The translations under genes were made by a program, and so were the position numbers. DNA of 64,000 nucleotides, taken from NCBI GenBank assembly GCA_041601615.1, contig JBFIHX010000003.1, forward strand, positions 32,001-96,000, given 5' to 3'. The notes beneath the pieces were generated by a model. That model saw only the letters and a list, made by a program, of their open reading frames with translations, was not told the origin of the DNA and made no database searches. Origin of the DNA: Thermoplasmatota archaeon. Its GTDB lineage: Archaea; Thermoplasmatota; E2; JACPAO01; JAHFTW01. Of this stretch, positions 1 through 64,000 are shown in pieces (position 1 is the stretch's first letter; every line of letters starts with the position of its first letter).

Positions 1-1
1 C

Positions 2-490
2 ACAGGGGACGATTCCTCCGAACTCACAACCTCCACGGACAACGCAAAGGGCTCGGCGCCCAACTCTGGGTCAGCAGGAACCACCAACGTGACCCCCACC
101 GAGCAGTCCTTCGAGTGGGAAGGCACTCTCAGCAATTTGGCCGCTGCCTGCGTTGTCATCACCTGCGTCGCTCAGGGATCAGGAAATTGGGATGGCGCTA
201 CCAAGCTCACCGACCTCACCGCAGCCAAATTCACGCTCTCTTGGGACGACACCACGGCCCCGGAATTGGGCTTTGGCCTCGCCTCCGCTTGCGATGGCTC
301 GTGCGAGTTCGTCCAATACGCCCAATCGAGTTCTCCGGTGACCTTGGACTTGGGAAACCTTGACCCTGTGATGACGTACACCCTCGTTGCTTGGCACCCG
401 TACCATTGCATTCCCGTGGTCTGTCTGATCGGCACCCAAATCGGCGCCCAGACGGACTTTCAGGTTGCAGGCACCCTCATGGTCGTCTGA
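2..490 (+). CDS. Probable secreted/lipoprotein, 5'-truncated by the window edge
   Basis: Frame of ORF 89..490 is open back to position 2 (S/T/G-rich linker TGDDSSELTTST...), followed by a Cys-containing beta-rich domain. Confidence 0.6.
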   Translation, partial: TGDDSSELTTSTDNAKGSAPNSGSAGTTNVTPTEQSFEWEGTLSNLAAACVVITCVAQGSGNWDGATKLTDLTAAKFTLSWDDTTAPELGFGLASACDGSCEFVQYAQSSSPVTLDLGNLDPVMTYTLVAWHPYHCIPVVCLIGTQIGAQTDFQVAGTLMVV

Positions 491-1091
491 AAACACCACG
501 AACACTGGACCGCGTCACGAGTTCGCCTCGAAGCCTAGGCGTGCGGCGTGACACTTCCAGAGCTTCGGCGACGAACCCCGCCACCTCTCGCTCCATTCGC
601 AGGTCCGTTTCGTCGCTGCAATGCGTCGTGCGTCCATCCTCCAAGCGCCACGTTCCCGCCTCCACTGGCTCGCCCTTGCCGGCCCGCAGGTCATCCGGTG
701 CAAGCCGCTCCACGACGCACACGCCCCCCGGCCGCAGGACCCGGAACGCCTCCTTGGCTGCCTGCGCCCGCCCCGCTGCCAGAAGGTGCCCTGTGCAATG
801 AATGTCCAGCACCGCCGAAAACGACCCATCGGCAAACGGCAGAACGGCCGCGTCCGCCAACACCCGTGCCGGTGCATCCAGCCGCTCCAGGACATTGAAC
901 GAAACATCCAGACCCACCACATCCACGCCCGCCTTCACGAGCGGACCCAGGAGCTTGCCGTTGCCCACACCCAACTCCAAGACCGGGCCCGAACCAAGCA
1001 AAGGCATCAAGTCCAGCACCGGCCGCTCGCCGCGCCACGGCGCCTGCTGGAACCGATAGAACCGATCCCATGCATTCGGCGCACGCTGCAC
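477..1091 (-). CDS. Class I SAM-dependent methyltransferase
   Basis: VLELGVGNG motif I, GLDVS, ADAAVLPFADGSF, RVLRPGG. Confidence 0.85.
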   Translation of the reverse strand: MQRAPNAWDRFYRFQQAPWRGERPVLDLMPLLGSGPVLELGVGNGKLLGPLVKAGVDVVGLDVSFNVLERLDAPARVLADAAVLPFADGSFSAVLDIHCTGHLLAAGRAQAAKEAFRVLRPGGVCVVERLAPDDLRAGKGEPVEAGTWRLEDGRTTHCSDETDLRMEREVAGFVAEALEVSRRTPRLRGELVTRSSVRGVFRRP

Positions 1092-1141
1092 GCGCTGCCG
1101 ACCCCCGGCACCCTGATAAGCGGCATCCGCGTCGAAAAATC

Positions 1142-1573
1142 GTGGCCAAACGGCGCAACAAGGGCGAGGAGAAGCAGACCGCCCGCAAGCGCATTGCCAT
1201 CCTGTTGCGGACTGCCCGAGCCGAAGCGCTCGGACCCGACAAGGACCTTGCCCACGCCCACGGAGGGCTCGCCCTGCGCGTTGCCCGCCGCTACCAAGTT
1301 CCCCTCCACGCCGACCAGAAGGCGCAGGTGTGTCGAAAATGCGGCGCCTACCGCACCCACGACGCCTGCCGCGTTCGTTTGCGTGCCGGCCGCATCACCA
1401 CCACGTGCTTGGCTTGCGGACACGTCCACCGACGCCCCTTGCACCATGCCCGTGCAACAGGCTCGGCCCCGGCCCCGGCCCTGGCTTCTGCACCGGCTTC
1501 TGTTGGTTCGAACAAGCCACAGTCAGCTTCCAACCCATCCATTCCTGCCCCCACGCCCGAGGCATCCTCATGA
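1142..1573 (+). CDS. rnp4: Ribonuclease P protein component 4 (Rpp21)
   Basis: ARKRIAIL...; Zn ribbon CRKC...CLACG; GTG start at 1142; adjacent to yhbY as in many archaea. Confidence 0.85.
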   Translation: MAKRRNKGEEKQTARKRIAILLRTARAEALGPDKDLAHAHGGLALRVARRYQVPLHADQKAQVCRKCGAYRTHDACRVRLRAGRITTTCLACGHVHRRPLHHARATGSAPAPALASAPASVGSNKPQSASNPSIPAPTPEASS

Positions 1574-1851
1574 AACCGCTCACCACCAAGCAGATCTACG
1601 AAAAACGCGCCGAGGCCCAGAAACTCGCCGTGGCCGTCACCGTCGGCAAGAACGGCATCACCGACGCCACCCTCACGGAGTTGGAGCGGCACCTCAAGAA
1701 GGATAAGATGGTGAAAGTCCGCCTCTTGCGCAGCGCGACCGAAGGCGGCGAAAACACATTGGAAGCAGAGCAGGCCGCGAAGCTTGCCGAGGCCACTAAT
1801 TCGGTGATCGTGGACCGACGCGGCCACACGGCCGTCTTTTGGCGACGCTAG
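1570..1851 (+). CDS. YhbY/CRM family RNA-binding protein
   Basis: VTVGKNGIT...LKKDKMVKVRLL...RGHTAVFWR; ATGA overlap with rnp4. Confidence 0.9.
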   Translation: MKPLTTKQIYEKRAEAQKLAVAVTVGKNGITDATLTELERHLKKDKMVKVRLLRSATEGGENTLEAEQAAKLAEATNSVIVDRRGHTAVFWRR

Positions 1852-1945
1852 AAAGCGGCGCGCCCGGCAAGATTGCTTCCTGAACTCAGGGTGTCACGGG
1901 CGCCGTCACATGCGAGAGGGCGTCGCCTGCCAGCGCGATGAAGCT

Positions 1946-1976
1946 GGTGCGGACCCGTGAAACGTGGGGCCGCACC
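1946..1976. terminator. GC-rich hairpin between convergent genes
   Basis: GGTGCGG-ACCC...GGGG-CCGCACC inverted repeat. Confidence 0.35.
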
Positions 1977-1986
1977 GCGCTGTTGC

Positions 1987-2475
1987 TTACCGGGTGTGGC
2001 ATAACGCATTCCACGGTTGGGCTGCCAAGGCATCCTCGATGTGGATCACACAGCTGAAATCATACGATATGCCGTCGAGCGGAACGAGATTGGCATTGCC
2101 ACCAGGGGTGGTGAATCCGATGTCGATCGAACTGGTGCCGCAAATTCCGGTGACTTCCATGATGGTCGAGGCGGTGGTAGTGCCGGGTCCTGCTTGGCCA
2201 CTGATGATGGCGCCCCAGCAATAGCCAGCGCCATTGGGCCGGACGACTCCATGGCAATCAACGGTGATGTTCACGGCGGGTGCAACGGCGTTGTCGGAAT
2301 CGGTGCAGATTCAGTATGGAGACGCGGGTGTCAGGATGGTGGGACTCGGATCGCCCACGTTTTGGAAGGCGAAAATGGTACCGGGAAATTGCGTGGAGGC
2401 TGCTTCGACCACGGGGGCCGATGGAATAGCGACAACAATCAGGAGGCTGGCGACGGCGACGGCTGCGAGGCGCAT
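1987..2475 (-). pseudogene. Secreted Cys-containing protein, paralogue 1, interrupted by an in-frame TGA at 2311-2313
   Basis: ORFs 2311..2526 and 1987..2274 are in the same frame; PY*ICT aligns with PYWSCT of the neighbouring paralogue; signal peptide MRLAAVAVAS...VEA. Confidence 0.7.
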
Positions 2476-2640
2476 CGACAAGTAACAACCACAAGAGTAC
2501 TTGACTTGCAACGGGGAACAAAACAACGAAAAATCATCAGATTAAGCATCTTTAGTGCTGATAAAAGAAAAACAATGGGCAAAAGAGGGGGAGGTAGAAC
2601 GCTAGGTGCCTAGTGCTGCACGATTTGCATCAACGGAAGC

Positions 2641-3195
2641 CTACTCGTTGCCGTAACAGAATGCGTTCCACGGCTGGGCGCCAACGGCCATGTCGATGTG
2701 GATGACGCAGGTGAACTCGTCGGACCAGTTGGCGGGGCCGGTGTCGGCGCGGGAGCCGGGCGTGATGTAGGAGACGCTGGACCAGCCGGTGCCGCAAAAG
2801 CCGCTCACTTGCATGAGCGTGGACGTGCCGACGGGGTTGATGCCCTCGGGGGGCGCAATGATGGGGCTGATCAGGTCAGAAACCGTCGGGTCCATGGGGA
2901 ATCCCGCACCGCTTTGGGCTCCGACGCGAACACCGGTGCAGGCGCCGGCTCCCGCAGGCAGAACGGTTCCTACGCAGTCCACGGTGATGTCCACGGCGGG
3001 AGCGACCGATGTGTCGGTGGTGGTGCAGCTCCAGTACGGGGCTGCAAAGGCCATGACGGTCACGGAAACATCCCCGACGTTCTGGTACGCGACGATGACT
3101 GGATGGACGGCTGTGGATGCCGCTTCGACCACGGGGGCCGTGGGAATGGCGACGACGGTCAGAAGTGTGGCGACGGCGAAAGCTGCGAGACGCAT
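2641..3195 (-). CDS. Secreted Cys-containing protein, paralogue 2
   Basis: Signal peptide MRLAAFAVATLL...VEA; shared motifs VDITVDC, GVRVGAQSG, TPG, CVIHID, PWNAFC. Confidence 0.8.
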   Translation of the reverse strand: MRLAAFAVATLLTVVAIPTAPVVEAASTAVHPVIVAYQNVGDVSVTVMAFAAPYWSCTTTDTSVAPAVDITVDCVGTVLPAGAGACTGVRVGAQSGAGFPMDPTVSDLISPIIAPPEGINPVGTSTLMQVSGFCGTGWSSVSYITPGSRADTGPANWSDEFTCVIHIDMAVGAQPWNAFCYGNE

Positions 3196-3393
3196 CGGCC
3201 TGAAACCGCTAGAGGGGTACTTGACCGGCGACGGGGAACAAAGCGACTCCCAAGGGACTGAGAAAGGAGCTGGGTCTGGACATGCAGGGGCTGAGTGCAA
3301 TCGTACAATCCAGAAGCTCAGAAGGGAAGAGGGGAGAGAAGATCGGGCCCATCAAGGCCTGGCAGGGTTGAAACCAAGCAAGCGCCGCGAAAC

Positions 3394-3969
3394 CTAGGCG
3401 GCGCCGAGGCAGAAGGCGTTCCAGGGGTATGCCTTGGCTCCATCATCGATGTGCAGCGTGCACTGGAATGTCGTGCCGGTGCCCACATCGCTGGCGGCGT
3501 TGGCGCCGGGCGTGTAGAATCCGGCGTTGGCGTGCGCCGTGGGTCCGCAGGTGCCATCGATTTCCATCCAGGTCTCGCCTGCCAGTGCGTTCACGACGGG
3601 GGCCGGCGGCGCCATGACGGGCGCGATCAAATCAAGCACGAGTGCGGAAGCCTGGGGGTCGGAGCCGCTCTGGGCGCCGACGCGAATGCCGCGGCAGCGG
3701 CCCTCGAAGTTCGACAGAGTTTGGCTGGTGCAGCTTACGGTCACGTCGACAACGACACCTGGGGGCGAAGTGGCGATGTTGCAGTTCCAAGCCTCGCCAT
3801 CCGGAGTAGCCGATGAAATGAGGATGCCGGGCGGCGTCACGGTCCCGGTGCTGTAAATGTACACAAAGGAAGGCACGGGGTGGCGGGCCGCTGCCTCCGC
3901 ACTTGGCGCCTCCAGGGGTAGGACGACGACGGTCAGTAACAAGGCGACAGCGACAGCAAATGCACGCAT
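3394..3969 (-). CDS. Secreted Cys-containing protein, paralogue 3
   Basis: Signal peptide; VDVTVSC, GIRVGAQSG, CTLHID, PWNAFC. Confidence 0.8.
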   Translation of the reverse strand: MRAFAVAVALLLTVVVLPLEAPSAEAAARHPVPSFVYIYSTGTVTPPGILISSATPDGEAWNCNIATSPPGVVVDVTVSCTSQTLSNFEGRCRGIRVGAQSGSDPQASALVLDLIAPVMAPPAPVVNALAGETWMEIDGTCGPTAHANAGFYTPGANAASDVGTGTTFQCTLHIDDGAKAYPWNAFCLGAA

Positions 3970-4303
3970 GATGCCGGAATTGGGCCGATGCTCTTAACGA
4001 GCGACGGGGAACAAACCGAAGCCTACTGCACAAGTCACCTCCGCTTCCCTCCGCGTCTATCCGTTTCTCCCCGCTTCCCTCGCCTCCTCTCTGTCTCCCC
4101 GTGTCGCTCCTCCATGCCTGCTTCTGCGCGCCTCGCATCCCCTCCGCTCCCCGCCTAGCCCCTCCGTACGCCTCCCAAACTCCCCCAAACCACCGAAGAC
4201 ACCATATGCCCCGCCAGCTCAGACCGACCACCGGGCGCCATCGGGGGCGCCCCCCGCCCTGTACTCGTACAACAGGGCCAAGAAGCCAACAGCCGCCGCA
4301 ACT

Positions 4304-4311
4304 GGTATATA
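4304..4311 (+). promoter_or_regulatory. Candidate TATA box of the rps19e cluster
   Basis: GGTATATA about 45 bp upstream of the rps19e ATG in GC-rich context. Confidence 0.4.
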
Positions 4312-4355
4312 CCGTACCCTTGTCGCCGACTTTTGCTTCCCCGGGAGAGAGGCTA

Positions 4356-4808
4356 ATGACCACAGTCTATGATGTCCCCGCAAACCAGCTCATCACCGAG
4401 GTCGCTTCGGAGCTCCGTAAGAACAAGAGCATCGAAGCCCCCGAGTGGGCGTCCTTCGTAAAGACGGGCATCCACAAGGAAAAACCCCCGGTCGATGACA
4501 ACTGGTGGCACACGCGCGTCGCCGCCGTGCTGCGCAAGGTATACGTCGAAGGTCCCATCGGGACCGAGCGCCTACGCCAGCACTTCGGTGGCACCCGCGA
4601 CCGTGGCGCCAAGCCAAACAAGGCCGCAAGTGGCTCCGGTAGCATCGCCCGCAAGGCGCTGCAACAACTGGAAGCCGCAGGACTTGTTCAGAACGTACAG
4701 AGCCAAGGACGCGTCGTCTCGCCGCAGGGACGCAGCCTCCTGGACAACACCGCACACTCCGTGCGGCAAGTGCTCCAGAAGGAAATCCCCACGCTCAAGA
4801 ACTACTAA
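4356..4808 (+). CDS. rps19e: 30S ribosomal protein S19e
   Basis: MTTVYDVPA...[10 protein letters not shown]...[14 protein letters not shown]...[14 protein letters not shown]. Confidence 0.97.
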
Positions 4809-4816
4809 GGAGAAAC

Positions 4817-5161
4817 ATGGACGACTTGGAGGCAGCCCGACAACGGCGACTCCAGGAACTCCAACGGCGGCAAGCCGAACTCGCCGGCACTCCTGACGCC
4901 AAGGCGCAAGCCGAGGCCGCCAGAGCCGAGCAAGAGGCTGCCGTCGAACGGGTCCTCCAGCAAATCCTGGAACCCGAGGCGCGCGAGCGTCTCACTCGCA
5001 TCCGCATGAGCCGACCCGATTTTGCCGAGTCCGTCACGAGACAACTCGTGTCCCTCGCGCAATCGGGACGGGTCGCTCGTCGCATCAATGACGAGGACCT
5101 GCGCCAGATTCTGGCACAGCTCACCCCCAAGCAACGAGACATCAACATCACCCGCAAATGA
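4817..5161 (+). CDS. DNA-binding protein, PDCD5 family
   Basis: RQRRLQELQ...[19 protein letters not shown]...DINITRK; conserved position after rps19e. Confidence 0.92.
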
Positions 5162-5185
5162 CGCCCCGAGAGGGGAGGAAGAGAC

Positions 5186-5341
5186 ATGGCTAGCAAGAAA
5201 CCGATCGCGAAGAAACTCCGCCTTATGCGCGCGGAGAAGAGCAACCGCCGAGTGCCGGCGTGGATTATGATCCGCACCAGCCGACGGTTCGTCGCGCACC
5301 CGAAGCGCCGCAACTGGCGCCGGAACCGCCTGAAGCAATGA
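5186..5341 (+). CDS. rpl39e: 50S ribosomal protein L39e (absent from the ORF track)
   Basis: Manual translation [51 protein letters not shown]; GGAGG upstream. Confidence 0.95.
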
Positions 5342-5350
5342 GGTATTCCC

Positions 5351-5953
5351 ATGGCTGACAATGTCTCTGAACTCGAACGCGTTTACACCATCCCCCTGCG
5401 CGACGCCCACCACGGCAAACGCAGCAAGCGCGCGGACCGTGCCGTCCGCAACGTCCGCACTTTCCTGACGCGCCACATGAAATCCAGCAACATCTGGATC
5501 TCTGGCGATGTCAACGAGACCCTCTGGGCTCGTGGCAAGTACACCATCCCGTCCAAGATTCGCGTCCGTGCGACGCGCTTTGCCGACGGTGTCGTGGAAG
5601 TCACGCTGCCCGAGATGGAATCCGTTGGATCCGTGCGCGAACAAATCGCCGAACGCCAGGAGAAGAAGGCCGAGTCCCCGGTCCTTGCCCCCATGGGTAT
5701 GGAAGACGAGGGCGAGGAAGTCTCCGAGGCCGCCCGCCAGCCCGTCACCACTGTGACTGGCATTGGTCCCGCTACTGCCGAGAAGCTCGAAAAGATCGAG
5801 ATCGAGACGGTGGGCGACCTGGCAGCGGCCAGTCCTGCGGCGGTCGCCGAGGCGCTGGGCAAGGATGTCGACGCAGTGATGCCCTGGATCACGGCAGCTC
5901 AAGAGCTGGCCGCGGTCGAGGCTGCCCCTGCCGACGACTCCGAAGAGGAGTAA
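5351..5953 (+). CDS. rpl31e: 50S ribosomal protein L31e with an acidic linker and C-terminal helix-hairpin-helix domain
   Basis: ERVYTIPLR...RADRAV...VNETLWARG...PSKIRVRA; C-terminal VTGIGPATAEKL HhH motif. Confidence 0.93.
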   Translation: MADNVSELERVYTIPLRDAHHGKRSKRADRAVRNVRTFLTRHMKSSNIWISGDVNETLWARGKYTIPSKIRVRATRFADGVVEVTLPEMESVGSVREQIAERQEKKAESPVLAPMGMEDEGEEVSEAARQPVTTVTGIGPATAEKLEKIEIETVGDLAAASPAAVAEALGKDVDAVMPWITAAQELAAVEAAPADDSEEE

Positions 5954-5969
5954 ATCGGAGCCCGGTCCC

Positions 5970-6638
5970 GTGTTCAAACGCCTTGATCCCTTTGGGAACC
6001 CCAACGTAGGCGTCTACGCACGGGCCACCTCTACCCACCTTTTCCTGCCTCCCGGCTTGACTGACCAGAATGTGTCGGACTTCAAGGAGGCGCTCGGACT
6101 GGACGCGGTCCGCGTGACCATTGGCGGCAGCACCCTCGTGGGCAGCTTGCTGGTGGGCAACAAAAATGGCATCGTCGCTGCGGATTTCGTGCGCGAGTCG
6201 GAACTGGAGATCCTTCGTTCGACGGGTCTTGAGGTGCTTCGGCTCAAGAGCGCGCGGTTCAATGCGGCGGGCAACAACGTCCTGTGCAACGACAAGGGTG
6301 CAATTTGCCACCCGGACCTGACGAAGGGTGCGTTCAATGCGATGCAGGACGCGCTCGGTGTCGAGGTGGTGCGCGGCGAGATTGCCGGCATTTCTACGAT
6401 GGGCACGGCTGCGGTTGCAACCAATCGCGGTGTCTTGTGCCATCCTCTGACTACGGACGAGGAACTTAGTTTCATCAAGGGGGCGCTTCATGTGCCCGCC
6501 CGGATCGGGACCGTCAACCATGGCCACGGCCTTGTTGGTGCTGGACTCAGCGCCAACGACGTGGGTGTGGTGAGCGGTACTCGTACGACCGGCATCGAAC
6601 TGGGGCGTATTGAAGACGCCCTCGGATTCCTGGAGTAA
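5970..6638 (+). CDS. eif6: Translation initiation factor aIF-6
   Basis: GNPNVGVY, IGGSTLVGSL, GNNVLCND, GTVNHG, TTGIELGRIEDAL. Confidence 0.95.
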   Translation: MFKRLDPFGNPNVGVYARATSTHLFLPPGLTDQNVSDFKEALGLDAVRVTIGGSTLVGSLLVGNKNGIVAADFVRESELEILRSTGLEVLRLKSARFNAAGNNVLCNDKGAICHPDLTKGAFNAMQDALGVEVVRGEIAGISTMGTAAVATNRGVLCHPLTTDEELSFIKGALHVPARIGTVNHGHGLVGAGLSANDVGVVSGTRTTGIELGRIEDALGFLE

Positions 6639-6643
6639 TCACC

Positions 6644-6865
6644 ATGAGCAAAAACGCGTACAAGGTCGACGGCGACTTCCAGATGGGTCGCATCCGCCAG
6701 CACTTCGCCATCGAGGTCGTCGGAGCCGACGAGGATGCAGCCCGCGAGGCCGCTTACACGGACCTCGGCAGCCGCCACAGTGCCAAGCGCCGTGATGTAA
6801 CCATCACGGGCGTGGCGCAGATCCCGAAGGACCAAGCTGACCCCATCACCCAAAAGCGCTTGTGA
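6644..6865 (+). CDS. rplX: 50S ribosomal protein L18Ae/LX
   Basis: F.IEV...AREAAYTDLGSRHSAKRRDVTI; conserved position between aIF6 and pfdA. Confidence 0.9.
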   Translation: MSKNAYKVDGDFQMGRIRQHFAIEVVGADEDAAREAAYTDLGSRHSAKRRDVTITGVAQIPKDQADPITQKRL

Positions 6866-7269
6866 GCGCCGAGGAGGACCCGCAGCAGGTCATCGCCCAA
6901 TACGAGGCGACCCAAGCGCAGCTTCAGCAATTGGACGGTCGTTTGAGCCGGCTGGAGGAGGTTCTTTTGGAGCTTCGGCGCTCCAAGAGTACCTTGGAGT
7001 CGCTTGAGGGCGATCAGGAGGCTTTGGTGCCCATTGGTGCGGGCTTGCATGTGCGTGCTCGCATTGCGGGCGCGGCGCCTGTGGTGACGCCGGTTGGCGC
7101 TGGCTATGCTGCGGACAAATCCGTGGACGATGCCAAGGCGATGCTGGATGCGCAAATGGCGGAGACCAGTGCGGCCATGGAGTCTTCGTCGGCACAGGCG
7201 GAGCGATTGGCTCGGTCGATGCAGGCGTTGACGCAGAAGTTGCAGTCGATGCAGCAAGATTCTTCCTAA
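6862..7269 (+). CDS. pfdA: Prefoldin subunit alpha
   Basis: Coiled coils flanking LVPIGAG...VGAGYAADKS. Confidence 0.9.
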   Translation: MSAEEDPQQVIAQYEATQAQLQQLDGRLSRLEEVLLELRRSKSTLESLEGDQEALVPIGAGLHVRARIAGAAPVVTPVGAGYAADKSVDDAKAMLDAQMAETSAAMESSSAQAERLARSMQALTQKLQSMQQDSS

Positions 7270-7294
7270 TCTCTTTCCCTCTCGCTTTGCAGAC

Positions 7295-7365
7295 GCGCCT
7301 GTGGTCTAATGGTATGACGGTAGCTTCCCAAGCTACCTGCCCGGGTTCGATTCCCGGCGGGCGCA
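7295..7365 (+). tRNA. tRNA-Gly(CCC)
   Basis: Acceptor stem GCGCCTG/CGGGCGC, anticodon arm GTAGC-TTCCCAA-GCTAC, T-loop GGTTCGATTCC; no intron, no encoded CCA. Confidence 0.95.
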
Positions 7366-7482
7366 TTTCTTGGGCTGGCGAGTGGGCGCGCCGTGGATTG
7401 ACGGTTGGGTGGGATTGTGGTTTGATTTGTTTGACAGGCTCCGCCCCGAGCCCTTAAGATATGGGCCCCGCTCCGCGCCACA

Positions 7483-7641
7483 ATGGCTGAAAGTCAGCGC
7501 AAGGTGGAAGAGGTGAAGGCGGCCACGGATGATGACGCACAGCGCGCTCGTGATCGCCGCAACTTGGTCATCATGTTCATCGGTGGCGCCCTCGTCGTCG
7601 TGGCGATGATCTTCATCTCCAAGTTCCTGAGCGGCCAATAA
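7483..7641 (+). CDS. Small membrane-anchored protein (52 aa, absent from the ORF track)
   Basis: MAESQRKVEEVKAATDDDAQRARDRRNLVIMFIGGALVVVAMIFISKFLSGQ: charged N-terminus plus C-terminal TM helix; CTTAAGATAT about 25 bp upstream. Confidence 0.65.
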   Translation: MAESQRKVEEVKAATDDDAQRARDRRNLVIMFIGGALVVVAMIFISKFLSGQ

Positions 7642-7741
7642 GTTCCGTTCTCCTCGTTTGCTTGGAGGGTTTGGGGTTGTTCGGTTCGTAGGGTAGCGGA
7701 TGCTGGGCTTGGGGCTGGTTTGGGCTGTTTGTTTCTGCGTG

Positions 7742-8659
7742 TTACTGCGGTAGCGCGGGTGATCCTTGTTCGACGAAGGTCCATCCGGGTTCGGGTGTAA
7801 AGCCGTAGAAGATGGTGGTGAAGTGCGTGAAACGTTGGTCGAAGGTGGCTCCGGCGGTGTCGCCGCTTCCGGCTGCTGCGGCGGAGAAGACGCGCACGAT
7901 GAGTGGTTGTGTTTCGTCGTAGCCGGCGGCCTCGATTTGTGTGGTGTTGCTGACGACGGCGAGGGGGCTTGTGCCGCTGACGCCGTTGTCGCAGAGGAAG
8001 CCGTCGTTGGTGGTGCATTCCCAGGAGTGGAGCAGTTCGAGGTCGTCTCCTAGTGGTTGGGTGCTGTCCCAGACCATTTCGGTTTGGATCCACTGGGGTT
8101 GGCGTTCTAGTTCGTATTCAATGAGGGGTTCGTCGATGGGTTGTCCGGTGATGTCGAGGATGCTGCATACGTTGCCGCCGACACTACCGATGCCGGGGGC
8201 TCCGGCGCGGGCGCTGCATTGCAGGAAGCCTTCGAATTGGTATTGTTGAATGAAGGGGCGGGTTTCGAGGTCGTGTTCGATCATCATTTTGAGGATGGGT
8301 GGGCGGTCCACTCCTGCGGCGACGTTGGTGCTGGTTTGTGCGGAGGCGTATCCGAGTTTGCTGACTTCGACGAAGTAGGTGCCGGGGGTGAGGTCTTCGA
8401 ACCAGAATTGGCCGTCGGCGTCGGTGGTGGTGCTGGCGCCTCCTGGGATTTGCACGGTGGCGTTGGGTACGGGGACGATGCTGGGGTCGATGACGATGCC
8501 TCGGATGACGCCGGTGGTGTCGGTGGCTTGCACTTCGGCGCCGAAGCCGTCCTCTTCGGTGGGGGGTGCGGGGTCGCTTGCGCAGCCGGCCAGTGCGACG
8601 AGGATTAGGGTTAGGGCGGTGGTGGTGATGGACGCGACGCGTGGGGGGCCCGTGTGCAT
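7742..8659 (-). CDS. Lipoprotein with a carboxypeptidase-regulatory-like domain
   Basis: Lipobox LAGC; GVIRGIVID...TTTDADGQF...LTPGTYFVEVSKLGY. Confidence 0.8.
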   Translation of the reverse strand: MHTGPPRVASITTTALTLILVALAGCASDPAPPTEEDGFGAEVQATDTTGVIRGIVIDPSIVPVPNATVQIPGGASTTTDADGQFWFEDLTPGTYFVEVSKLGYASAQTSTNVAAGVDRPPILKMMIEHDLETRPFIQQYQFEGFLQCSARAGAPGIGSVGGNVCSILDITGQPIDEPLIEYELERQPQWIQTEMVWDSTQPLGDDLELLHSWECTTNDGFLCDNGVSGTSPLAVVSNTTQIEAAGYDETQPLIVRVFSAAAAGSGDTAGATFDQRFTHFTTIFYGFTPEPGWTFVEQGSPALPQ

Positions 8660-8728
8660 GGGCCGTTCTTGGTTGGGGTGTTTCTAGGACCCTGCGCCGG
8701 TCCCGTTTTGGCTCTTGCTTGGGGGTTT

Positions 8729-10009
8729 TTATGGGCGGCGTCGGGCAAGGACGAGGCCGGCGGCGAGGAGGCCTAGGAGGATGGTGCCGGTGGGTGCGGC
8801 GGGGCTGTCTTTTTTGGGTCCTGTGGCGTGGATGCGCTCGGTGCAGGCGTCGGGTCCGGGGCCTTGGCAGGATACGACGCGGCCGGTTCCGAGTTCGAAG
8901 TGGGCGGTGCCGGTGGCGGTGTCGCCGTGGAGGTTTTTGGCTTCCAAGTGGACGGTGTGGGGCGCTTTGTCGGGGGTGAGGTTCCAGGTCCAGGTGGGTG
9001 GTGGCAGGGGGCGCAGTGCGCGGTGGGTGGTGGGGGTTCCGGCGGGCTCGTCGTCGGTGGTGAGGGTGGGTGCGGCGAGGTCGTGGGCGCCCCAGGGGCT
9101 GGCGGCGATGGCGTGGATTTGGACGGTGCCATTGGCGGTTGGCGTAGGGCGTAGTTCTTGGATCCAGAGGGGGTTTTGGACGCCGAGGGTGAGGCTGGGG
9201 CGGAATGCGGGTGCGGTGTAGAGTCCGAGGAGATCGGGCATGAGGGTTGCTTCGTCGGGTCGGTCGCAGGTGGGAAAGTCGATGTAGACGTCGACGCGCA
9301 GGTTGAAGGCGGTGCTTGCTTGGATGGTGGGTTGGTTGGTGCGCCATTCCAGGGGGAGCCGGAAGGTGTAGACGGGGGCGTCGTCGGTTTCGTGGTAGGA
9401 GACGTTGGGGTGGCCTGCCAAGAGGGGGCTGAGGGTGGCGGGGCGGGTTTGTGCTTGGGCCAGGAGGGTGCCGGTGTCAAGGCTGTGGTGGCCGACGCTG
9501 ACGGCGCTGTCTTCGCGGAGGGTGGCGCGCAGTACAACGTTGGGGAGCACCATGGCGTCGGAGGGGGGTGGGACTCCGTCGATGGTGGTGGAGGTGCGGC
9601 CGGCTAGGTGCCAGACGAGGGTGGGTTGTTTTTCAAGGTCTAGTTCGAGGTTGAAGGCGAGGCCGCGGTCGATGAGGTCGGGGCCGGGGCGGTATGCGAC
9701 GGGGCCGGGCACGCCGTACCATGTGTGGTGGTTGCCGTAGAGTAGGGGCGGCGCTGGGGGGCCGACTAGACAGCGGTTGCTGTGGGTGAGGGCGTTGAGT
9801 CCGTACGTTGCGCGGTGGCTGTCGGGTACGGTTTGTGGGCTCATGGCGAAGTCTTGGATTCCGTCCACGTGGAGCCAGAGGGTGGTGTCGGTGGGGGGCG
9901 CGGGGTGGGTTTCTTGGGCGTTGGTGGCGGGTGCTAGGAGGGCCAGCAAGAGCAGGGTTGCTACCAGGGAGCGCGACCGCACCTTTCGGGAGTGTGCGTG
10001 GGGCTTCAT
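8729..10009 (-). CDS. Surface protein with a PGF-CTERM-like tail, paralogue 1
   Basis: Signal peptide; PNVVLRAT, SPWG motifs; C-terminal SPAAP-TM-RRRP. Confidence 0.75.
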   Translation of the reverse strand: MKPHAHSRKVRSRSLVATLLLLALLAPATNAQETHPAPPTDTTLWLHVDGIQDFAMSPQTVPDSHRATYGLNALTHSNRCLVGPPAPPLLYGNHHTWYGVPGPVAYRPGPDLIDRGLAFNLELDLEKQPTLVWHLAGRTSTTIDGVPPPSDAMVLPNVVLRATLREDSAVSVGHHSLDTGTLLAQAQTRPATLSPLLAGHPNVSYHETDDAPVYTFRLPLEWRTNQPTIQASTAFNLRVDVYIDFPTCDRPDEATLMPDLLGLYTAPAFRPSLTLGVQNPLWIQELRPTPTANGTVQIHAIAASPWGAHDLAAPTLTTDDEPAGTPTTHRALRPLPPPTWTWNLTPDKAPHTVHLEAKNLHGDTATGTAHFELGTGRVVSCQGPGPDACTERIHATGPKKDSPAAPTGTILLGLLAAGLVLARRRP

Positions 10010-10165
10010 GGTTCTTGTGGACTTGTTCACGGTGCTAGCAAGAGAGGGGTCGGAGATGTGGGCGGGGGATGGGGGATGGGCAGACGAATGGGTGGGGGAA
10101 GGGAGAGACGAAGAGGCGAAGGAAGGAGTGGAGGAAGGGGGTTGAGGGTGCCCAGGAACTTGGGG

Positions 10166-11530
10166 CTAGGTTCGACGCCGCAGGCTCACGGCGAGGGTGC
10201 CAAGGGCGAGCATCAGCAATCCGATGGGAGCAGCGGGGGTGGGGTTGGTCGGGCCGATAGGATCGTCGCAGGTTTCGGTACCGTCGGCGCCGGTGGAGCA
10301 AATGGGGCGGTTGTGTTCGCCGATTTCGAATTTGGCGATGGCGACGCTTTGGGCGGTTTCCTGGTCGTTGCTTACGCGAAGGGTGACGGTGTAGATGCCG
10401 GGGCGGGCGGATTCGGCTTTGTAGGGCCAGATCCAGCTGGCGGCGACGGCGTCGGTGTGGTGGTCGTGGTCGAGGGTGGCGGCGTCGAAGAAGCCCAGGT
10501 GCAGGTTGACGGGGACGCTTGGGCCGGTCACTTCGATGTTGTAGCTGCCGTTTTCGGAGGGTTGGTCGCCGCGCACGTCGTAGTTGCCCCAGGGGCTGTT
10601 GGCGGAGGTGTGGATGATCAGTTCGTCGCCGATGAATTGCGGGTGCAGGGATTCGATGCGGACGGCTTGTTCCACGTCCCAGGTGAAGCGGGGGCGGTGG
10701 CCAACGCTGCTGTGCAGGCGCACGGTGTTGGGCATCAGTTTCTCCTCGGAGCCGGGGTCGGCGCACTGGGGGTTTTCCATGTACAGGTCGATGCGCAGGT
10801 TGTAGGATTCGACGGCTTTGATCTGCGGGGAGCGACCGAGTTCGTCGAAGGGTACGTCGAGGGCGAATTCGTAGACGTGTTTTGTTTCGCCATCTTGGGT
10901 GATGGGCATGTAGGTGACTTGCGGGTGGTCGGGGGTGGCGGGGCCGACAAGAAGCGCTGGCGTGGTGGTGGCTTGGGCGATGATGCGGCCAATGTTGAGT
11001 GCCTCGTGTCCGACGCTGATGGCGTCTCCTTCACGGAACGTGGCGCGCAGGGCGACGTTGGGGGTGATGGAGGGCGCTGAGTTGACGTTGATGTCGTTGC
11101 TGAGGTATTGGCTTTCGACGTACCAGACGAGTCGGATGGGTTTGTCGGTGTCGAAGTCGATGTTGTAGCTGAGGCCGCGTTCGGGGTGGATGCGGGGGCT
11201 GCCGCCCATGTCCACGTCGTAATGGACGTAGCCGGGGCTGCTGTAGCCATACCAAGAATGGCGGTCGCCGCGCACGAGGCCGGGCACTTCGTCGGGGACA
11301 CAGGTGTTGGTCGTGGTTGTGAATCCTTGTCCTTGGCTGACTCCGTAGCGGTCGTCTGGTTGTTGGGTGTTGATGGGGTAGTCTTGGGGCAGTCCGAGGT
11401 GGACGAACATGGTCGTCGGGGCGGCGTTGGCCGGATTTTGGATGCCGGGCCATCCTTCGGTGGTTGCGGGGGAGGCGAGACCGGTTGGAGCCAGAAACAG
11501 GAGTACGAGTACGAAGACCCACGTTCGCAT
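10166..11530 (-). CDS. Surface protein with a PGF-CTERM-like tail, paralogue 2
   Basis: Signal peptide; INTQQPDDRY, YGYSSPGYV, HPERG, SPWGNYDVRGD; TPAAP-TM-RRRT. Confidence 0.8.
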   Translation of the reverse strand: MRTWVFVLVLLFLAPTGLASPATTEGWPGIQNPANAAPTTMFVHLGLPQDYPINTQQPDDRYGVSQGQGFTTTTNTCVPDEVPGLVRGDRHSWYGYSSPGYVHYDVDMGGSPRIHPERGLSYNIDFDTDKPIRLVWYVESQYLSNDINVNSAPSITPNVALRATFREGDAISVGHEALNIGRIIAQATTTPALLVGPATPDHPQVTYMPITQDGETKHVYEFALDVPFDELGRSPQIKAVESYNLRIDLYMENPQCADPGSEEKLMPNTVRLHSSVGHRPRFTWDVEQAVRIESLHPQFIGDELIIHTSANSPWGNYDVRGDQPSENGSYNIEVTGPSVPVNLHLGFFDAATLDHDHHTDAVAASWIWPYKAESARPGIYTVTLRVSNDQETAQSVAIAKFEIGEHNRPICSTGADGTETCDDPIGPTNPTPAAPIGLLMLALGTLAVSLRRRT

Positions 11531-11724
11531 GATGGTATCAGCGACGTCTGAGGCTTATAGATGCGATGGACACGTTGGCAAACGAATCTGGAAGTTCAAA
11601 AAATCGGCACAAGGGCGCGATGGAAACCAAGGACGGGACGAAAGGCAATGGAGGGCAATGGAAGGGGTTGGAAAGGATTGGAAGAGGGATGGAGTGGAAG
11701 GAGGAGGGTTGTGGGCGCAGGGGC

Positions 11725-13113
11725 CTACTTGCGGCGGCGCAGGGCCACGAGTGCGGCTCCGAGCACGGCGAGCACAGAGACGAAGCCAATGCCGGGGCTT
11801 TCTTGGTTCGCCTTGGCGCCGTCCTTCTGGACCGTCTCGTCGCAGTCAACCTTCTCGCCGGTGGCTTGGTTGCCGCAGCCGACGATCTTGCCGCTGCCGA
11901 TTTCGAATTGGGCCACCGCGATTGCTTCGGTGGTTTCTTGGTCGTTCTTGGCAGAGAACGTCACGGTGTAGAGGCCATCGCGGGCGCCGTCTTTCTTGTA
12001 TTCCCAGACCCAGGTTGCGTCCACCGCTTCTGTGTGGTGGTCGTGTTCGTGGGTGCGGGCCGTCAGGGCGACGCGGTTGATGCTCACGGGGACACTGGGG
12101 CCGGTAACGGTCACGGTGAGGCCGCCTTGGTCCTCGGAGGTTTGGTCGCCACGCACGTCGTAGTTGCCCCAGGGGCTGTTGGTGGACGTGTGCAGGACGA
12201 GGTCGTCGCCGATGAACTGCGGGTGCAGGTACTCGATGCGCAGCGGGTTGAAGATGTGCCAGGTGAAGCCGGGGCGGTTCTCCGGGCTGGTGTGCACGCG
12301 CAGGAAGTCAGGCATCAGGTAGTTGTCCTCTTGCGGTTTGTCGCAGGTGCCGGGCAGCGTCTCCATGTAGAAGTCGATGCGGGCGTTGTAGGACTCCATG
12401 GCGTCGATGGTGGTGCGTTGGTATTCGAGGGGGACGCGGAACTCGTAGATCGGAGCGCCGTTGCTGGCGGGACCGACGTAGTTGACGTTCGGGCTCGAGG
12501 TGCCGGCTCCTTGCAGGAGTGCAGGTTCCGTTTGGCCTTGGGCGATGATTTCGCCGGTGTTGAAGGCGGTGTGGCCGGGGCTGATTTGGTCGCCTTCGCG
12601 GATGGTGGCGCGCATGACGACGTTGGGCAACGGCGGGCTCAGGGAGTGGACGGGGACGCCGGCAGTGTCGCCGCCGGTGGCTTGTCCTTGCATGTACCAG
12701 ACGAAGTCGACGGGCTTGGAGGCGTCCATCTTGACGTCGAAACTGATGCCGCGTTCGGGGTGGTAGCGCGGTTCGCCGCCTTGGTCTACGTCGTATTGGA
12801 CGTATCCGGGGCTGCTGAAGCCGTAGTAGGTGTGCCGGGCGCCGCGCACGAGGGCGGGCACGGTCGGGTCGTTGACGCAGCCTTGGGAGTGCGTGGCGAG
12901 GCCGACGGGGACGTCCGAGGCGTAGCGGTCGTCGGGCTTCTGGGTGTTGATGGGGACATCCTGGAGCCCATTGATGTGGAAGTACATCTGGATGGGCGTG
13001 GAGGCGTTGGGATTGTAGATGCCCGGGGCCCGGGCGTCTTGTGCTGCGGCGCCGGTTGCGCCGAGCAAGAAGAGCCCTACGCAAAGGACTGTCAGGGTAC
13101 GGGACAGGAACAT
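11725..13113 (-). CDS. Surface protein with a PGF-CTERM-like tail, paralogue 3
   Basis: Same motifs; C-terminal ESPGIG-TM-RRRK. Confidence 0.8.
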   Translation of the reverse strand: MFLSRTLTVLCVGLFLLGATGAAAQDARAPGIYNPNASTPIQMYFHINGLQDVPINTQKPDDRYASDVPVGLATHSQGCVNDPTVPALVRGARHTYYGFSSPGYVQYDVDQGGEPRYHPERGISFDVKMDASKPVDFVWYMQGQATGGDTAGVPVHSLSPPLPNVVMRATIREGDQISPGHTAFNTGEIIAQGQTEPALLQGAGTSSPNVNYVGPASNGAPIYEFRVPLEYQRTTIDAMESYNARIDFYMETLPGTCDKPQEDNYLMPDFLRVHTSPENRPGFTWHIFNPLRIEYLHPQFIGDDLVLHTSTNSPWGNYDVRGDQTSEDQGGLTVTVTGPSVPVSINRVALTARTHEHDHHTEAVDATWVWEYKKDGARDGLYTVTFSAKNDQETTEAIAVAQFEIGSGKIVGCGNQATGEKVDCDETVQKDGAKANQESPGIGFVSVLAVLGAALVALRRRK

Positions 13114-13305
13114 GGTGACCATTCTCGGACGACTCGGCAGATGGCTTAACCCTTGTGGCACCGGCGACGAAACGTTCGGACGCCTTACCAAGGGCGTCTC
13201 GGAAGGGGGTGTGGGGGCAAACGGTTCACCCTGGGATGTTCAAGACAAAATAAGGGAGAAATGGCGGATCGTGGAGGGTGTTTCTCTGTTGTATGCCTGT
13301 GGGCT

Positions 13306-13425
13306 TTAGCAGAATGGACCGAAGTCGTGCACACAGGCGATGGGTAGGTCTCCGACGGCGTTGGCGTTGCCGGCGGCGGCGAGGAGGACCAGTACGAGCA
13401 TGGGGGCGTAGCGAAGGAAACGCAT
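13306..13425 (-). CDS. Small secreted peptide precursor (39 aa, absent from the ORF track)
   Basis: MRFLRYAPMLVLVLLAAAGNANA-VGDLPIACVHDFGPFC: signal peptide with an AxA site; C-ending codon bias like neighbouring genes. Confidence 0.55.
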   Translation of the reverse strand: MRFLRYAPMLVLVLLAAAGNANAVGDLPIACVHDFGPFC

Positions 13426-13471
13426 GGCTGCGGATTTGACGCTGCAAACTTAGTGTTTGGCTTCTCCAGTG

Positions 13472-13822
13472 TTACAGGGCAAAAAGGAGCAATGCGACGA
13501 TGGCCACTTCGACGACCCAGGAGAGGTGCTGGGCCCGCGACACCACGAGGGTAAGCAGCGCGGCGGCGGCGAAGGTTGTTGCCATGATCCACAACATTGG
13601 GTCCGTTGGGTCGGCGAGCATCAGCGCGGCCAGTGCCCATGCAAGGAGGGTCATAATGTGCCAAGCGAAGCGGAGTGTCCGTTTGGTGAAGGCATCGGAG
13701 CCAAACAGATGCGGCTGGTCTCGTCGAAGCACTCTGCGGATGATGTAGCGCTCGCCAAGGACGCTGTGCGCGGTGCCCAATAGGAAGGTGAGGCCTGCGG
13801 CGGTGGCAAGGAGGGGGTCCAT
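13472..13822 (-). CDS. Small integral membrane protein
   Basis: About four hydrophobic segments; AHSVLGERYI, LRFAWH. Confidence 0.7.
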   Translation of the reverse strand: MDPLLATAAGLTFLLGTAHSVLGERYIIRRVLRRDQPHLFGSDAFTKRTLRFAWHIMTLLAWALAALMLADPTDPMLWIMATTFAAAALLTLVVSRAQHLSWVVEVAIVALLLFAL

Positions 13823-14028
13823 GGCGGTGATTTGCATGCTGGTGCTGTGGGAAAGTGCCTTGGGTGGCGAGATGGGCGCGACAAAATCCGAGGTCGGGGC
13901 CGAGGGCGGCCCAGGTTTGCACCGCGATATCGACGGCGGCCGTGGGTCAAAAAATTGCAAAATTGGATACTATTTTCCCTTCGCAAAACCTCCATCACTG
14001 GGCGGATGTAGTCGGCGGTGGGTATTCT

Positions 14029-14868
14029 ATGCTCACATCCATCAAGACCCTGACCACAATCTGTCTGCTGCTCGCCATTCTCCTGGCGCCTGCCGCGCAA
14101 GCAGAAGCGGAACCCGACGCCGCAATTCGTCCCGACTGTGAGCTGTCGCCTATGTGGCCCAGCGGCGGATTCGGCTGCCAAGTCGGCTCGCTGTGGGTTG
14201 GTTGCACGCACTACACCGGTGCCCTTCTGTTGCATGACCGTGACTCAATTGCTTGTGGCGTCTTCGGCTGCCCCTACATTGGGCAAGGCGAAGTGGGCCG
14301 CTCCGTGTACGCGGGCTTTGACGACTGCGTCGTGTACGCTGGGCACACGGGCTTGGACGATGTGAAATCGGCCCTCGCTGAGATTGTTGCGGATCCTGCC
14401 ACTCAATCGGATGCTTCCCCGGTTTCGTGCACCGCCAACCCCACAGCCCACGGCTGCACCGTTGACGTCACCGGCCGCGACACGGGAGTCCGCTGCGGCG
14501 TTCTATCCGTTGGCTACCAATGTGGCCTCCTTGGCTTCGATTGTGCCTCGGTTCTCTGGGGCATACACAACCCCGACTTCGTCGTCGGCGGCAACAACGG
14601 CTGCCATGCCAAAGTATGGGTCGGATTCCTACAACTTGGAGCCGCCCGGCCTGTTGACTGCACGCTGACTCCTGAAGCCCACGGCTGCACCAAGGAAATC
14701 GGCGGCCGAGATACGGGGGTCTACTGCGGAGCCATCACGGTTGGGTACAACTGCGGAATCAGGGGCTTCGACTGCACCCAGGCGCACTGGGGCATCCACC
14801 AGCCCGGCCTCGTAGTCGGCGGCTACAACGGCTGCCATGTCATGGCGTGGGTTGGCCTCCAAAGCTAA
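14029..14868 (+). CDS. Secreted Cys-rich protein with an internal tandem domain duplication
   Basis: Signal peptide ...APAAQA; two ~70-aa units CTxxPxAHGC...RDTGVxCG...GYxCG..GFDC...WGIHxP..VVGGxNGCH...WVG. Confidence 0.8.
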   Translation: MLTSIKTLTTICLLLAILLAPAAQAEAEPDAAIRPDCELSPMWPSGGFGCQVGSLWVGCTHYTGALLLHDRDSIACGVFGCPYIGQGEVGRSVYAGFDDCVVYAGHTGLDDVKSALAEIVADPATQSDASPVSCTANPTAHGCTVDVTGRDTGVRCGVLSVGYQCGLLGFDCASVLWGIHNPDFVVGGNNGCHAKVWVGFLQLGAARPVDCTLTPEAHGCTKEIGGRDTGVYCGAITVGYNCGIRGFDCTQAHWGIHQPGLVVGGYNGCHVMAWVGLQS

Positions 14869-14960
14869 CGCGAGTAGGCGCTGTTTTCCTTTTTTCCCGA
14901 CTTGGCTGGGTCGCTGCGAAACGGGGCACAGGTCGTGCGTGACCCCTTCGGATTTCTTTG

Positions 14961-15014
14961 CTATGCTTCGAGGATTCGTCGGCACTCGGCGAGGATTTTG
15001 CTTTCGTCGGGCAG
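14961..15014 (-). repeat. Synonymously recoded second copy of the pdhB 3' end (LPDESKILAECRRILEA*)
   Basis: Matches 15086-15139 (MPDESKILAECRRILAA*) at 15 of 17 residues; 12 of those 15 codons differ synonymously. Confidence 0.9.
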
Positions 15015-15044
15015 TCGCCAGCCCTTCGCTCGGGCAAGCTCCCA

Positions 15045-15136
15045 CCGGACGAGTCCGATTTTGGCCTAGCCTTGGAATCTCTTCGCTACGCTGCGAGAAT
15101 CCTGCGGCATTCGGCCAAAATCTTGGACTCATCCGG
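15045..15136. repeat. Inverted repeat enclosing the pdhB stop codon
   Basis: CCGGACGAGTCCGATTTTGGCC (15045-15066) is the near reverse complement of GGCCAAAATCTTGGACTCATCCGG (15113-15136). Confidence 0.75.
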
Positions 15137-16162
15137 CATATACCAGTGCTCACGCGCCAGCAAGGGCGTGTGGACATCGGGTGCGGCGACGAAGCCGACG
15201 GGGGCTTCGAGGGCGTAGAAGGCGTCGGATTCGTTGATGCGGCGGGTGATTTCGCTGCCCCAGCCACCGGAGCGGGGGGCTTCCTGGACGATGACGACCT
15301 TGCCGGTTTTCTTGACGGAGGCGATGATGGTTTCGCTGTCCATCGGGCTGATGGTTTGCAAGTCGAGGTAGTCGACGCTGACGCCATCGGCTTCCAGTTG
15401 GGCGACGGCCTTGTCGCAGAACCAGCGCATGGCGCCCCAGGTCACGAGCGTGAGGTCGGTGCCTTCCTGGACCACTTCGGTCTTCCTGAGTTCGGCTACT
15501 TCTTCGTCGAGGGGGACGGCTTCACGGTACTTGCGGTACAGGAACTTGGGCTCCATGAAGATCACGGGCTCGTCGCTGCGGATGGCGGCCTTCAGGAGGG
15601 CGCGTGCGTTGCGCGGGGTGCTTGGCATGACCACGGTGAGGCCGGGCGTGTGGGCGTAGTACGCTTCGCGCGACTCGCTGTGGTGTTCTAGGGCGCGGAC
15701 ACCGGCTCCGTAGGGCATGTGGATGACCATGGGGAGTTTGTGGCGGCCGTTGGTGCGCTTGAGGTAGCGGGCCATGTGCGATTCGTAGTGGTGCATCGCG
15801 TTGTAGGCGAAGCCACTGAATTGCATCTCGCCGATGGGGCGGTAGCCGGCGATGGCGAGGCCGGTGGCAGCACCCGCGATGGCCATTTCGCTAATCGGGG
15901 TGTCGAAGACGCGGTCGCGGCCGTATTTGTCAAAGAGGCCGTCGGTGAGGCGGAAGATGCCGCCGTCGCGTCCGACGTCTTCGCCGAGGATCATCACTTT
16001 GGGGTCACGGGCCATTTCTTCGTCGAAGGCCATGTTCATGGCTTCGATGAGGTTCAGTTCGACGGCGCCGGCTTCGTCGCATTCCTTCTGCTTCTTTTCG
16101 TATTGGACCTGCCAGGTGGGCTTGGTGTAGAATGGGTCCTCTTCTGCGTGAACCAAAGCCAT
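15086..16162 (-). CDS. pdhB: 2-oxoacid (pyruvate) dehydrogenase E1 beta subunit
   Basis: GEDVGRDGGIFR, RVFDTPISE, EMQFSGF, GAGVRALEHHSES, FMEPK. Confidence 0.92.
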   Translation of the reverse strand: MALVHAEEDPFYTKPTWQVQYEKKQKECDEAGAVELNLIEAMNMAFDEEMARDPKVMILGEDVGRDGGIFRLTDGLFDKYGRDRVFDTPISEMAIAGAATGLAIAGYRPIGEMQFSGFAYNAMHHYESHMARYLKRTNGRHKLPMVIHMPYGAGVRALEHHSESREAYYAHTPGLTVVMPSTPRNARALLKAAIRSDEPVIFMEPKFLYRKYREAVPLDEEVAELRKTEVVQEGTDLTLVTWGAMRWFCDKAVAQLEADGVSVDYLDLQTISPMDSETIIASVKKTGKVVIVQEAPRSGGWGSEITRRINESDAFYALEAPVGFVAAPDVHTPLLAREHWYMPDESKILAECRRILAA

Positions 16163-17268
16163 TAGTGAGCCCCCTCAGGTAGTCCGTGCTTTTCGAAATG
16201 AGCCAGAAGTTGCTCTTTTTGCCATGTCAAGTAGGGCGGCTCGTCGATGTAGGCGTTCTCGAACATGTAATCGGGAGTGCGGAGGGTTTTGGCCTTGGTC
16301 TCGAAGTCTTCGATGGCCTGGTCGATCTTGGCGTTGATGCGGGCGTCCATTTCTTCTTGCTTCTTGGCGTTCCACCAGCGTTTCTTGGTGAGGTACTTTT
16401 GGACGCGGTCGATGGGGTCTTTCTGGGCCCATTCTTCTTCCAGTGCCTTGGGTCGGTACTTGGAGGGGTCGTCCGCAGTGGTGTGGACGTTCATGCGGAA
16501 GGTCACGGCTTCGATGAGGGTGGGTCCTTCGCCGGCGCGGGCGCGGGCCACGGCGTCGCTTGTGGCTTTGATCATGGCCAGGAGGTCGTTGCCGTCCACT
16601 TGGATGCTGGGGATGCCGTAGGCGACTGCCTTTTGCGCGATGGTTTCGCTGACGGTTTGCCACTTGCGCGGGACGCTGATGGCCCATTGGTTGTTTTGGA
16701 TGACGAAGACGACGGGGGCCTTCAGGACGGCGGCCATGTTGATGGCTTCGTGGAAGTCGCCTTCGCTGGTGCTGCCGTCGCCGCCGTAGGTGATGGCGAT
16801 GTTCTTGGTGCCGTTTTTGACTTCGGCCCAGGCGGTGCCCAGTGCGTGGGTATACTGGGTGCCGATGGGGATGCAGATGGGGAGTACCTTGGCGTCGGGG
16901 GCGATGTTCATGCCCTCTTCGAATCCGGCGGCGTACAGCAGGTCGTCGACGGGGTCGGCGCCGCGGTGGAGGTAGCAGACGGATTCACGGAAGCTGGGGC
17001 AGAGCCAGTCGTCGTTGGTGGTGCAGTAGATGCTGCCTGCTTGGGCGGCTTCTTGGCCGTGGGCGGGGGCGAAGGTGCCAATGCGGCCTTGGCGTTGGAG
17101 CTTGAGGCGGCGGTGGTCCCATTGGCGGCTGAAGCTCATCAGTTCGTAGAGCTGTAGCAGGTCTTCTTTGGGCACCTTGGGGTCGAGTTTCGCGTCGACG
17201 GTGCCGTCGGCTGCGAGGATCGATAGGTGTTGAATCGGGGGTGGCGCGTACGCGGTCGTGATGGGCAT
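16162..17268 (-). CDS. pdhA: 2-oxoacid (pyruvate) dehydrogenase E1 alpha subunit
   Basis: QRQGRIG...GQEAAQ; TPP motif GDGSTSEGDFHE...NNQWAIS; HTTADDP. Confidence 0.92.
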   Translation of the reverse strand: MPITTAYAPPPIQHLSILAADGTVDAKLDPKVPKEDLLQLYELMSFSRQWDHRRLKLQRQGRIGTFAPAHGQEAAQAGSIYCTTNDDWLCPSFRESVCYLHRGADPVDDLLYAAGFEEGMNIAPDAKVLPICIPIGTQYTHALGTAWAEVKNGTKNIAITYGGDGSTSEGDFHEAINMAAVLKAPVVFVIQNNQWAISVPRKWQTVSETIAQKAVAYGIPSIQVDGNDLLAMIKATSDAVARARAGEGPTLIEAVTFRMNVHTTADDPSKYRPKALEEEWAQKDPIDRVQKYLTKKRWWNAKKQEEMDARINAKIDQAIEDFETKAKTLRTPDYMFENAYIDEPPYLTWQKEQLLAHFEKHGLPEGAH

Positions 17269-17440
17269 GAGGAGTGTCCTCCGCGAGGCGGTCGGCCGAG
17301 GGTGTTCGCGGGGGTCCGCGACCTGCCCCAGGCTGTCGGGCGGGCGCCGACACAGCGGGGTCTATTTCAAGCAAACTGGAAGGGGTTGCAGTGGACTCGA
17401 ACATGTTCGAGTTTGACTGTGCGGATGTGTGCAGTGGTGT

Positions 17441-17932
17441 TCAGGTGTCTGTGGCTGGGGGGGAGCGGTAGGCGGTGCAGAGGAGGGCTGCAAACAGGCC
17501 GAGTGCGCCCAGAAGCAGGAGCACGTTGCCGGTGGCGGGGTGGTCCCAGCGCAGGTAGGCGCCAAGTGCTGCGAGGATGCCAGCGGCAAGGGCGGGGCGG
17601 GCCCAGGGCCAGAGCACGAGTGCGGTGCCGAGGTGGACGAGGCTGGGGCCGGTGAGGGCGATTGCGTCGAGGGGGAGTCGGGGGACGACGTTGTGGCCGA
17701 TGAGCGCGGTGGCGGCGCCGGCGACCACGAATGGGAATGCGAGGTAGCCATAGCGGGAGGTGGCGGCCAGGATCATGCCGAGGCCGGAGAGGGTGCCTCC
17801 GAGGGCAAAGAAGATCCAGTAGAATCCTGGTTCGGCGGTGTCTGTGAGTGCGAGGGTGGCGCGGACGGCGACCACGAGCGGGGCCAGCGTCATCATCCAA
17901 AGGCCGGGGGCAAGAAGCCGGGTTCGGTCCAC
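17441..17932 (-). CDS. Integral membrane protein
   Basis: Five to six hydrophobic helices in the 3' part of ORF 17441..18640. Confidence 0.6.
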   Translation of the reverse strand: MDRTRLLAPGLWMMTLAPLVVAVRATLALTDTAEPGFYWIFFALGGTLSGLGMILAATSRYGYLAFPFVVAGAATALIGHNVVPRLPLDAIALTGPSLVHLGTALVLWPWARPALAAGILAALGAYLRWDHPATGNVLLLLGALGLFAALLCTAYRSPPATDT

Positions 17933-17958
17933 GGTTGGGCGCGAGTCGGACAGGGTCT

Positions 17959-18594
17959 TCAGCTTGCCGTGCCGGTGTCGCTGCGGGCAATACGGTCGAG
18001 GACAAGGCGGGCAAGCTCCTCGTTTTGGCGAAGGGTGGTTTGGTCGGCGCGTTGGCCTTGCCAGACTGTGTCGATCGTGCCGTTGGCGTCGATGAAGAGG
18101 GTGACGGGTTGGTATTCGACTTGCAAGAGTGGCCGAATGTGGTCGTCGGGGTCCCACCATTGGGTACCGGGAGCTTCGGCTGCTTCCTTGCGCATGGCGT
18201 CTTCGAATCGATTTGAGTCGATGCTGACGCTGATGAAGTCCACGCGGTCGCCGTATTCGGAAAAGAGTCGGTGCATGGAGGGTTCTTCGGCCTCGCAAAC
18301 GGCGCACCAGCTGGCCCAGATATGCAACAGCACTGGGCGGCCCTTGTGGTCGGCAAGTGTGACCTCGTTGCCGTCCAAATCTTGGCTTATGTAGGGTGGC
18401 GCGGCTTGCCCTTCGAGTGCATGGCCGGAGCGGCCCAGCGTCTCGGCTGGTGGCATGGGGTCCGAGATTGGATTGGGCTGTGTGCATCCTGAGAGCGCGA
18501 GAACCAAGGCCAAGGTCCAACCAAGGAGGGGCGCCACGATGGGAGCAGCCGAACGCGGGACGGGCACCCTCGAACTTTGCGCTGCGCATCCCAT
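17959..18594 (-). CDS. TlpA/ResA-like thiol-disulfide oxidoreductase lipoprotein
   Basis: Lipobox LSGC; WASWCAVC; YQPVTLFIDANG; start codon uncertain. Confidence 0.85.
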   Translation of the reverse strand: MGCAAQSSRVPVPRSAAPIVAPLLGWTLALVLALSGCTQPNPISDPMPPAETLGRSGHALEGQAAPPYISQDLDGNEVTLADHKGRPVLLHIWASWCAVCEAEEPSMHRLFSEYGDRVDFISVSIDSNRFEDAMRKEAAEAPGTQWWDPDDHIRPLLQVEYQPVTLFIDANGTIDTVWQGQRADQTTLRQNEELARLVLDRIARSDTGTAS

Positions 18595-18801
18595 AATCGT
18601 TGCCCCAACTACGAGGGGTGGGTGCCGACGCCTCGACCAAGTTTGGTCGTTGATGCTGAGGGAAGGCTATATGTTTCGAATCGACGCCGTATTTTTTGTT
18701 TGAGCTGCGGGGGGCGGGTAATGAAATGGCTAGAGGTGCATAATTCGATGATAAGGAAACGTTGCGCCGGTACTAAATTGCCCGCAGATGGTATCGGGCC
18801 G

Positions 18802-19701
18802 ATGAACGCAAAACACTTCATCCTCGCCATGACGCTGATGCTCGTGGGCCTCGGTTCGCCCCTCATCAATGCGTCTCCCCTGACGACTACCTCGGAGTAT
18901 CACGAATACATCCTGAACGACATGGACACGGGACACATTGATGTCATCATCATCCCGTCCGCCAGCCCCTGGGCGCTGCGCGACATCAGCACCATCGAAG
19001 ACGCCCTGCAAGGCTGGGAAGATGGCATCCAAAGCAGCCTCAGTCCTGCCTGGCTCTCCAGCGGCTTCAGCATGGACATTTACACGCTCGGCTACGACGA
19101 CATCCCATCCGATGCCCTCTCGGACCCCGAAATCGTTGTGGTGGCCGCTGAAGTCAACCCCTTCCTGTTGTTCGGCATCGGCTACGGCGTCCCCATCGGC
19201 TTCTGCAGCGCCTTCAACCCTCTGGACCCGAGCATCTGGCAGCAGCACACCGGCAGTGACTGGGCCTACGCCAGCGCCGCCTGCAAGAGCGGTGGCAACC
19301 AGTGCATTGCGCTCAACACCAACTTCCTCCACATGGACGGTCCCTTTGTCACCATCAACGGCGGCAAGGGCGAGCGCCGCATGTACGACCTCGTCGCCCA
19401 CGAAATCGGCCACTGCCTCGGCATTGGTCACGTCGGAGACGCACTGGACTTCAGCACCACGATCTTCCCGAACAAGGACATCATGAGCTACCAGTACAAC
19501 AGCAACCAAGTGTTCTGCGTCAGCAGCCTCAACATCAAGAGCCTGCAAGGAGTCTACGCGGACGCCATCCCCGGCGCCCCCAGCTCCGCGACTCAGCCGC
19601 GCTACACCGGCGGCGAATTCGTCCACCTGCCTGTCGGGGACTACAGCCAAGTATCGTGCAGCAACCCGGACAACCTCAACGATCTTCCGCCCCTCCTCTG
19701 A
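18802..19701 (+). CDS. Secreted metzincin-like zinc metalloprotease, paralogue 1
   Basis: Signal peptide; HEIGHCLGIGH plus Met-turn DIMSY. Confidence 0.8.
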   Translation: MNAKHFILAMTLMLVGLGSPLINASPLTTTSEYHEYILNDMDTGHIDVIIIPSASPWALRDISTIEDALQGWEDGIQSSLSPAWLSSGFSMDIYTLGYDDIPSDALSDPEIVVVAAEVNPFLLFGIGYGVPIGFCSAFNPLDPSIWQQHTGSDWAYASAACKSGGNQCIALNTNFLHMDGPFVTINGGKGERRMYDLVAHEIGHCLGIGHVGDALDFSTTIFPNKDIMSYQYNSNQVFCVSSLNIKSLQGVYADAIPGAPSSATQPRYTGGEFVHLPVGDYSQVSCSNPDNLNDLPPLL

Positions 19702-20392
19702 GTCATGGAACACCACTCCCTCACCCTCCTTCTCCCCTTTGCCATCCGCAATTTTTAATGAATTGAGAGATAAAATAACCGGGTAATGATGGGGTTAGTT
19801 ACGATTGACAACAGGGTAAAGCCTCCACCCATCGGCCCTATATCGTCAGTGCATTCTCGACCTTTGATGCAGCCACGAGCCAACATGCTCGCTTCAACCT
19901 TCCACTTGCCCGCAGCCACGACGCTCGCCCATCGGGCCGTGCAACGCGGCTCCAACACTGTCTACGCGTCCAGCGGCAACGCCGACCCCGCGTACAGTCC
20001 CAAGTTCTAACACACTGTCCCTGCCCAGAAACGACGAAAAAACCATCCTGTGGAACGCATCGAACCACCCACTGTTTCCCCCCACGGGCGATGCCTTCCA
20101 GCCTCCACCCCCTTTCCCACCACGGCCGCACCCCTCCCGCGCCGAGGCGATTTGCCTCAGGTTTCCCCCACCGAACCTGGAACGTGCGCCACCGCCACGC
20201 TATGCTCCCAGCGCCGCCTCTCCCATCGGTCCCGTCCCTGATTCTTCATCGAGGCAATCCCGTCCTCCCCCATTCTCCCTCCGGCTCCACCCTCCTCTAA
20301 CCAGTCCCCATTTGGCCGATGGGACGCACCCCATACCTGATATAGAAAGAAACGTCGGACCACACGCCGGGGCCCGCCTCGGAAGGTCCCCG

Positions 20393-21955
20393 ATGCGCTT
20401 CGATGAACTCCCCCTAGACGCCGCCACCCTCGCCGCCCTCGAATCGATGGGCTTTGAGGAAGCCACCCCCGTGCAGGCAGAAACCTTGCCCGCCCTCCTA
20501 GAAGGCCGCGACGTCATCGCCCAGGCGCAGACCGGAACCGGCAAGACCGCCGCCTTCGGCATCCCGCTCGTAGAAGCCGCCCGCAAAGGCCACCGCGGCA
20601 TCGTGCTCACTCCCACGCGAGAACTCGCCAAGCAAGTGCAACGCGAAATGCAAAGCATCGGCAAAGGCAGCCCCTTCGACGTCATCTGCCTCATCGGCGG
20701 CGCAAGCTTCCCGGACCAAGTGCGCGCACTCAACCGCCACCCCAACGCCACCCTCGTAGCCACCCCCGGCCGCGTCGTGGACCACATCGGACGCGGCACC
20801 CTCGACCTCTCTGCCATGGACATCCTTGTTCTGGACGAAGCCGACGAAATGCTCAGCATGGGCTTCCAAGACGAACTCGACCAAATCGTCGCAGCCCTCC
20901 CAGCCGAGCGCCAAACCCTCCTCTTCACCGCAACCCTCCCGCCGGCCATCGAGAAACTCGCCCGCCGAGCCCTCAAGGACCCCGTCACCATTCGCGCCAG
21001 CGGCGGCAGCGGACGCGGCCCCGCCAAGACCGTCCAGCAATGCTTCGCGCTGGTGCGCCACTCCGACCGCCCCGAAGCCGTGCGCCGCATTCTGCTGGCC
21101 GACGAACCCAAAGCCGCCCTCCTGTTTTGCAAGACCCGCGGCCGCGTCGATGACCTCGCCGAAGCCCTACGCGACGCCGGCGCCGAAGCGCTCCACGGCG
21201 GCATGAACCAAGGCCAACGCGACTCCGTCATGCAGCGATTCCGCGACGGCAAAAGCAAGCTCCTAGTCGCCACGGACGTAGCCAGCCGCGGCCTCGACGT
21301 CGAAAACGTGGAACTCGTCATCCACGACGAACCGGCCCAGGACGTAGAAACCTACATTCACCGTGTTGGCCGCACCGGTCGCGCCGGACGCGAAGGCCGC
21401 AGCATCCTCATGCTCGGCCCCGGCGGCATGCGCAAACTCAGCGCCATCCAACACGTCGCCGGACACATCCAAAAAATCGAGATCCCCACCGACGCCGATC
21501 TCTTGGCCATGCGCGCCAACCGACTCGTGGCAGATCTCGCCGAACTGGAACCCGGACCCAATGCCCAGAGCCTCCTCGACCGCGCCCTCGGCGCCGGCAT
21601 GGACTTGCGCGGCGTTGCGCTGCGTGCCCTCGAAATGCTCGTCGCAGTCGCCGCCGAACCCGAATCCGACGCCGCCGACACCGTCGACGACAACGCCACT
21701 GCCGCCCTGTGCCTCAAAGTCGGACTTGTTGACGACCTACGCCCCGGCGACATCGTCGGCATGCTCGCCAACGAAGGCGGCTTGCGAGGCGACCAAGTGG
21801 GCCGCATCGACCTCCTGCCCCGCATGAGCGTCGTCGAAGTCCCCGCCCGCGAAATGCCCCGGTTGCTTGGACAATTGGAACGCACCAAGATGCGCGGCCA
21901 ATGGATTCGACCCCGCGAGGCCGAGGACTGGCGCTTCAAGAACGCCCCCCGCTAG
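20393..21955 (+). CDS. DEAD-box RNA helicase with a C-terminal DbpA-type RNA-binding domain
   Basis: Q motif GFEEATPVQ, AQTGTGKT, PTRELA, DEAD, HRVGRTGRAG; PGDIVG...VGRIDL. Confidence 0.92.
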   Translation: MRFDELPLDAATLAALESMGFEEATPVQAETLPALLEGRDVIAQAQTGTGKTAAFGIPLVEAARKGHRGIVLTPTRELAKQVQREMQSIGKGSPFDVICLIGGASFPDQVRALNRHPNATLVATPGRVVDHIGRGTLDLSAMDILVLDEADEMLSMGFQDELDQIVAALPAERQTLLFTATLPPAIEKLARRALKDPVTIRASGGSGRGPAKTVQQCFALVRHSDRPEAVRRILLADEPKAALLFCKTRGRVDDLAEALRDAGAEALHGGMNQGQRDSVMQRFRDGKSKLLVATDVASRGLDVENVELVIHDEPAQDVETYIHRVGRTGRAGREGRSILMLGPGGMRKLSAIQHVAGHIQKIEIPTDADLLAMRANRLVADLAELEPGPNAQSLLDRALGAGMDLRGVALRALEMLVAVAAEPESDAADTVDDNATAALCLKVGLVDDLRPGDIVGMLANEGGLRGDQVGRIDLLPRMSVVEVPAREMPRLLGQLERTKMRGQWIRPREAEDWRFKNAPR

Positions 21956-22022
21956 GCTCGCGCTCGGTAGGTTCAACGCCCCTACCAGAACGCATTAACC
22001 TTCGCAGTGCGCCGTTGGGTTC

Positions 22023-22955
22023 ATGCGCGCAGTGATCTCCACCCTGCTCATGCTCATCGTGGTCGCCGCTTCCGGCTGCCTCGACGAAGAAACAGGCACC
22101 GACAGCCAAGATGGCACCACGGACCCAACGCAGGACATGGCCGATCCCGGCAGCGAACGCCGCGCCGCGTTTCTAGCCGACCATCCGACGTTCTGTGATG
22201 AAGAAGCCACCTGCGACTTCTGGGACGACGAATACCACCAATACGTCGTCTACAACCTCGACACCACCGTCATCGACGTAGTCATCGTGCCCCCCGCCGG
22301 CGGCAGCACACCCGACAACATCGCCGCAAGCCGCCTCGCCGTGCAAGCCTGGAGCGACGGCATCGAAGCCCAAGGAGCCGCCTGGTTTGCCGACAACTTC
22401 ACCATGAACGTCTACGCAGTCGGCATCGACATTCCCAGCCTCGACGCCATCGAGGACCCCGAAATCGTCGTCCTTTCTACGAGTGCGCAAAAACTCGTCG
22501 GCATCGGACTGGAGCCCAAGCAATTCGGCTGCCAAATCCTGAACCAAGGCGTCGTTGCAGACCTCGGCGGCCACGAGCACAACGGCAACCAAATCTTCGC
22601 CCAAGACTGCACCGGCATCGGCTTTACTTGCTTTGCAATCAACGTCGGAGACCTAAATGGCATTGCACTGCAAGATCTCATCGCACATGAAGTGGGCCAC
22701 TGCCTCGGCGGCGGACACGTCGGGGACGCACTCGACTTCCGAGCCCGCTACGCACCCATCGAGGACATCATGAGCTACCAGGACGACCCCACGCACGTCC
22801 ACTGTGTCAGCAATTTCGACGTGCGCGTGCTTGAAGGCGTCTATGCGCACCTGCTTGACCGCCCCGAGGAAGAATGGCTGCCCCGCGGCTCCTTCCTGCC
22901 CATGGACCCGCTGGAATACGATGCGGGCGAATGCGACAACCCGCCTGGGGTCTAG
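22023..22955 (+). CDS. Metzincin-like lipoprotein, paralogue 2
   Basis: Lipobox ASGC; HEVGHCLGGGH; DIMSY. Confidence 0.8.
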   Translation: MRAVISTLLMLIVVAASGCLDEETGTDSQDGTTDPTQDMADPGSERRAAFLADHPTFCDEEATCDFWDDEYHQYVVYNLDTTVIDVVIVPPAGGSTPDNIAASRLAVQAWSDGIEAQGAAWFADNFTMNVYAVGIDIPSLDAIEDPEIVVLSTSAQKLVGIGLEPKQFGCQILNQGVVADLGGHEHNGNQIFAQDCTGIGFTCFAINVGDLNGIALQDLIAHEVGHCLGGGHVGDALDFRARYAPIEDIMSYQDDPTHVHCVSNFDVRVLEGVYAHLLDRPEEEWLPRGSFLPMDPLEYDAGECDNPPGV

Positions 22956-23049
22956 TCGGCCAAACAGCGCGCCTCTTGCCCCCGCGGCCGGGGCAACACT
23001 CCAACACCTCTACCAGAATCCTTTACCTCTTAGCAACGGCGTTGGGATT

Positions 23050-23958
23050 GTGCGAAACTCGCTGACCATGCTCCTCCTACTCCTGGCGCCCTTCCTCTCC
23101 GGTTGTCTTGGAGGAGCCAGCACTCTCGAAGCACTGGACGCGCCACGGGACGCCGAACGAGAGCGCAGCGAATTTCTTGCCAATCATCCCACATTTTGCT
23201 TCCTGCAATCCACCTGCAACTACTGGGACGACATGTACCACGAACGCGTCGTTTACGATCTAGACACCACCGTCCTAGACATTGTCATTGTACCTCCCGT
23301 CAACGCCCCCAATGACCAAACCGGCGCCGCCAGCCGCCTCGCGGTCCAAGCCTGGATGGATGGCATCCGAGCCCTCGGTGCCTCCTGGCTTGCAGACAAC
23401 CTCACCATGAACATCTACGTCGTCGGCGAAGACATCCCAAGCGTCGACGCAATCCCTGACCCCGAAATCATCGTGACTTCCGCAAGCCTCACCCTCACCA
23501 ACGGCATCGGGCTCGAACCCGTACAAGCCGGATGCTACGAGCTAGGCCAACTCGTCGACCAAGAGCTAGGCGGCCACGAGCACAACGGCAACCGCATCTT
23601 TGCCCAGCGCTGCGCGGAAACCAAATTCACCTGCTTTGCCATCAACGTCGGCGAACCCGAAAACATCGCCATGCAAGACCTCATCGCGCACGAAGTCGGC
23701 CACTGCCTCGGCATCGGACACGTCGGCGACGCCCGCGACTTCAAAGCCCGCTACGCCCCGATTGCGGACATCATGAGCTACCAAAACAACCCGGAGCATG
23801 TGCACTGTGTCAGCAACCTCAACGTGCGCACACTCGAAGGCGTCTACGCGCATTTGCTTGGCCGACCCGAATCCGAATGGATGCCTGCACACACCTACTT
23901 GGACATGGACCCGCTCGAATACGATGCGGGCCAATGCGACAACGCGCCTGGCGCCTAG
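23050..23958 (+). CDS. Metzincin-like lipoprotein, paralogue 3
   Basis: Lipobox LSGC; HEVGHCLGIGH; DIMSY; collinear with paralogue 2. Confidence 0.8.
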   Translation: MRNSLTMLLLLLAPFLSGCLGGASTLEALDAPRDAERERSEFLANHPTFCFLQSTCNYWDDMYHERVVYDLDTTVLDIVIVPPVNAPNDQTGAASRLAVQAWMDGIRALGASWLADNLTMNIYVVGEDIPSVDAIPDPEIIVTSASLTLTNGIGLEPVQAGCYELGQLVDQELGGHEHNGNRIFAQRCAETKFTCFAINVGEPENIAMQDLIAHEVGHCLGIGHVGDARDFKARYAPIADIMSYQNNPEHVHCVSNLNVRTLEGVYAHLLGRPESEWMPAHTYLDMDPLEYDAGQCDNAPGA

Positions 23959-23987
23959 CGCAACCGTACGATCGCACGGGCACCCGC

Positions 23988-25151
23988 TTATTTCGCCCCG
24001 ATCCGATTGCGCCAAAACGGCGACGCCGCCCACCGACGCTCCAATCCATAGACGTGATGCCGGTTCTCGCGGTAAGCATCGTATTGTCGATCGACGTATG
24101 AAGCAAAATCCACCGGCACTGGCGCAGATGCCAACCTAGCCGCCACAACGCGCCCCGCAATTAGACCGTGGTTGAGGCCCTTGTAGATGCCTTGGGCCGC
24201 CACAGGATCGAAGCTGGCCGCGGCATCACCAACGGCCATCCAATCCACACCTGCCACCACGGGTAACCGCCCAGTACGGATGGACCGGGTGTGGTACGTT
24301 CGGTCTTCAAGGTCGAGCTGATTAGTGCTGGGTCCCACGAAGGAAGTCTGAGACAAGGCCTCCTCAAACCCCGCATAGTTGCCGGACCGCAGCCTGGGCA
24401 CGAACTCCTTCTCCGTCACCACCATGCTTACCACCCTGCTACTTGGCAGACGTGCATGGTACCACCACCCGTCCCGAGCTGCTTCCAATTGGACCTGCCT
24501 GGTGCCGCTCCCCTCCAAGACCGTGGCGAACCGGACCGTGGCATACAACCAGTCATCGACGACCTTGTGGATGCCCATGGCCTGGGCAAACCGCGCCTCG
24601 GGTCCAGTGGCATCCACCACAAATCGTGCATGGACCAGCTGCGCTTCTGTGCCCGCATGGTCGAGGTTGGTGCCCTGTACGGAGCTCCCACGCGCAAGCC
24701 GCAGAGCATACCCATGGCCCCCCAAGGGCTGACTCCGTTCCTCGATGCCTTGGAAACGAGTGGACCACGCCACCTGCACCCCGAGCGCTTGCGCCCGATC
24801 CAGCAGCATAGCATCGAATAGCCGCCGGTCGAGCCGCCAGGACGGCCCAAGCGGATTGACGATGAAGTCGTTGTACCCCACGCGGTCGCTGCCCCACATA
24901 GAAGCGTATCCGGGACAAGGCTCGTGGGTGGAGTTTCGAAACGCCTCAAGCACACCCAATCGATCCAGAGGTAGGACCACGTCAGGAGGGCAACTTTCGC
25001 CCATGCGTTCTTGTTCACGGGGCCCGGCGTCCACGACGAGAACAGACGCATTGGTCTCTTGGCGCACAGATATGGCGGTTGCAAGGCCGGCGGGGCCACC
25101 ACCAAGAACGACCACGTCGTACTTGGAGTTCAAGCTCGGTGGACCGGACAC
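23988..25151 (-). CDS. lodB: LodB/GoxB-like FAD-dependent CTQ maturation flavoprotein
   Basis: GGGPAG, RMGESCPP, LDRRLFD, FVVDATG, AVGDAAASFDPVAAQG, SPFW; directly downstream of lodA; start may be 25190. Confidence 0.8.
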   Translation of the reverse strand: MSGPPSLNSKYDVVVLGGGPAGLATAISVRQETNASVLVVDAGPREQERMGESCPPDVVLPLDRLGVLEAFRNSTHEPCPGYASMWGSDRVGYNDFIVNPLGPSWRLDRRLFDAMLLDRAQALGVQVAWSTRFQGIEERSQPLGGHGYALRLARGSSVQGTNLDHAGTEAQLVHARFVVDATGPEARFAQAMGIHKVVDDWLYATVRFATVLEGSGTRQVQLEAARDGWWYHARLPSSRVVSMVVTEKEFVPRLRSGNYAGFEEALSQTSFVGPSTNQLDLEDRTYHTRSIRTGRLPVVAGVDWMAVGDAAASFDPVAAQGIYKGLNHGLIAGRVVAARLASAPVPVDFASYVDRQYDAYRENRHHVYGLERRWAASPFWRNRIGAK

Positions 25152-27235
25152 CCTTTCATCTTCTTGGGCGGGTTGGCATTGAACGGCCATTTCGGAACAG
25201 GCACGCTGGCATCGCCTGCGCGGCTGAGTTTGCTCTGGACCTCCAGGTACAACTTGGGCGAAAACGGCCCCTCACAGCAATCCACATTGGTTCCTTGCAC
25301 AATGATGCCGATCTTCTCCCAATCCGTCACCGACTGCAACGGGTCCTGGAACGTGGCTGCCGTGGCGGGATTGACAGCGTAGGTGCCGGGGCCCCGAATG
25401 GACCACTTCTGGGCCGGCAGCACATTCTTGACAACCTCCTCGGCAACATACACAGCGTCAGGACGCTGGGATGGCCACGACCAGTATAGGGTGGTGTCGG
25501 CGCCGTTGCTCCTGTTGACCCCGTCCGTGTTGATGGCGGTAGCGTGGATGGAGCAAGAGTTGTAATCCGTCTGCCACGGGATGGCCATGAATTTGGAGAT
25601 GTCCCCCGGTTCCAATCCGTCTGTCATGCCATGCAAGGGAATCCAGCCGATCCGGAGGAACGGTTTGCCCTTCTGCAATTTCTCGTAGTCCAACGGAGTC
25701 TGCTTGATGCGGAACGGACCGGCGCCCGTCGTCTTCCAGTCTTGCTGGTAAAGCTCCGGGTCCATGATGGTGTAGCTGACCTCGATGCCAGGCACATAAC
25801 GGCCGCCGAGGCAATTGGAGAGCGAGGCCATATCAAGGAATTCTCCGGGGCCAAGCCCTCGTGGCGCCCCCTTCTCAAACCGCTTCCGACTCCATTGCTC
25901 TAGGAAGAAATACTGCGTCTTGGTGACGGTCATGAAAGACGTGCCCGCCGCACCCAGGGACATGGGCATGAGCGGCAGACCGATGTTGGTCTCGTCCCTT
26001 CCCTCGAGCCACTCAGCCGGTTGTCGAATGAACGTGAGCGCCGCCATGACCGTCCGGTCGGGGTCGTCGTCTGCGGTGATTGCCTCCACGGCATCGTGGG
26101 CGCGTAAAGCCATCTCGGGGAGGTTGGCGGTCCAGCGTTGCAAGTTGGAGGCGATGAACAACGGCTTGATGTGCCGTTCAAAATTGGGCAGATACTCAGG
26201 ATTGTATTTTTTACGATCATCCGTTGGCCGAGTGGACGGTCCGAGAAAGAGGTCGGGCTGCAATTCCAACTGGCGCACGAACATGTCGTACACGTCGTCC
26301 CAAACAGACACCACGTTGCGGATCTGGGGGGCATAGGAAGGATCACCACACACCACCCATGCGCCGAATGCCTCCTCTGCGCTGCCGTCGTCGAAAACCA
26401 ACGTTACGTTCACGGGGCCATCAGAGGCCGAGTCGTACCAGCCAACATTGTTGAGGTCTCCCGTCATTTGAATCGGCACGCCGTATTCGTCGTACTGCCC
26501 AACGGCGTTGCCGGAGCTTGGCAGAACAAGCAATCGGCCTTGCTCGTCCGTGCGCAGTCCCCCAAGAGTGTCCAGCGGACCGCTGGGTTCGAACAGTTCG
26601 TCATTCATGTCTGCCGGGAAGCGGATGGGGTAGTCGGGAAGCTGCTTGATGGCGCCGGGCGATTGGACATAGGATGCTCCGGAGCATCGATCGAACTCGG
26701 CCGTTTGCTTCTCCTGCGCGCTGATGGCTCTGGGGCCGGCGTCGATCATTAAGTGCATCAATCGGTTCTCCGAGTTGATGTCCCCATGCACCTCTGGGTT
26801 TCGAACTTGAGGCACGTTGCCGTCCGCATAGGCCAAAATGCCCTTGTTGTTGACTACGTTGTATGCGGCGGCCTTCTTATTGGCCAAATGGCCCGACCAA
26901 AGCAGGTCCACCACCTCGCGTCCGTCAGGCAGCTTCGTTCCGAGGGTGACCTCCATGCCATCGCCGCTAGGGTACGCGCCGGCTCCTTCCGCGTCGTAGG
27001 CGTAGATGCGGAAGCGGGCTGCCTGCTTCTTGAGGTTCCCGTCATCGTCACGCAGTTCGGAGCTTCGAACCGGCTCATTCTCCGTTCCCGGCCGAATGGG
27101 AAGTCCGCCTGTGACATCGGTGCCCTCTTGCGGCAAACCTGCACTGGTTTCTGGCGAAAGGACAAATTCCTCGCTTGTACCAAAGCGCGCAAAATTGATG
27201 GTCGGGTGGACTCGGAAGACTGGCTTCCTGTTCAC
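25130..27235 (-). CDS. lodA: LodA/GoxA family CTQ-dependent amino acid oxidase
   Basis: RVHPTINFARFG, KQAARFRIY, LANKKA, TDEQGRLLV, DGPV, PGDISKFMAIPWQTDYNSC (CTQ Cys/Asp), WPSQRPD (CTQ Trp region). Confidence 0.88.
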   Translation of the reverse strand: MNRKPVFRVHPTINFARFGTSEEFVLSPETSAGLPQEGTDVTGGLPIRPGTENEPVRSSELRDDDGNLKKQAARFRIYAYDAEGAGAYPSGDGMEVTLGTKLPDGREVVDLLWSGHLANKKAAAYNVVNNKGILAYADGNVPQVRNPEVHGDINSENRLMHLMIDAGPRAISAQEKQTAEFDRCSGASYVQSPGAIKQLPDYPIRFPADMNDELFEPSGPLDTLGGLRTDEQGRLLVLPSSGNAVGQYDEYGVPIQMTGDLNNVGWYDSASDGPVNVTLVFDDGSAEEAFGAWVVCGDPSYAPQIRNVVSVWDDVYDMFVRQLELQPDLFLGPSTRPTDDRKKYNPEYLPNFERHIKPLFIASNLQRWTANLPEMALRAHDAVEAITADDDPDRTVMAALTFIRQPAEWLEGRDETNIGLPLMPMSLGAAGTSFMTVTKTQYFFLEQWSRKRFEKGAPRGLGPGEFLDMASLSNCLGGRYVPGIEVSYTIMDPELYQQDWKTTGAGPFRIKQTPLDYEKLQKGKPFLRIGWIPLHGMTDGLEPGDISKFMAIPWQTDYNSCSIHATAINTDGVNRSNGADTTLYWSWPSQRPDAVYVAEEVVKNVLPAQKWSIRGPGTYAVNPATAATFQDPLQSVTDWEKIGIIVQGTNVDCCEGPFSPKLYLEVQSKLSRAGDASVPVPKWPFNANPPKKMKGCPVHRA

Positions 27236-28290
27236 GCCTCCACCTCCTGCTCCTTCACTGCGACCTGCCTAGCATCGCTGAATTTGGGTGTCACGCCGTT
27301 GATCCAGCAATTGTTGATGGCTGCTCCGACCCCTGCCATTGTTGGGAAAAAATCACCAGGATTCTCTCCACCAAACAGAGATTCAAGCAGCATGGTAAGC
27401 TCCGAAAATTGCGCAACGAGGATGTTCTGCAACCGCTGCCCATTCTCAGACTGTTCGGCCGCCGGGTCTGCCATGTGGATGTCCACGGGCTGCTTTGTTG
27501 GATCGACCAAGAAAGCCCGTCGAAGACCTCGGAACTTTTCAAAGTGGTCCTCATGAGGCTCTTTGTCGTCCGCCGTGTTCTGGAAGGCCTTGGGAACCGT
27601 CGGGTCGGATTTGGATTGCCCTTCGCCCTGGTCCATGATGAGTTGGATGAGCAACGCGACTTGGTGGAATCCAGCCGCGCCGGACTCCGTAATGGTCAGG
27701 CTTGGGGCGTTTCGGTAGAACGCAGAAAAATAGTCAATTTGGCGAACACCTCCACGGATTTGATTCTGCAACAGTTCAGCACCGTGGTAGATGGCCGTGT
27801 ACAGGGCTCCAATGGTTGGATAGTCTGCCACGTTGCTGTGAAGCAGCACACGCCGTTTGGAGACATGCTGGAGTAGGACATCCCCCACGCCGTCGGCGTC
27901 GTCTATGAATTCAGGCAACTCCACGAGGCACATGGCGTTGATGTGCTCCAAGTCAAGCGGGCCGATTTGCGCCACGTATGGTGTGAATTTCGCAGTCACT
28001 GCCGGGTTATCCTTGCCAAAATCCAAGTGTGGGACCTTCTTTCCTTCGTAGGTCGGTGGCGACACCGTGGGGGAAAATCCGTATGCGTTGGCGAGGTTTG
28101 CTGCACACTGTAGATGCAGCATCTCTTGGTTGACTACCGTGCGGATCATTTGGTACGCCGGGGTGGAACGATCTTTGACGGAATACATCGCGGACATGTA
28201 GAATGGGATCGTCCAAAGCTCGAGGTCGAATGCCGCTTGGATGTGTTCACGGAGATTCTGGATTGTCCAGTTTTCATTGTGCAGTTGCAT
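27232..28290 (-). CDS. Ferritin-like (VioB-type diiron-fold) protein
   Basis: LELWTIPFYMSAMYS, EMLHL...ANL, IMDQGEG, HFEKF; 4-bp overlap with lodA. Confidence 0.75.
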   Translation of the reverse strand: MQLHNENWTIQNLREHIQAAFDLELWTIPFYMSAMYSVKDRSTPAYQMIRTVVNQEMLHLQCAANLANAYGFSPTVSPPTYEGKKVPHLDFGKDNPAVTAKFTPYVAQIGPLDLEHINAMCLVELPEFIDDADGVGDVLLQHVSKRRVLLHSNVADYPTIGALYTAIYHGAELLQNQIRGGVRQIDYFSAFYRNAPSLTITESGAAGFHQVALLIQLIMDQGEGQSKSDPTVPKAFQNTADDKEPHEDHFEKFRGLRRAFLVDPTKQPVDIHMADPAAEQSENGQRLQNILVAQFSELTMLLESLFGGENPGDFFPTMAGVGAAINNCWINGVTPKFSDARQVAVKEQEVEA

Positions 28291-28713
28291 GGATTGATTC
28301 CCCTACCGCCGCCAACAATGACCGATTCGAACCAAGCGAATACGAAACTAGAAGGTTGAAAAGCGGATTCATCAAGACGCAGCCTGTAGGTTTATTTGAA
28401 TCTAATCGCATGTATGCAAAGGGCCGATGGTTTCAGATTTCTAAACACGAAGATGCGGACATGCTCTCCAGCCCATCCTGAAATTCCCGGGCAAAATTCG
28501 ATGAAGGGACTTGTTGGAAATGGTTGGGGCTCCGCGACAAAAAAGGGGGTCTGCCTTTCCATCGCGCAGAGGTGCCCAGTTCCCATAGCCCAATGTGTCC
28601 AGGCTCCTCAGGCAACTTGGCTTCCAGAGCTTCTTTGCCACCTGCCCTCGTTTTGACTTCCCATCAATGGCTTCACCAGAACGCATAAGCACTCACCCAC
28701 CGCCCCGCGTCCG

Positions 28714-29754
28714 ATGCGTTTCGTGGCCTCCGCCCTTCTGCTTCTTACTCTGACCTTCTCCGGTTGCCTCCAAGCAGGGAACGGCAACGGCTCGGACGCC
28801 CTAGACCGTCCCGGTGGATTGCCCCGGGACGGATGGACCGATTCCCAATTCGATTGGACCGGCCTCAATACCACCTACCCCTATGATGCACTGGTGCAAT
28901 ACTGCGTGGACGCCGGCAACTGCACCTACTGGGACGGCCAATTCCACGAAGGCGTCGTCTACGAACTTGACACCCTCATCATGGACGCCGTCGTCCTGCC
29001 TGTACCTGGTGTAGACACCATGGCGGCTACCCGCGCCGCCGGACAAGCGACCGCCGCCTGGGCCGACGTCAATCAGTTTGCCGCCCCCTGGTTCGTGGAC
29101 GCCTGGCACCTCAATACCTACGTTGTGGGCGACGGCATTCCCAGCGCCGATTTTGTCACGGACCCCGAGATCATCGTGGTCAGCGAATCCGGCCAACGCA
29201 GCACCAGTATCGGACTCAACCCCGAACAAGTCGCATGCACCGTGCTCAACGATTTCCCACTCCCACCCGTTTCACCGCCCCTTGAACCCGGCACCCTCGC
29301 CACCAAAGTTTACCCCGTCCACGAACACGACGGCATGGCAATCTTTGCCGCCGAATGCATCACAGGTGGTTTCCGCTGCGCCGCGCTGAACTTTGCTAGT
29401 GCACTTGGAGGCACCAACGGCCTATACGGCCTCGTGGCGCACGAAGTCGGCCACTGTCTGGGCCTCAGCCACGTTGGCGACGCTCTGGACTTCAACAGCC
29501 GCTTCGTTCCCACTACGGACATCATGAGCTACGCAAACAACCCAAGCAAAGTGCCCTGTGTTAGCACCCTCAATGCCCGCGTCATGGAAGGAATCTACGC
29601 CGAACTTGCCGGACAAGAAGCGCCGGAATGGATCCAGAACGGAACGCGCTTTGCCATGGGCCCGTGGGACTTCAAGACCGTGGATTGCAAGAACCCCGAA
29701 CCGGCCATCATTTGCTGCAACGATGAGCCCCGCCCCGAGCGCGGCCACGCCTGA
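28714..29754 (+). CDS. Metzincin-like lipoprotein, paralogue 4
   Basis: Lipobox FSGC; HEVGHCLGLSH; DIMSY. Confidence 0.8.
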   Translation: MRFVASALLLLTLTFSGCLQAGNGNGSDALDRPGGLPRDGWTDSQFDWTGLNTTYPYDALVQYCVDAGNCTYWDGQFHEGVVYELDTLIMDAVVLPVPGVDTMAATRAAGQATAAWADVNQFAAPWFVDAWHLNTYVVGDGIPSADFVTDPEIIVVSESGQRSTSIGLNPEQVACTVLNDFPLPPVSPPLEPGTLATKVYPVHEHDGMAIFAAECITGGFRCAALNFASALGGTNGLYGLVAHEVGHCLGLSHVGDALDFNSRFVPTTDIMSYANNPSKVPCVSTLNARVMEGIYAELAGQEAPEWIQNGTRFAMGPWDFKTVDCKNPEPAIICCNDEPRPERGHA

Positions 29755-30016
29755 AGCGCTCCGCAGAGCCTCCTCTTTCGCCTCCTAGCTCCTTGGCCCA
29801 CGCCCCACAACGGCCCCGCCTAGCGAGAGCTGCATCAAGCACTCCGCGACCCCGAGTCCCCGATCCAATCCCGCCCTTGTTCGCGTAATGGACACCTTGA
29901 TTGCAACCCTGCACCAATTCAAATCCATCTGGTTCAGTAAATAATTGATTGGCCCAATACACATTATCGTTCATCCCGAGATTTGTGTTAAATGCTATAG
30001 GCCAATCATCCTGGGC

Positions 30017-30919
30017 ATGTATACACGTACATCCATCGCCGCAGCGTGCCTGCTGACCGTGGCCTTTGCCGCCCCCGTCCTCGCAGCCACCTTCAACGAC
30101 AACAACTACCACGAATACATCCTGTACAACGTGGACACGCCCGAAATCGATGTCCTCATCGTCCCGCCCGCCTCCCCCTACTACGCCCGCGACATCCACA
30201 ACATCGAGCAATCGGTGCAAGCCTGGGAAGACGGCATCAACGAATTGGCCCCCGCATGGCTCGCCGACGGCCTCAACATCCACTACTACACCCTCGGATA
30301 CGACGACGTGCCCGAAGCCGCCCTCGCCGACCCCGAGATCGTCATCTTCAGCGCCGAATACAACCCCGTCCTGCTGTTGGGCATCGGCCTCGCCGCCCCC
30401 GTAAACCTGTGCCACGGCCTCGATCTCTTCGAATCCGCAGCACTGCACCAACACGAAGGCAGCCCCTGGGGCGTATTCCACAGCGAATGCCGCGCAGGAG
30501 GCTACCAATGCACCGTCGTCAACACCAACTTCCTCTGGCTCCCAAACGCCGGCAACGAACGCGAGATGTACGACCTCAATAGCCACGAATTCGGCCACTG
30601 CCTCGGCATCGGACACGTCGGCGACGCACTCGACTTCTCAGCCCAAAACTACCCCTCGTCGGACATCATGAGCTACCAACAAAACCCCAACCAAGTACAC
30701 TGCGTCAGCTCCCTCAACATCCTCGCACTCGAAGCCGTCTACGGCGCCTTGCTTGGACACTCCAGCCTGCACAAGCACTCCGGGAGCTACGTCCACATGA
30801 GTCCAGGTGGCTACGAGCAAGTAGACTGCAAGAACCCCACAAATCCAGCACTCACCAACATCGCCGCAGCCACACCGCTAGGCCACTCGCACCCGACGCC
30901 CGGAAGCACCATCTGGTAA
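30017..30919 (+). CDS. Secreted metzincin-like protease, paralogue 5
   Basis: Signal peptide; HEFGHCLGIGH; DIMSY; closest to paralogue 1 (YHEYIL, YTLGYDD). Confidence 0.8.
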   Translation: MYTRTSIAAACLLTVAFAAPVLAATFNDNNYHEYILYNVDTPEIDVLIVPPASPYYARDIHNIEQSVQAWEDGINELAPAWLADGLNIHYYTLGYDDVPEAALADPEIVIFSAEYNPVLLLGIGLAAPVNLCHGLDLFESAALHQHEGSPWGVFHSECRAGGYQCTVVNTNFLWLPNAGNEREMYDLNSHEFGHCLGIGHVGDALDFSAQNYPSSDIMSYQQNPNQVHCVSSLNILALEAVYGALLGHSSLHKHSGSYVHMSPGGYEQVDCKNPTNPALTNIAAATPLGHSHPTPGSTIW

Positions 30920-31133
30920 CCAATCAAGGCCGCACGAAAACCAAAACACTCCACCTCCTTTCTCCCTCTTTGCAACGCGCCGCATGTGGCACCGTGACGG
31001 GCCCGCCCCGGCTGGCGCACAAAATGGGCTACAAAGCTCCTCAAAAATAGCCAAGCATCAAAGCCGATACAGCGCAAAATCAGCGCCGAAGCAAGCCACA
31101 ACGAAGCCGACCCTTAGGCCGGCACGCGTACGT

Positions 31134-31523
31134 TCAGCGCATGTGCGCGCCCAGCATCGACTCCAGCGAGCCGCGCGCTTCGGGCTCCCGGCGCTCCTCC
31201 CGGCCGCTCCAAAATTCCTGGTAGTCGCCAAGATACTTGGCCACCGTCTCCATCGGGTTGGCCTGCAAATGGCAGTGGCGCGTACGGCCCCGCTTCTCCG
31301 TCACCACAAGCCCCGCATCCTCCAGCACACGCAGGTGCTTTTGGACCGCAGGCAAGCTCATCGGCAATGGATCAGCCAACTCGCTCACGGTGTGGTCGCC
31401 GTCTTTGAGAGTCTCCAAGAGACGGCGGCGGGTTGGATCCGAGAGTGCAGAGAAGCACTGGTCGAGGCTTGGTAGGCCATTGGCTTGAAGCGCATCAGGG
31501 GATTGTGGGAAGTCGGGCAGCAT
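31134..31523 (-). CDS. ArsR/SmtB family transcriptional regulator
   Basis: FSALSDPTRRRLL...MSLPAVQKHLRVLEDAGLV...KRGR. Confidence 0.88.
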   Translation of the reverse strand: MLPDFPQSPDALQANGLPSLDQCFSALSDPTRRRLLETLKDGDHTVSELADPLPMSLPAVQKHLRVLEDAGLVVTEKRGRTRHCHLQANPMETVAKYLGDYQEFWSGREERREPEARGSLESMLGAHMR

Positions 31524-31962
31524 GGGGCATCAACAGAATTGTCCGTCCTGGAACCGGTAGGCCTGGTCACTCCAGGTACCCAAAGGCGTCGAACTTCCGA
31601 ACCTCACGGGGAGGGCCGTGGGCGCAACGTGAAGGGGCGATGACACAGACACGAAACATGCAAGACCCGGACCTAGGATGGAGGTTGCGCGAGGGTTCTC
31701 TTTTATCTAGACACTTCAGATAAGATTCATTCTTGTAGTTCAACCGCCCAATCTGGCCTTATTTGAACATTGCTAGGGTGTGGCGGGCTTGCTCGGTCAT
31801 GATTTACACGCTCCATTGCAAAAAGCCCAATGGGCCCAATTGCAAACCAAATGTGCACAGAGCCAAAATCGAGCCAGATTGGTGTTTGCAGCGGCTCGAA
31901 AGGCCCCGTCTGCATGCGCCCGCTCCGCTCCGGCCAAGTAGGCCATGCACCTCGCACAGCTC

Positions 31963-32445
31963 ATGCCCCGAGACCTTGAACCCGTCCCCATGAGCCAGTC
32001 GGCCACCACCATGAGCCGCCTGATGCAACCGGACGACGCAAACGTCTACGGCAACATCCATGGTGGCGCCATTCTGCGCTACATCGACGAAACAGCCGCC
32101 GTCGCCGCCTGGCGCCACGCCCGTGTTCCCAAGGTCGTCACCGCAAGCTTTGAGCGCATGTCCTTCAAGAAACCGGTTTTCGTAGGCGACATTCTCCACT
32201 GCCACGCCACCGTGCGCCACACCGGCCGCACCAGCATGATCATCGGCGTCCGCGTCGAAGCCGAAGAACCAAGCACCGGCGACACCCGCCACGTGGCCAG
32301 CGCACACGTCACCTTCGTCGCCCTCGACAAAGCAGGCTCCCCAACGCCCACACCTGGAGTGTACGCCGAAACGCCGCAGGAAGAAGAGAAAATGGCCCGC
32401 GCAAAGCGCGTCCACGAAGCAATCAAAGCGGCGCTTCGACCATAA
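31963..32445 (+). CDS. Acyl-CoA thioesterase (hotdog fold)
   Basis: PDDANVYGNIHGG, FKKPVFVGD, GRTSM, TFVALD. Confidence 0.9.
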   Translation: MPRDLEPVPMSQSATTMSRLMQPDDANVYGNIHGGAILRYIDETAAVAAWRHARVPKVVTASFERMSFKKPVFVGDILHCHATVRHTGRTSMIIGVRVEAEEPSTGDTRHVASAHVTFVALDKAGSPTPTPGVYAETPQEEEKMARAKRVHEAIKAALRP

Positions 32446-32543
32446 TCAAACGAAATCCGGCTGGGGACGTTTGAAACATCTACAAAACATTCATGGCACA
32501 CCGGCCAATGCCCATCTGTCGCCATTTCGCGACAGGTGAAACC

Positions 32544-32783
32544 ATGAAACTACAGACCTACCTCCTGACCTCGCTGCTGCTCCTCTCCGTCATCGCATTC
32601 GCTCCTGGCGCCTCCGCCGGACCCAACCAATGCGACAAAACGGTCGAGACCAACTGTGTCACCAACTACGAATGCAGGGCCTACTACCAAGGCCAATGCT
32701 ACGCCTACACCGCCGACCACTGCCTCGCCTGGGCCGTCGCGGTGTGCGTCTACGATCTGCGCTACTACCTCGAATCCGCGTAG
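32544..32783 (+). CDS. Small secreted 6-Cys peptide A
   Basis: AGGTGA SD; signal peptide ...PGASA; C-x7-C-x5-C-x7-C-x7-C-x7-C. Confidence 0.75.
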   Translation: MKLQTYLLTSLLLLSVIAFAPGASAGPNQCDKTVETNCVTNYECRAYYQGQCYAYTADHCLAWAVAVCVYDLRYYLESA

Positions 32784-32962
32784 GCGCATCGGATCATCTA
32801 GCGCCCCTCGGGGTCCAATGAATTGGCATACTTGCAGGTAAAACAACCCGCTGCATGTTCATTTATTAGATTCCACGGGCGCTATAATGAACTGAACGGT
32901 TAAAAGAAACAACTAAGTTGCGCATGCCAATCGATGCTTGGCCATTGTGGCCAGTGATCAAC

Positions 32963-33199
32963 ATGAAGACAACCCTACTGCTTCTTGCAACCGCCCTTCT
33001 TCTGACTCCGATGGTGTCGGCCGGAACCGGCGACGCCGCAGAAACATCGCTCCAATCCGCTCCCAACGAATGCGACGGCCTCGTCGACGTATTCTGCATC
33101 GAAACCGAGTGTACCCACTGGTACGAGGGCCAATGCGTCTGGTTCGACTGGCAAGCCTGCTACGTCTGGGTGAACGGACTCTGCGTCTACATCGGATAA
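32963..33199 (+). CDS. Small secreted 6-Cys peptide B
   Basis: Signal peptide ...MVSA; C-x7-C-x4-C-x7-C-x7-C-x7-C. Confidence 0.75.
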   Translation: MKTTLLLLATALLLTPMVSAGTGDAAETSLQSAPNECDGLVDVFCIETECTHWYEGQCVWFDWQACYVWVNGLCVYIG

Positions 33200-33237
33200 T
33201 CTAGGCAACGCCCGCCACAAATCCAAGGAGAGCATCC

Positions 33238-33501
33238 ATGATCCACAAACCTGTACCCACCAAGAATCTGCGTCGAAACGCACTCACCTGCCTCGCAGCA
33301 CTCGCCCTCATCGCGGTCGCCACCATCCCCGGTGTCGCCGCCAACCACGAAAGCCAACTCTGCGGAGGCGACGTAGACCACGACTGCTACAGCAACTACC
33401 GCTGCAAGTACCAGTACGGCGACCACTGCACCGGCTGGACCTGGACCTACTGCCTTGTCTATGTCTCGGGCATCTGCCTCGGCTTTGAAATCGAACGCTA
33501 A
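33238..33501 (+). CDS. Small secreted 6-Cys peptide C
   Basis: AGGAG SD; signal peptide (possibly Tat-like RRNAL); C-x7-C-x5-C-x7-C-x7-C-x7-C. Confidence 0.75.
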   Translation: MIHKPVPTKNLRRNALTCLAALALIAVATIPGVAANHESQLCGGDVDHDCYSNYRCKYQYGDHCTGWTWTYCLVYVSGICLGFEIER

Positions 33502-33633
33502 CCCACCGGCGGGCAACAAGATTGCCCCAAAACCTCCCTCCTCGCTTCTTCCCGCCTTCACACCATCCTGGCGCAGCGTCGCCTTCTTGAAGCCGCCCCA
33601 AGTGCCGCCCCCATGGACGAGACCCTGGGCACC

Positions 33634-35013
33634 ATGGCCGGCCCGGAAACCCGCACCGAAGCCGACTCCATGGGCGAAATGGAAATTCCCATCGACGCCA
33701 AGTGGGGCGCCAGCACCCAACGCGCCGTGCAAAACTTCCCCATCAGCGGCCTCACCATGCCCGAGTCGTTCCTCCGCAGCCTCGGACTTGTCAAGTGGGC
33801 TGCTGCCCTTGCCAACAAGGACCTCGAAGTGCTAGACGCGGACCTCGCCGACGCCATCGCCGAAGCCGCATTCAGCATCTACGAAGGCGAACACATGGAA
33901 CACTTCCCCATCGACGTCTTCCAAACCGGCAGCGGCACCAGCACCAACATGAACGCCAATGAGGTCATCGCCAACCTCGCAAGCGGCATCCTCGGCCGCA
34001 ACGTCCACCCCAACGACGACGTCAACAAGGGCCAAAGCAGCAACGACGTCATCCCCACCGTGATGCACGTCGCCGCTGCGCTGGAAGCCAAGTACACCCT
34101 CATTTCCGCGCTCGAACACCTGCACGCCTGCCTCAAGCAGAAGCAAGAGGAATTCGACGACGTCGTAAAAATTGGCCGCACCCACCTCATGGACGCCGTC
34201 CCCGTCCGCCTCGGCCAAGAATTCGGTGGTTACGCCCGACAAATCGAACTCGGCATCAGTCGCATCGAAAGCTCTCTCGAAGGACTTCTCGAAATCGCCC
34301 AAGGTGGCACCGCAGTCGGCACCGGCCTCAATGCCCACCCCGAATTTGGAAGCAAGGTCGCCGAATACCTCTACCAAGCCACCAACCTCGAATTCAAGGA
34401 AGCCGAGGACCACTTTGAAGCCCAAGGCGGCCGCGACGCCTACGTCTTCCTGGCCGGCGCCATGGACACCGTCGCCGCCAGCATGATGAAGATCGCCAAC
34501 GACGTGCGCCTTCTAGGAAGTGGCCCCGCGTGTGGCCTCGGCGAACTGCAACTACCCAGCATCCAACCCGGCAGCAGCATCATGCCCGGCAAGGTCAACC
34601 CCGTCATCTGCGAAGCCGTCATCATGGCCGGCGCCCACGTCACCGGCAACAACACCGCCATCCGCATCGGCGGCCAATGGGGCCAACTCGAACTCAACGT
34701 TATGCTCCCCATGATGGCCCACAACGCCCTCGAAAACATCAACCTCCTAGCCGGCGCCGCCACCGTCTTCGTGGACAACTGCCTAGCCGGCACCACCGCC
34801 AACAAAGAAGCCGCCGAAGCCTACGTAGAAACCAGCATGAGCATGGCGACCGCGCTCAATCCACTCATCGGCTACGACAAGGCAGCGACCATCGCCAAGG
34901 CAAGCTGGAAGACCGGCCGCACCGTGCGCGAACTGGCCTACGAAATGTCCGGCCTCACCAAGGAACAGGTGGACGAGGCATTGGAGCCACGCAAGCAAAC
35001 CGGTCACAACTGA
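33634..35013 (+). CDS. fumC: Class II fumarate hydratase
   Basis: RTEADSMGE, QTGSGTSTNMNANEV, GRTHLMDA, GSSIMPGKVNP. Confidence 0.95.
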   Translation: MAGPETRTEADSMGEMEIPIDAKWGASTQRAVQNFPISGLTMPESFLRSLGLVKWAAALANKDLEVLDADLADAIAEAAFSIYEGEHMEHFPIDVFQTGSGTSTNMNANEVIANLASGILGRNVHPNDDVNKGQSSNDVIPTVMHVAAALEAKYTLISALEHLHACLKQKQEEFDDVVKIGRTHLMDAVPVRLGQEFGGYARQIELGISRIESSLEGLLEIAQGGTAVGTGLNAHPEFGSKVAEYLYQATNLEFKEAEDHFEAQGGRDAYVFLAGAMDTVAASMMKIANDVRLLGSGPACGLGELQLPSIQPGSSIMPGKVNPVICEAVIMAGAHVTGNNTAIRIGGQWGQLELNVMLPMMAHNALENINLLAGAATVFVDNCLAGTTANKEAAEAYVETSMSMATALNPLIGYDKAATIAKASWKTGRTVRELAYEMSGLTKEQVDEALEPRKQTGHN

Positions 35014-35071
35014 ACGGCCGGAATGCGCAACGCTGCGCTGTATTCAATACGGAGCCAGAACAGGCTGCAGC

Positions 35072-35668
35072 CTAGCGCCGCGTCCGCACGGCCACACGCA
35101 ATCGAGCGTGCCCCACAATTTCTGCTACCACTTCCTGACCGGGCTCCATGGGTCCAACGCCCTCTGGGGTCCCGGTGAGCAGAATATCTCCGGGCACAAG
35201 CGTTGTCCAAGTGGCGGCGTGGCGCAACAGATCGGGGACATTCCACGTCATTTCGCCAGTCCGACCGTCCTGCCGCACTTCGTCGTCCACGAACAAACGA
35301 AGCTGCAGATCATCGAGGTTCACGCCGGAGCCCGCCAACGGAATCCAGGCACCAAGCGGACAGAACGTATCGTAGCCCTTCGCCTGGGTCCATGGCCGAC
35401 CTGCTGCCTTTGCCGCTGCTTGCAAGTCACGGGCGGTCACGTCAATGGCCACCGTGAAGGCGTCAGGCGCGCCGTCGGGTCCAATGCGGATGGCCAGTTC
35501 CACTTCGTGGTGCACGGCCCCAATGCCGGCTGGAAGCATCACCGCGTCGCCGTTGCCGACGATGGACGTATCTGGCTTCCAGAACCAGATGGGCGTCTCC
35601 GGCGTCTCGCTGCCCATTTCCCTCGCGTGCTTGGCGTAGTTTTTGCCCACGCAGAGGATTTTGGGCAT
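35072..35668 (-). CDS. Fumarylacetoacetate hydrolase family protein
   Basis: KILCVGKNYAKH, HHEVEL, DVTARDLQ, KGYDTF, GDILLTGTPEGVG. Confidence 0.9.
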   Translation of the reverse strand: MPKILCVGKNYAKHAREMGSETPETPIWFWKPDTSIVGNGDAVMLPAGIGAVHHEVELAIRIGPDGAPDAFTVAIDVTARDLQAAAKAAGRPWTQAKGYDTFCPLGAWIPLAGSGVNLDDLQLRLFVDDEVRQDGRTGEMTWNVPDLLRHAATWTTLVPGDILLTGTPEGVGPMEPGQEVVAEIVGHARLRVAVRTRR

Positions 35669-35669
35669 G

Positions 35670-36455
35670 CTATGCGGACGCGCTCTTGTATTCCGGCCCA
35701 AGCAAGCGACCGACGACCGCCTTGGAGTCCGCGGGGAAGTCGCGGTCGCGCATCCAGAGAAGGTACGACTTGTGCTCGGGATTCTGCACATCGATCGCGG
35801 CGTCTCGAAACTTGCCGAAGCCAAAGAACGGCTTGCCGTTGGCCTCGTAGAACTTGTGCCCGTGGTCGAGCCAAGTGCGAATCTGCGCCTCGGGGTCAAA
35901 GTGGCGCACCAACTCCTTGATCTTCATGCCCTCCAGCGTCGCGGGAAGCAACTCGGCGTGCGCGGCGCGTTGCCGGCGCAGCACTTCCACGGTCGCTGCG
36001 GTGTCGGCCTCGGATCGGTGCAGGCCCTCCAGGGACTCGCCCGTGTAGCGCGCGTACATGGGGCCCAGTTTGTGGCTGTTGACTTGGCGTTCGATTTGGA
36101 GCGTATCGATGCAAGGGTGCTCCACGGCGAGACCCGGCTGGCCAGCCCGCACCAGTTCGTTGTGCAGGAATCCCACGTCGAAGCGGTGGTTGTGCGCAAT
36201 CAGAACGGCGTCCGCCACGAATTTCTGAATGCGCGGGGCATGGTGCGCAAAAGCGGGCTTGTCGGCGACCATCTCGTCCGTGATGCCATGAATTTCAATG
36301 ACCTCCTTGCTCATGGGCATCCCCGGGTTGACAAGCGCGGACCAGCGGCCAAGTTCCTTCAGCTCCGCGTCCAGCTCAATAAAGCAGAACTCCACGATGC
36401 GGTCGGTCTCGGCGTCGGTGCCTGTGGTCTCCAGGTCGAACGCGACGTACTTCAC
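35670..36455 (-). CDS. DEDDh 3'-5' exonuclease (DnaQ-like)
   Basis: FDLETTG, IHGIT, AHNHRFD, HRSEAD; C-terminal FGFGKF exonuclease X-like motif. Confidence 0.88.
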   Translation of the reverse strand: MKYVAFDLETTGTDAETDRIVEFCFIELDAELKELGRWSALVNPGMPMSKEVIEIHGITDEMVADKPAFAHHAPRIQKFVADAVLIAHNHRFDVGFLHNELVRAGQPGLAVEHPCIDTLQIERQVNSHKLGPMYARYTGESLEGLHRSEADTAATVEVLRRQRAAHAELLPATLEGMKIKELVRHFDPEAQIRTWLDHGHKFYEANGKPFFGFGKFRDAAIDVQNPEHKSYLLWMRDRDFPADSKAVVGRLLGPEYKSASA

Positions 36456-36517
36456 GAGTCGGCGACAGGAGGGGGGATGAAAAAGGCAGGGGGGCGGACC
36501 ACGGCGAGGAACGCGGC

Positions 36518-37351
36518 CTAGCGGTCGCCATTCAGATACGACCATCCTTCAGGTGGGCCCGCCACTTCCCAGACCGTGACAAACAACGAATAGCTCTGGT
36601 CGATGGTGGGCCAGATTGCATCCGGTAGGAGCCCGACTTCCAAAACGGCATGGTCTCGAAACGCGAAACCGTCGGTAAAGTCCGCTTCCACGAGATGTGC
36701 GCGCAACGGATTGGCGCCCGCGCCCGCCGCCCACGCTGAGCCGGTGCCGCTCGTGACGTTGTATCGGTACTCGGTGGGAGCCACTGCGCCGGGACTGATG
36801 CTGTCTTCCCATAGCGCTTCCACGGTGATGCCTACGGTGAGCCGGGCCACAGGGAGGTTGAAGGAACAAGTGCAAGCACCCGCGCCCGCAGCGTCCTTGA
36901 CGGGGTCTGCGGGGCCGTCGGCCGGGCCAAGGCTCGCGGCGACTCGGCCGTCGAATTGGAACGTCTGGTGAAACGGAACGGCCGCAACCAAGGACGTCAA
37001 CTGGAGCCGAGGCCGGGCGGTCTTGTTTTCAAGCACGGTCACCGTTTGCTCGGCGGGGTCGTGGTCCGGAGCACTTGCTTGGAGGCGGTAGGTGCCGGGC
37101 TCCACATCGAAGCGGAATCGCCCGAAGATATCCGAGAGCGTGCTTTGGCCCGTCTCCACCACCAGCACGGTCGCACCTTGGATGGGCTGAATGGTGGGTG
37201 TGACCACGACGCCGCTGATGCCACCCAGCGCCGATGCGTCTGCATCGTCTGGAGCACCATCGCCGGTTTTGGGGCCAGCGTCGCCCTTGCTGCCGCATCC
37301 GGAAAGGGCAAGAGAAGCCACCAGGAGCACGGCAAACCACCGCAAGCGCAC
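36518..37351 (-). CDS. Lipoprotein with a carboxypeptidase-regulatory-like domain
   Basis: Lipobox LSGC; GISGVVV...PIQGATV...EPGTY. Confidence 0.75.
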   Translation of the reverse strand: MRLRWFAVLLVASLALSGCGSKGDAGPKTGDGAPDDADASALGGISGVVVTPTIQPIQGATVLVVETGQSTLSDIFGRFRFDVEPGTYRLQASAPDHDPAEQTVTVLENKTARPRLQLTSLVAAVPFHQTFQFDGRVAASLGPADGPADPVKDAAGAGACTCSFNLPVARLTVGITVEALWEDSISPGAVAPTEYRYNVTSGTGSAWAAGAGANPLRAHLVEADFTDGFAFRDHAVLEVGLLPDAIWPTIDQSYSLFVTVWEVAGPPEGWSYLNGDR

Positions 37352-37416
37352 GGGCCAAGCTTGCCCTGATGCAACAAAAGGATGATGGAAGAAGAGTCGA
37401 GCCGGGGGCACCGGGC

Positions 37417-37842
37417 CTACGACTTGATGTCGACGACCTTGATGTCGAAGTGCAGGGTCTTGCCTGCGAGGAAATGGTTGAAGTCCAGCGTGACGCCGTC
37501 TTCTCCGATTTCCTTGACGGTGGCTTGGAACTGGCGATCGTCGTCGGACTGCAGCATCAGCACTTGGCCCACTTCGACGCCCTCGGCGTTCAGGCGGTCG
37601 TTGGGGATCTTCTGGATCATCTGCGGGTCGTGGTCGCCGTAGCCTTCGGCCGGGGGGATGGCGACACTGGTCTCGGCGCCCACATCGAGTCCGCGCACGG
37701 CGTCATCGAAGCCCTTGATGAGTTGGCCGGAACCGACCTCGAAACTGAGCGGGTCGCGGCCCTCGCTGGAGTCAAAGACGGTGCCGTCCTCGAGCTTGCC
37801 GGTGTAGTGGACGGCGACGGTGTCACCCTCTTGAATGGTCAT
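37417..37842 (-). CDS. slyD: FKBP-type peptidyl-prolyl isomerase (SlyD-like)
   Basis: VHYTGKLEDGTVFDSS, GQLIKGF, LDFNHFLAGKTL. Confidence 0.92.
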   Translation of the reverse strand: MTIQEGDTVAVHYTGKLEDGTVFDSSEGRDPLSFEVGSGQLIKGFDDAVRGLDVGAETSVAIPPAEGYGDHDPQMIQKIPNDRLNAEGVEVGQVLMLQSDDDRQFQATVKEIGEDGVTLDFNHFLAGKTLHFDIKVVDIKS

Positions 37843-37949
37843 ATCAAACCAGCGACCTTGCATGGTACAAAGGAATTGCGCCTGTGGCAGGCGGATGGTT
37901 TTGAAGCACCCAATCGGAGGGCCCGCGGCGGTGCAGAGCGTCGGTTGGG

Positions 37950-38768
37950 TTAGGCGTCGCCTGCGACCAAGGACCAGCCGGCGGGGGCAGGATCGATGTA
38001 GAAGAATGTCACGAAGCCCTCGAACTCTTGCTCGATGTCGGGTTGTTCACCGGAGGAGATTTGCATGGTCCAATCCGTATCTTTGCCAAACACACTGCCG
38101 TCCACGTGCCAAAGGGTTGGCGAGCTGCCCCAGGTGGATTGGGTGCCGCTGGATTCGGTCCAGATTTCCCAGTACATGTCGTGTTCTTCGGCGCGGGGGG
38201 TGCTTGATTCCCAGATGCCTTCCACGACCACGGTGGCCGGGCCGGGGGATGCAGAGAATTCGAAAATGCAGGTGCAGAGGTCGTTGTTGCCAAGTGTGTC
38301 GGTGAGGACATAGACGCCGTAGAAGTCGCTCACGGTCATGCGGCCGTTGAATTGGTAGCTCTGGTGGTAGGGCTTGGGGGAGGTGTCGAAAGGCAGCATC
38401 AGGCGCGGATTGGCAACCTTGCCCGCTTGCACTTCCACATTCTGTTGCACGGCGAGGTGCCCTTCGGCAATTGCCGCGATGAAGTAGGTGCCGGGTTCGA
38501 GGCCCTCGAATGCGAACAAGCCATTTTCGTCCGTGGTGGCGATATGATCGCTGCCCGTGATGGACAAATTGGCGCCTGCGATGGGGACGATGGTAGGCGA
38601 GACGACGACGCCGCTTATGGCGCCCAGCGAACCATTGGTCTGCACTTGCTTGGGCGGCGGCAGATTCGACGGCGGCTCGGGGGAACTGCTGTCTGAGCAG
38701 CCTGCCAGGCCCACCGCGAGCAACATGCATGAGATGGTGATGAACTGCAGTTTCCGGGCCCCGGCCAT
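37950..38768 (-). CDS. Lipoprotein with a carboxypeptidase-regulatory-like domain
   Basis: Lipobox LAGC; TTDENGLF...LEPGTY; C-terminal PAGWS. Confidence 0.78.
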   Translation of the reverse strand: MAGARKLQFITISCMLLAVGLAGCSDSSSPEPPSNLPPPKQVQTNGSLGAISGVVVSPTIVPIAGANLSITGSDHIATTDENGLFAFEGLEPGTYFIAAIAEGHLAVQQNVEVQAGKVANPRLMLPFDTSPKPYHQSYQFNGRMTVSDFYGVYVLTDTLGNNDLCTCIFEFSASPGPATVVVEGIWESSTPRAEEHDMYWEIWTESSGTQSTWGSSPTLWHVDGSVFGKDTDWTMQISSGEQPDIEQEFEGFVTFFYIDPAPAGWSLVAGDA

Positions 38769-38899
38769 GGGGTCCGATTTTCGAGGGAGTCCATAACTGT
38801 TGGCGTGGGAAGCTGTAAATGATTTAGCACAAACAACGGGTGGGGCTTAGCGGCCGGCAAGTTCGCCACGCCGTGGGCAGGTGGCGCATCACGGGTGCC

Positions 38900-39520
38900 T
38901 TACAGCAGGTACACGGCGACCATGATGAAGTGCGCAAGACTTCCCATGATCACGAACAAATGCCACAGATGGTGGGTGTGGACAATCCAGATGCGGTGGT
39001 CCAAGACGTAGAACACGGCGCCTCCGGTGTAGATGACGCCGCCGGCGATGAGCCAACCTTGCGCCGGGCCCGAAAGCGCTCCAAATAGGACAGGGGCCAC
39101 GAATATGGCAGCCCATCCAAGTGCGATGTAGCCGACGGGGTGCAGCCATTCGGGCCCAAGCGGCACGGTGATTGCCAGTACAATGCCGGTGATACTGATG
39201 ATGCCGATTGCGACCAGGAACCAGAAACCCCAGGCAGGGGGAAGCACCAGGAGGCAAATCGGGGTGTAGGTTCCGGCAATCAGGAGGTAGATGGCGACGT
39301 GGTCCATGCGCTCCAGCCAGCCGTGGTTTGCCTCTCTACCGCTCACACCATGGTAGACGCTGCTCATGGTGTACAGCGAGATGAGTCCGAAGCCATAGAC
39401 GCTCGCGGCGACGTATTCGCGGGGCGTGTCCGCAAGCCACAGGAGGAGAATGGTGCCGACGATGGACAAGCCGCCGCCGACCATGTGGCTGATGCTGTTG
39501 AATGGTTCTTTGAGTCCCAT
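38900..39520 (-). CDS. Hemolysin III / PAQR family membrane protein
   Basis: EPFNSISH, SSVYH, DHVAIYLLIAGTYTP, HHLWHLFV. Confidence 0.92.
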   Translation of the reverse strand: MGLKEPFNSISHMVGGGLSIVGTILLLWLADTPREYVAASVYGFGLISLYTMSSVYHGVSGREANHGWLERMDHVAIYLLIAGTYTPICLLVLPPAWGFWFLVAIGIISITGIVLAITVPLGPEWLHPVGYIALGWAAIFVAPVLFGALSGPAQGWLIAGGVIYTGGAVFYVLDHRIWIVHTHHLWHLFVIMGSLAHFIMVAVYLL

Positions 39521-39531
39521 ATTCGGCTCAG

Positions 39532-39576
39532 TTAGTACGGCCTCTTCGGTTTGCCAGCACCCGCGTCAAAATTCCA
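39532..39576 (-). repeat. Second copy of the thyX 3' end (WNFDAGAGKPKRPY*)
   Basis: 25 bp identical (39534-39558 vs 39668-39692) with similarity extending to WKGFDAAAGKPKRPY*; offset 134 bp. Confidence 0.85.
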
Positions 39577-39665
39577 TCCACACCCGGGGGCGCTGCCCCC
39601 AGGGAATCCCCCGGGCGCGGCGCTCGCTGTGCTCGGCCCCGCTGTTCGACCGATGCGGTGCATCA

Positions 39666-41387
39666 TCAGTACGGCCTCTTCGGTTTGCCAGCGGCGGCAT
39701 CGAACCCTTTCCAAACTTTGACCCCGCACCATCGTGGTCCCTCGGGGCAGCAAGCGGCCACGTTGTCTTGCATCTCGGGGGGCTGGGCGGCGGCTACGAA
39801 GCTACACGGAGGCCCAAGCCAGCGCGTCAACTCAGGGTGGACCGCTTGGACTTGGCGCAGTTCGTCGAGTGCGGCGTCGAAGATCTCCTTCTGGGCGTTG
39901 AAGCAGAGGCGCAGGCGCCATTTGTGGATCCAGCTGAGCAAGTCGCCGCTTTGGGTGTAGTAGATGTTGGTGGCGTTGGGCAGCAGATACGCGGCGTCTT
40001 CGCGGGGGATGCCGAGTGCAATCAGTTTGTGCATGGCTTCCCAAAGGGTCGCAACCGTGTCGTCGTAGGTGGCCAGGGCGTCTTCGTCGCCCGTGATGAC
40101 GCTAGGGACGTACACGTCGGGCGCCTCACTGATGCAGCGGTGCAGCAGCGGGCGGGTGCCAGGCGTCATGCGGTGGCGTTGGTCTTGGGCGTAGGCTGTC
40201 AGACTCTGGCGTTTGTGGAATGTGTAGTGGACGTGGCGCAGGCAGCGCAGCACGGGGCTGTGGTCCCAGGTGTTGAGGGTGTCGTTCCAGACGCGGTTGG
40301 CGGCGGGGTCGAGCACGGCCGGCAGAATCTCGTTGTCGGGGAGGCCGGAGCCCGTGACTTCGCGAATGGCGTCGGAGACTAGGTTTGCCGCGTGGGGTGT
40401 AGCGTGCAGGAGCTTGCTGGTGCGGCCTTCGAGGTCCATGGTGGGGCGCACCGGTTCGTTGGTGCTGAGGCTCCATTCCACGAGGTCGTCACGCGCGTGG
40501 GGCGCTTCGTCGAGGGCGTCCATGAACTTGGGGTCCACGGCGTGTACTGCTTCGACCATGGCGTCCACCACGGCGCGGGCCTCGGCGCTTGCGTTTTGGG
40601 CGTTGGCCATGCGCACGTAGCGCATCAAGACGATGCCGCTGATCGTGTGGTAGAGCTTCGTGGTGGCCGCCACCGGCACGACGTACCGCGCCATTTCCTG
40701 CGCCTTCTTTTCGGCCTCCGTTGTGATTTGCTTGGCGCTTTGACCTTTGATGCGGCCGATGGCACCCATCACATTCTCGTTCGGAACCACCAGACGTTCT
40801 CGAAGGTCGTGGTAGCCATCCCAAGCAGCGCCGACGGCGTGCTCGTACACGGCGCGGGCAGTGGGGTCTGCGGCGACGGTGGCGGGGACGTGCACCTCCG
40901 CGTGCTTCATCTCGACGTAGCGCTGGCTTTGCTGCTCGGAGTTGTAGAAGGTGTGCTGGTGCAGGAACGACTCCACGACGTTGCGGCTGACTCCTTCGAG
41001 CGCGAACACAAACGTCGGGTGCTGAAACGGCGTGTGGTGGCCGGCTTCGTAGATGCTGCGGGCGATGCGTTCGTCGTTGGGAGCTCGCTGGCGAGCAAGG
41101 TCCGCGAATACGGCGAGGGCGTTGCGGGTCTCGTCGTCGGGTGCCGAGGTAGAGACCGCGTCGACGAGTTCGATGCGGCGCTCATGGGGGGTGCCGGGGT
41201 CGCCTATCTCGTCCAATTGCGCCTGCCACCGAGGGAGCGCTTCCAGGAGCGTCGTGCGGGTACGCTCTCCTTTGGGCGTCAACTGGTGCACGAACACAAA
41301 GTCGGCGGCATAGCAAGTCCGAGCACTTGCCACGGCCAAACCGTATGGATCGTGGGTGTAGGCCACCAGGGAAACGGAAGGCTCCAT
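39666..41387 (-). CDS. thyX: FAD-dependent thymidylate synthase, two-domain ThyX/Thy1 type
   Basis: ARTCY, GHHTPFQH, EQQSQRY, ARYVVP; second unit QDQRHR, YLLPNA, RLCFNAQKEI. Confidence 0.8.
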   Translation of the reverse strand: MEPSVSLVAYTHDPYGLAVASARTCYAADFVFVHQLTPKGERTRTTLLEALPRWQAQLDEIGDPGTPHERRIELVDAVSTSAPDDETRNALAVFADLARQRAPNDERIARSIYEAGHHTPFQHPTFVFALEGVSRNVVESFLHQHTFYNSEQQSQRYVEMKHAEVHVPATVAADPTARAVYEHAVGAAWDGYHDLRERLVVPNENVMGAIGRIKGQSAKQITTEAEKKAQEMARYVVPVAATTKLYHTISGIVLMRYVRMANAQNASAEARAVVDAMVEAVHAVDPKFMDALDEAPHARDDLVEWSLSTNEPVRPTMDLEGRTSKLLHATPHAANLVSDAIREVTGSGLPDNEILPAVLDPAANRVWNDTLNTWDHSPVLRCLRHVHYTFHKRQSLTAYAQDQRHRMTPGTRPLLHRCISEAPDVYVPSVITGDEDALATYDDTVATLWEAMHKLIALGIPREDAAYLLPNATNIYYTQSGDLLSWIHKWRLRLCFNAQKEIFDAALDELRQVQAVHPELTRWLGPPCSFVAAAQPPEMQDNVAACCPEGPRWCGVKVWKGFDAAAGKPKRPY

Positions 41388-41526
41388 GGCCTGGACCGGA
41401 CGGCCCCCATCCTGTACCGCCTGCATCGAGTTGCCCGAGACCGGCGGGCGGTTTCAAGGCTTGGCTTGCGCACCCCGTGAGAACTTCAAGTGCAGACGTG
41501 TAGGCTCCGGCGCACCCATGGCGTGT

Positions 41527-41808
41527 TTACCCGACTCGAACGCCACGCCAGAACGCAATATGCCCTCGGATGGAGTTCGCTTCCGGCTTGGTTTCCGGGT
41601 ACGTCCACGCCGCGTCCTTCTCGACTTTGCCGTTCACGACCACGTCAAAATAGGACGCTACTCCCTTCCATGGGCACGTGGTTTGGGTGCTGCTTGGGCG
41701 CAGCAAGGCGGCATCCACGTCCGACTTGGGAAAATAGTGGTTGCCTTCCACCATCACCGTCTTCTTGCTGGTCGCCACCGCTGTGCCGTTCCAAATTGCT
41801 TGCACCAT
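41527..41808 (-). CDS. DUF427 domain protein
   Basis: VEGNHYFP, CPWKGVASY, AAWTYPE, GHIAFW. Confidence 0.9.
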   Translation of the reverse strand: MVQAIWNGTAVATSKKTVMVEGNHYFPKSDVDAALLRPSSTQTTCPWKGVASYFDVVVNGKVEKDAAWTYPETKPEANSIRGHIAFWRGVRVG

Positions 41809-42040
41809 GGGGGGCACTGGGTGCCGGCCACTGGAGACACTGGCGGTTCGAGCCACACGCTGCAAGTTGGTCCACAAAGCGAAAACAACCCAGAAACCAC
41901 CACTTTACTCTGGTGCGCCGGCGCCCTGTGTGGGTGCGCTCCCGGCTGCCCCCTCGGCTGCATCGTTCGCAATCATCCCTAGAAAGAACCAACTGCAAAT
42001 CAGCAATTGCGGTCCTGGAACCTCGGTTCCTGTGATCCAC

Positions 42041-42298
42041 ATGAAAACAACACTCCCCCTGCTGCTCCTTGCAGCTATGATGTTTGCACCCGTCGCCATG
42101 GCGGACGACGAAGGCAGCGGCGATTGCACCGGGGACGGGCTGGTTCCCGGCATTCGATGCATCACCATCGAAGCCCGGGACCACTGTACCGGAGGCGTCA
42201 TCTTGAGCCAATGCTACGGGTACACAATCGGGGATGCAATCGAGTTTACCTACTACAGCTGCGAAATCGTGTTCGGCGCCGGCAGCTGCCCCGTCTAA
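42041..42298 (+). CDS. Small secreted 6-Cys peptide D
   Basis: Signal peptide MKTTLPLLLL...AMA; six Cys. Confidence 0.7.
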   Translation: MKTTLPLLLLAAMMFAPVAMADDEGSGDCTGDGLVPGIRCITIEARDHCTGGVILSQCYGYTIGDAIEFTYYSCEIVFGAGSCPV

Positions 42299-42397
42299 AC
42301 AAGCACAACGCCCACAGGACTGCATTTTGCAGCAGCCCTTCCTCCTTCCCCGCTTGTCCCCAATGAAATTCAAATCCTCCTCAGTGGATGCTTCCAC

Positions 42398-42634
42398 ATG
42401 CGAATCGTCGTCGCCCTGATGCTGCTCGTTCCCACCCTCGTGGCGGTCCCCTCGGTGCAGGCCAGTTGTGAAGGCCAAGTCGAAGACACCATTTGCCTCT
42501 ACGGAGCGCTGCAAAACAACCCATGCCAGGCCATCAACGTGTTTTGCCAAACCGCACGACTGCAATCCATCCTCGGCGGCTACATGGAACGCACCTGCGT
42601 GCGCGTCCTCGGCCCATCCTTCTGCTACCTCTAG
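42398..42634 (+). CDS. Small secreted 6-Cys peptide E
   Basis: Signal peptide MRIVVALMLL...VQA; six Cys. Confidence 0.7.
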   Translation: MRIVVALMLLVPTLVAVPSVQASCEGQVEDTICLYGALQNNPCQAINVFCQTARLQSILGGYMERTCVRVLGPSFCYL

Positions 42635-42784
42635 GCCACAGCTTTCCGCGCAACGCCGAACACGACGCGCCGACAGCAGAAATCGGCAATCACGCAACTT
42701 GCGCCGATCTCGCCCCAACCACGGGCCCATCGCCGCAACCTTTCCCCACTGACTCCCGCCCTCCTTCTTTTATACAACGCCATC

Positions 42785-43216
42785 GTGGAATCCTTTGTGG
42801 CAGACGAACAGGCGGACAAGCTCGCAGACCGCGAGATCGAGGCGGCCGAACCGACGGTCGGGGGCAAGGCGATGCGCGCAGCGGACCGCAACGCACGCAA
42901 CCTGAACCCCGACGACGAAGGCCCCATCCGATACCGCCTCCCGGACCCCAAGAACCGTGAACTGTTCGCCATCGCAGACCAGTTGCTGGGAGCAAGCAAG
43001 CTTATTGTCATGTGCGAAGACGGCAAGAGCCGCATGGCCCGGATCCCGGGAAAGATGAAGCGCCGCCAGTGGATCAAACCCGGCGACCTTGTCATCATCC
43101 GCCCATGGGACATCTCGGACGACAAGGCGGACGTCAAACACCGCTACCTGCGCATCCAGTCCCAGCACCTGTCTCGCCGCGGCCTCATCCCGGCGTTGCT
43201 GGACCATGGATTCTGA
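42785..43216 (+). CDS. eif1a: Translation initiation factor aIF-1A
   Basis: RLP...LLGA...CEDGKSRMARIPGKMKRRQWIKPGDLVIIRPWD...KADV..RY. Confidence 0.93.
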   Translation: MESFVADEQADKLADREIEAAEPTVGGKAMRAADRNARNLNPDDEGPIRYRLPDPKNRELFAIADQLLGASKLIVMCEDGKSRMARIPGKMKRRQWIKPGDLVIIRPWDISDDKADVKHRYLRIQSQHLSRRGLIPALLDHGF

Positions 43217-44153
43217 GTCGGTGACCGAGCAAGACGGCCCTCTACTGGACCTGTCCGACCTGGGGCTAGACTCCGAACCAGAAGCCGAACCCGGCGCCCC
43301 CTCCGATTCCGACCCAAGCGTTCCCGACTTTGACCTCGTGGACACCGACGACAAAGTCGCAAGCAACGACGAATGGGCCTACCAACAAGCGGACCGCATG
43401 ACCGCATCCCTGCCACAACGGGAAGGCGTGAACCGCCGCACCGAGGGTGAGGTGTTTGACCACCAGACCCTCATGACGCTGCACAAATTGCTGAGCCACG
43501 GCACACTGCGCAGCCTCGATTTTCCCATCAGCACCGGCAAGGAAGCCAATGTCTTTCGAGGCACGACGCCCACCGGCGGACACGTTGCTGTGAAGATCTA
43601 CCGCATCAACACGGCGACCTTCAAGCACGTCCTGAAGTACATCCAAGGCGACGAACGTTTCGAGGGCGTCACAGGCGACAAGAAGGCGCTCGTGTTTGCC
43701 TGGGCCCAGAAAGAGTTCCGCAATCTCCACCGGCTGCGCGACGCTGGCATCCGTGTCCCTGAGCCCATCAAAGTGCTCAACAACGTCCTCGTGACGGAAT
43801 TCCTAGGCGCCGACGGCAAAGCCTGGCCCAAACTCAAGGACCTCGGCCGCATCGAGCGCGCCCAGGCAACCAAGTTCTGGGAATCCATCCGCGACGACTA
43901 CGTCAACGCCTACAACAAGGCCAAGCTCGTCCACGCGGATCTAAGCGAATACAACATCCTCGTCGAAAACTTCGAGGACCCCAAAAAGGCCCGCCTGCGC
44001 ATCATCGACGTGGGCCAAGCCGTCCTCAAAAACCACCCCATGGCATGGGAGTTTTTGGCCCGTGACGCCAAGAACCTAACCTCCTTCTTCAAGCGCCACC
44101 GCGTGCGCTGCACCCCGGAAGACCTCACCAATTTGTTGGAGCACCCAGCATGA
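43206..44153 (+). CDS. rio1: RIO1-type serine/threonine kinase
   Basis: STGKEANVF, AVKIYR, WAQKEFRNL, LVHADLSEYNIL, IDVGQAV. Confidence 0.93.
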   Translation: MDSESVTEQDGPLLDLSDLGLDSEPEAEPGAPSDSDPSVPDFDLVDTDDKVASNDEWAYQQADRMTASLPQREGVNRRTEGEVFDHQTLMTLHKLLSHGTLRSLDFPISTGKEANVFRGTTPTGGHVAVKIYRINTATFKHVLKYIQGDERFEGVTGDKKALVFAWAQKEFRNLHRLRDAGIRVPEPIKVLNNVLVTEFLGADGKAWPKLKDLGRIERAQATKFWESIRDDYVNAYNKAKLVHADLSEYNILVENFEDPKKARLRIIDVGQAVLKNHPMAWEFLARDAKNLTSFFKRHRVRCTPEDLTNLLEHPA

Positions 44154-44695
44154 TCTACGTCCGCATCCCCAAGGACCGCATCGCCGTCGTCATCGGCGAG
44201 AAGGGCCAGACCAAGAAGCAACTGGAGCGCCGAGGCGGCATGAAACTCAGCGTGGACACGGACCAAAACGAGGTCACCATCCACGACGAGAAGGCCGGCG
44301 TCGACCCGCTCCTGGTGCTCAAAATGAAGGACATCATCAAAGCGATGGGACGCGGCTTCAGCCCCGAGCACGCCATGCGGCTCTTCAGCGACGACTTGTT
44401 CTTCGAGCTTCTAGACATCTACGACTTCGTGGGCAAGCACAAAAACCACGTGCGCCGCGTCGTCGCCCGCATCATCGGCAGCGACGGCAAAACCCGCCGC
44501 ATCGTCGAAGAACAAACCGGCTGCGACATCGCGATTTACGGCCATACGGTCGGCATCATCGGCCCCCTGGAATTCATCGGCGACGCCAAGCAAGCCTTGG
44601 AAATGCTGCTGCGCGGCGCCGAACACGCAAGCGTCTACCGCTTCCTGGAAAAGAAGCGCCGCGACCAGCGCAAATCGATGCAGAACGTCTGGTAA
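44150..44695 (+). CDS. KH-domain rRNA processing protein (Dim2/Pno1-like)
   Basis: IPKDRIAVVIG, AMGRGFSPE, RIIGSDGKTR, GAEHASVY. Confidence 0.92.
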   Translation: MIYVRIPKDRIAVVIGEKGQTKKQLERRGGMKLSVDTDQNEVTIHDEKAGVDPLLVLKMKDIIKAMGRGFSPEHAMRLFSDDLFFELLDIYDFVGKHKNHVRRVVARIIGSDGKTRRIVEEQTGCDIAIYGHTVGIIGPLEFIGDAKQALEMLLRGAEHASVYRFLEKKRRDQRKSMQNVW

Positions 44696-44787
44696 GCCCG
44701 GCCCTAGCCGGGGCCTGCAAACCTAGCCCTGCGCCTCGCCTCCAGTTGCATAGGTGTCGCTTTTTAGGTGGCCTTGGCGTCGACCGC

Positions 44788-45768
44788 ATGATGCAGGAGT
44801 CCACGACGGAACCCACTGCGCCCGCGACTGAGTCGACGGCCGAGCAACCCGCACCCCCCGTCACCGCCAGCGACTACATGGCCGCTGCTGCCTTGATGCT
44901 CGCATTCGTGGTCACCCAGGTGCTCGCGGTTCTGTTTGCGCAGCCCTTCGTGGATGCCAAACTGCAAGCGTTCGAGAACCCCGACGACGCAAGCAACTCG
45001 GTCTGGTACATCCTGCTCTTGCTTGCGTTCACGTTCCTCATCCTGTGGATTGCCAAGAAGGGCAAGAAGTGGCTGATCCAAGTCATCATCCTCACCGCCG
45101 TCGGCGCCACCGTCGCCTATGTGGTCGCACCCATGCTCATGTGGTACGGGGTCGGCACCGGCCTCGCGTGGGGCGCCGGTGCGGTGCTCGCGGCGGGTGC
45201 TACCTTGTGGCTTTTCCTGAAGCCAGAGTGGTACGTCATCGACTTCGTCGGCATCCTCGTAGCTGCCGGCGCCGCGGCCATCTTCGGCATAAGCCTCGGC
45301 CTCGTGCCCGTCATCGTGCTCCTCGTGGGACTCGCCATCTACGACGCCATCGCCGTGTACAAGACCAAGCACATGCTGAGCCTTGCCGACTCCGTCATCG
45401 AACTGCGCCTCCCGGTGCTGCTCGTCGTGCCCAAACACCGCGGCTATTCGTTCCTCAAAGAAGCCGCCAAATTCAAAGAAGCCGGCCCCGAAAACAAAGA
45501 AGACCGCGAGGCGTTCTTCATGGGCCTCGGCGACCTCGTCATGCCCACCATCCTCGTCGTCAGCGCCCTGTTCTATCCGCCCAACGGCAGCGACGGACGA
45601 CTCGAAGCGATCGGGGCAGCGCTCGGGACACTCGTAGGTTACGGCGTGTTGATGGGCTACGTCATGAAGGGGAATCCGCAAGCAGGACTGCCGTTGTTGA
45701 ACGGTGGGGCGATTGTTGGGTTCCTTGTGGGCGTGTTTGCGGCGACGGGAAGCATCGTTTTCTGGTAG
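44788..45768 (+). CDS. Presenilin-family intramembrane aspartyl protease (PSH)
   Basis: AIYDAIAVYKTKHM, MGLGDL, QAGLPLLN; multiple TM helices. Confidence 0.9.
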   Translation: MMQESTTEPTAPATESTAEQPAPPVTASDYMAAAALMLAFVVTQVLAVLFAQPFVDAKLQAFENPDDASNSVWYILLLLAFTFLILWIAKKGKKWLIQVIILTAVGATVAYVVAPMLMWYGVGTGLAWGAGAVLAAGATLWLFLKPEWYVIDFVGILVAAGAAAIFGISLGLVPVIVLLVGLAIYDAIAVYKTKHMLSLADSVIELRLPVLLVVPKHRGYSFLKEAAKFKEAGPENKEDREAFFMGLGDLVMPTILVVSALFYPPNGSDGRLEAIGAALGTLVGYGVLMGYVMKGNPQAGLPLLNGGAIVGFLVGVFAATGSIVFW

Positions 45769-45811
45769 CTAGGAGAATTTTAGATACGCTGTCATTATCT
45801 ATGGACACAGA

Positions 45812-46693
45812 ATGGACGAAGAGGACACCAACGAACACCGCGTCAAATACGCGGTGAAAACGTGGAATGAACATCTAATCTCCTATTGGTCCTACTTCAC
45901 GAAGGAAGGGGCAACCCTGATTTCCACATGGCTTGCGGGAATTGCGGTCACCGAATTCCTTGTTGCGCTTTCAGGAAGCCGGCCACCATGGATTGCCGTA
46001 ATAGTCCCCGTGGCAGGTGTGGGAATTTTGGCGGCGGGTTTCCGAGCATTCCAAAGGTATCGGTCGTACGTTTCCCCGGCGCTTCTGGACGAAAGCCAAA
46101 AGTCCAAAGACATTGCTTGGAACCAGCGATTTGGCTGGCAATGGAATCTGGCGCACGAACTACTAACACAACGGCTCCGGGCCAGTGACGCTGCGCTAGA
46201 TCGTCTGAGGCGTGGCTCCCAGTTCGTTGAACCTATCAAATTGCCGGCGAATGAATACTGGGGGTGGCTTATTGGACGAACTGGAAGGCTCACGCGTCTG
46301 GCCGATGCAGTCAAGGTTCAGGTAGTTACGGATCTTATGGGGTCCATTGGAAAAATTACGGATGAAGAAGGCATCGCAGATATGATGGTAGAAATAGAAT
46401 CATTAACATCGCAATACCTATTAACGGTAAAATTTGAAGAAGAATGCCATGCTATGGTCCCACCAGAAGGTTTTTCATCTGTTCATGAAGTTTCATATGC
46501 CTGGACAGACACAATACGGGATTTCATGAACGAGTTTCTTGGAGTTTGTCAGTCCCTTGCAGATATGAATCGGCGCGCACTTCGAAAAGGTCAGATTGAA
46601 CCTCCCTCGTTTACTCTGAAAATGGCAGCTCCAGCCAATATTGATGAATTTATCAGGCGACTAGAACGCATTGATCCTTCAATATTTAACTAA
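45812..46693 (+). CDS. Hypothetical protein with two N-terminal TM helices, lower GC than flanks
   Basis: 293-aa ORF with many A/T-ending codons; no recognised motif. Confidence 0.65.
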   Translation: MDEEDTNEHRVKYAVKTWNEHLISYWSYFTKEGATLISTWLAGIAVTEFLVALSGSRPPWIAVIVPVAGVGILAAGFRAFQRYRSYVSPALLDESQKSKDIAWNQRFGWQWNLAHELLTQRLRASDAALDRLRRGSQFVEPIKLPANEYWGWLIGRTGRLTRLADAVKVQVVTDLMGSIGKITDEEGIADMMVEIESLTSQYLLTVKFEEECHAMVPPEGFSSVHEVSYAWTDTIRDFMNEFLGVCQSLADMNRRALRKGQIEPPSFTLKMAAPANIDEFIRRLERIDPSIFN

Positions 46694-46777
46694 TTTATTT
46701 ATTAAATGTCATGAAGGATGCTCCGTAAATTGCTTGGTGAGTTCCCTAAGATAATCGGGACAAATTCTTTTGGATGT

Positions 46778-47422
46778 CTATGCCGATTCACACAGCCCTT
46801 CCACAACCCTCCAAACCCGATCCCCCAACCCGAACGCCTCGGGCTCGTCGTGTGTCACCCACAGCGCCGCAACACCTTGCTCCCGCAGCAGTTCCTTGAC
46901 GCGGCGGCCCAGTTCGTCGCGCAGGGTCCGGTCGAGCGCCGAAAACGGTTCGTCCAACAAAACAGCCTTCGGTTTGGCGGCAAGCGTCCGGGCCAGCGCC
47001 ACTCTTTGCCGTTGTCCGCCGCTGAGCTCGTCCACGCGGTCGCCTGCTCGGTCGGCAAGGTCTACGAGGTCCAGCCAATGGAGGGCCTCGGCGGGGCGCT
47101 CGGCGCGTGGGATGCCTCGGTAGCGGAGGCCGAAGGCGACGTTTTGGCCAACGTTGAGGTGTGGAAACAGGGCGGGTTCCTGAAACAGCATGCCGACGTG
47201 GCGTTTGTGCGTCGGTAGTTGGGTGAGGTCGGTACCGCCGAGCTGGACGGTGCCTTGGGTGGGTGCTTCGAGGCCGGCGATGATGCGCAGGAGCGTGGAT
47301 TTTCCGACTCCGCTGGGTCCGAGTAAGAATCCGGATTCGCCGGCTTGGACGGTGAGGCTGGCGCCGGCTAGAAGGGGGCGGTCGTCGTAGCGGAAGTGGA
47401 TGTCGGTGGCGGTGAGGTTCAT
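46778..47422 (-). CDS. thiQ: Thiamine ABC transporter ATP-binding protein
   Basis: GPSGVGKST, LSGGQ, LLDEPFSALD; operon context. Confidence 0.8.
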   Translation of the reverse strand: MNLTATDIHFRYDDRPLLAGASLTVQAGESGFLLGPSGVGKSTLLRIIAGLEAPTQGTVQLGGTDLTQLPTHKRHVGMLFQEPALFPHLNVGQNVAFGLRYRGIPRAERPAEALHWLDLVDLADRAGDRVDELSGGQRQRVALARTLAAKPKAVLLDEPFSALDRTLRDELGRRVKELLREQGVAALWVTHDEPEAFGLGDRVWRVVEGLCESA

Positions 47423-49017
47423 GCGCGGTCTCCGAAGCGTTCAACGGCGACGAGGGCGAGAGCGGTGAGGATCATGAGTAGCCCTGCGAGTGCCACGACT
47501 TGCGCTCGGACGAGTGGGTCGAAGCTGGTGAGTCCTTGGCTGCCGATCCAGACGCTGAGGCTGCGGTTTTGGGCGTTTTGCAGGAGGAGGCTGGCGCCGA
47601 AGTCTCCGAGGCTCATGGCGGCGGCGAGGCCGGCTGCGGCGACGAGGGGGGCGCGAAGGAGAGGGGTGTGGATGCGGCCGACGATGCCGAGTGGTGGGGT
47701 GCCCACGAGGGCGGCTGCTTCGTCGAGGCTGGCGTCGTGTTGTTCGAGGGCGGGAAGCAGGGCGCGGGCCGTGAAGGGGAAGGCGACGAGGGCGTGGGCG
47801 GCGATGATGAGGACGCGGCCGGTCCAGACGTCGAGAAAGCCCGTGACGCCGTAGGTGAGGAGGATGCCAAAACCGATCAGAAGACTGCTGGCGCCGAGGG
47901 GTAGGGCTGCGACGGCGTGGAGGAGGGTGCGGGGCCAGGCTCCGAGGCGCCGGGCGCTGTAGCCGAGCATGAGGGTGAGCGCGAGCGCGAGGGTCATGCT
48001 GGCGGCGGCGTACAGGAGGCTGAGTCCGATGGCGTGTGCGAGGTTGAGTCCGGGGATGTGGGCGGCGTGATTGGGGTCGAGGAGAGCGCGCCAGGGTTCG
48101 AGGCTCCATTCGCCACGCACTTGGAGGCCGCCGAGGAGCACGGCGAGGGCGGGGAGGGCTCCGATGGCGGCAAGCAGCCACGCGAGGGTTCGGTCGCGGC
48201 GGCGTTCGGGTGCGTCGGGGATGGGTTCGCGGGGCAGGCGGGTTTGGCGGCGAATCAGGACGAGGTAGCCGATGAGCAAGAGGGAGTTTGCGGCGAGTTG
48301 GAGGATGCCGAGGACGGCGGCGCGGTTGCGTCTTGGAAAGGCGCCGCGTAGGTTTTCGTAGAGGAGGGTTTCGAGGGTCGAGACGGTGTTGTCGCCGAGG
48401 TACAGCACGACGCCGAAGCTGCTGAAGGCAAAGAGCCAGACGAGCACGGCGACGGCGAGTATGCTTGGCAGTAGGAGTGGTATGGTGGTGCGTAGGGCGG
48501 CGGCGCGGGGGCTGGCGCCGAGGACGCGGGCGGCGGCTTCTAGGCGGCGGGGGCGGCGTTCGAGGGCGGCGTGTAGGAGGCGGGCGGCGAAGCCGTAGTT
48601 GTAGTAGGCGTGGGCGATGACGACGGAGCCGAGTGGTCCGACGGCGGAGAGGATGTTGATGCCGAGGGTGCGTTCGCTCCAGCCGTCGGCGCCGAGGGTG
48701 GCTTGGATGCCGAAGACGACGACGAAGACGGGCAGGACGAAGGGGGCGGCGTGGATGGCAAGCGGTGCCCTGGTGCGCGGGAGTCGGGTGTGATGAAACC
48801 AGGCAAGCGGCAGGGCGAGGGCGAGGGTGAGGGCGACGCTGAGGCTGGCCATCCAGGCGGCTCCGAGGAGTCGGCTGTGCACGAGGGGGTGGCTTGCGGC
48901 CCAGCGCCATGCCTCCGCGTCTGCTGCGGTGAGGGTGGCGAGGAGGGGGCGGAAGAAGGCGAAGGCTAGAAAGAGGGCCGGCACGGCGAGGAGGGCCGCG
49001 ACGGTGCCGCGTTTCAT
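47419..49017 (-). CDS. thiP: Thiamine/iron-type ABC transporter permease
   Basis: Duplicated permease domains with EAAARVLGA / EAAALVG loops; SLGDFGA. Confidence 0.8.
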   Translation of the reverse strand: MKRGTVAALLAVPALFLAFAFFRPLLATLTAADAEAWRWAASHPLVHSRLLGAAWMASLSVALTLALALPLAWFHHTRLPRTRAPLAIHAAPFVLPVFVVVFGIQATLGADGWSERTLGINILSAVGPLGSVVIAHAYYNYGFAARLLHAALERRPRRLEAAARVLGASPRAAALRTTIPLLLPSILAVAVLVWLFAFSSFGVVLYLGDNTVSTLETLLYENLRGAFPRRNRAAVLGILQLAANSLLLIGYLVLIRRQTRLPREPIPDAPERRRDRTLAWLLAAIGALPALAVLLGGLQVRGEWSLEPWRALLDPNHAAHIPGLNLAHAIGLSLLYAAASMTLALALTLMLGYSARRLGAWPRTLLHAVAALPLGASSLLIGFGILLTYGVTGFLDVWTGRVLIIAAHALVAFPFTARALLPALEQHDASLDEAAALVGTPPLGIVGRIHTPLLRAPLVAAAGLAAAMSLGDFGASLLLQNAQNRSLSVWIGSQGLTSFDPLVRAQVVALAGLLMILTALALVAVERFGDRA

Positions 49018-50237
49018 GCGCGGTGGAGGTCGTATAGGTCGGCCCAGTCCTGGACCCAGTCGTCTACGTTGGCACCGATGGTTTCGTAGTCGAGGTGGGC
49101 TACGATGAGGTCGCGGGGGTAGGGGTCGTTGCCGGCGAAGACGTCTTTGACGCTTTGGCGAGACAATGGCGTGTCCACGACGGGGTAGATGGCGTTGTGT
49201 GGGGCTGCGAGGCCTTGGAATTCGTCGGTGAGGGTGAATTCGATCCAGGCTTCGGCGACGGCGCGGTTTTTGGTGCCGTTGAGAATACCCATGGTTTGGA
49301 TTTGCTCGAAGACGCTTTGGGGTGCTAGGAGGTTGCCGTTCAGGGTTTCGGCGCCGTAGTAGAGCTCAAAGGCGGGGCTGCTGGTGTAGCTCGTGACGAT
49401 GGTTTTGTCGCCTCGGGTGCCTTCTTCGTATTGGCCGTAGCCGCCGCTGAATCGGTCGACGTAGGCTTCGCTCCAGCCGCTGGTGACAGTGACGCCGCCC
49501 TCGAAGAGCGCGTCCCAGTAGCCGAGGTAGCAGGCTTCGCCGTAGGTGGCGACGGTGGCGAGCAGGAAGCCGAGGCCGGGGCTGCTGAAGCGGGGGTCTT
49601 CGGTGACGAATGCTTCGGCGTTGTCGACGAGGTCGTCCATGCTGGTGATGCTGGGGCCGGTGCGGGGGTCGATGTTGACTGCGATGTAGCCTCGGTCGAC
49701 GGGGGTGGCGAGCCAGGTTCCGTTGTTGTCGGTGGGGACGAAGCGGAATTCGGGTTCGATGCGGGGGGCGCCGAGTGGGGTGTAGGCGTCGAAGATGTCG
49801 GCGGCTACGGCTTTGCTCATGAGTGCGTTGTCGATGCCGTAGAGGATGTCGAAGGATCCGCCGCCTGCTTCGTGGTCTTGGACGGCGAGTTGGAGTGCGC
49901 TGCCGGCGTCGTCTGCGGCAACTTGGGTGATTTTTGCTCCGGTGCGGTTTTCAAAGAGCGAGCGGGCTGCTTCGAAGGCGGAGCTGAATGCGCCGTGGTC
50001 GAGGATGGTCAGGGTTTCGCCTTCCAGGTTGGGCCAGGTTTGTCCGTCGAAGCCCATGTCGGAGTAGAGCGTTTGGCTGTTGGCGTCGAAGTCGATGGCG
50101 GTGGCCGAGCGTATGGCTGGTTCCTGGTCGGGATTGGCGTTTTGCCAGCAGACTTCGGGGCTGTCGAAGCCGAAGCAGCCGGAGAGGCCGGGGGCGAGCA
50201 GGAGGAGCATGGCGTAGGTTGCGAGGGGGGTCTTCAT
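49014..50237 (-). CDS. thiB: Thiamine ABC transporter substrate-binding lipoprotein
   Basis: Lipobox LSGC; GIDN, DPRFSSPGLGFL, GWSEAY, SYTSSPA. Confidence 0.85.
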   Translation of the reverse strand: MKTPLATYAMLLLLAPGLSGCFGFDSPEVCWQNANPDQEPAIRSATAIDFDANSQTLYSDMGFDGQTWPNLEGETLTILDHGAFSSAFEAARSLFENRTGAKITQVAADDAGSALQLAVQDHEAGGGSFDILYGIDNALMSKAVAADIFDAYTPLGAPRIEPEFRFVPTDNNGTWLATPVDRGYIAVNIDPRTGPSITSMDDLVDNAEAFVTEDPRFSSPGLGFLLATVATYGEACYLGYWDALFEGGVTVTSGWSEAYVDRFSGGYGQYEEGTRGDKTIVTSYTSSPAFELYYGAETLNGNLLAPQSVFEQIQTMGILNGTKNRAVAEAWIEFTLTDEFQGLAAPHNAIYPVVDTPLSRQSVKDVFAGNDPYPRDLIVAHLDYETIGANVDDWVQDWADLYDLHRA

Positions 50238-51016
50238 GGAGGCACCTGGGATGCGAGTCGGAGGATGGTCTTGGCGACGTCTGTGGCGGTGTGTCCGGCC
50301 ACGTAGAGGCAGGGTTCGATGCCGATGGCTCCAGGGTCGTGGATCAGCATCGGCGTCCGGGGGGACTTCTGGACTGCCTGCAAGAAGAGTTCGGTCCGGT
50401 CCCCGTCGCCGTCGAGACGCACGGATGTGCCGGCGATGCGGGCGAGATCTGCGCCGCCTCGGATGTTGGCAAGGGCGTGAATGTCTTCGTCTCGGGCGCG
50501 CAATGCAAGGAGGCAGGCGGCGAGGTGTTTGCTGCCGCCGAGCACGGGGGGTGCTGGGCGCAGGATGCGGTCGCCTGCCAATACGAGGCGGGCGGGGTAG
50601 GCAAGGATCTTGGAGGGGTCTGTGGCGCCGGGGAGGGCGCGGGCGAGGTTCATGCCTACTTGGGGCATCACGGCCGCGATGTTTACCGAGAGCAGGTGCC
50701 GTTCTGCTTGCAACAGGTCGTCGAGGGCGTGGTCGCCGTGGTCGCGGGCCACGGTCAATGTCGTGCACCAGGTGCTTGGGCCGTCGCGGAGGGCGGAATT
50801 GTCCAGGTCTGCAATCAACTCGTCTACGAGGCGCAAAACCAGGGGGTCTTCGTCCTCGTCGCGTGCTTGGTACTTGCTGATCATTGCTTGGCTAACACCG
50901 ATGGCGTCGGCGGTGCGGCTCTGGCTCCAGCCATCTGCTACTAGTCTTCGGGCTGCTTCAGCGCGCACGCGGGGAAACACGTGGTCGGCAAGATGGAAGC
51001 AGGCCGGGACGGGCAC
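50234..51016 (-). CDS. thiR: ThiR-type regulator (HTH plus ThiN-like thiamine-phosphate domain)
   Basis: N-terminal GWSQ...IGVSQAMISKY HTH; PQVGMNL, GGSKHLA, NIR, GIEP of the ThiN fold; first gene of the thiBPQ operon. Confidence 0.75.
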   Translation of the reverse strand: MPVPACFHLADHVFPRVRAEAARRLVADGWSQSRTADAIGVSQAMISKYQARDEDEDPLVLRLVDELIADLDNSALRDGPSTWCTTLTVARDHGDHALDDLLQAERHLLSVNIAAVMPQVGMNLARALPGATDPSKILAYPARLVLAGDRILRPAPPVLGGSKHLAACLLALRARDEDIHALANIRGGADLARIAGTSVRLDGDGDRTELFLQAVQKSPRTPMLIHDPGAIGIEPCLYVAGHTATDVAKTILRLASQVPP

Positions 51017-51037
51017 GGACGCGGGGACAAGAGAGTG

Positions 51038-51052
51038 TAATAAATGGGTTAT
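51038..51052 (-). promoter_or_regulatory. Candidate TATA box with an overlapping ATAA-N5-TTAT palindrome
   Basis: TTTATTA on the minus strand 22-28 nt before the thiR GTG; ATAAATGGGTTAT at 51040-51052. Confidence 0.45.
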
Positions 51053-51095
51053 GGAAGAGAATTAGTTGGTAATGCCGCGCTTGTGGGGCTCTTGG

Positions 51096-51530
51096 TTACG
51101 AAACGTCTATGTTGCGATCCACGGGCCCGTAGCGCGGGTGGTAGTGTCGACTTTGGCGCACCAAGCCCGCGTCGCAAAGGGATCGAAGGTGGCGCCGAAT
51201 CACCTTGCGGCTCAATTTGAGGGCGATGGCCAACTCTTGGATGCGCACCTCGCCGCGGGCGTAGACGACATCCAGGAGTTCCATCGCCTCGTCTTCGCGC
51301 AGTGCCGCCAAGTGTCGCAGCTGCTCGAACGGCACTTCGGCGGGGAACACCTGAACCTCTCGTCCTTCGCGCCGCACTTGGACTTCGCCATGTTCCTCTA
51401 GGAGCTTGATGTGGCGAAACACCGTGCCCCAGGCCAATCCGGTGGCATCGCACAAGGCCATCTTGTTGATGCCGGGCTGATCCTGGATTACATCCATCAA
51501 TTTCTCTCGGGTTTCGTCGCCTCGTTTCAA
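51096..51530 (-). CDS. Tandem winged helix-turn-helix transcriptional regulator
   Basis: PGI...TGLAWGTVFRHIKLL and LKLSRKVIRRHLRSL...GLV; TTG start overlaps the upstream stop. Confidence 0.75.
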   Translation of the reverse strand: MKRGDETREKLMDVIQDQPGINKMALCDATGLAWGTVFRHIKLLEEHGEVQVRREGREVQVFPAEVPFEQLRHLAALREDEAMELLDVVYARGEVRIQELAIALKLSRKVIRRHLRSLCDAGLVRQSRHYHPRYGPVDRNIDVS

Positions 51531-52897
51531 GAATATCCATCTCCTTCCATTTCCTTCAGGAATCCCCGCAGAGCACGGTTGGCTCCTACCTCGGAGGCCA
51601 TGGCGGGGTCGGCGAGAATGGCTCGGATTGCCTCAGTTCTTGCCTCTTCTAGGGCACCTTGGCCCGCGTGGACACAAGCCCACAAGTACGATCGTACGGC
51701 GGGAGCTACCCGGTCTCCGTGTTGCTCTAAGAGCTTGACGGCGCCCACGAAGTCATTGGTTTTCAGAAGCGATACAGCTCGTGCCACCACGAATTCGGGG
51801 CCGAATCGGCGGCTTGCTTCCATGCCAGCGGTGCTCGCCACGCGCTTGTAGTCGCCGACGGTCATGGCGCGTCGAAGAAGCAGCACTCGAAGGGCCCGAC
51901 CGAACAAGACGACCAGACCAAGAAACAGCAAAAGTCCGAAGAAACTGACACTCAGAATGGTGGTGTCTGTGGTGGACTCCGGCGTTTGCGTCGCAGGGCC
52001 TACTGGGGTGGGGGCGGGCGTTGCAGGGGCGGTGGCCGGCGGGGATTCGATCACGATGTGAGACGAGAAGGAGCCAGATTGGAGGGGCCCCACATCCAGA
52101 TGGAGGGGTCCCATGAGGTTGGTCAACTCTCCACTAGGAAGTTGAATCCCAGCCTGGGTGGCGTCAAGGTGGGTCACATTGGCAAAAATGTGGGTCACTT
52201 CGATCCAGAGGGTTGGGAGCGTGATGGTGCCGTTGGTGACGTGGAGGTACAACCGGCGGTCTTGGTACTCATTGGTGACGGTACCAGGTATGGTCTCGTT
52301 GTGACGGCGCAAGCCGGACCAGTAGCTGGAGCCGTCGGTGGAATTGGAGATTTGCACGTCCCATTCCCAGAAGGACACTTGGAAATCTCCGATCAACGTG
52401 ACGGTGGCGGCGGTTCCAGAAAGGTTGTGCATCTGCGAGACGTTCCAAACGTATTGGCTGCCTGCGCGCTGGAACACTTTGTCCTCGGGCAATGTATCGG
52501 TTTCATGGCCCATCACCTTGAGCCTCGGTCCGTCGATGCGAAGGCTACCGGTGCCGGCAACGTCCAGTCGATATTGGTCGCGGTTGGTGATTCCGTCTAC
52601 GCGGGCGTCGGTCCAGGTGCGGGTCTCCATGGTCTGGTTGGGGCCATGCATGTTGATTTCGGTGCCCACAAGCAGTCCGTCGGAGGAGGTGTATTGGTTG
52701 GCAACGATTTTTTGGGCGTGGATTTCCAACGCGCCATCGGTTGCGACGGAACGCTCGGTTCCGGACTTCAAAACGAGTTGGTTTGCCTCGGTTCGTGCAT
52801 CGCGAGCATCAATGGACACAATCTTGCCTCCGCTCCAAGCTGCAACGGCTGAAGGCGTTACTAGGAGCAGAATGAGGAGCACGATGAGGCTCCGCAT
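51527..52897 (-). CDS. Single-pass membrane protein: secreted beta-rich domain, P/T linker, TM, helical cytoplasmic tail
   Basis: Signal peptide ...SAVA; SVSFFGLLLFLGLVVLFG TM; TPR-like C-terminus. Confidence 0.7.
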   Translation of the reverse strand: MRSLIVLLILLLVTPSAVAAWSGGKIVSIDARDARTEANQLVLKSGTERSVATDGALEIHAQKIVANQYTSSDGLLVGTEINMHGPNQTMETRTWTDARVDGITNRDQYRLDVAGTGSLRIDGPRLKVMGHETDTLPEDKVFQRAGSQYVWNVSQMHNLSGTAATVTLIGDFQVSFWEWDVQISNSTDGSSYWSGLRRHNETIPGTVTNEYQDRRLYLHVTNGTITLPTLWIEVTHIFANVTHLDATQAGIQLPSGELTNLMGPLHLDVGPLQSGSFSSHIVIESPPATAPATPAPTPVGPATQTPESTTDTTILSVSFFGLLLFLGLVVLFGRALRVLLLRRAMTVGDYKRVASTAGMEASRRFGPEFVVARAVSLLKTNDFVGAVKLLEQHGDRVAPAVRSYLWACVHAGQGALEEARTEAIRAILADPAMASEVGANRALRGFLKEMEGDGYS

Positions 52898-53182
52898 GAT
52901 ATGTCCCATCGCGCCAGACTATTTGCTCCCTTCGGCACGATCCAAGTTCAAGCATTCTGGCCGAATTTCAGCATATGGAAAGACATATTTTCCTTGAACT
53001 ACAGAACAGTCATTCTCAATCGAGACTAATATGTCATTATCTGAGCTAACTTCATCAATGCTATGTGCGAAAATCAAAAAAAGGAAAACAAAGGGCAGAT
53101 AGATGGATATCTCGGCCATGACGAGCGTGGAGGAATTATAGATACAGATAGTTGCCCATGAAATATAGCGAACCAATCTATA

Positions 53183-53199
53183 CATATATTAAATATATG
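53183..53199. promoter_or_regulatory. Perfect AT-rich palindrome CATATATT-A-AATATATG
   Basis: Directly visible in an AT-rich segment upstream of the 51527..52897 gene. Confidence 0.4.
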
Positions 53200-53245
53200 C
53201 AGGTTGCTAATTAAGCACCACCCAAAATATTGGCAAAATCATTGC

Positions 53246-53965
53246 TTAGAATTGGATCCGTAATACAGATCCGGCCGATGATGGAGTGTGTTGCAAACGG
53301 CCACCATAATGCGCAAGGATGTGTCGACACAATGCCAACCCCACGCCGACACCCGCGCCGGCCGGAGGGTGCGCTCGCGGCCAAAACGGCTCACACAATC
53401 GCTCCAAACTGGAGGGCAAACCAGGACCATCGTCACGGAACTCCAGCCAGGTGCCGCCGTCTACGCCACCCGAAACGGTCACCATCCCCCTGGGCTTATG
53501 GTGGTGCAGCACCGCGTTCTCAAGAAGCGCCCGAAACACCGTCGCAACGTGCAGCGGCGGCATCGGCAACGCCGGCAGGTCCTCTTGAAGCTCCAAGTGA
53601 AAACCGGGATGTGGCACCCAGGCATCGATCAATGCGTCCCGTGTGTCTACCGTTGGTCCATCCGCGCCCGCTGGCTGCGCAAAACGCCGCACCCCGTCCA
53701 CAAACGCCTGCAAACCCTGAACCTCCGCCTGCAACGCCTGTACTGCCTGAATTGTTTGTGCCGCTTGCGCCGCTTGCGCCGTCTGACCGGTCTGCACCGT
53801 CTGCATATCGTCCGGTTCCTCCGCGCCCTCTGCCGTATCGCCGCCCGGCTGCACCAAAGATGCAAGTTTGGCCAACCTGCGCAACGGCGGACCCAATTCA
53901 TGGGCCACGAGATAGGAGAAAGCGTCCAGGTCCAACACCGGCGACGGCGCAGCCGATTCCAACAT
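53246..53965 (-). CDS. Histidine kinase-like protein (HisKA plus HATPase) lacking a sensor domain
   Basis: FSYLVAHEL..PL H-box; LLENA N-box; DDGPG, EPF, GVGLALCRHI...GG. Confidence 0.75.
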   Translation of the reverse strand: MLESAAPSPVLDLDAFSYLVAHELGPPLRRLAKLASLVQPGGDTAEGAEEPDDMQTVQTGQTAQAAQAAQTIQAVQALQAEVQGLQAFVDGVRRFAQPAGADGPTVDTRDALIDAWVPHPGFHLELQEDLPALPMPPLHVATVFRALLENAVLHHHKPRGMVTVSGGVDGGTWLEFRDDGPGLPSSLERLCEPFWPRAHPPAGAGVGVGLALCRHILAHYGGRLQHTPSSAGSVLRIQF

Positions 53966-54103
53966 AGAACAAGCAAGGCACGGGTCAAATAAGCCACGTT
54001 CCCGGCGCCCCGGTGGGCATCTAGCACCCTGCCCGCCGACATCGGCCGACGCGCATCCTAAGCAAAGAGGCAAAAAGGCCGCCCGCCTGCCAACATGTAG
54101 GGG

Positions 54104-54403
54104 ATGCCATTGGACACCGAGGTCACGAACTTCATCAATCTCCCGGTCTACACGAACCGGGGCCGCTATGTGGGCGTCGTGCAGCAGGTCATTCTTGACC
54201 TCCCGACGCGCCGCGTCGGCAGTCTGCTGCTCGGCCGCACCAGCACCAAACTCATCGAAGGCGGACACGACGTTGCCGTCCCGTACCGCTGGGTCTCCGC
54301 CACCGGCGACATCATCATTCTCAGCCACTTCCCCGACAAGGTCGTCGCAGCTGCCGCCGGCAGCAACGAGGCCATGGAACTGGAAGACGACGTCCCGGTG
54401 TAA
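54104..54403 (+). CDS. PRC-barrel domain protein (CdpB-like)
   Basis: VYTNRGRYVGVV...VPYRWVSATGDIII. Confidence 0.85.
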   Translation: MPLDTEVTNFINLPVYTNRGRYVGVVQQVILDLPTRRVGSLLLGRTSTKLIEGGHDVAVPYRWVSATGDIIILSHFPDKVVAAAAGSNEAMELEDDVPV

Positions 54404-54408
54404 CCCAG

Positions 54409-54771
54409 ATGGACCCGGATCCTTGGGCCTACCCCGATTCGGAACACACGCGGCTTCGGCTCAGCGCGGAGCACATTGCGCTCGTGGCCGAGGATGGCAC
54501 CACGATCAGCATCCCCCTTGAACACGTGCGCGCCGTCCGCGTCGAATACGAGGCGACTCCCAAAGACGCCAAGAAAGCCGCGCCCAAGAAAGGTCGAGCC
54601 GACGCGTACGCGCACGGCCAAACCTTGTTCACAGTCCTGTACCGAACCACGGACAAGTGGACGCGCCGCGACCGAGAATCCATGCAGCTGCCTGGGGCCC
54701 ACCCGGCGCTCGTGGAGTTTGCCGCGGAAGCGACGAGATTGGCGTTTGAGTGCAAGCAATCAACGGATTGA
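54409..54771 (+). CDS. Hypothetical protein
   Basis: 120-aa ORF starting 5 bp after the PRC-barrel gene, host-like codon usage. Confidence 0.55.
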   Translation: MDPDPWAYPDSEHTRLRLSAEHIALVAEDGTTISIPLEHVRAVRVEYEATPKDAKKAAPKKGRADAYAHGQTLFTVLYRTTDKWTRRDRESMQLPGAHPALVEFAAEATRLAFECKQSTD

Positions 54772-54876
54772 CTTTGCTTGTATGGTTGAAAAAATTCACA
54801 TCCCTAGCTAGTGCGGGGTAAAGAGTGAATTTGGCGAACCATCGAACACAAACCCGGCCTGACGCTCATCGGCCTC

Positions 54877-55092
54877 ATGAGCAAGACCGGGACCTCCGAA
54901 AGAGCGTTGGAACGCGCCAGCCGTTGCCTCATGGAGAAAAAGGACATCATGGCCTGGGGTGACCCGCTTCGGTACTACGCAGCCAGGCAACTGATTTCTT
55001 GGGATGCACGACTTGTGACGGCGTGCCCCAACAACATGCAAGAACAGGCAAATGACCCCGAGAACATCCATCAGGAGCCTAGACCAAACTAG
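54877..55092 (+). CDS. Small hypothetical protein
   Basis: 71-aa ATG ORF in an otherwise empty interval. Confidence 0.3.
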   Translation: MSKTGTSERALERASRCLMEKKDIMAWGDPLRYYAARQLISWDARLVTACPNNMQEQANDPENIHQEPRPN

Positions 55093-55234
55093 GGCATACC
55101 TGCAGCAATCATGAGCTAGAGCGCAAGGCAGGCAATCATTTTTGCAAGCCTAGCGACTTCAAGCCTCATTCTTCCCAGAAACTCCTCGGAACACCCGCCA
55201 CATCCCTTAACTAGAGGCACCTCTCGGCGCCCCT

Positions 55235-56416
55235 GTGGTCATCAAGGACCTCGTAGCCCGGCGCTTGGTCGGGATTGAGATGTCAGGCATTCGCAAAATG
55301 TTCGAGCTCGCAGGCACGGACTCCGTCAACATGGGCCTGGGCGAACCGGACTTCAATCCCCCCAAGCACGTGGTGGAGGCACTACACGAAGCCGCCCGCA
55401 GCGGCAAAAACGGATATGGGCCCAGCTTGGGGCTTCCCGAACTACGCTCAGCGCTGGCCGGACGCATCCGTGATTACTGGCACGAGGACGTCAACGCCGA
55501 CAACATCATCGTCACCGCCGGCGCCACCCAAGGCCTCATGGCGGTCACACAGACGTTCGTGGACCACGGCGACGAAGTGCTCGTCCCTGACCCCGGTTTC
55601 GTCCTCTACGACGCCCAGACGCGCATCTGCGGCGGATTCCCCATCCACTACGGCTTGCGGCCCGAAAACGGCTACAACCCCGACATGGACGAGATCCAAG
55701 AGAAGATCACGCCCCGCACCAAGCTCTGGGTCATCAACACCCCCGGCAACCCGACGGGCGCCTGCATGAGCAAGGAGGAAGTGCGCGCAGCTTCCGAAAT
55801 CGCCGAAGACCACGACATCATGATTGTGGCCGATGAAGTCTACGACTTCCTGACCTTCGACCAACCGCACCACTCGTTCTTGAGCCAGCACGACAACGTG
55901 GTCTGGGTCAACTCCTTCTCGAAGACCTACGCCATGACCGGCTGGCGCCTTGGCTGCATCGCCACCAAGACCGAGTACGTCAAGGCCATCGAGAAAATGC
56001 ACTACTACACGGTCGCCTGCCCCCCGACCCCCATCCAATGGGCCGGTGTCGCTGCCATCAATGGGCCCCAGGACGAACTGGAAGCGATGAAACTCGAATT
56101 CCGCAAGCGCCGGGACCACATCACCAAGCGCATCCAGGGCATCGACGGCTTCAACATGCAGAAGCCCGGCGGCGCCTTCTACGCCTTCCCGAGCTACGAC
56201 TTCGACATCAAGAGTGCGGACCTTGCCCTGCGCCTTGCCGAAGCGGGCCTCATCAGCAGTCCCGGCAGCGCCTTTGGACGACTCGGCGAACACCACTTGC
56301 GCTTCAGCTACGCCTGCGGCATCGACGCCATCGACCGCGGCATGGACATCCTGGCCGACGTGACCAAGGACCTGCCCATGCGTGGCGACCGAAGCGGCGC
56401 CCGCGTCGTCGCATAG
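55235..56416 (+). CDS. PLP-dependent aminotransferase class I/II (aspartate aminotransferase-like)
   Basis: GEPDF, NTPGNPTG, DEVY, SFSKTYAMTGWRLG, GAFY, LRFSY. Confidence 0.93.
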   Translation: MVIKDLVARRLVGIEMSGIRKMFELAGTDSVNMGLGEPDFNPPKHVVEALHEAARSGKNGYGPSLGLPELRSALAGRIRDYWHEDVNADNIIVTAGATQGLMAVTQTFVDHGDEVLVPDPGFVLYDAQTRICGGFPIHYGLRPENGYNPDMDEIQEKITPRTKLWVINTPGNPTGACMSKEEVRAASEIAEDHDIMIVADEVYDFLTFDQPHHSFLSQHDNVVWVNSFSKTYAMTGWRLGCIATKTEYVKAIEKMHYYTVACPPTPIQWAGVAAINGPQDELEAMKLEFRKRRDHITKRIQGIDGFNMQKPGGAFYAFPSYDFDIKSADLALRLAEAGLISSPGSAFGRLGEHHLRFSYACGIDAIDRGMDILADVTKDLPMRGDRSGARVVA

Positions 56417-56686
56417 GTTCCGTAGCTCCCCGCTGCCGCGGCCGCATGTGCGAGCCTGTTCGATCCTAATCCCTTCTCTTTCCACTTTGCATCACGCGGG
56501 GCACTCTCATCGCCACGCGCCCCGACCCGAACACGAACGGCCGTAGGCTCGCCGCCGCTAGAGCCCCAATGCCCCGAGACACATCGCCTGTCGGGGTCAA
56601 AAAACAACAAAGCCAAAGGAAGCAAAGGGAAGAGGACGGGAAAGGAAGGAAGAGGAAGGAAGAAGGGGAAAGAATGGGCGTCGGCC

Positions 56687-59600
56687 CTAGCTCTTCGTAA
56701 CCGTCACCGAGACGGTCACGTCGCTGCCACCGAACGGCACCGAGAACGGCTGGGAAGCACTGTACTGCACTTCCTCGCCGCCCGTGGTCTTGGAGATATC
56801 CACGCTCAGCGAGTAGTCGCCAGGAGCGAGCGTTCGGTTGGCAAAGCCATTGGCGTCCGTAACGCCCGGAGTCGCCGTTCCCGCAGCGTCCGTGATCGTG
56901 AACTGCAAGCCCGCCTCGATGGGGGCCCCGTCCTGGTCGCGCAGCTCTAGCAACACCTTGCTCGGAGCGATGGCGAGCGCGAAGTTCTTGCTCGCCGTCT
57001 CACCAGCCGCAAGCGTCACGTCGCCGCCGCCTGCATTGTAGCCCGTTGCGGTGACCGTGGCCGATAGAACGCCGGGTTGCAAGTCGGCCAGAGCGTAGGA
57101 GCCGTCCGCGCCCGACATGACCAATTGGCCACCGACGGTCACAGAGGCACCGGCGATGCGGGTGTCGTTTGCACCGAGCACACCGTCGCCATCCACGTCC
57201 TGGAACACGGTGCCCGTCAGGGAGCCGCGCTGGACTGTGAGATCCACGCCGTTGACCGATTCGCCGAGGCGAGCCTGGACACGGTTGAATTGGATCGAGG
57301 TGTCGTTGCGGGACGCCAATTCGACGCCGCCGTTCAGGGCCACCAGAGTCAAGTCTCCATCTACCGAGAACGGTGCGAGGACTTGGTAGAAGCCGCTGGC
57401 GTCCGTGACGCCCACCGCGTGGCTGGCACCAAGGCCGTCCACGAAGGTGACCTGAGCGCCGGAAACCGGTTGGCCCGCGTCGTCCAGCACCGTACCGCTG
57501 ACGTTGACGCCACGGTAGTAGGCGAGGAGCTCCACTTGTTGGACACCAGAATCCTTGTCGGTCGACTCGTGCAGAACACGCCAGTGGGTCAAGCCGTCTG
57601 CGGGCGTGAACTGGTTCGCTTGGCTACCAAACGATCGTGCGTACATGCTGTCAAAGAAGGACTGCGTGGGCACGATTTGCGGAGGCCACTGGACCTGGAT
57701 GCCTTGGCCGGCTGCGGGGGATGTTCCGAAGGGGAACGCTTGGCCGCCGGTGACGAGCCACTTGCCGCCCGTTTGGTCTTCCCAGTACGGTTCAATGCGG
57801 AAGGAGTCGCCCTTGGCGTTCACGTCGTACAGGTGCTGGCGCAGTTGCAGGCCGCCACCGCCGGACGTCACTTGGTAGGTGAAGTTGTCCGGGTTCTTGT
57901 TGGCAAGGTAGGCAGGCGCGTAGAAGATGCCGGGGTTTTGGGCACTGACGGGGTACATGCGGCTGTCGACTCCGATGTACTCGATGCTGCGGCGGGCGTT
58001 GTTGACGCCCGTGTAGTCCGTGACTTCTTCGTACAGGTCAAAGATGTCGTTGTTGGTCAGATCCATCGTGGAACTGAGCAACTCGTACTCCTTGTCGTAG
58101 CCCCGGATGGGTCCGATCTCGATGAGCGCCGCGTCGACACCGCGCAGGGCAGCCTCGACGTGCGGGCTGTATTGGCCAATGGGCGCCGTACGACTGTAGT
58201 CGACGTTGATGGACAGCAGAGTCATCCAGGCGACCGCTTCTTGCTCCGACTCGCTGGCCAGGAAGCGGCCGGCGATGTTGTAGTTGTTCTGGAAGGGATC
58301 TGCCACCGTCGGGTGCATGCCGATGTCGGTGGCCCAGTGACCGTAGTCCCACCAGGCGATGAAGCCCGGCCGGTCTTCGATGTTCTTGATCTCCGTGTCC
58401 TGTTGGGCGAGCACGGTGAACGCTTCGAGCCAACCGTTGTCCTTGATGTCGAAGCTGAGGCCAAAGGCACCCAGGTGCTTCGTGTCGAGGCTCGTGCAGT
58501 CGTCCACTTCACAGGGGATGGCTGCGTCGACGCCGATCCAGGTGTTGGGCAGAATGAACAGCACAAACACCAGAAGGACACCGAGGGAGGTGCGCATGTT
58601 GAGGCTGCGCAGGCCAGCTGCGATGGGGTGTGTGCCGTGCTGTTGGCGGTAAGCGCGGCGGACCTTCTCGAAGCCGAGCTTGGCGACGATGATGGGCATG
58701 ACGGCGCCGGCTAGGAGCGCAAACACAGGGCTCGCGTTCATGATGAAGCGGCTGGCGGCGAAGGCCATGAACAGGGCAACGATGGCCCAGGAGACCATCA
58801 GCATGTGCTCTTGGTTGCCCTTCTTCCAGGCCTTCTTGATGGAGCCGCCGAGGCCCCAGAAGGCGAGCAGGAAGGTGAAGAAGCCGAAACTGGCGGCGAC
58901 ACGTCCGAGTTCACTGCGCTGGGCTTCCGCGATGGTGCCGAACAGCTTGGTCTGTTGGAAGTAGCCAAGGCCGGTGAAAACCGTCTGGCCCACGTTGGGC
59001 ATGGCGAAGACCATGATGGCCCAGCCGGCGATGAGGGTCAGCAGCAAGGCCGGGAAGACCAGAATACTGGGCAGGTCGCGGGTGGGCACCAGGATGGCGC
59101 TGACGACGACCATGCCAATCAGGACGTAGATGCCGGCCCAGATGGTGGTGTCCAGGAAGTTCGGGAACGCCAGGTAGTAGGGTAGCGGAATCAGCGTCAC
59201 GAGAATCATCGGCAGCAGGTAGAACGCCGTGAGGGCGGTGCTGTCGCGGTTCTTGACGTGGTCCCAGAGTAGTTGCATACCGAAGGCGACCGCCATGATG
59301 GCGAGCACGTAGGGGTAGCCCTTCCAGGTGAGGGCCGTGGCGCTGAGGGCGACGCCGGCGAGGGCGCTCCAAAGCATGGCGACCCGGTTGTGGGCGAAGC
59401 TGTTGCGAACACCCTCGGCGAGGGCGCCGCGGTGCCGCCAGTCCTTGACGTATTCGCGGTCGTCGAGCGCTTTCAGGCCCTTGACGAGGAATGCGACGGC
59501 GCAGAGAATCCAGAACATGGTGGCTGCGTCGTGGTCGGCAAAGCCCCAGACACCGCGTTGGATGTGGGGGGCGCTGACGGCCATGAAGAAGGCGGCCCAG

Positions 59601-60022
59601 AGACCGGCGCGGCGGTTCCAGAGTTCGGCTCCGATGATGAAGACGGGGATGACTGCGAGGGCACCCCAGACGGCGGTCATGAGATTGAGTGCCATTCCTG
59701 CGGGGTCCACGGAAATGGACCCTATGGTTCCGGCTACGACGGCGCTTGTCCAATCGAAAACAGGTGGATTGGGATTGTTGGCGCCGGCGGGGAAGTTGAG
59801 CGCGGGGTCGAACTGCAGGGATTCTCCTGTCTCAAGGATGTGGTTGACGGCCCGGTCGTGGTAGTACGGGTCATTACCCGAGTAAAGATAGCGTTCCGAG
59901 TCCTCATCAAAAGAAGCGTCGACGTTCCACCCGATGCGGAGGCCGATTGCCAGGAGGACGAAGACCGCGAGCCACGTGGCCAATGCCTTGTTGCTCATCC
60001 GAGTTTCGTCGCGAGATGCCAT
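56687..60022 (-). CDS. aglB: Oligosaccharyltransferase AglB/STT3 with C-terminal carboxypeptidase-regulatory-like repeats
   Basis: DPYYHDR, ADHD, TIAE, WWDYG motifs; many TM helices. Confidence 0.92.
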   Translation of the reverse strand: MASRDETRMSNKALATWLAVFVLLAIGLRIGWNVDASFDEDSERYLYSGNDPYYHDRAVNHILETGESLQFDPALNFPAGANNPNPPVFDWTSAVVAGTIGSISVDPAGMALNLMTAVWGALAVIPVFIIGAELWNRRAGLWAAFFMAVSAPHIQRGVWGFADHDAATMFWILCAVAFLVKGLKALDDREYVKDWRHRGALAEGVRNSFAHNRVAMLWSALAGVALSATALTWKGYPYVLAIMAVAFGMQLLWDHVKNRDSTALTAFYLLPMILVTLIPLPYYLAFPNFLDTTIWAGIYVLIGMVVVSAILVPTRDLPSILVFPALLLTLIAGWAIMVFAMPNVGQTVFTGLGYFQQTKLFGTIAEAQRSELGRVAASFGFFTFLLAFWGLGGSIKKAWKKGNQEHMLMVSWAIVALFMAFAASRFIMNASPVFALLAGAVMPIIVAKLGFEKVRRAYRQQHGTHPIAAGLRSLNMRTSLGVLLVFVLFILPNTWIGVDAAIPCEVDDCTSLDTKHLGAFGLSFDIKDNGWLEAFTVLAQQDTEIKNIEDRPGFIAWWDYGHWATDIGMHPTVADPFQNNYNIAGRFLASESEQEAVAWMTLLSINVDYSRTAPIGQYSPHVEAALRGVDAALIEIGPIRGYDKEYELLSSTMDLTNNDIFDLYEEVTDYTGVNNARRSIEYIGVDSRMYPVSAQNPGIFYAPAYLANKNPDNFTYQVTSGGGGLQLRQHLYDVNAKGDSFRIEPYWEDQTGGKWLVTGGQAFPFGTSPAAGQGIQVQWPPQIVPTQSFFDSMYARSFGSQANQFTPADGLTHWRVLHESTDKDSGVQQVELLAYYRGVNVSGTVLDDAGQPVSGAQVTFVDGLGASHAVGVTDASGFYQVLAPFSVDGDLTLVALNGGVELASRNDTSIQFNRVQARLGESVNGVDLTVQRGSLTGTVFQDVDGDGVLGANDTRIAGASVTVGGQLVMSGADGSYALADLQPGVLSATVTATGYNAGGGDVTLAAGETASKNFALAIAPSKVLLELRDQDGAPIEAGLQFTITDAAGTATPGVTDANGFANRTLAPGDYSLSVDISKTTGGEEVQYSASQPFSVPFGGSDVTVSVTVTKS

Positions 60023-60341
60023 GCAGTCACCGATGCCTAAAACAGGCAGCGTCGCGGCCAAAGGGGGGCTACTAATAATGTTTCCAGAGACGAGCCCGTA
60101 ATTTTGCAGAAATCCCTAGACGCCGTGTGTCCCACCCGGTGGGTTGATTCCGGGGGGCAGGGGAGTGTTTTTTCGTCGCCATCTTGCATTCTGCCTCATT
60201 CCCTATCCATTTTGGTGCATGAAGGAGCGAATTGCAGCCCTTCCGGTGGATTTGTCGCCCGTGATCGGCCCGTTTTGGTCCCGCGCTCCGATTTTCGGCA
60301 ATCAGGGTCGCTGGAGTGCCTAGCGCGGACTGCGATGCTGC

Positions 60342-60420
60342 CTATTCGGGTACGATTGCCTTTCCGAGGGCGCTTGCGATGAGGCCTACGGCAAATTTCC
60401 CAGTCTTGTTTTCGGTGTCC
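60342..60420 (-). repeat. Second copy of the arginase 3' end (DTENKTGKFAVGLIASALGKAIVPE*)
   Basis: 71 bp identical (60343-60413 vs 60488-60558); flanking codons differ synonymously (GAC ACC vs GAT ACA; TAG vs TAA); offset 145 bp. Confidence 0.92.
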
Positions 60421-60486
60421 GAGCGACCTTGAAAAAGGTCGATCATTTTGGGCGGCTCTCGGCTTCGCCTCGGCCACCCCGCAGCC

Positions 60487-61398
60487 TTATTCGGGTACGA
60501 TTGCCTTTCCGAGGGCGCTTGCGATGAGGCCTACGGCAAATTTCCCAGTCTTGTTTTCTGTATCGAGCAGTGGGTTGGCTTCGACGAATTCCATGCTGGT
60601 TACGAGGTCGGTCTCGGCGAGCATTTCGAGCGCGAGGTGGGATTCTCGGTAGGTGAGGCCGCCGTCGACTTTGGTGCCGGTGCCGGGGGCCCAGCGCGGG
60701 TCCACGGCGTCCAAATCGAAGCTCAAGTGGACTTGTTTTACGCCTCGGGACGCGATGGACATCGCTTCGTCCATGACTTTCTTCATGCCGTGTTCGTCGA
60801 TGTCGCGCATGGTGAAGTAGTGGGCGCCGCTGGCTTGCAACAGCTCAGCCTCCTTGGCGTCCACATCGCGCAGGCCCACGAGGACGGTGTTTTCGGCGCG
60901 CAATTTGGGGCCGGGGCGGTCGAAGTCGGCGAGTCGCGGGTGGCCGATGCCGAGGGCGGCGCTCACGGGCATGCCGTGGATGTTGCCGCTTGGGCTGGTC
61001 TCGTGGGTGTTGAAGTCGGCGTGGGCGTCAAACCAGATCATGCCGCGGTCGGTGGAGCCGCGAGCAAGGCCGGCTTGTGTGCCGATAGCGATGCTGTGGT
61101 CGCCGCCGAGTACGATGGGCATGACGCCGTCCTTCATCGCTTCCTCTACTTTGTCGGCAAGTTCCGTGCAAGCCGCCAAGATTTCGTCGGCATAGCGCAG
61201 CTTCGGGTCGCCCACGTCGCCGGTCTGTTCCAGTTCCGGGGTCCAGACATTGCCGGCGTCCTGGACAGTGTAGCCGAGGGCGCGGATGCGGTCGTGCAGG
61301 CGGGCGGCCCGGATGGCGCTGGGGCCCATGTCGACGCCGCGGCGGCTGGCGCCAAGGTCAAGCGGGACGCCGATGACGCGGACGGTCTCGATGCTCAT
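60487..61398 (-). CDS. rocF: Arginase
   Basis: RGVDMGP, GGDHS, DAHAD, SGNIHGMP, SFDLDAVDP, PGTGT, VEANP. Confidence 0.93.
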   Translation of the reverse strand: MSIETVRVIGVPLDLGASRRGVDMGPSAIRAARLHDRIRALGYTVQDAGNVWTPELEQTGDVGDPKLRYADEILAACTELADKVEEAMKDGVMPIVLGGDHSIAIGTQAGLARGSTDRGMIWFDAHADFNTHETSPSGNIHGMPVSAALGIGHPRLADFDRPGPKLRAENTVLVGLRDVDAKEAELLQASGAHYFTMRDIDEHGMKKVMDEAMSIASRGVKQVHLSFDLDAVDPRWAPGTGTKVDGGLTYRESHLALEMLAETDLVTSMEFVEANPLLDTENKTGKFAVGLIASALGKAIVPE

Positions 61399-61467
61399 GG
61401 CGGCCGGCAAGCCGGAGGGGGACATGAGCGTGGGGGTTGATTCAGGGTGGCCCCATCGGGATGCTGT

Positions 61468-61890
61468 TCAAATCCCAAGATCCGGCACTGGTTTGCGCAT
61501 CGCATAGCCGCCATTGAGTGGGTGCCAGGTCTCTACGCGCTCTTCCCCCTCTTTCCAGCACAAAAACACCGGTTCATCGCCACGCATCGCCCAAAAATCC
61601 ACGAGGCCCGCGTCGAGGTCCTTGAGGGCAATTCCACGCTCCTCAAACGCCTCCACGGCCGCATCGAGATGCCGCTTACACTCCTGGAACGTCGCCAAAC
61701 GGGCGAGCCAATCGCCATGATCCGGGCAACCAGGGTCCTGGATGCTGTCGCCCCAGACGATTCGCAAATCCTCGATGTGTGCCTGGGCATCGACGAGCGA
61801 ACTCCGTGCCGCCCTCGCGTTGGCCAAAAGTCGACGGACCTCCGGCAGGGCGTCGTTGGCCTGTTCCAGACTCCACATGCGCACGGGCAC
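61468..61890 (-). CDS. DUF2203 domain protein
   Basis: EQANDALP...LKDLDAGLVDF...LCWKEGE...WH...GY..RKP. Confidence 0.8.
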   Translation of the reverse strand: MPVRMWSLEQANDALPEVRRLLANARAARSSLVDAQAHIEDLRIVWGDSIQDPGCPDHGDWLARLATFQECKRHLDAAVEAFEERGIALKDLDAGLVDFWAMRGDEPVFLCWKEGEERVETWHPLNGGYAMRKPVPDLGI

Positions 61891-62141
61891 ATTGGGAGAG
61901 CGTCTACGGGGGTATTGGCTGTTTTGGGACAGCCCAAGCTCCTCCCGACCGACGCCCACCACCACAGGGGCGCGGGCCCACGCAGGGCCGTACCGGACGC
62001 GATCCAGTACCCGACCATGGTCGGGAGGAGAGAGGCCAGAGGCCTCACGCGCAAGCGCGCTTGACTAGATAGGTCCGGGCCATTTGGTCCCTTCTGGGGA
62101 TGTACGGAAAACGTCTCCTTGGGGATTGCTGAGCCCTGCCC

Positions 62142-62558
62142 CTAGTTTTCGGGCAGTTGCACCAGATTGAACGGGTTTCCATCGGGGTCGCGCACAACAC
62201 TGCTCAAGCCCCATGGCATGTTCTCTGGTTCACTAACGACCGTGCCGCCCGCTGCTTTCCAAGATTTCGTGGCCGCGTCGCAATCGCCCACAGAGAAAAC
62301 AGTCATGTTGTTGTCGCCCACCGTAGGCGTCCTTCCGTCAGGCCCCGGCACGGGAGGCATGAGTACGATTTCCAAATCGTCGCCCGGAATGCCAACGGTG
62401 AGCCAACGCATCTTGCTGCCCATGAATTCGAACACTTCGTCGCCTCGTACTTCAGCGCCCACGGCGGCTGTGTAGAAGGCCAGCGCCTTGTCTTGGTCGC
62501 TGATGATGAGGTTCATGTGGCTGACGCGCTGGACCGTGGTGGTAATGGCATGGGACAT
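62142..62558 (-). CDS. VOC/glyoxalase family protein
   Basis: DQDKALAFY, RWLTV, MPWG...RDPDGN. Confidence 0.88.
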   Translation of the reverse strand: MSHAITTTVQRVSHMNLIISDQDKALAFYTAAVGAEVRGDEVFEFMGSKMRWLTVGIPGDDLEIVLMPPVPGPDGRTPTVGDNNMTVFSVGDCDAATKSWKAAGGTVVSEPENMPWGLSSVVRDPDGNPFNLVQLPEN

Positions 62559-62669
62559 GCGGTGGGCATGGGTCTGCCGGCTTTGGTCGTTTTCCCGAGG
62601 GGTAAGCGAAGGTAACAAATGGTGGAGCGAAGGAGGGAGAAGGAGGATGACGCTGCGTTGGCGCCGGGT

Positions 62670-62735
62670 TTACTTACTCGGCTTCTTGGGGGCAGGCTTG
62701 GCAGGCATGGCTGGCTTGGCGGGCGTCTTGGGCAG
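62670..62735 (-). CDS. Possible 21-aa Pro/Lys/Ala-rich basic peptide (CTG start)
   Basis: GGGAGGTG SD 7 nt before CTG; (M)PKTPAKPAMPAKPAPKKPSK*. Confidence 0.35.
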   Translation of the reverse strand: MPKTPAKPAMPAKPAPKKPSK

Positions 62736-62879
62736 GGGTGACCACCTCCCGGGGCGGACCCTGCAGTGAGATTTGGCAGGGTGTCTTGAGCTTATCCTCC
62801 GCCACACCGCCAAAATGTTGCCAAGGCACGCAAAAACGGCCCATTGCGGCGACGAGAAGAGGCGGACAGCGTGGAAATC

Positions 62880-63824
62880 TCAGGAACCGAGTTCGCCGAG
62901 ACGCTTCGCGACCACGTCTGCAAACCGAGCCGCCGCACGCGGTTCATGGCGCAGGAACATTTCGGGCTCGATGAGCTCCAATTCCATCAAGCAGAACGCA
63001 CCGTCATGATGCACACCGTCCACGCGAGCATACACCGATGGCTCCGGTAGGTCCTTGAGCATTCCCTCCGCCGCCTGCCTCGTTGCTGCCGGTGGCACGT
63101 CCGAGACCGTGCGCCCCCCGTGCTCCTCTTGGACGCGAATGTCGCCCGCCGCCGGCAATTTGCGCACCGCGTGGCTGAACTTGCCCCCGAAAAAGAACAA
63201 ACTCCACTCCCCCTCCGAGTGAATCGCAGGAATCTCCGGTTGCACAAAGCACGGGCCAACAGGGAATGCGTCTGTGTCTGGCGCCCACGTGTTGCCCTCC
63301 GCCGAAAACGGCTGCACGCCGTCCGCACTGATGCGCACAAGGCCGCTGGCGCCCGCGCCCACAATCGGCTTCGCAATCGCCCGCTCCCACCCCGCCTCCG
63401 CAGAAATCGCCTGCGCCCCCGCCGCATCAAAAGCCTCCATGAGCCGAGTAGGGACGATGCGGTGCCCCCGCGCCTCCAGTTCCAACAAGTACCGCTTGTC
63501 CAAATTCCAACGCATCAATCTGGCGGGATTCAAACACGGCGTGCCCGAGGCGACCAGTGCATCCAACCATGCTCCGAAGCGCTCTCGATGCAACGTATAA
63601 TCCCACGGCGAACGCACCAACACAGGCTCCGGGTCCGCCGGGTCAATTTCCTGCCACGGGGTGAAATGGGCATGAATTCCATGAGCGGCGAGAGCGGGAA
63701 CAAGCGGAAGGTCGTCGTGGAAGCCATGACGAAGGTCGGGGCAGGTGGCGAGGTGGAGGGACTTGACAGCAGACAACAGCGGTCGGAAAGCGGCTACGAA
63801 TTTGAAAACCGGCCTGGCCCGCAT
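62880..63824 (-). CDS. RimK/glutathione-synthetase-like ATP-grasp protein
   Basis: VRSPWDY, WNLDKRYL, KPIVGAG, EGEWSL, YARVDG, MELELIEP; start uncertain. Confidence 0.8.
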   Translation of the reverse strand: MRARPVFKFVAAFRPLLSAVKSLHLATCPDLRHGFHDDLPLVPALAAHGIHAHFTPWQEIDPADPEPVLVRSPWDYTLHRERFGAWLDALVASGTPCLNPARLMRWNLDKRYLLELEARGHRIVPTRLMEAFDAAGAQAISAEAGWERAIAKPIVGAGASGLVRISADGVQPFSAEGNTWAPDTDAFPVGPCFVQPEIPAIHSEGEWSLFFFGGKFSHAVRKLPAAGDIRVQEEHGGRTVSDVPPAATRQAAEGMLKDLPEPSVYARVDGVHHDGAFCLMELELIEPEMFLRHEPRAAARFADVVAKRLGELGS

Positions 63825-64000
63825 CCGCGACGAAGGCACCTCTGACACCGAGCCAAGCGACTCCACCACCGAGTCTCCCCACGGGGTACTTTCACCGCCC
63901 CCTGCCGCGTCCATGTAGCCTTTTCCACCCATTCCATGCCGTGCTCGTTCTTTGCCAAACCTGCCACTTCCAATGCAGTCACCGAGTCCCTTGCAACGGA

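What the first reader, a model, noticed from the sequence alone, without database searches (positions are those of the whole stretch)
14961..60558. Recurrent 3'-end echoes: three unrelated genes each followed 125-145 bp later by a second copy of their own C-terminal codons and stop
Seen in sequence: pdhB (offset 125 bp), thyX (134 bp) and arginase (145 bp) share one architecture, namely gene end, then a 65-90 bp GC-rich hairpin-forming spacer, then a copy of the last 14-25 codons ending at a stop. The copies span a gradient from near-identical (arginase) to almost fully synonymously recoded (pdhB). On the mRNA strand the spacers contain a loosely similar core: GCCCGAGCGAAGGGC, GGCCGAGCACAGCGAGC and GGCCGAGGCGAAGCC. 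Established: integrative elements that target the 3' ends of protein genes carry a replacement 3' end. Inference: these may be scars or miniature non-autonomous members of a 3'-end-replacing element family with no enzyme in this window, or a mechanism that keeps alternative C-termini. Three cases in 64 kb with similar spacing suggest a genome-wide process rather than chance.
Basis: partly seen in the sequence, partly recalled or inferred. Interest (0 to 1): 0.85.

Follow-up and report, generated by a model that had tools for sequence, protein, structure and literature searches.

The report
Hairpin repeats that duplicate gene ends
In this uncultured marine archaeon about one gene in a hundred is followed by a small hairpin-forming repeat and then a second, untranslated copy of the gene's own last codons, apparently a footprint of how these repeats insert.

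Summary
All three echoes are where stated. A stop-anchored scan of 3,474 coding-like ORF ends gave 29 echoes, against 0, 0 and 0 in three permutations. Three or four of the 29 are neighbouring paralogues.

The echo starts at the 3' foot of a stable hairpin in 15 of 21 loci. The arginase spacer belongs to F1, a roughly 55-nt double-hairpin repeat whose structure is supported by covariation. Of 31 F1 copies in five genomes, 27 are followed within 0-6 nt by an 18-85 nt copy of their own 5' flank.

It is not an assembly artefact. An independent unitig spans the junction, and other MAGs carry orthologous echoes.

Gene end and echo evolve in concert at two loci. At pdhB and AspRS the echo keeps the allele seen in a same-genus genome, while the working end is the outlier.

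No integrase, reverse transcriptase, Y1 transposase, TnpB or endonuclease cargo accompanies the echoes, and they are not in frame.

My reading is that hairpin elements insert with a long, variable flank duplication, followed by gene conversion and allele turnover. The enzyme is unknown.

The parts
15086..16162 (-). E1 beta (pdhB-type) gene; its last 60 nt (15145-15086) form copy A
   Evidence: ORF; Pfam Transket_pyr plus Transketolase_C; sequence
15021..15085 (-). pdhB spacer. The first 17 nt after the stop are repeated after the echo. A small hairpin (15035-15021) abuts the echo.
   Evidence: fold z = +0.38, so not more stable than shuffles. The spacer is conserved in same-genus genome G002.
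14961..15020 (-). pdhB echo (copy A'), ending in its own TAG
   Evidence: It carries the G002-type allele: 2 unique differences against 9 in the working copy.
39666..41426 (-). thyX gene (two Thy1 stretches); its last 39 nt (39704-39666) form copy A
   Evidence: repeat D3
39571..39665 (-). thyX spacer: GC-rich hairpins. Its 5' part recurs at C7:30512-30555, C8:11-56 and C14:63373-63546.
   Evidence: fold z = -0.74
39532..39570 (-). thyX echo, ending in TAA (the gene ends in TGA), 12 nt before the ATG of the next gene
60487..61425 (-). Arginase-family gene; its last 78 nt (60564-60487) form copy A
   Evidence: repeat D2
60424..60478 (-). F1 double-hairpin element
   Evidence: nhmmer hit; fold z = -2.52; covariation; a junction unitig in reads
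60342..60419 (-). Arginase echo: starts 4 nt after the F1 3' end and ends in TAG (the gene ends in TAA)

Best explanation
The echoes are direct repeats left beside small, non-coding, hairpin-forming repeat elements. F1 is the clearest family; others serve pdhB and thyX.

When such an element becomes fixed next to a gene boundary, 18-85 nt or more of the DNA on its 5' side reappears immediately after its exact 3' end. The layout is flank, short linker, element, flank copy. Insertions survive only where the duplicated stretch contains the gene's stop codon (or a start codon, or a tRNA end), so the gene stays whole. That is why echoes of C-terminal codons are what one sees.

Afterwards the two copies exchange sequence by gene conversion, so they can stay nearly identical for longer than the species has existed. 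If the working copy is replaced by a diverged allele through ordinary homologous recombination, exchange stops. The echo then remains as a fossil of the earlier allele, which gives the 'synonymously recoded' look.

Shown: the anatomy, the exact 3' junction, the structured repeat family, the lineage range, concerted evolution, and the fossil-allele pattern.

Inferred: that the repeat is made by the insertion act itself (widely staggered cuts or target-primed copying), and which enzyme does it.
For: 1. 27 of 31 F1 copies (12 of 15 in G000, 15 of 16 in loci from G002, G007, G012, G014, G018 and G021) have a repeat of their 5' flank starting 0-6 nt after the element's terminal GGTCG. For each of the 27, 0 of 100 random controls reached the score (anatomy).
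2. The duplicated flank depends on what lies there: 3' ends of co-oriented protein genes, the 3' part of a co-oriented tRNA (L180), the first 13 codons of an opposite-strand gene (L178), or 5' ends of opposite-strand tRNAs. This fits a mechanism blind to coding content, followed by selection.
3. F1 is a structured repeat family. 87.6% of cells are paired, against 80.9% in shuffles (0 of 500 reach it) and 36-43% when the partner is slid. There are 30 compensatory cells (0 of 500).
4. F1 is lineage-restricted and amplified. Its 3' hairpin pattern occurs in 8 of 121 sampled genomes of the class: 15 hits in G000, 9 in G002 and 1-2 in six others. The reversed-pattern control gave 1 hit in all.
5. 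Across all echo loci, the 45 nt before the echo fold more stably than control windows (mean -17.8 against -11.0 kcal/mol, Mann-Whitney p about 9e-7). The hairpin's 3' foot lies within 3 nt of the echo start in 15 of 21 loci.
6. Concerted evolution: sites where A equals A' within a genome but G000 and G002 differ number 13 against 0 of the orthologous pattern at C2:181994, and 6 against 0 at C2:306619. These include a TCG/AGC serine switch present in both copies.
7. Fossil alleles: at pdhB the working copy has 9 unique differences and its echo 2. At AspRS the echo is 0.85 identical to the G002 gene end, against 0.80 for the working copy.
8. Differences are mostly synonymous: 105 synonymous against 68 non-synonymous over 21 loci, with unaligned 5' codons included. 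The binomial p is 6e-7 against a 58% neutral expectation that I derived myself.
Against: - A classical target-site duplication should abut both element ends. Here 0-46 nt of unrelated linker lie between the upstream copy and the F1 5' end. At C2:306619 the repeat runs 12 nt into F1 itself.
- Repeat length is very variable. No prokaryotic transposon known to me (recalled) makes duplications this long.
- No candidate enzyme was found in the 93%-complete MAG: Y1_Tnp, RVT_1, the TnpB Zn-ribbon domain and OrfB_IS605 all gave 0 hits.
- In 6 of 11 high-identity cases that I read by eye, homology ends within 2 nt of the stop codon, and the stop codon itself differs in 10 of 21 loci. This fits two juxtaposed alleles at least as well as a duplication.
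- 4 of 31 F1 copies have no significant repeat.
- The pdhB and thyX spacers in the window are not F1 and do not fold better than shuffles.
- Echo-to-echo differences between genomes are also mostly synonymous (pdhB G000 against G002, read; the thyX trio, read). Simple fossilisation does not predict this.
Confidence: 0.45

Rival explanations
1. 3'-end replacement by incoming DNA. A fragment from another lineage carries the gene end, its stop, its own 3' flank and a hairpin. It recombines homologously inside the gene, and its hairpin end is joined illegitimately a few dozen nt upstream of the resident stop. The resident end is left behind as the echo. This is an enzyme-free or trans-mobilised archaeal counterpart of the mitochondrial C-terminal swaps.
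For: - Homology often stops at the stop codon, and stop codons differ in 10 of 21 loci (sequences).
- Recoded echoes have aa identity far above nt identity: AspRS 68% nt and 95% aa; C5:112936 71% and 90%.
- The echo is closer to the same-genus genome's allele and the working end is the outlier. The same pattern is reported for native against inserted C-termini in Glomus mtDNA (PMC3630166, passages read).
- In G000 and G002 the same gene (C9:15056 and L174) carries different spacers in front of an orthologous echo and downstream flank (one search compared).
Against: - Concerted evolution at two loci, with a structure older than the G000/G002 split, shows that A and A' need not come from different lineages.
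- Tandem arrays in which the spacer is repeated too occur at 8 or more loci.
- Echoes of 5' ends of opposite-strand genes and tRNAs are hard to explain by gene-end replacement.
- No endonuclease or other cargo lies between copies. Echoes 400-5000 nt away turned out to be neighbouring paralogues.
Confidence: 0.22
2. There is no mobile element. Stable hairpins after genes stall replication or block flap processing and provoke local tandem duplications (minisatellite-like). Selection removes those that break genes.
For: - The genome is full of short-range tandem repeats of period 60-400 nt: 68 loci, of which 47 are not internal protein repeats.
- These include whole-tRNA duplications and purely intergenic arrays.
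- 15 of the 68 repeat loci lie within 300 nt of a contig end.
- Arrays reach 2.4-3.3 units.
Against: - The junction lies exactly at the F1 3' end in 27 of 31 copies, with no microhomology to the sequence before the upstream copy (microhomology judged by eye).
- Most loci have 1.3-1.7 units, with no second spacer (13 of 21 show no spacer similarity after the echo).
- F1 is a dispersed family, conserved across genera and amplified in one genus. This needs some means of spread.
Confidence: 0.2
3. The echo is functional: an alternative C-terminus reached by read-through, frameshift or splicing, or a translated leader that keeps the downstream gene coupled.
For: - Every scanned echo ends in a stop codon, and the differences are mostly synonymous.
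- In the genus g4 thyX loci the echo's TGA overlaps the next gene's ATG. In G000 the thyX echo ends 12 nt before the next ATG.
Against: - Offsets are in frame in only 6 of 21 loci (offsets listed).
- The scan itself required aligned stops, so stop conservation is partly ascertainment.
- The pdhB echo lies between convergent genes, and the arginase echo lies over 200 nt from the next gene.
- Echoes of tRNA ends cannot be translated.
Confidence: 0.05
4. Assembly artefact: a chimeric join of two strains.
For: The genome is a metagenome-assembled genome of 30 contigs. Many contig ends carry perfect tandem repeats.
Against: - In run X1 a 134-nt unitig from an independent assembly covers echo start, F1, stop and gene end (60384-60517) with no differences. 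X1 may be the source sample, so this is not fully independent.
- Orthologous or analogous echoes occur in other MAGs: G002, G005, G003, G010, G012, G014, G018, G021, L025 and L059.
Confidence: 0.03

Closest known systems
C-terminal duplications beside mobile endonuclease ORFs in fungal mitochondrial genes (atp6, atp9, cox2, nad3, cob)
   Same: The gene ends with one copy of its C-terminal codons and a second copy lies downstream. Inserted and native copies are 64-81% identical in DNA yet 91-100% in protein. The native copy is closer to relatives (PMC3630166, passages read; PMC6279837, passage read). The Allomyces atp6 case is cited inside PMC3630166; I did not read the original.
   Different: There, a LAGLIDADG or GIY-YIG endonuclease gene lies between the copies and drives the event. 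Here the spacer is 31-183 nt with no ORF, about 25-35 nuclear genes are affected, gene 5' ends and tRNAs are echoed too, and the copies evolve in concert at some loci.
REP/BIME/REPIN and MITE-type extragenic hairpin repeats of bacteria
   Same: Short, structured, multi-copy, non-coding elements sitting just after stop codons, with subfamilies and compensatory changes.
   Different: REPs are tied to RAYT (Y1) transposases, and MITEs make short fixed duplications (recalled). Here no Y1 transposase was found, and the flanking repeats are 18-85 nt or more and variable.
Integrative elements that target the 3' ends of tRNA or protein genes and carry a replacement end
   Same: Direct repeats made of the gene's 3' end flank the inserted DNA and the gene stays intact. 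One F1 copy sits between two copies of a tRNA 3' part (L180).
   Different: Those carry an integrase, and one att core per element family (recalled). F1 copies have a different repeat at each locus and no ORF. The three PF00589 hits in the genome are on other contigs.
Target-primed insertions of non-LTR retroelements (LINE/SINE) and Cas1-type integration that duplicates a whole repeat
   Same: A precise 3' junction, an imprecise 5' junction with filler, and variable or long target duplications (a recalled analogy).
   Different: No reverse transcriptase was found. I did not search for Cas1. There is no poly-A or other known priming signal.
Mycobacterial MIRU-type intergenic tandem repeats and other VNTRs
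   Same: Head-to-tail units of 60-150 nt between genes, with copy number unresolved at contig ends.
   Different: The units here contain the neighbouring gene's own terminal codons, and most loci have fewer than two units. The comparison with MIRU is recalled.

Membership tests
Integrase-type integrative element at a gene 3' end | A tyrosine or serine integrase gene inside or next to the inserted DNA | tested here: not met
   Spacers are 31-183 nt without an ORF. PF00589 hits lie only at C16, C13 and C8, none at an echo locus.
Integrase-type integrative element at a gene 3' end | One conserved att core shared by all copies of the element family | tested here: not met
   Each of the 27 repeat-flanked F1 copies has a different flanking repeat, taken from its own 5' flank.
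Integrase-type integrative element at a gene 3' end | The element supplies a working replacement 3' end and the native end is displaced downstream | tested here: inconclusive
   The ORFs are intact. The echo is nearer to the same-genus genome's allele at pdhB and AspRS. At two other loci both copies carry the same species-specific variants.
Homing-endonuclease (mobile ORF) C-terminal duplication | An endonuclease ORF between the inserted and native C-terminal copies | tested here: not met
   None within 415 nt. Hits at 400-5000 nt are neighbouring paralogues or a broken paralogue. Endonuclease Pfam families were not searched genome-wide.
Homing-endonuclease (mobile ORF) C-terminal duplication | Copies diverged in DNA but conserved in protein, with the native copy closer to relatives | tested here: met
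   AspRS, C5:112936, C7:89934 and pdhB. This holds only for the recoded subset.
REP/MITE-like extragenic repeat | A multi-copy dispersed family with a conserved hairpin structure | tested here: met
   22 nhmmer hits at E below 0.01, at about 15 loci by my count; covariation; 8 of 121 genomes of the class carry the 3' hairpin pattern.
REP/MITE-like extragenic repeat | A cognate transposase (RAYT/Y1, or an IS whose ends match) in the genome | tested here: not met
   PF01797, PF07282 and PF01385 gave 0 hits. The MAG is 93% complete, so absence is not proven.
REP/MITE-like extragenic repeat | A short target-site duplication of fixed length abutting both ends | tested here: not met
   Repeats are 18-85 nt. 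The downstream copy abuts the 3' end, but the upstream copy lies 0-46 nt from the 5' end.
Diversity-generating retroelement (variable and template repeats) | A reverse transcriptase nearby, and differences confined to adenines of the template | tested here: not met
   RVT_1 gave 0 hits. Differences are third-codon-position changes of all base types (sequences, read by eye).
Programmed alternative C-terminus (read-through or frameshift) | The echo is in frame, or in a fixed shifted frame, with the gene | tested here: not met
   Offsets modulo 3 are 0 in 6 loci, 1 in 5 and 2 in 10, out of 21 (offsets listed).
Simple tandem repeat (VNTR) | Whole units repeated head to tail, spacer included | tested here: inconclusive
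   The spacer recurs after the echo, fully or in part, in 8 of 21 loci and not in 13 of 21.

The most novel reading that the evidence does not exclude
A family of enzyme-less or trans-mobilised double-hairpin elements in marine Thermoplasmatota copies the end of whichever gene it sits behind and places the copy at its own 3' end. The resulting module (gene end, hairpin, gene end) can pop out and re-enter by homologous recombination in any relative that shares the conserved gene end. It would thus spread between species and repeatedly swap the 3' ends of housekeeping genes. That would be a cellular, endonuclease-free counterpart of mitochondrial C-terminal swaps. The echoes would then serve as a dated fossil record of allele turnover.
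Probability: 0.15. Interest if true: 0.8.

Novelty: new variant of a known kind. Interest (0 to 1): 0.62.

Why it matters
If the flank copy is made by the insertion act, F1 and its relatives insert in a way not described for prokaryotic miniature elements: a precise 3' junction with a long, variable duplication of one flank. That points to an unidentified enzyme in an uncultured archaeal lineage.

Whatever the mechanism, the echoes are useful. They are internal fossils of earlier alleles of essential genes, so they allow allele replacement and gene conversion to be measured directly in MAGs.

They also matter in practice. They break assemblies: 15 of the 68 short-range repeat loci lie within 300 nt of a contig end. 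They could also mislead gene callers and 3'-UTR annotation.

I found no paper describing this in archaea with the searches. Those searches cover open-access full texts only.

Tried and rejected
- Rfam: nothing at the spacers. The window at gathering threshold gave only a tRNA. The arginase spacer region gave only a chance miRNA hit at E = 1.5.
- Shared 13-nt spacer core in the window: not enriched. A relaxed genome-wide form gave 52 hits, of which only 11 lie within 120 nt after a same-strand stop, so it is not decisive.
- Remnant of a second spacer after the echo: none for arginase, thyX or pdhB (p = 0.77, 0.75 and 0.34).
- Long-range echoes with cargo: the hits were tandem paralogues. The one candidate, C9:42038, is a broken paralogue of a wHTH protein.
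- Population variants of the arginase locus in JGI metagenomes: the best relative is only 76% identical, so no empty or filled alleles could be compared.
- Read depth in run X1: the junction unitig has depth 17.3, the flanks 28.9 and 28.6, and the repeat-core unitig 37.4. This hints that only part of the population carries the insert. These are per-contig k-mer depths, so I do not count them as evidence. Runs X2-X4 leave the echo junction uncovered.
- Same-genus genome G002 has no F1 or echo after arginase, but its flank is not alignable, so the empty site could not be defined.
- My home-made gene caller misses genes. The classes 'intergenic' and 'partial overlap' had to be re-read by hand. 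The count of at least 21 gene-3'-end repeat loci found at DNA level is therefore approximate.
- Bulge-helix-bulge intron, translational bypass and RNA-guided nuclease ideas were considered from the anatomy only and not tested.
- Rows dropped: one search used only the 21 stop-aligned loci with ORF >=120 aa and offset below 300, out of the 39. One search lists only copies matching the strict 3' hairpin pattern.

Full report
**What is there.** The window is part of contig C3 of a 2.79-Mb, 30-contig metagenome-assembled genome. It is 93% complete with 0.28% contamination. Related public records are titled 'Thermoplasmatota archaeon', and the runs that hold the window are marine metagenomes.

On the minus strand, three genes end and are each followed by a second copy of their last codons and a stop (Pfam):
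- an E1 beta (pdhB-type) gene, offset 125;
- a double-domain thyX, offset 134;
- an arginase-family gene, offset 145.

The arginase copies are 97% identical over 77 nt. The thyX copies are 86% identical over 37 nt. The pdhB copies differ at most synonymous sites but keep the peptide.

**More than chance, and genome-wide.**
- I compared the last 30 residues of every ORF with the three-frame translation of the 15-415 nt downstream. This gave 97 hits at score >=60, against 5 when tails and downstream regions were re-paired at random.
- A stricter scan required the tail's stop to align with a stop and used only 3,474 coding-like ORF ends. It gave 29 hits at score >=40 against 0, 0 and 0 in three permutations.
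- Three or four of the 29 are neighbouring paralogues: the ribosomal P0/P1 tails, a ferredoxin pair with its antisense shadow, and perhaps C2:71963.
- Several real cases are missed because my gene filter rejects them, for example C2:181980, C10:44041, the S27ae-like gene at C7:44881 and the thermosome-like end at C3:274183.
- A fair estimate is 25-35 genes, about one in a hundred. They include GAPDH-, AspRS- and acyl-CoA-dehydrogenase-like genes, named only from their C-terminal motifs, which I recalled rather than tested.

**The spacers.** The 45 nt before the echo fold more stably than control windows 50-110 nt after other stops (mean -17.8 against -11.0 kcal/mol, p about 9e-7). The last paired base is within 3 nt of the echo start in 15 of 21 loci.

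Taken one at a time, though, only the arginase spacer beats its dinucleotide shuffles (z = -2.52). The pdhB and thyX spacers do not.

The arginase spacer belongs to a family I call F1.
- It has 22 nhmmer hits at E below 0.01, at about 15 loci by my count.
- Twenty copies from four genera align to a two-hairpin consensus.
- The structure is backed by covariation. 87.6% of cells are paired, against 80.9% in shuffles and 36-43% when partners are slid. Nine pairs change on both sides (1 of 500 shuffles reaches this), and there are 30 compensatory cells (0 of 500). The copies are related, so these are not probabilities.
- Its 3' hairpin pattern occurs in 8 of 121 sampled genomes of the class: 15 hits in G000, 9 in same-genus G002 and 1-2 in six others. 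A reversed-pattern control gave one hit in all.

**The key regularity.** Of 31 F1 copies examined (15 in G000, 16 in loci fetched from G002, G007, G012, G014, G018 and G021), 27 are followed by a copy of 18-85 nt of their own 5' flank. The copy starts 0-6 nt after the terminal GGTCG. None of 100 random controls per copy reached the observed score.

Four copies have no significant repeat. Two of these are orthologues of each other and share a 9-12-nt match that is not significant.

The upstream copy ends 0-46 nt before the element, and an unrelated linker fills the gap. What gets duplicated depends on what lies there:
- usually the 3' end of a co-oriented protein gene;
- the 3' part of a co-oriented tRNA (L180);
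- the first 13 codons of an opposite-strand gene (L178);
- the 5' ends of opposite-strand tRNA-Ser and tRNA-Leu.

So the process is tied to the element's 3' end rather than to C-termini. Selection for intact genes explains why stop-containing repeats are what remain.

**Not an artefact.** In run X1 an independently built 134-nt unitig covers echo start, F1, stop and gene end with no differences. X1 may be the source sample.

Stronger support comes from other MAGs, which carry the same architecture:
- pdhB echoes in 5 of 10 Thermoplasmatota loci with enough downstream sequence, and in G002, but in 0 of 23 bacterial pdhB loci;
- thyX echoes with an F1-type element in G014, G018 and G021;
- an AspRS echo in G012;
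- orthologous F1-plus-echo modules in G002 at two further loci.

**How the copies evolve.** At those two orthologous loci the structure predates the G000/G002 split, yet each genome's two copies share that genome's synonymous variants. The counts are 13 concerted sites against 0 of the orthologous pattern, and 6 against 0. They include a TCG/AGC serine switch present in both copies. That is concerted evolution, most simply gene conversion. It means that identity between copies does not measure age.

At pdhB the picture differs. The G000 working end has 9 unique differences, its echo has 2, and both G002 copies have 0-1. At AspRS the echo is closer to the G002 gene end (0.85 against 0.80), while the working end is closest to another genus (0.85). 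Here the working copy seems to have been replaced by a diverged allele, and the echo kept the older one.

This accounts for the excess of synonymous differences: 105 against 68 over 21 loci, even with unaligned 5' codons counted. The p value is 6e-7 against a 58% non-synonymous expectation that I derived for one constrained and one free copy.

Two points remain awkward. Stop codons differ in 10 of 21 pairs, and homology often ends at the stop. Differences between echoes of different genomes are also mostly synonymous.

**What it is not.**
- The echoes are in frame in only 6 of 21 loci (offsets), so they are not alternative C-termini reached by read-through.
- The spacers hold no ORF.
- Echoes farther than 400 nt are neighbouring paralogues.
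- The genome shows no Y1 transposase, reverse transcriptase or TnpB domains. Its three tyrosine-recombinase hits lie elsewhere.
- Rfam has nothing at the spacers.

**Mechanism.** My best reading, held at under even odds, is that these hairpin elements insert with a long, variable duplication of one flank. The 3' junction is precise and the 5' junction loose, which recalls target-primed insertion. Gene conversion and allele turnover follow.

The rivals are:
- true 3'-end replacement by incoming DNA, the closest analogue being the endonuclease-driven C-terminal swaps of fungal mitochondria (PMC3630166 and PMC6279837, passages read);
- hairpin-provoked tandem duplication without any mobile element, which the many intergenic and tRNA repeats of this genome favour.

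The data at hand do not separate these cleanly. The enzyme, if there is one, is unknown.

**Verdict.** It is wrong on family membership and on alternative C-termini. I rate it a new variant of known kinds (extragenic hairpin repeats; C-terminal duplications), of moderate to high interest.

Noticed in passing
window 14445-14860 (+): A 185-nt internal repeat (72% identity, spacing 231) lies inside a cysteine-rich ORF (13855-14868) convergent with pdhB. It is a protein domain repeat, not an echo.
   Followed up: partly
L003 (G005:C28), downstream of arginase: An array of roughly 50-nt units. In each, a hairpin with a constant loop motif has a different, compensated stem, separated by a constant linker. 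It looks like a distinct repeat family.
   Followed up: no
G000:C5:116251-116540: Two 122-nt units upstream of tRNA-Leu(CAA) look like tRNA copies whose middle is replaced by hairpin-element sequence. Acceptor and T-arm-like ends are kept. ARAGORN does not call them.
   Followed up: partly
G000:C4:142560-142747 and C2:252292-252571: Whole tRNA genes are duplicated in tandem: tRNA-Gly(GCC) with period 105, and tRNA-Asp(GTC) with period 201 and hairpin-rich DNA between the copies.
   Followed up: partly
Contig ends of G000, e.g. C9:1-209, C10:4-230, C14:63346-63603, C18:31219-31454: Many contigs end in perfect or near-perfect tandem repeats of period 63-139 nt. 15 of the 68 repeat loci lie within 300 nt of a contig end, so these arrays probably break the assembly and their copy numbers are unresolved.
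   Followed up: partly
Whole window: There is strong local GC skew that flips with gene orientation (from -0.23 to +0.37 per 2 kb). Coding strands are C-rich.
   Followed up: no
G000:C3:223961-224379: A ribosomal P0-like gene and the next small gene share an acidic C-terminal tail (72% nt, 84% aa). This is a natural paralogous echo that scans for C-terminal repeats will flag. It is also a hint that the organism is an archaeon.
   Followed up: partly
L059 (public MAG record), 2975-3215: pdhB is followed by two successive echoes about 120 nt apart. Each is preceded by a hairpin that differs by a compensated pair, and each is recoded synonymously relative to the gene and to the other echo.
   Followed up: partly
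window 21999-23958 (+): Two adjacent genes share a C-terminal 30-residue tail (score 130, offset 1003). They are tandem paralogues.
   Followed up: no

What the first reader, a model, noticed from the sequence alone, without database searches (positions are those of the whole stretch)
14961..15139. pdhB C-terminus duplicated with near-saturated synonymous recoding plus an antisense copy
Gene end: ATG CCG GAT GAG TCC AAG ATT TTG GCC GAA TGC CGC AGG ATT CTC GCA GCG TAG. Downstream copy: CTG CCC GAC GAA AGC AAA ATC CTC GCC GAG TGC CGA CGA ATC CTC GAA GCA TAG. Fifteen of 17 residues are identical but 12 of those codons differ, so both versions have been under protein-level selection. The downstream copy looks more like host codon usage (C/A-ending), while the in-gene version uses GAT, ATT, TTG and AGG. 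Inference: the downstream copy is the displaced original and the current end came from elsewhere. Between them, 15045-15066 is an inverted copy of the in-gene version, giving a potential mRNA hairpin around the stop codon.
Basis: partly seen in the sequence, partly recalled or inferred. Interest (0 to 1): 0.75.

Follow-up and report, generated by a model that had tools for sequence, protein, structure and literature searches.

The report
Spare gene end behind stop-codon hairpin
The last 17 codons of an archaeal dehydrogenase gene are kept a second time just downstream, untranslated and spelled with other codons, behind a conserved hairpin that holds the stop codon; the layout recurs at about one gene in a hundred in this genome and has no agreed explanation.

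Summary
The E1-beta gene (minus strand, 15086-16162) ends with 17 codons (S1). These pair with an antisense copy (A) just past the stop codon. Then come a short module (E) and an untranslated second copy of the 17 codons plus stop (S2, 14961-15014). S2 has 15 of 17 identical residues and 12 synonymously different codons.

It is not a one-off.
- 9 of 14 assessable pdhB orthologs in this Thermoplasmatota family carry such a copy.
- The stop-centred hairpin covaries across 8 sequences.
- 19 of 1977 genes in this genome show a gene-end echo, against 0 in three controls.
- Per-run contigs from 4 of 4 DNA runs bridge both copies.

In congener G002 the live end is of the S2 nucleotide type, while its A still fits the G000-type S1. 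So S2 has overwritten a live end there.

Both types are old, and S1 is no further from relatives' ends than S2.

My best reading is a hairpin-driven copy unit that is inherited and partly conserved, with a silent spare end that exchanges with the live one. Why S2 evolves like coding DNA is unexplained.

This scan noted the same kind before, in this genome and in other taxa. I found no published description in three literature searches.

The parts
16162..17268 (-). E1 alpha subunit gene of a 2-oxoacid dehydrogenase (pdhA-like), overlapping the start of the beta gene by one base
   Evidence: Translation. Pfam E1_dh, E 1.9e-82.
15086..16162 (-). E1 beta subunit gene (pdhB-like), 358 codons plus TAG
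   Evidence: Translation. Pfam Transket_pyr 4.4e-43 and Transketolase_C 7.8e-31. Substrate specificity was not tested.
15086..15139 (-). S1: the live last 17 codons plus the stop codon (stop at 15086-15088); 5' arm of the stop-centred hairpin
15045..15085 (-). A: antisense copy of S1. The basal 22 nt (15045-15066) are near-perfect with a 2-nt bulge. The apical part (15067-15085) is degenerate.
   Evidence: Own-versus-cross complementarity. Covariation.
15013..15043 (-). E: short module with conserved ends (GGGAGC ... GGCTGGCGACT) around a small variable stem-loop; abuts S2
   Evidence: Pattern hit at G000:C3:47013-47043. The same module type sits between a sequence and its copy at the aaRS-like gene of G000, at pdhB of G002, at a gene end in G001 and after a tRNA in G016.
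14961..15014 (-). S2: untranslated second copy of the 17 codons plus TAG, in a frame shifted by 2 relative to the gene
   Evidence: There is no ATG/GTG/TTG in its 34-codon open frame (read).
14945..14960 (-). Short echo, after S2, of the first bases that follow the live stop codon. This suggests that the copied unit ran past the stop.
   Evidence: Seen by eye (about 13 of 16 alike); not tested statistically.
13855..14868 (+). Convergent open reading frame that bounds the intergenic region; no family match
   Evidence: Its 3' part aligns with G002 downstream of that genome's S2.

Best explanation
The E1-beta gene of this Thermoplasmatota archaeon ends inside a heritable 'gene-end hairpin unit'.

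Layout:
- The last 17 codons (S1) pair with an antisense copy placed right after the stop codon (A). The stop codon therefore sits at the tip of a hairpin of about 95 nt.
- A small module with conserved ends (E) follows.
- Then comes an untranslated sense copy of the same 17 codons plus stop (S2).

Shown here:
- The layout is real DNA.
- It is shared by most genera of the family at this gene.
- The hairpin keeps its pairing through compensatory changes.
- The A-E block is far better conserved than silent sites.
- The same kind of unit stands behind about 1% of this genome's genes.
- In a congener, the S2 type has replaced the live end.

Inferred:
- The sense-antisense-sense order and the tandem reiteration arose by replication template switching or slippage at hairpins. 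This would be a miniature inverted triplication or an insertion with long target duplication.
- S1/A complementarity is kept up by template-switch homogenisation and/or by selection for a 3'-end structure of the mRNA.
- S2 is a silent spare that exchanges with live ends, by gene conversion within the genome and probably by recombination with relatives whose live end is of the S2 type. That exchange would be why it still reads like a working gene end.
For: Reality.

Family-wide at pdhB:
- 8 of 13 orthologs (>=77% identity) with enough downstream sequence carry 1-3 downstream copies at scores 47-73 (threshold 22).
- One metagenome contig adds a ninth (score 40), giving 9 of 14.
- G001 is not assessable because only 26 nt are held after its stop.
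- None of 37 rows of more distant homologs has a same-strand copy.

Hairpin:
- z is -7.55.
- On an alignment of 8 sequences, 11 of 21 pairs show compensatory changes.
- 79.8% of cells are paired against 67.3% in shuffles (0 of 500 reach it).
- The covariation score is 0.418 against 0.239 (0 of 500). Slid controls give 29-58%.
- A genome's own S1 is the best partner of its own downstream 60 nt in 8 of 10 module-bearing genomes.

Conversion:
- G002's live end differs from G000 S2 at 5 of 54 nt but from G000 S1 at 14.
- G002's A fits G000's S1 (score 27), not its own (13) (sequence).

Conservation between G000 and G002:
- A-E has 1 substitution plus one 5-nt indel in 71 nt.
- Third codon positions of the gene are 73-74% identical, and the DNA after S2 is unalignable.
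- At an acyl-CoA-dehydrogenase-like gene, the equivalent block is 74 of 78 identical against 72% at third positions.

Genome-wide:
- 19 of 1977 gene ends are echoed, against 0 in three controls.
- Only 3 of 1939 gene starts are echoed upstream.
- Arrays of 3-4 units, each with its own matching antisense arm, occur at other genes.
- At one gene, G000 and G002 carry unrelated A-E blocks in front of alignable S2 and downstream DNA. These are independent events.

Enzymes: no Y1 transposase, reverse transcriptase or Cas1 was found in this 93%-complete genome. This favours host replication or repair as the maker.

Literature: template switching is reported to create and maintain hairpin stems with multi-base compensatory changes (PMC8794818, abstract read).
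Against: - S1 and S2 differ at nearly all silent sites but at only 2 residues. S2 orthologs in G000 and G002 differ at 8 nt, of which 7 are silent. A neutral relic should decay about three times faster at non-silent sites. Gene conversion alone cannot give few non-synonymous differences alongside saturated synonymous ones (my reasoning).
- S2 is no further from relatives' live ends in non-synonymous differences than S1 is.
- Mismatches in the S1/A stems show no RNA-strand wobble bias: 6 G.U against 3 A.C, with 22 transversions. Selection on an RNA hairpin is therefore not shown.
- Stop-centred palindromes are not a general habit of this genome's genes: 17 observed against 11 permuted at score >=24.
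- E of pdhB has only a 4-bp stem (read).
- In G002, A stays 98% like G000's although it no longer fits its own S1. This sits oddly with 'A is kept for pairing'.
- All DNA support comes from one study.
- No RNA data were available.
Confidence: 0.5

Rival explanations
1. Replacement or displacement by a tiny insert. A unit of about 125 nt (recoded S1 + A + E) entered in front of the native gene end and supplied a working surrogate end. The native end (S2) was pushed downstream, as integrating elements and rhs 'C-terminal displacement' do. On this view the units move between related lineages.
For: - G000 S2 is at ortholog-like distance from G002's live end (5 of 54 nt).
- At the aaRS-like gene, G002 has no copy, and its live end is closer to G000 S2 (10 differences, all silent) than to S1 (13).
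- At C5+51663, G000 and G002 carry unrelated A-E blocks in front of alignable S2 plus downstream DNA. In G002 it is S1 that is recoded, including a TCN-to-AGY serine switch.
- The A-E block is nearly identical between species whose silent sites differ by 26%.
- The E module type recurs at different genes in genera g1 and g7.
- rhs tips are reported to be displaced by laterally acquired alternatives through recombination with circular intermediates (PMC2935791, abstract read).
- Insertions with long, variable target duplications and no mobility gene are on record (PMC2853133, passages read).
Against: - The S1 type is the live end in G001 and G003 at ortholog-like distances.
- G003 also holds an S2-type copy, and G002's A fits the S1 type. 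The pair therefore predates these splits.
- Over six loci, S1 is closer to relatives' ends in 13 of 27 comparisons and S2 in 9, with 5 ties.
- Codon usage gives no consistent foreign signal.
- A is specific to the locus, so the unit cannot be a general-purpose element.
- There is no ORF in the insert, and no Y1 transposase, RT or Cas1 in the genome.
Confidence: 0.25
2. S2 is under direct selection. It could be a repair or replacement cassette for a gene end that lies in a fragile or functional palindrome. Or it could become the coding end in part of the population after deletion or rearrangement, so that it is 'seen' by selection as protein.
For: - The divergence of S2 is biased to silent sites between G000 and G002 (7 of 8; by my binomial estimate p is about 0.003 if sites were hit evenly).
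- S2 keeps the lineage's residue at the variable third position while using a codon from the other serine family.
- An S2-to-S1 replacement did happen in G002.
- In class-II loci, S2 tracks its own S1 across species: 0 differences in 75 nt in G000 and 3 in 71 in G002, while the orthologs are only 74% identical.
Against: - Frame offsets of the copies relative to the gene are 0, 1 or 2.
- There is no start codon in S2's open frame.
- A 5-nt indel in E between G000 and G002 shifts the upstream frame.
- G003's S2 has lost its stop and carries several non-synonymous changes, and G007's is degenerate. Selection is therefore not universal.
- No joined form appears in the contigs, though contigs drop rare variants.
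Confidence: 0.15
3. Chance resemblance or an assembly artefact that put two strain alleles in tandem.
For: The copies differ as alleles of two strains would, and the genome is a metagenome bin.
Against: - 0 of about 2000 control comparisons reach score 40, against 67 here.
- Per-run contigs of 4 of 4 runs bridge both copies.
- The same layout is present in independent assemblies of other genera and in a JGI metagenome contig.
- The antisense arm and E lie between the copies, which an allele collapse would not make.
Confidence: 0.01

Closest known systems
Short-range template-switch (quasipalindrome) mutations and inverted triplications (PMC8794818, abstract read; PMC4689423 and PMC8604942, search listing only; the Salmonella 'tandem inversion duplication' is recalled, not read)
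   Same: - The order is sense, antisense, sense.
- Hairpins stand at the junctions.
- The stems keep pairing through multi-base compensatory changes.
- No dedicated enzyme is needed.
   Different: - The segment is always a gene's last codons plus stop.
- The units are inherited across genera and reiterated.
- The outer sense copy stays coding-like instead of decaying.
Insertion with long target duplication (Nobusato/Furuta/Kobayashi; PMC2853133, passages read)
   Same: - An insert without a mobility gene is flanked by direct repeats of tens of bases and of variable length.
- Several of the published repeats overlap a gene's 3' end.
   Different: - The published inserts are kilobase restriction-modification genes in bacteria, with near-identical repeats.
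- Here the insert is 71 nt of hairpin DNA in an archaeon, and the repeats differ at most silent sites.
C-terminal displacement at rhs loci (PMC2935791, abstract read) and integrating elements that carry a surrogate gene end (e14 in icd; recalled, not read)
   Same: A new gene end sits in front of the old one. The old end stays downstream, and arrays of displaced ends build up.
   Different: - rhs tips encode different toxins, and integrating elements are kilobases long with an integrase.
- Here all copies encode the same peptide, and no recombinase is attached.
REP/BIME, MITE-like and palindromic repeats of prokaryotes
   Same: These are small GC-rich hairpin modules with family-like conserved ends, dispersed behind genes.
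   Different: - No Y1/RAYT transposase is present.
- The E type has only 2 copies in this genome.
- The modules come with a copy of the neighbouring gene end.

Membership tests
2-oxoacid dehydrogenase E1 beta subunit (the gene itself) | Transketolase-like pyrimidine-binding and C-terminal domains, next to an E1 alpha gene | tested here: met
   Pfam PF02779 4.4e-43 and PF02780 7.8e-31. The neighbour has PF00676 at 1.9e-82. Pyruvate specificity ('pdhB') was not tested.
Template-switch / inverted-triplication product | Sense-antisense-sense order of one segment | tested here: met
   S1 15086-15139, A 15045-15085, S2 14961-15014.
Template-switch / inverted-triplication product | Both junctions lie at short inverted repeats that pre-exist in the unrearranged sequence | tested here: inconclusive
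   A loop and the E stem-loop stand at the two junctions. The four orthologs without the module (G014, G018, G004, G011) are too diverged to serve as an empty site.
Insertion with long target duplication | Direct repeats >30 bp flank the insert and match one copy in an insert-free relative | tested here: inconclusive
   The 54-nt repeats are present but only 69% identical. There is no clean empty site for pdhB. At C5+51663, S2 plus the downstream DNA align with the relative while the inserts are unrelated.
Integrative element with surrogate gene end | Recombinase gene and element-sized insert between the two gene ends | tested here: not met
   Only 71 nt lie between the stop and S2, with no ORF.
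REP/RAYT or IS200/IS605-derived palindromic elements | Y1 (HUH) transposase in the genome and many copies of one palindrome family | tested here: not met
   PF01797 gives 0 hits in G000 (93% complete), while the control genomes are positive. The E type has 2 copies in G000.
Diversity-generating retroelement (template/variable repeat at a gene's 3' end) | Reverse transcriptase nearby, and differences confined to adenines of the template | tested here: not met
   PF00078 gives 0 hits in G000. The differences involve all four bases (read).
Cas1-type integration (casposon or CRISPR repeat duplication) | Cas1/casposase gene and a duplication of fixed length | tested here: not met
   PF01867 gives 0 hits. 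The copied lengths vary from about 4 to 67 codons.
rhs-type C-terminal displacement | Displaced tips encode alternative, different C-termini acquired laterally | tested here: not met
   All copies encode the same peptide. Stacked arrays do exist, for example 3 copies in G012.
Known RNA family | Match to an Rfam model at its gathering score | tested here: not met
   The only match in the window is a tRNA at 7295-7365. In 14850-15200 there is one sub-threshold chance hit (23.2 bits against a gathering score of 40).

The most novel reading that the evidence does not exclude
Untranslated, synonymously re-spelled spare copies of essential gene ends are kept under coding-type purifying selection. 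They are used as templates to renew the live end, which lies in a conserved stop-codon hairpin. This would be a cassette-like backup, or a homing system of tiny hairpin units. It is inherited across genera of Thermoplasmatota and, by earlier notes of this scan, has look-alikes in DPANN archaea, Patescibacteria, methanogens and giant viruses.
Probability: 0.15. Interest if true: 0.85.

Novelty: new variant of a known kind. Interest (0 to 1): 0.6.

Why it matters
- If the spare ends are only scars, they are still a clean natural record. They would show how hairpins make small inverted and tandem duplications in archaea, and how a coding sequence can be drawn into a conserved stem with its stop codon at the tip.
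- If they are kept by selection, this would be information stored as protein-coding sequence without being translated, and then used to rewrite a live gene. No described system does that for ordinary housekeeping genes.
- There is also a practical point for annotation. These echoes can be mistaken for pseudogenes, strain-collapse artefacts or small ORFs.
- The A-E blocks are candidate 3'-end signals in a phylum where transcript-end formation is poorly known.

Tried and rejected
- Rfam: nothing fits the region.
- RNA evidence: no RNA holder was listed for the stretch. Expression, 3' ends and splicing could therefore not be looked at.
- Translation of S2: rejected as a readthrough or frameshift product. 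The frame offsets are 0, 1 or 2 across genomes, its open frame has no start codon, and a 5-nt indel lies upstream in G002.
- DGR, Y1-transposase, RT and Cas1 routes: rejected (and reading).
- 'S2 is the ancestral version': no general signal.
- 'S1 has foreign codon usage': no general signal.
- RNA-strand wobble bias in the stems: no signal.
- Loop-orientation census of intergenic hairpins: no signal.
- Stop-centred palindromes as a genome-wide habit: not seen. pdhB is nevertheless the top score, and 4 of the top 9 are loci with recoded copies.
- Paralog as donor: the second E1-beta gene (contig 11, 44% identity) has a different C-terminus.
- The metagenome scan gave only one further ortholog with its 3' end.
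- The family holds only 32 genomes in the collection, 16 of them with the ortholog. Denser sampling was not possible.
- Literature: three full-text searches listed no paper describing recoded gene-end copies behind hairpins. Three other searches failed on wording. Supplements were not consulted.
The comparison was then made from the stored files by coordinates.
Full report
WHAT IS THERE

On the minus strand, an E1-alpha gene (16162-17268) and an E1-beta gene (15086-16162) of a 2-oxoacid dehydrogenase stand head to tail (Pfam). Record titles of the closest contigs name the lineage as uncultured Thermoplasmatota archaea. The window itself is unnamed.

The beta gene ends with 17 codons and TAG at 15139-15086 (S1). 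Downstream lie, in order:
- A, an antisense copy of S1. It is near-perfect over 15045-15066 with a 2-nt bulge and degenerate towards the stop codon.
- E, a short module at 15013-15043 with the ends GGGAGC and GGCTGGCGACT.
- S2, a second sense copy of the 17 codons plus TAG at 15014-14961.

S1 and S2 share 15 of 17 residues. Twelve codons differ synonymously, two non-synonymously, and three are identical. One serine is spelled TCC in S1 and AGC in S2.

S1 and A fold into a hairpin with the stop codon in its apical part. As RNA it folds at -57.9 kcal/mol, z -7.55. As DNA it folds at -28.2, z -5.27. None of 200 shuffles is as good in either case. The 221-nt context gives z -4.12.

IS IT MORE THAN CHANCE OR ARTEFACT?

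A six-frame search of the whole genome with the protein picks up S2 unprompted.

I ran a census on a crude ORF set: 2267 ORFs of at least 120 codons, from my own greedy caller. The last 15 residues recur within 300 nt downstream on the same strand at BLOSUM score >=40 in 19 of 1977 genes. The controls give:
- 0 of 2010 for an internal peptide;
- 0 of 1977 for the reversed peptide;
- 0 of 1977 on the opposite strand;
- 3 of 1939 for the first 15 residues searched upstream.

pdhB scores 67. At least one of the 19 (contig 5, +116347) is a spurious ORF over tandem tRNA-like repeats, judged by eye. Those scoring 40-43 are doubtful.

Logan contigs of 4 of 4 DNA runs cover both copies in one piece with 0-1 other letters. 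All runs come from one study, and three may be the source of this assembly.

THE SAME GENE IN RELATIVES

The family holds 32 genomes in the collection, and 16 have the ortholog. Thirteen of these have the 3' end and at least 100 nt downstream. Eight of them carry one to three downstream copies: G000, G002, G003, G005, G021, G010, G012 (three copies) and G020 (two copies). Scores are 47-73. A JGI metagenome contig (84% identity) adds a ninth of 14 (score 40).

The remaining orthologs:
- G014, G018, G004 and G011 have no copy.
- G007 has A and a hairpin but only a degenerate remnant of S2.
- G001's contig ends 26 nt after the stop.

None of 37 rows of more distant homologs, bacterial ones and the archaeal paralog included, has a same-strand copy. 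Frame offsets of the copies relative to the gene are 0, 1 or 2. Ten of twelve copies end in a stop codon.

THE HAIRPIN IS KEPT LINEAGE BY LINEAGE

Each genome's own S1 is the best of 15 S1 sequences against its own first 60 downstream bases in G000, G003, G005, G021, G007, G020, G012 and the metagenome contig. That is 8 of the 10 module-bearing genomes. G010 ranks second.

For G002's downstream arm, the best partner is G000's S1 (score 27), not its own (13).

On an alignment of eight sequences, RNAalifold predicts 21 pairs, 11 of them with compensatory changes. The controls are:
- 79.8% of cells paired against 67.3% in shuffles (0 of 500 reach it);
- a covariation score of 0.418 against 0.239 (0 of 500);
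- 29-58% paired when partners are slid by 1-3 columns.

Related sequences can beat shuffles without any structure. The slid controls are therefore the stronger support.

Mismatches in 12 stems show 6 G.U, 3 A.C and 22 transversions. Nothing says that the stem is selected as RNA rather than renewed as DNA.

WHAT G002 SHOWS

G002 is in the same genus. Its E1-beta protein is 95-96% identical to G000's. It has the same A-E block, with one substitution and one 5-nt indel in 71 nt. Third codon positions of the gene are only 73-74% identical, and the DNA after S2 cannot be aligned.

Yet G002's live end is of the S2 nucleotide type: 5 of 54 nt differ from G000 S2, against 14 from G000 S1. The switch begins exactly where S2 begins. 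Its A still fits the G000-type S1.

The simplest reading is that S2 overwrote S1 in the G002 lineage. This shows that S2 can become the live end.

G001 and G003 carry the S1 type as their live end. G003 also has an S2-type copy, which has lost its stop and carries several non-synonymous changes. Both types therefore predate the split of genera g1 and g2.

The tests give the following.
- Against ten relatives' live ends, S1 is closer in five, S2 in three, with two ties. Over six loci the figures are 13, 9 and 5 of 27. Silent sites are close to saturated at this depth, so polarity cannot be read from them.
- S2 does use commoner codons at pdhB (8 of 12; index 0.745 against 0.529). Both values lie inside the background, at the 85th and 33rd percentiles. 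An aaRS-like gene shows the opposite (13 of 16 for S1). The sum over 12 loci is 42 against 35.

So protein-level selection on both versions, and the hairpin, are supported. A recent foreign origin of S1 is not.

THE WIDER HABIT

Other genes of this genome show two layouts.

First layout: S1-A-E-S2, with copies that differ mostly at silent sites.
- The aaRS-like gene on contig 5 has 16 synonymous and 1 non-synonymous codon differences.
- An acyl-CoA-dehydrogenase-like gene on contig 4 has 6 and 0. It has three units, the third identical to the first over 36 nt, and each unit has its own matching antisense arm.
- The gene at C5+51663 has 4 and 0.

These and pdhB are four of the nine best stop-centred palindromes in the genome.

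Second layout: near-identical copies around dispersed hairpin-element families. One family (fam1) also occurs in G002 and G007.

Summed over the 19 loci, there are 81 synonymous against 42 non-synonymous codon differences. This count is biased, because I found the copies by protein similarity.

Relatives show the same habit at the same genes.
- G001 has four units behind the aaRS-like gene, spelling the last five codons in three ways. G007 has three units. G002 has none.
- The dehydrogenase-like array is shared by G000 and G002. Its first non-coding block is 74 of 78 identical, against 72% at third positions.
- At C5+51663 the two species have unrelated A-E blocks in front of alignable S2 and downstream DNA. 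These are independent events at one gene. In G002 it is S1 that is re-spelled.

The E type of pdhB gives 6 hits in 5 of 32 family genomes. The reversed-pattern control gives 2 hits. Five of the six hits lie between a sequence and its copy: pdhB in G000 and G002, the aaRS-like gene in G000, a gene end in G001 and a tRNA flank in G016. The sixth, in G008, is at a contig start and has no hairpin.

The genome (93% complete) has no Y1 transposase, reverse transcriptase or Cas1.

HOW IT MOST LIKELY WORKS

Shown:
- The unit is real and heritable.
- It is partly conserved. The A-E block changes at least five times more slowly than silent sites at two of two orthologous loci.
- It is reiterated.
- S2 exchanges with the live end.

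Inferred:
- The unit arises by template switching or slippage at hairpins during replication. Switching would give the sense-antisense-sense order. Slippage would give the tandem arrays.
- The stem is renewed by the same process or by selection on a 3'-end structure.
- S2 is a silent spare.

Left open: why S2 looks like a working gene end.
- G000 and G002 S2 differ at 8 nt, 7 of them silent. My binomial estimate is p about 0.003 if sites were hit evenly.
- S2 carries no more non-synonymous differences to relatives than S1 does.
- Conversion between S1 and S2 cannot by itself give few non-synonymous differences together with saturated silent ones (my reasoning).
- Three routes remain possible: refreshment from genomes whose live end is of the S2 type, repeated swapping, or direct selection on a spare cassette. 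I cannot choose among them.

COMPARISON WITH WHAT IS KNOWN

The nearest concepts are:
- short-range template-switch mutation (PMC8794818, abstract read);
- inverted triplication (PMC4689423, search listing only);
- insertion with long target duplication (PMC2853133, passages read);
- C-terminal displacement at rhs loci (PMC2935791, abstract read).

None of these describes same-peptide, re-spelled gene ends stacked behind a stop-centred hairpin. Three full-text searches listed no such paper.

This scan has noted the kind before. In this same genome the earlier notes cover rps7, polB, glutaredoxin and five loci in one window. There is also a note on a relative's E1-beta gene, and notes on other taxa. 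Those notes gave me the two literature leads. I tested their general claims here, but they are not independent evidence.

VERDICT

The feature is real and non-random. It is one member of a lineage-wide class. I place it as a new variant of known kinds of hairpin-driven duplication and gene-end displacement, with one unexplained property: coding-like evolution of an untranslated copy.

Noticed in passing
window 60342-60534 (minus): A small gene ends at 60487. Its last 15+ codons recur, identical apart from the stop codon (TAA against TAG), at 60342-60389. A dispersed double-hairpin element (fam1) lies between the copies. Copies of fam1 also occur in G002 and G007.
   Followed up: partly
window 39532-39704 (minus): A gene end (12 codons) is echoed 95 nt downstream: 8 identical codons, 3 synonymous and 1 non-synonymous difference. 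A GC hairpin spacer lies between.
   Followed up: partly
G000 contig 4, locus L104 (minus strand), about 500-760 in gene orientation: An acyl-CoA-dehydrogenase-like gene is followed by three gene-end units. Unit 3 is identical to unit 1 over 36 nt. Unit 2 is spelled differently at 6 of 10 codons with no residue change. Each unit has its own matching antisense arm. G002 shares the array.
   Followed up: partly
L113 (G001) and L115 (G007), downstream of the aaRS-like gene: Four units (G001) and three units (G007) re-encode the last five codons plus stop, with different codons. One G001 unit shares a 14-mer with G007's live end.
   Followed up: partly
G000 contig 5, locus L100; contig 1, locus L101: There are tandem arrays of [gene end + hairpin element], with periods of about 113 and 119 nt, behind a long gene and a GAPDH-like gene. 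In near-identical pairs elsewhere (L098, L099, L108), the stop codon is the base that differs between the copies.
   Followed up: no
window 7295-7365 (plus): tRNA gene (Rfam RF00005, 65.8 bits).
   Followed up: no
G000 contig 11, locus L002: A second E1-beta paralog (44% identity) with a different C-terminus and no downstream echo.
   Followed up: partly
window 13855-14868 (plus) and other long ORFs at 9992-13149 and 17441-19701: None of five long ORFs around the operon has a Pfam match at E<=0.001. The convergent ORF is conserved in G002 and G007.
   Followed up: no
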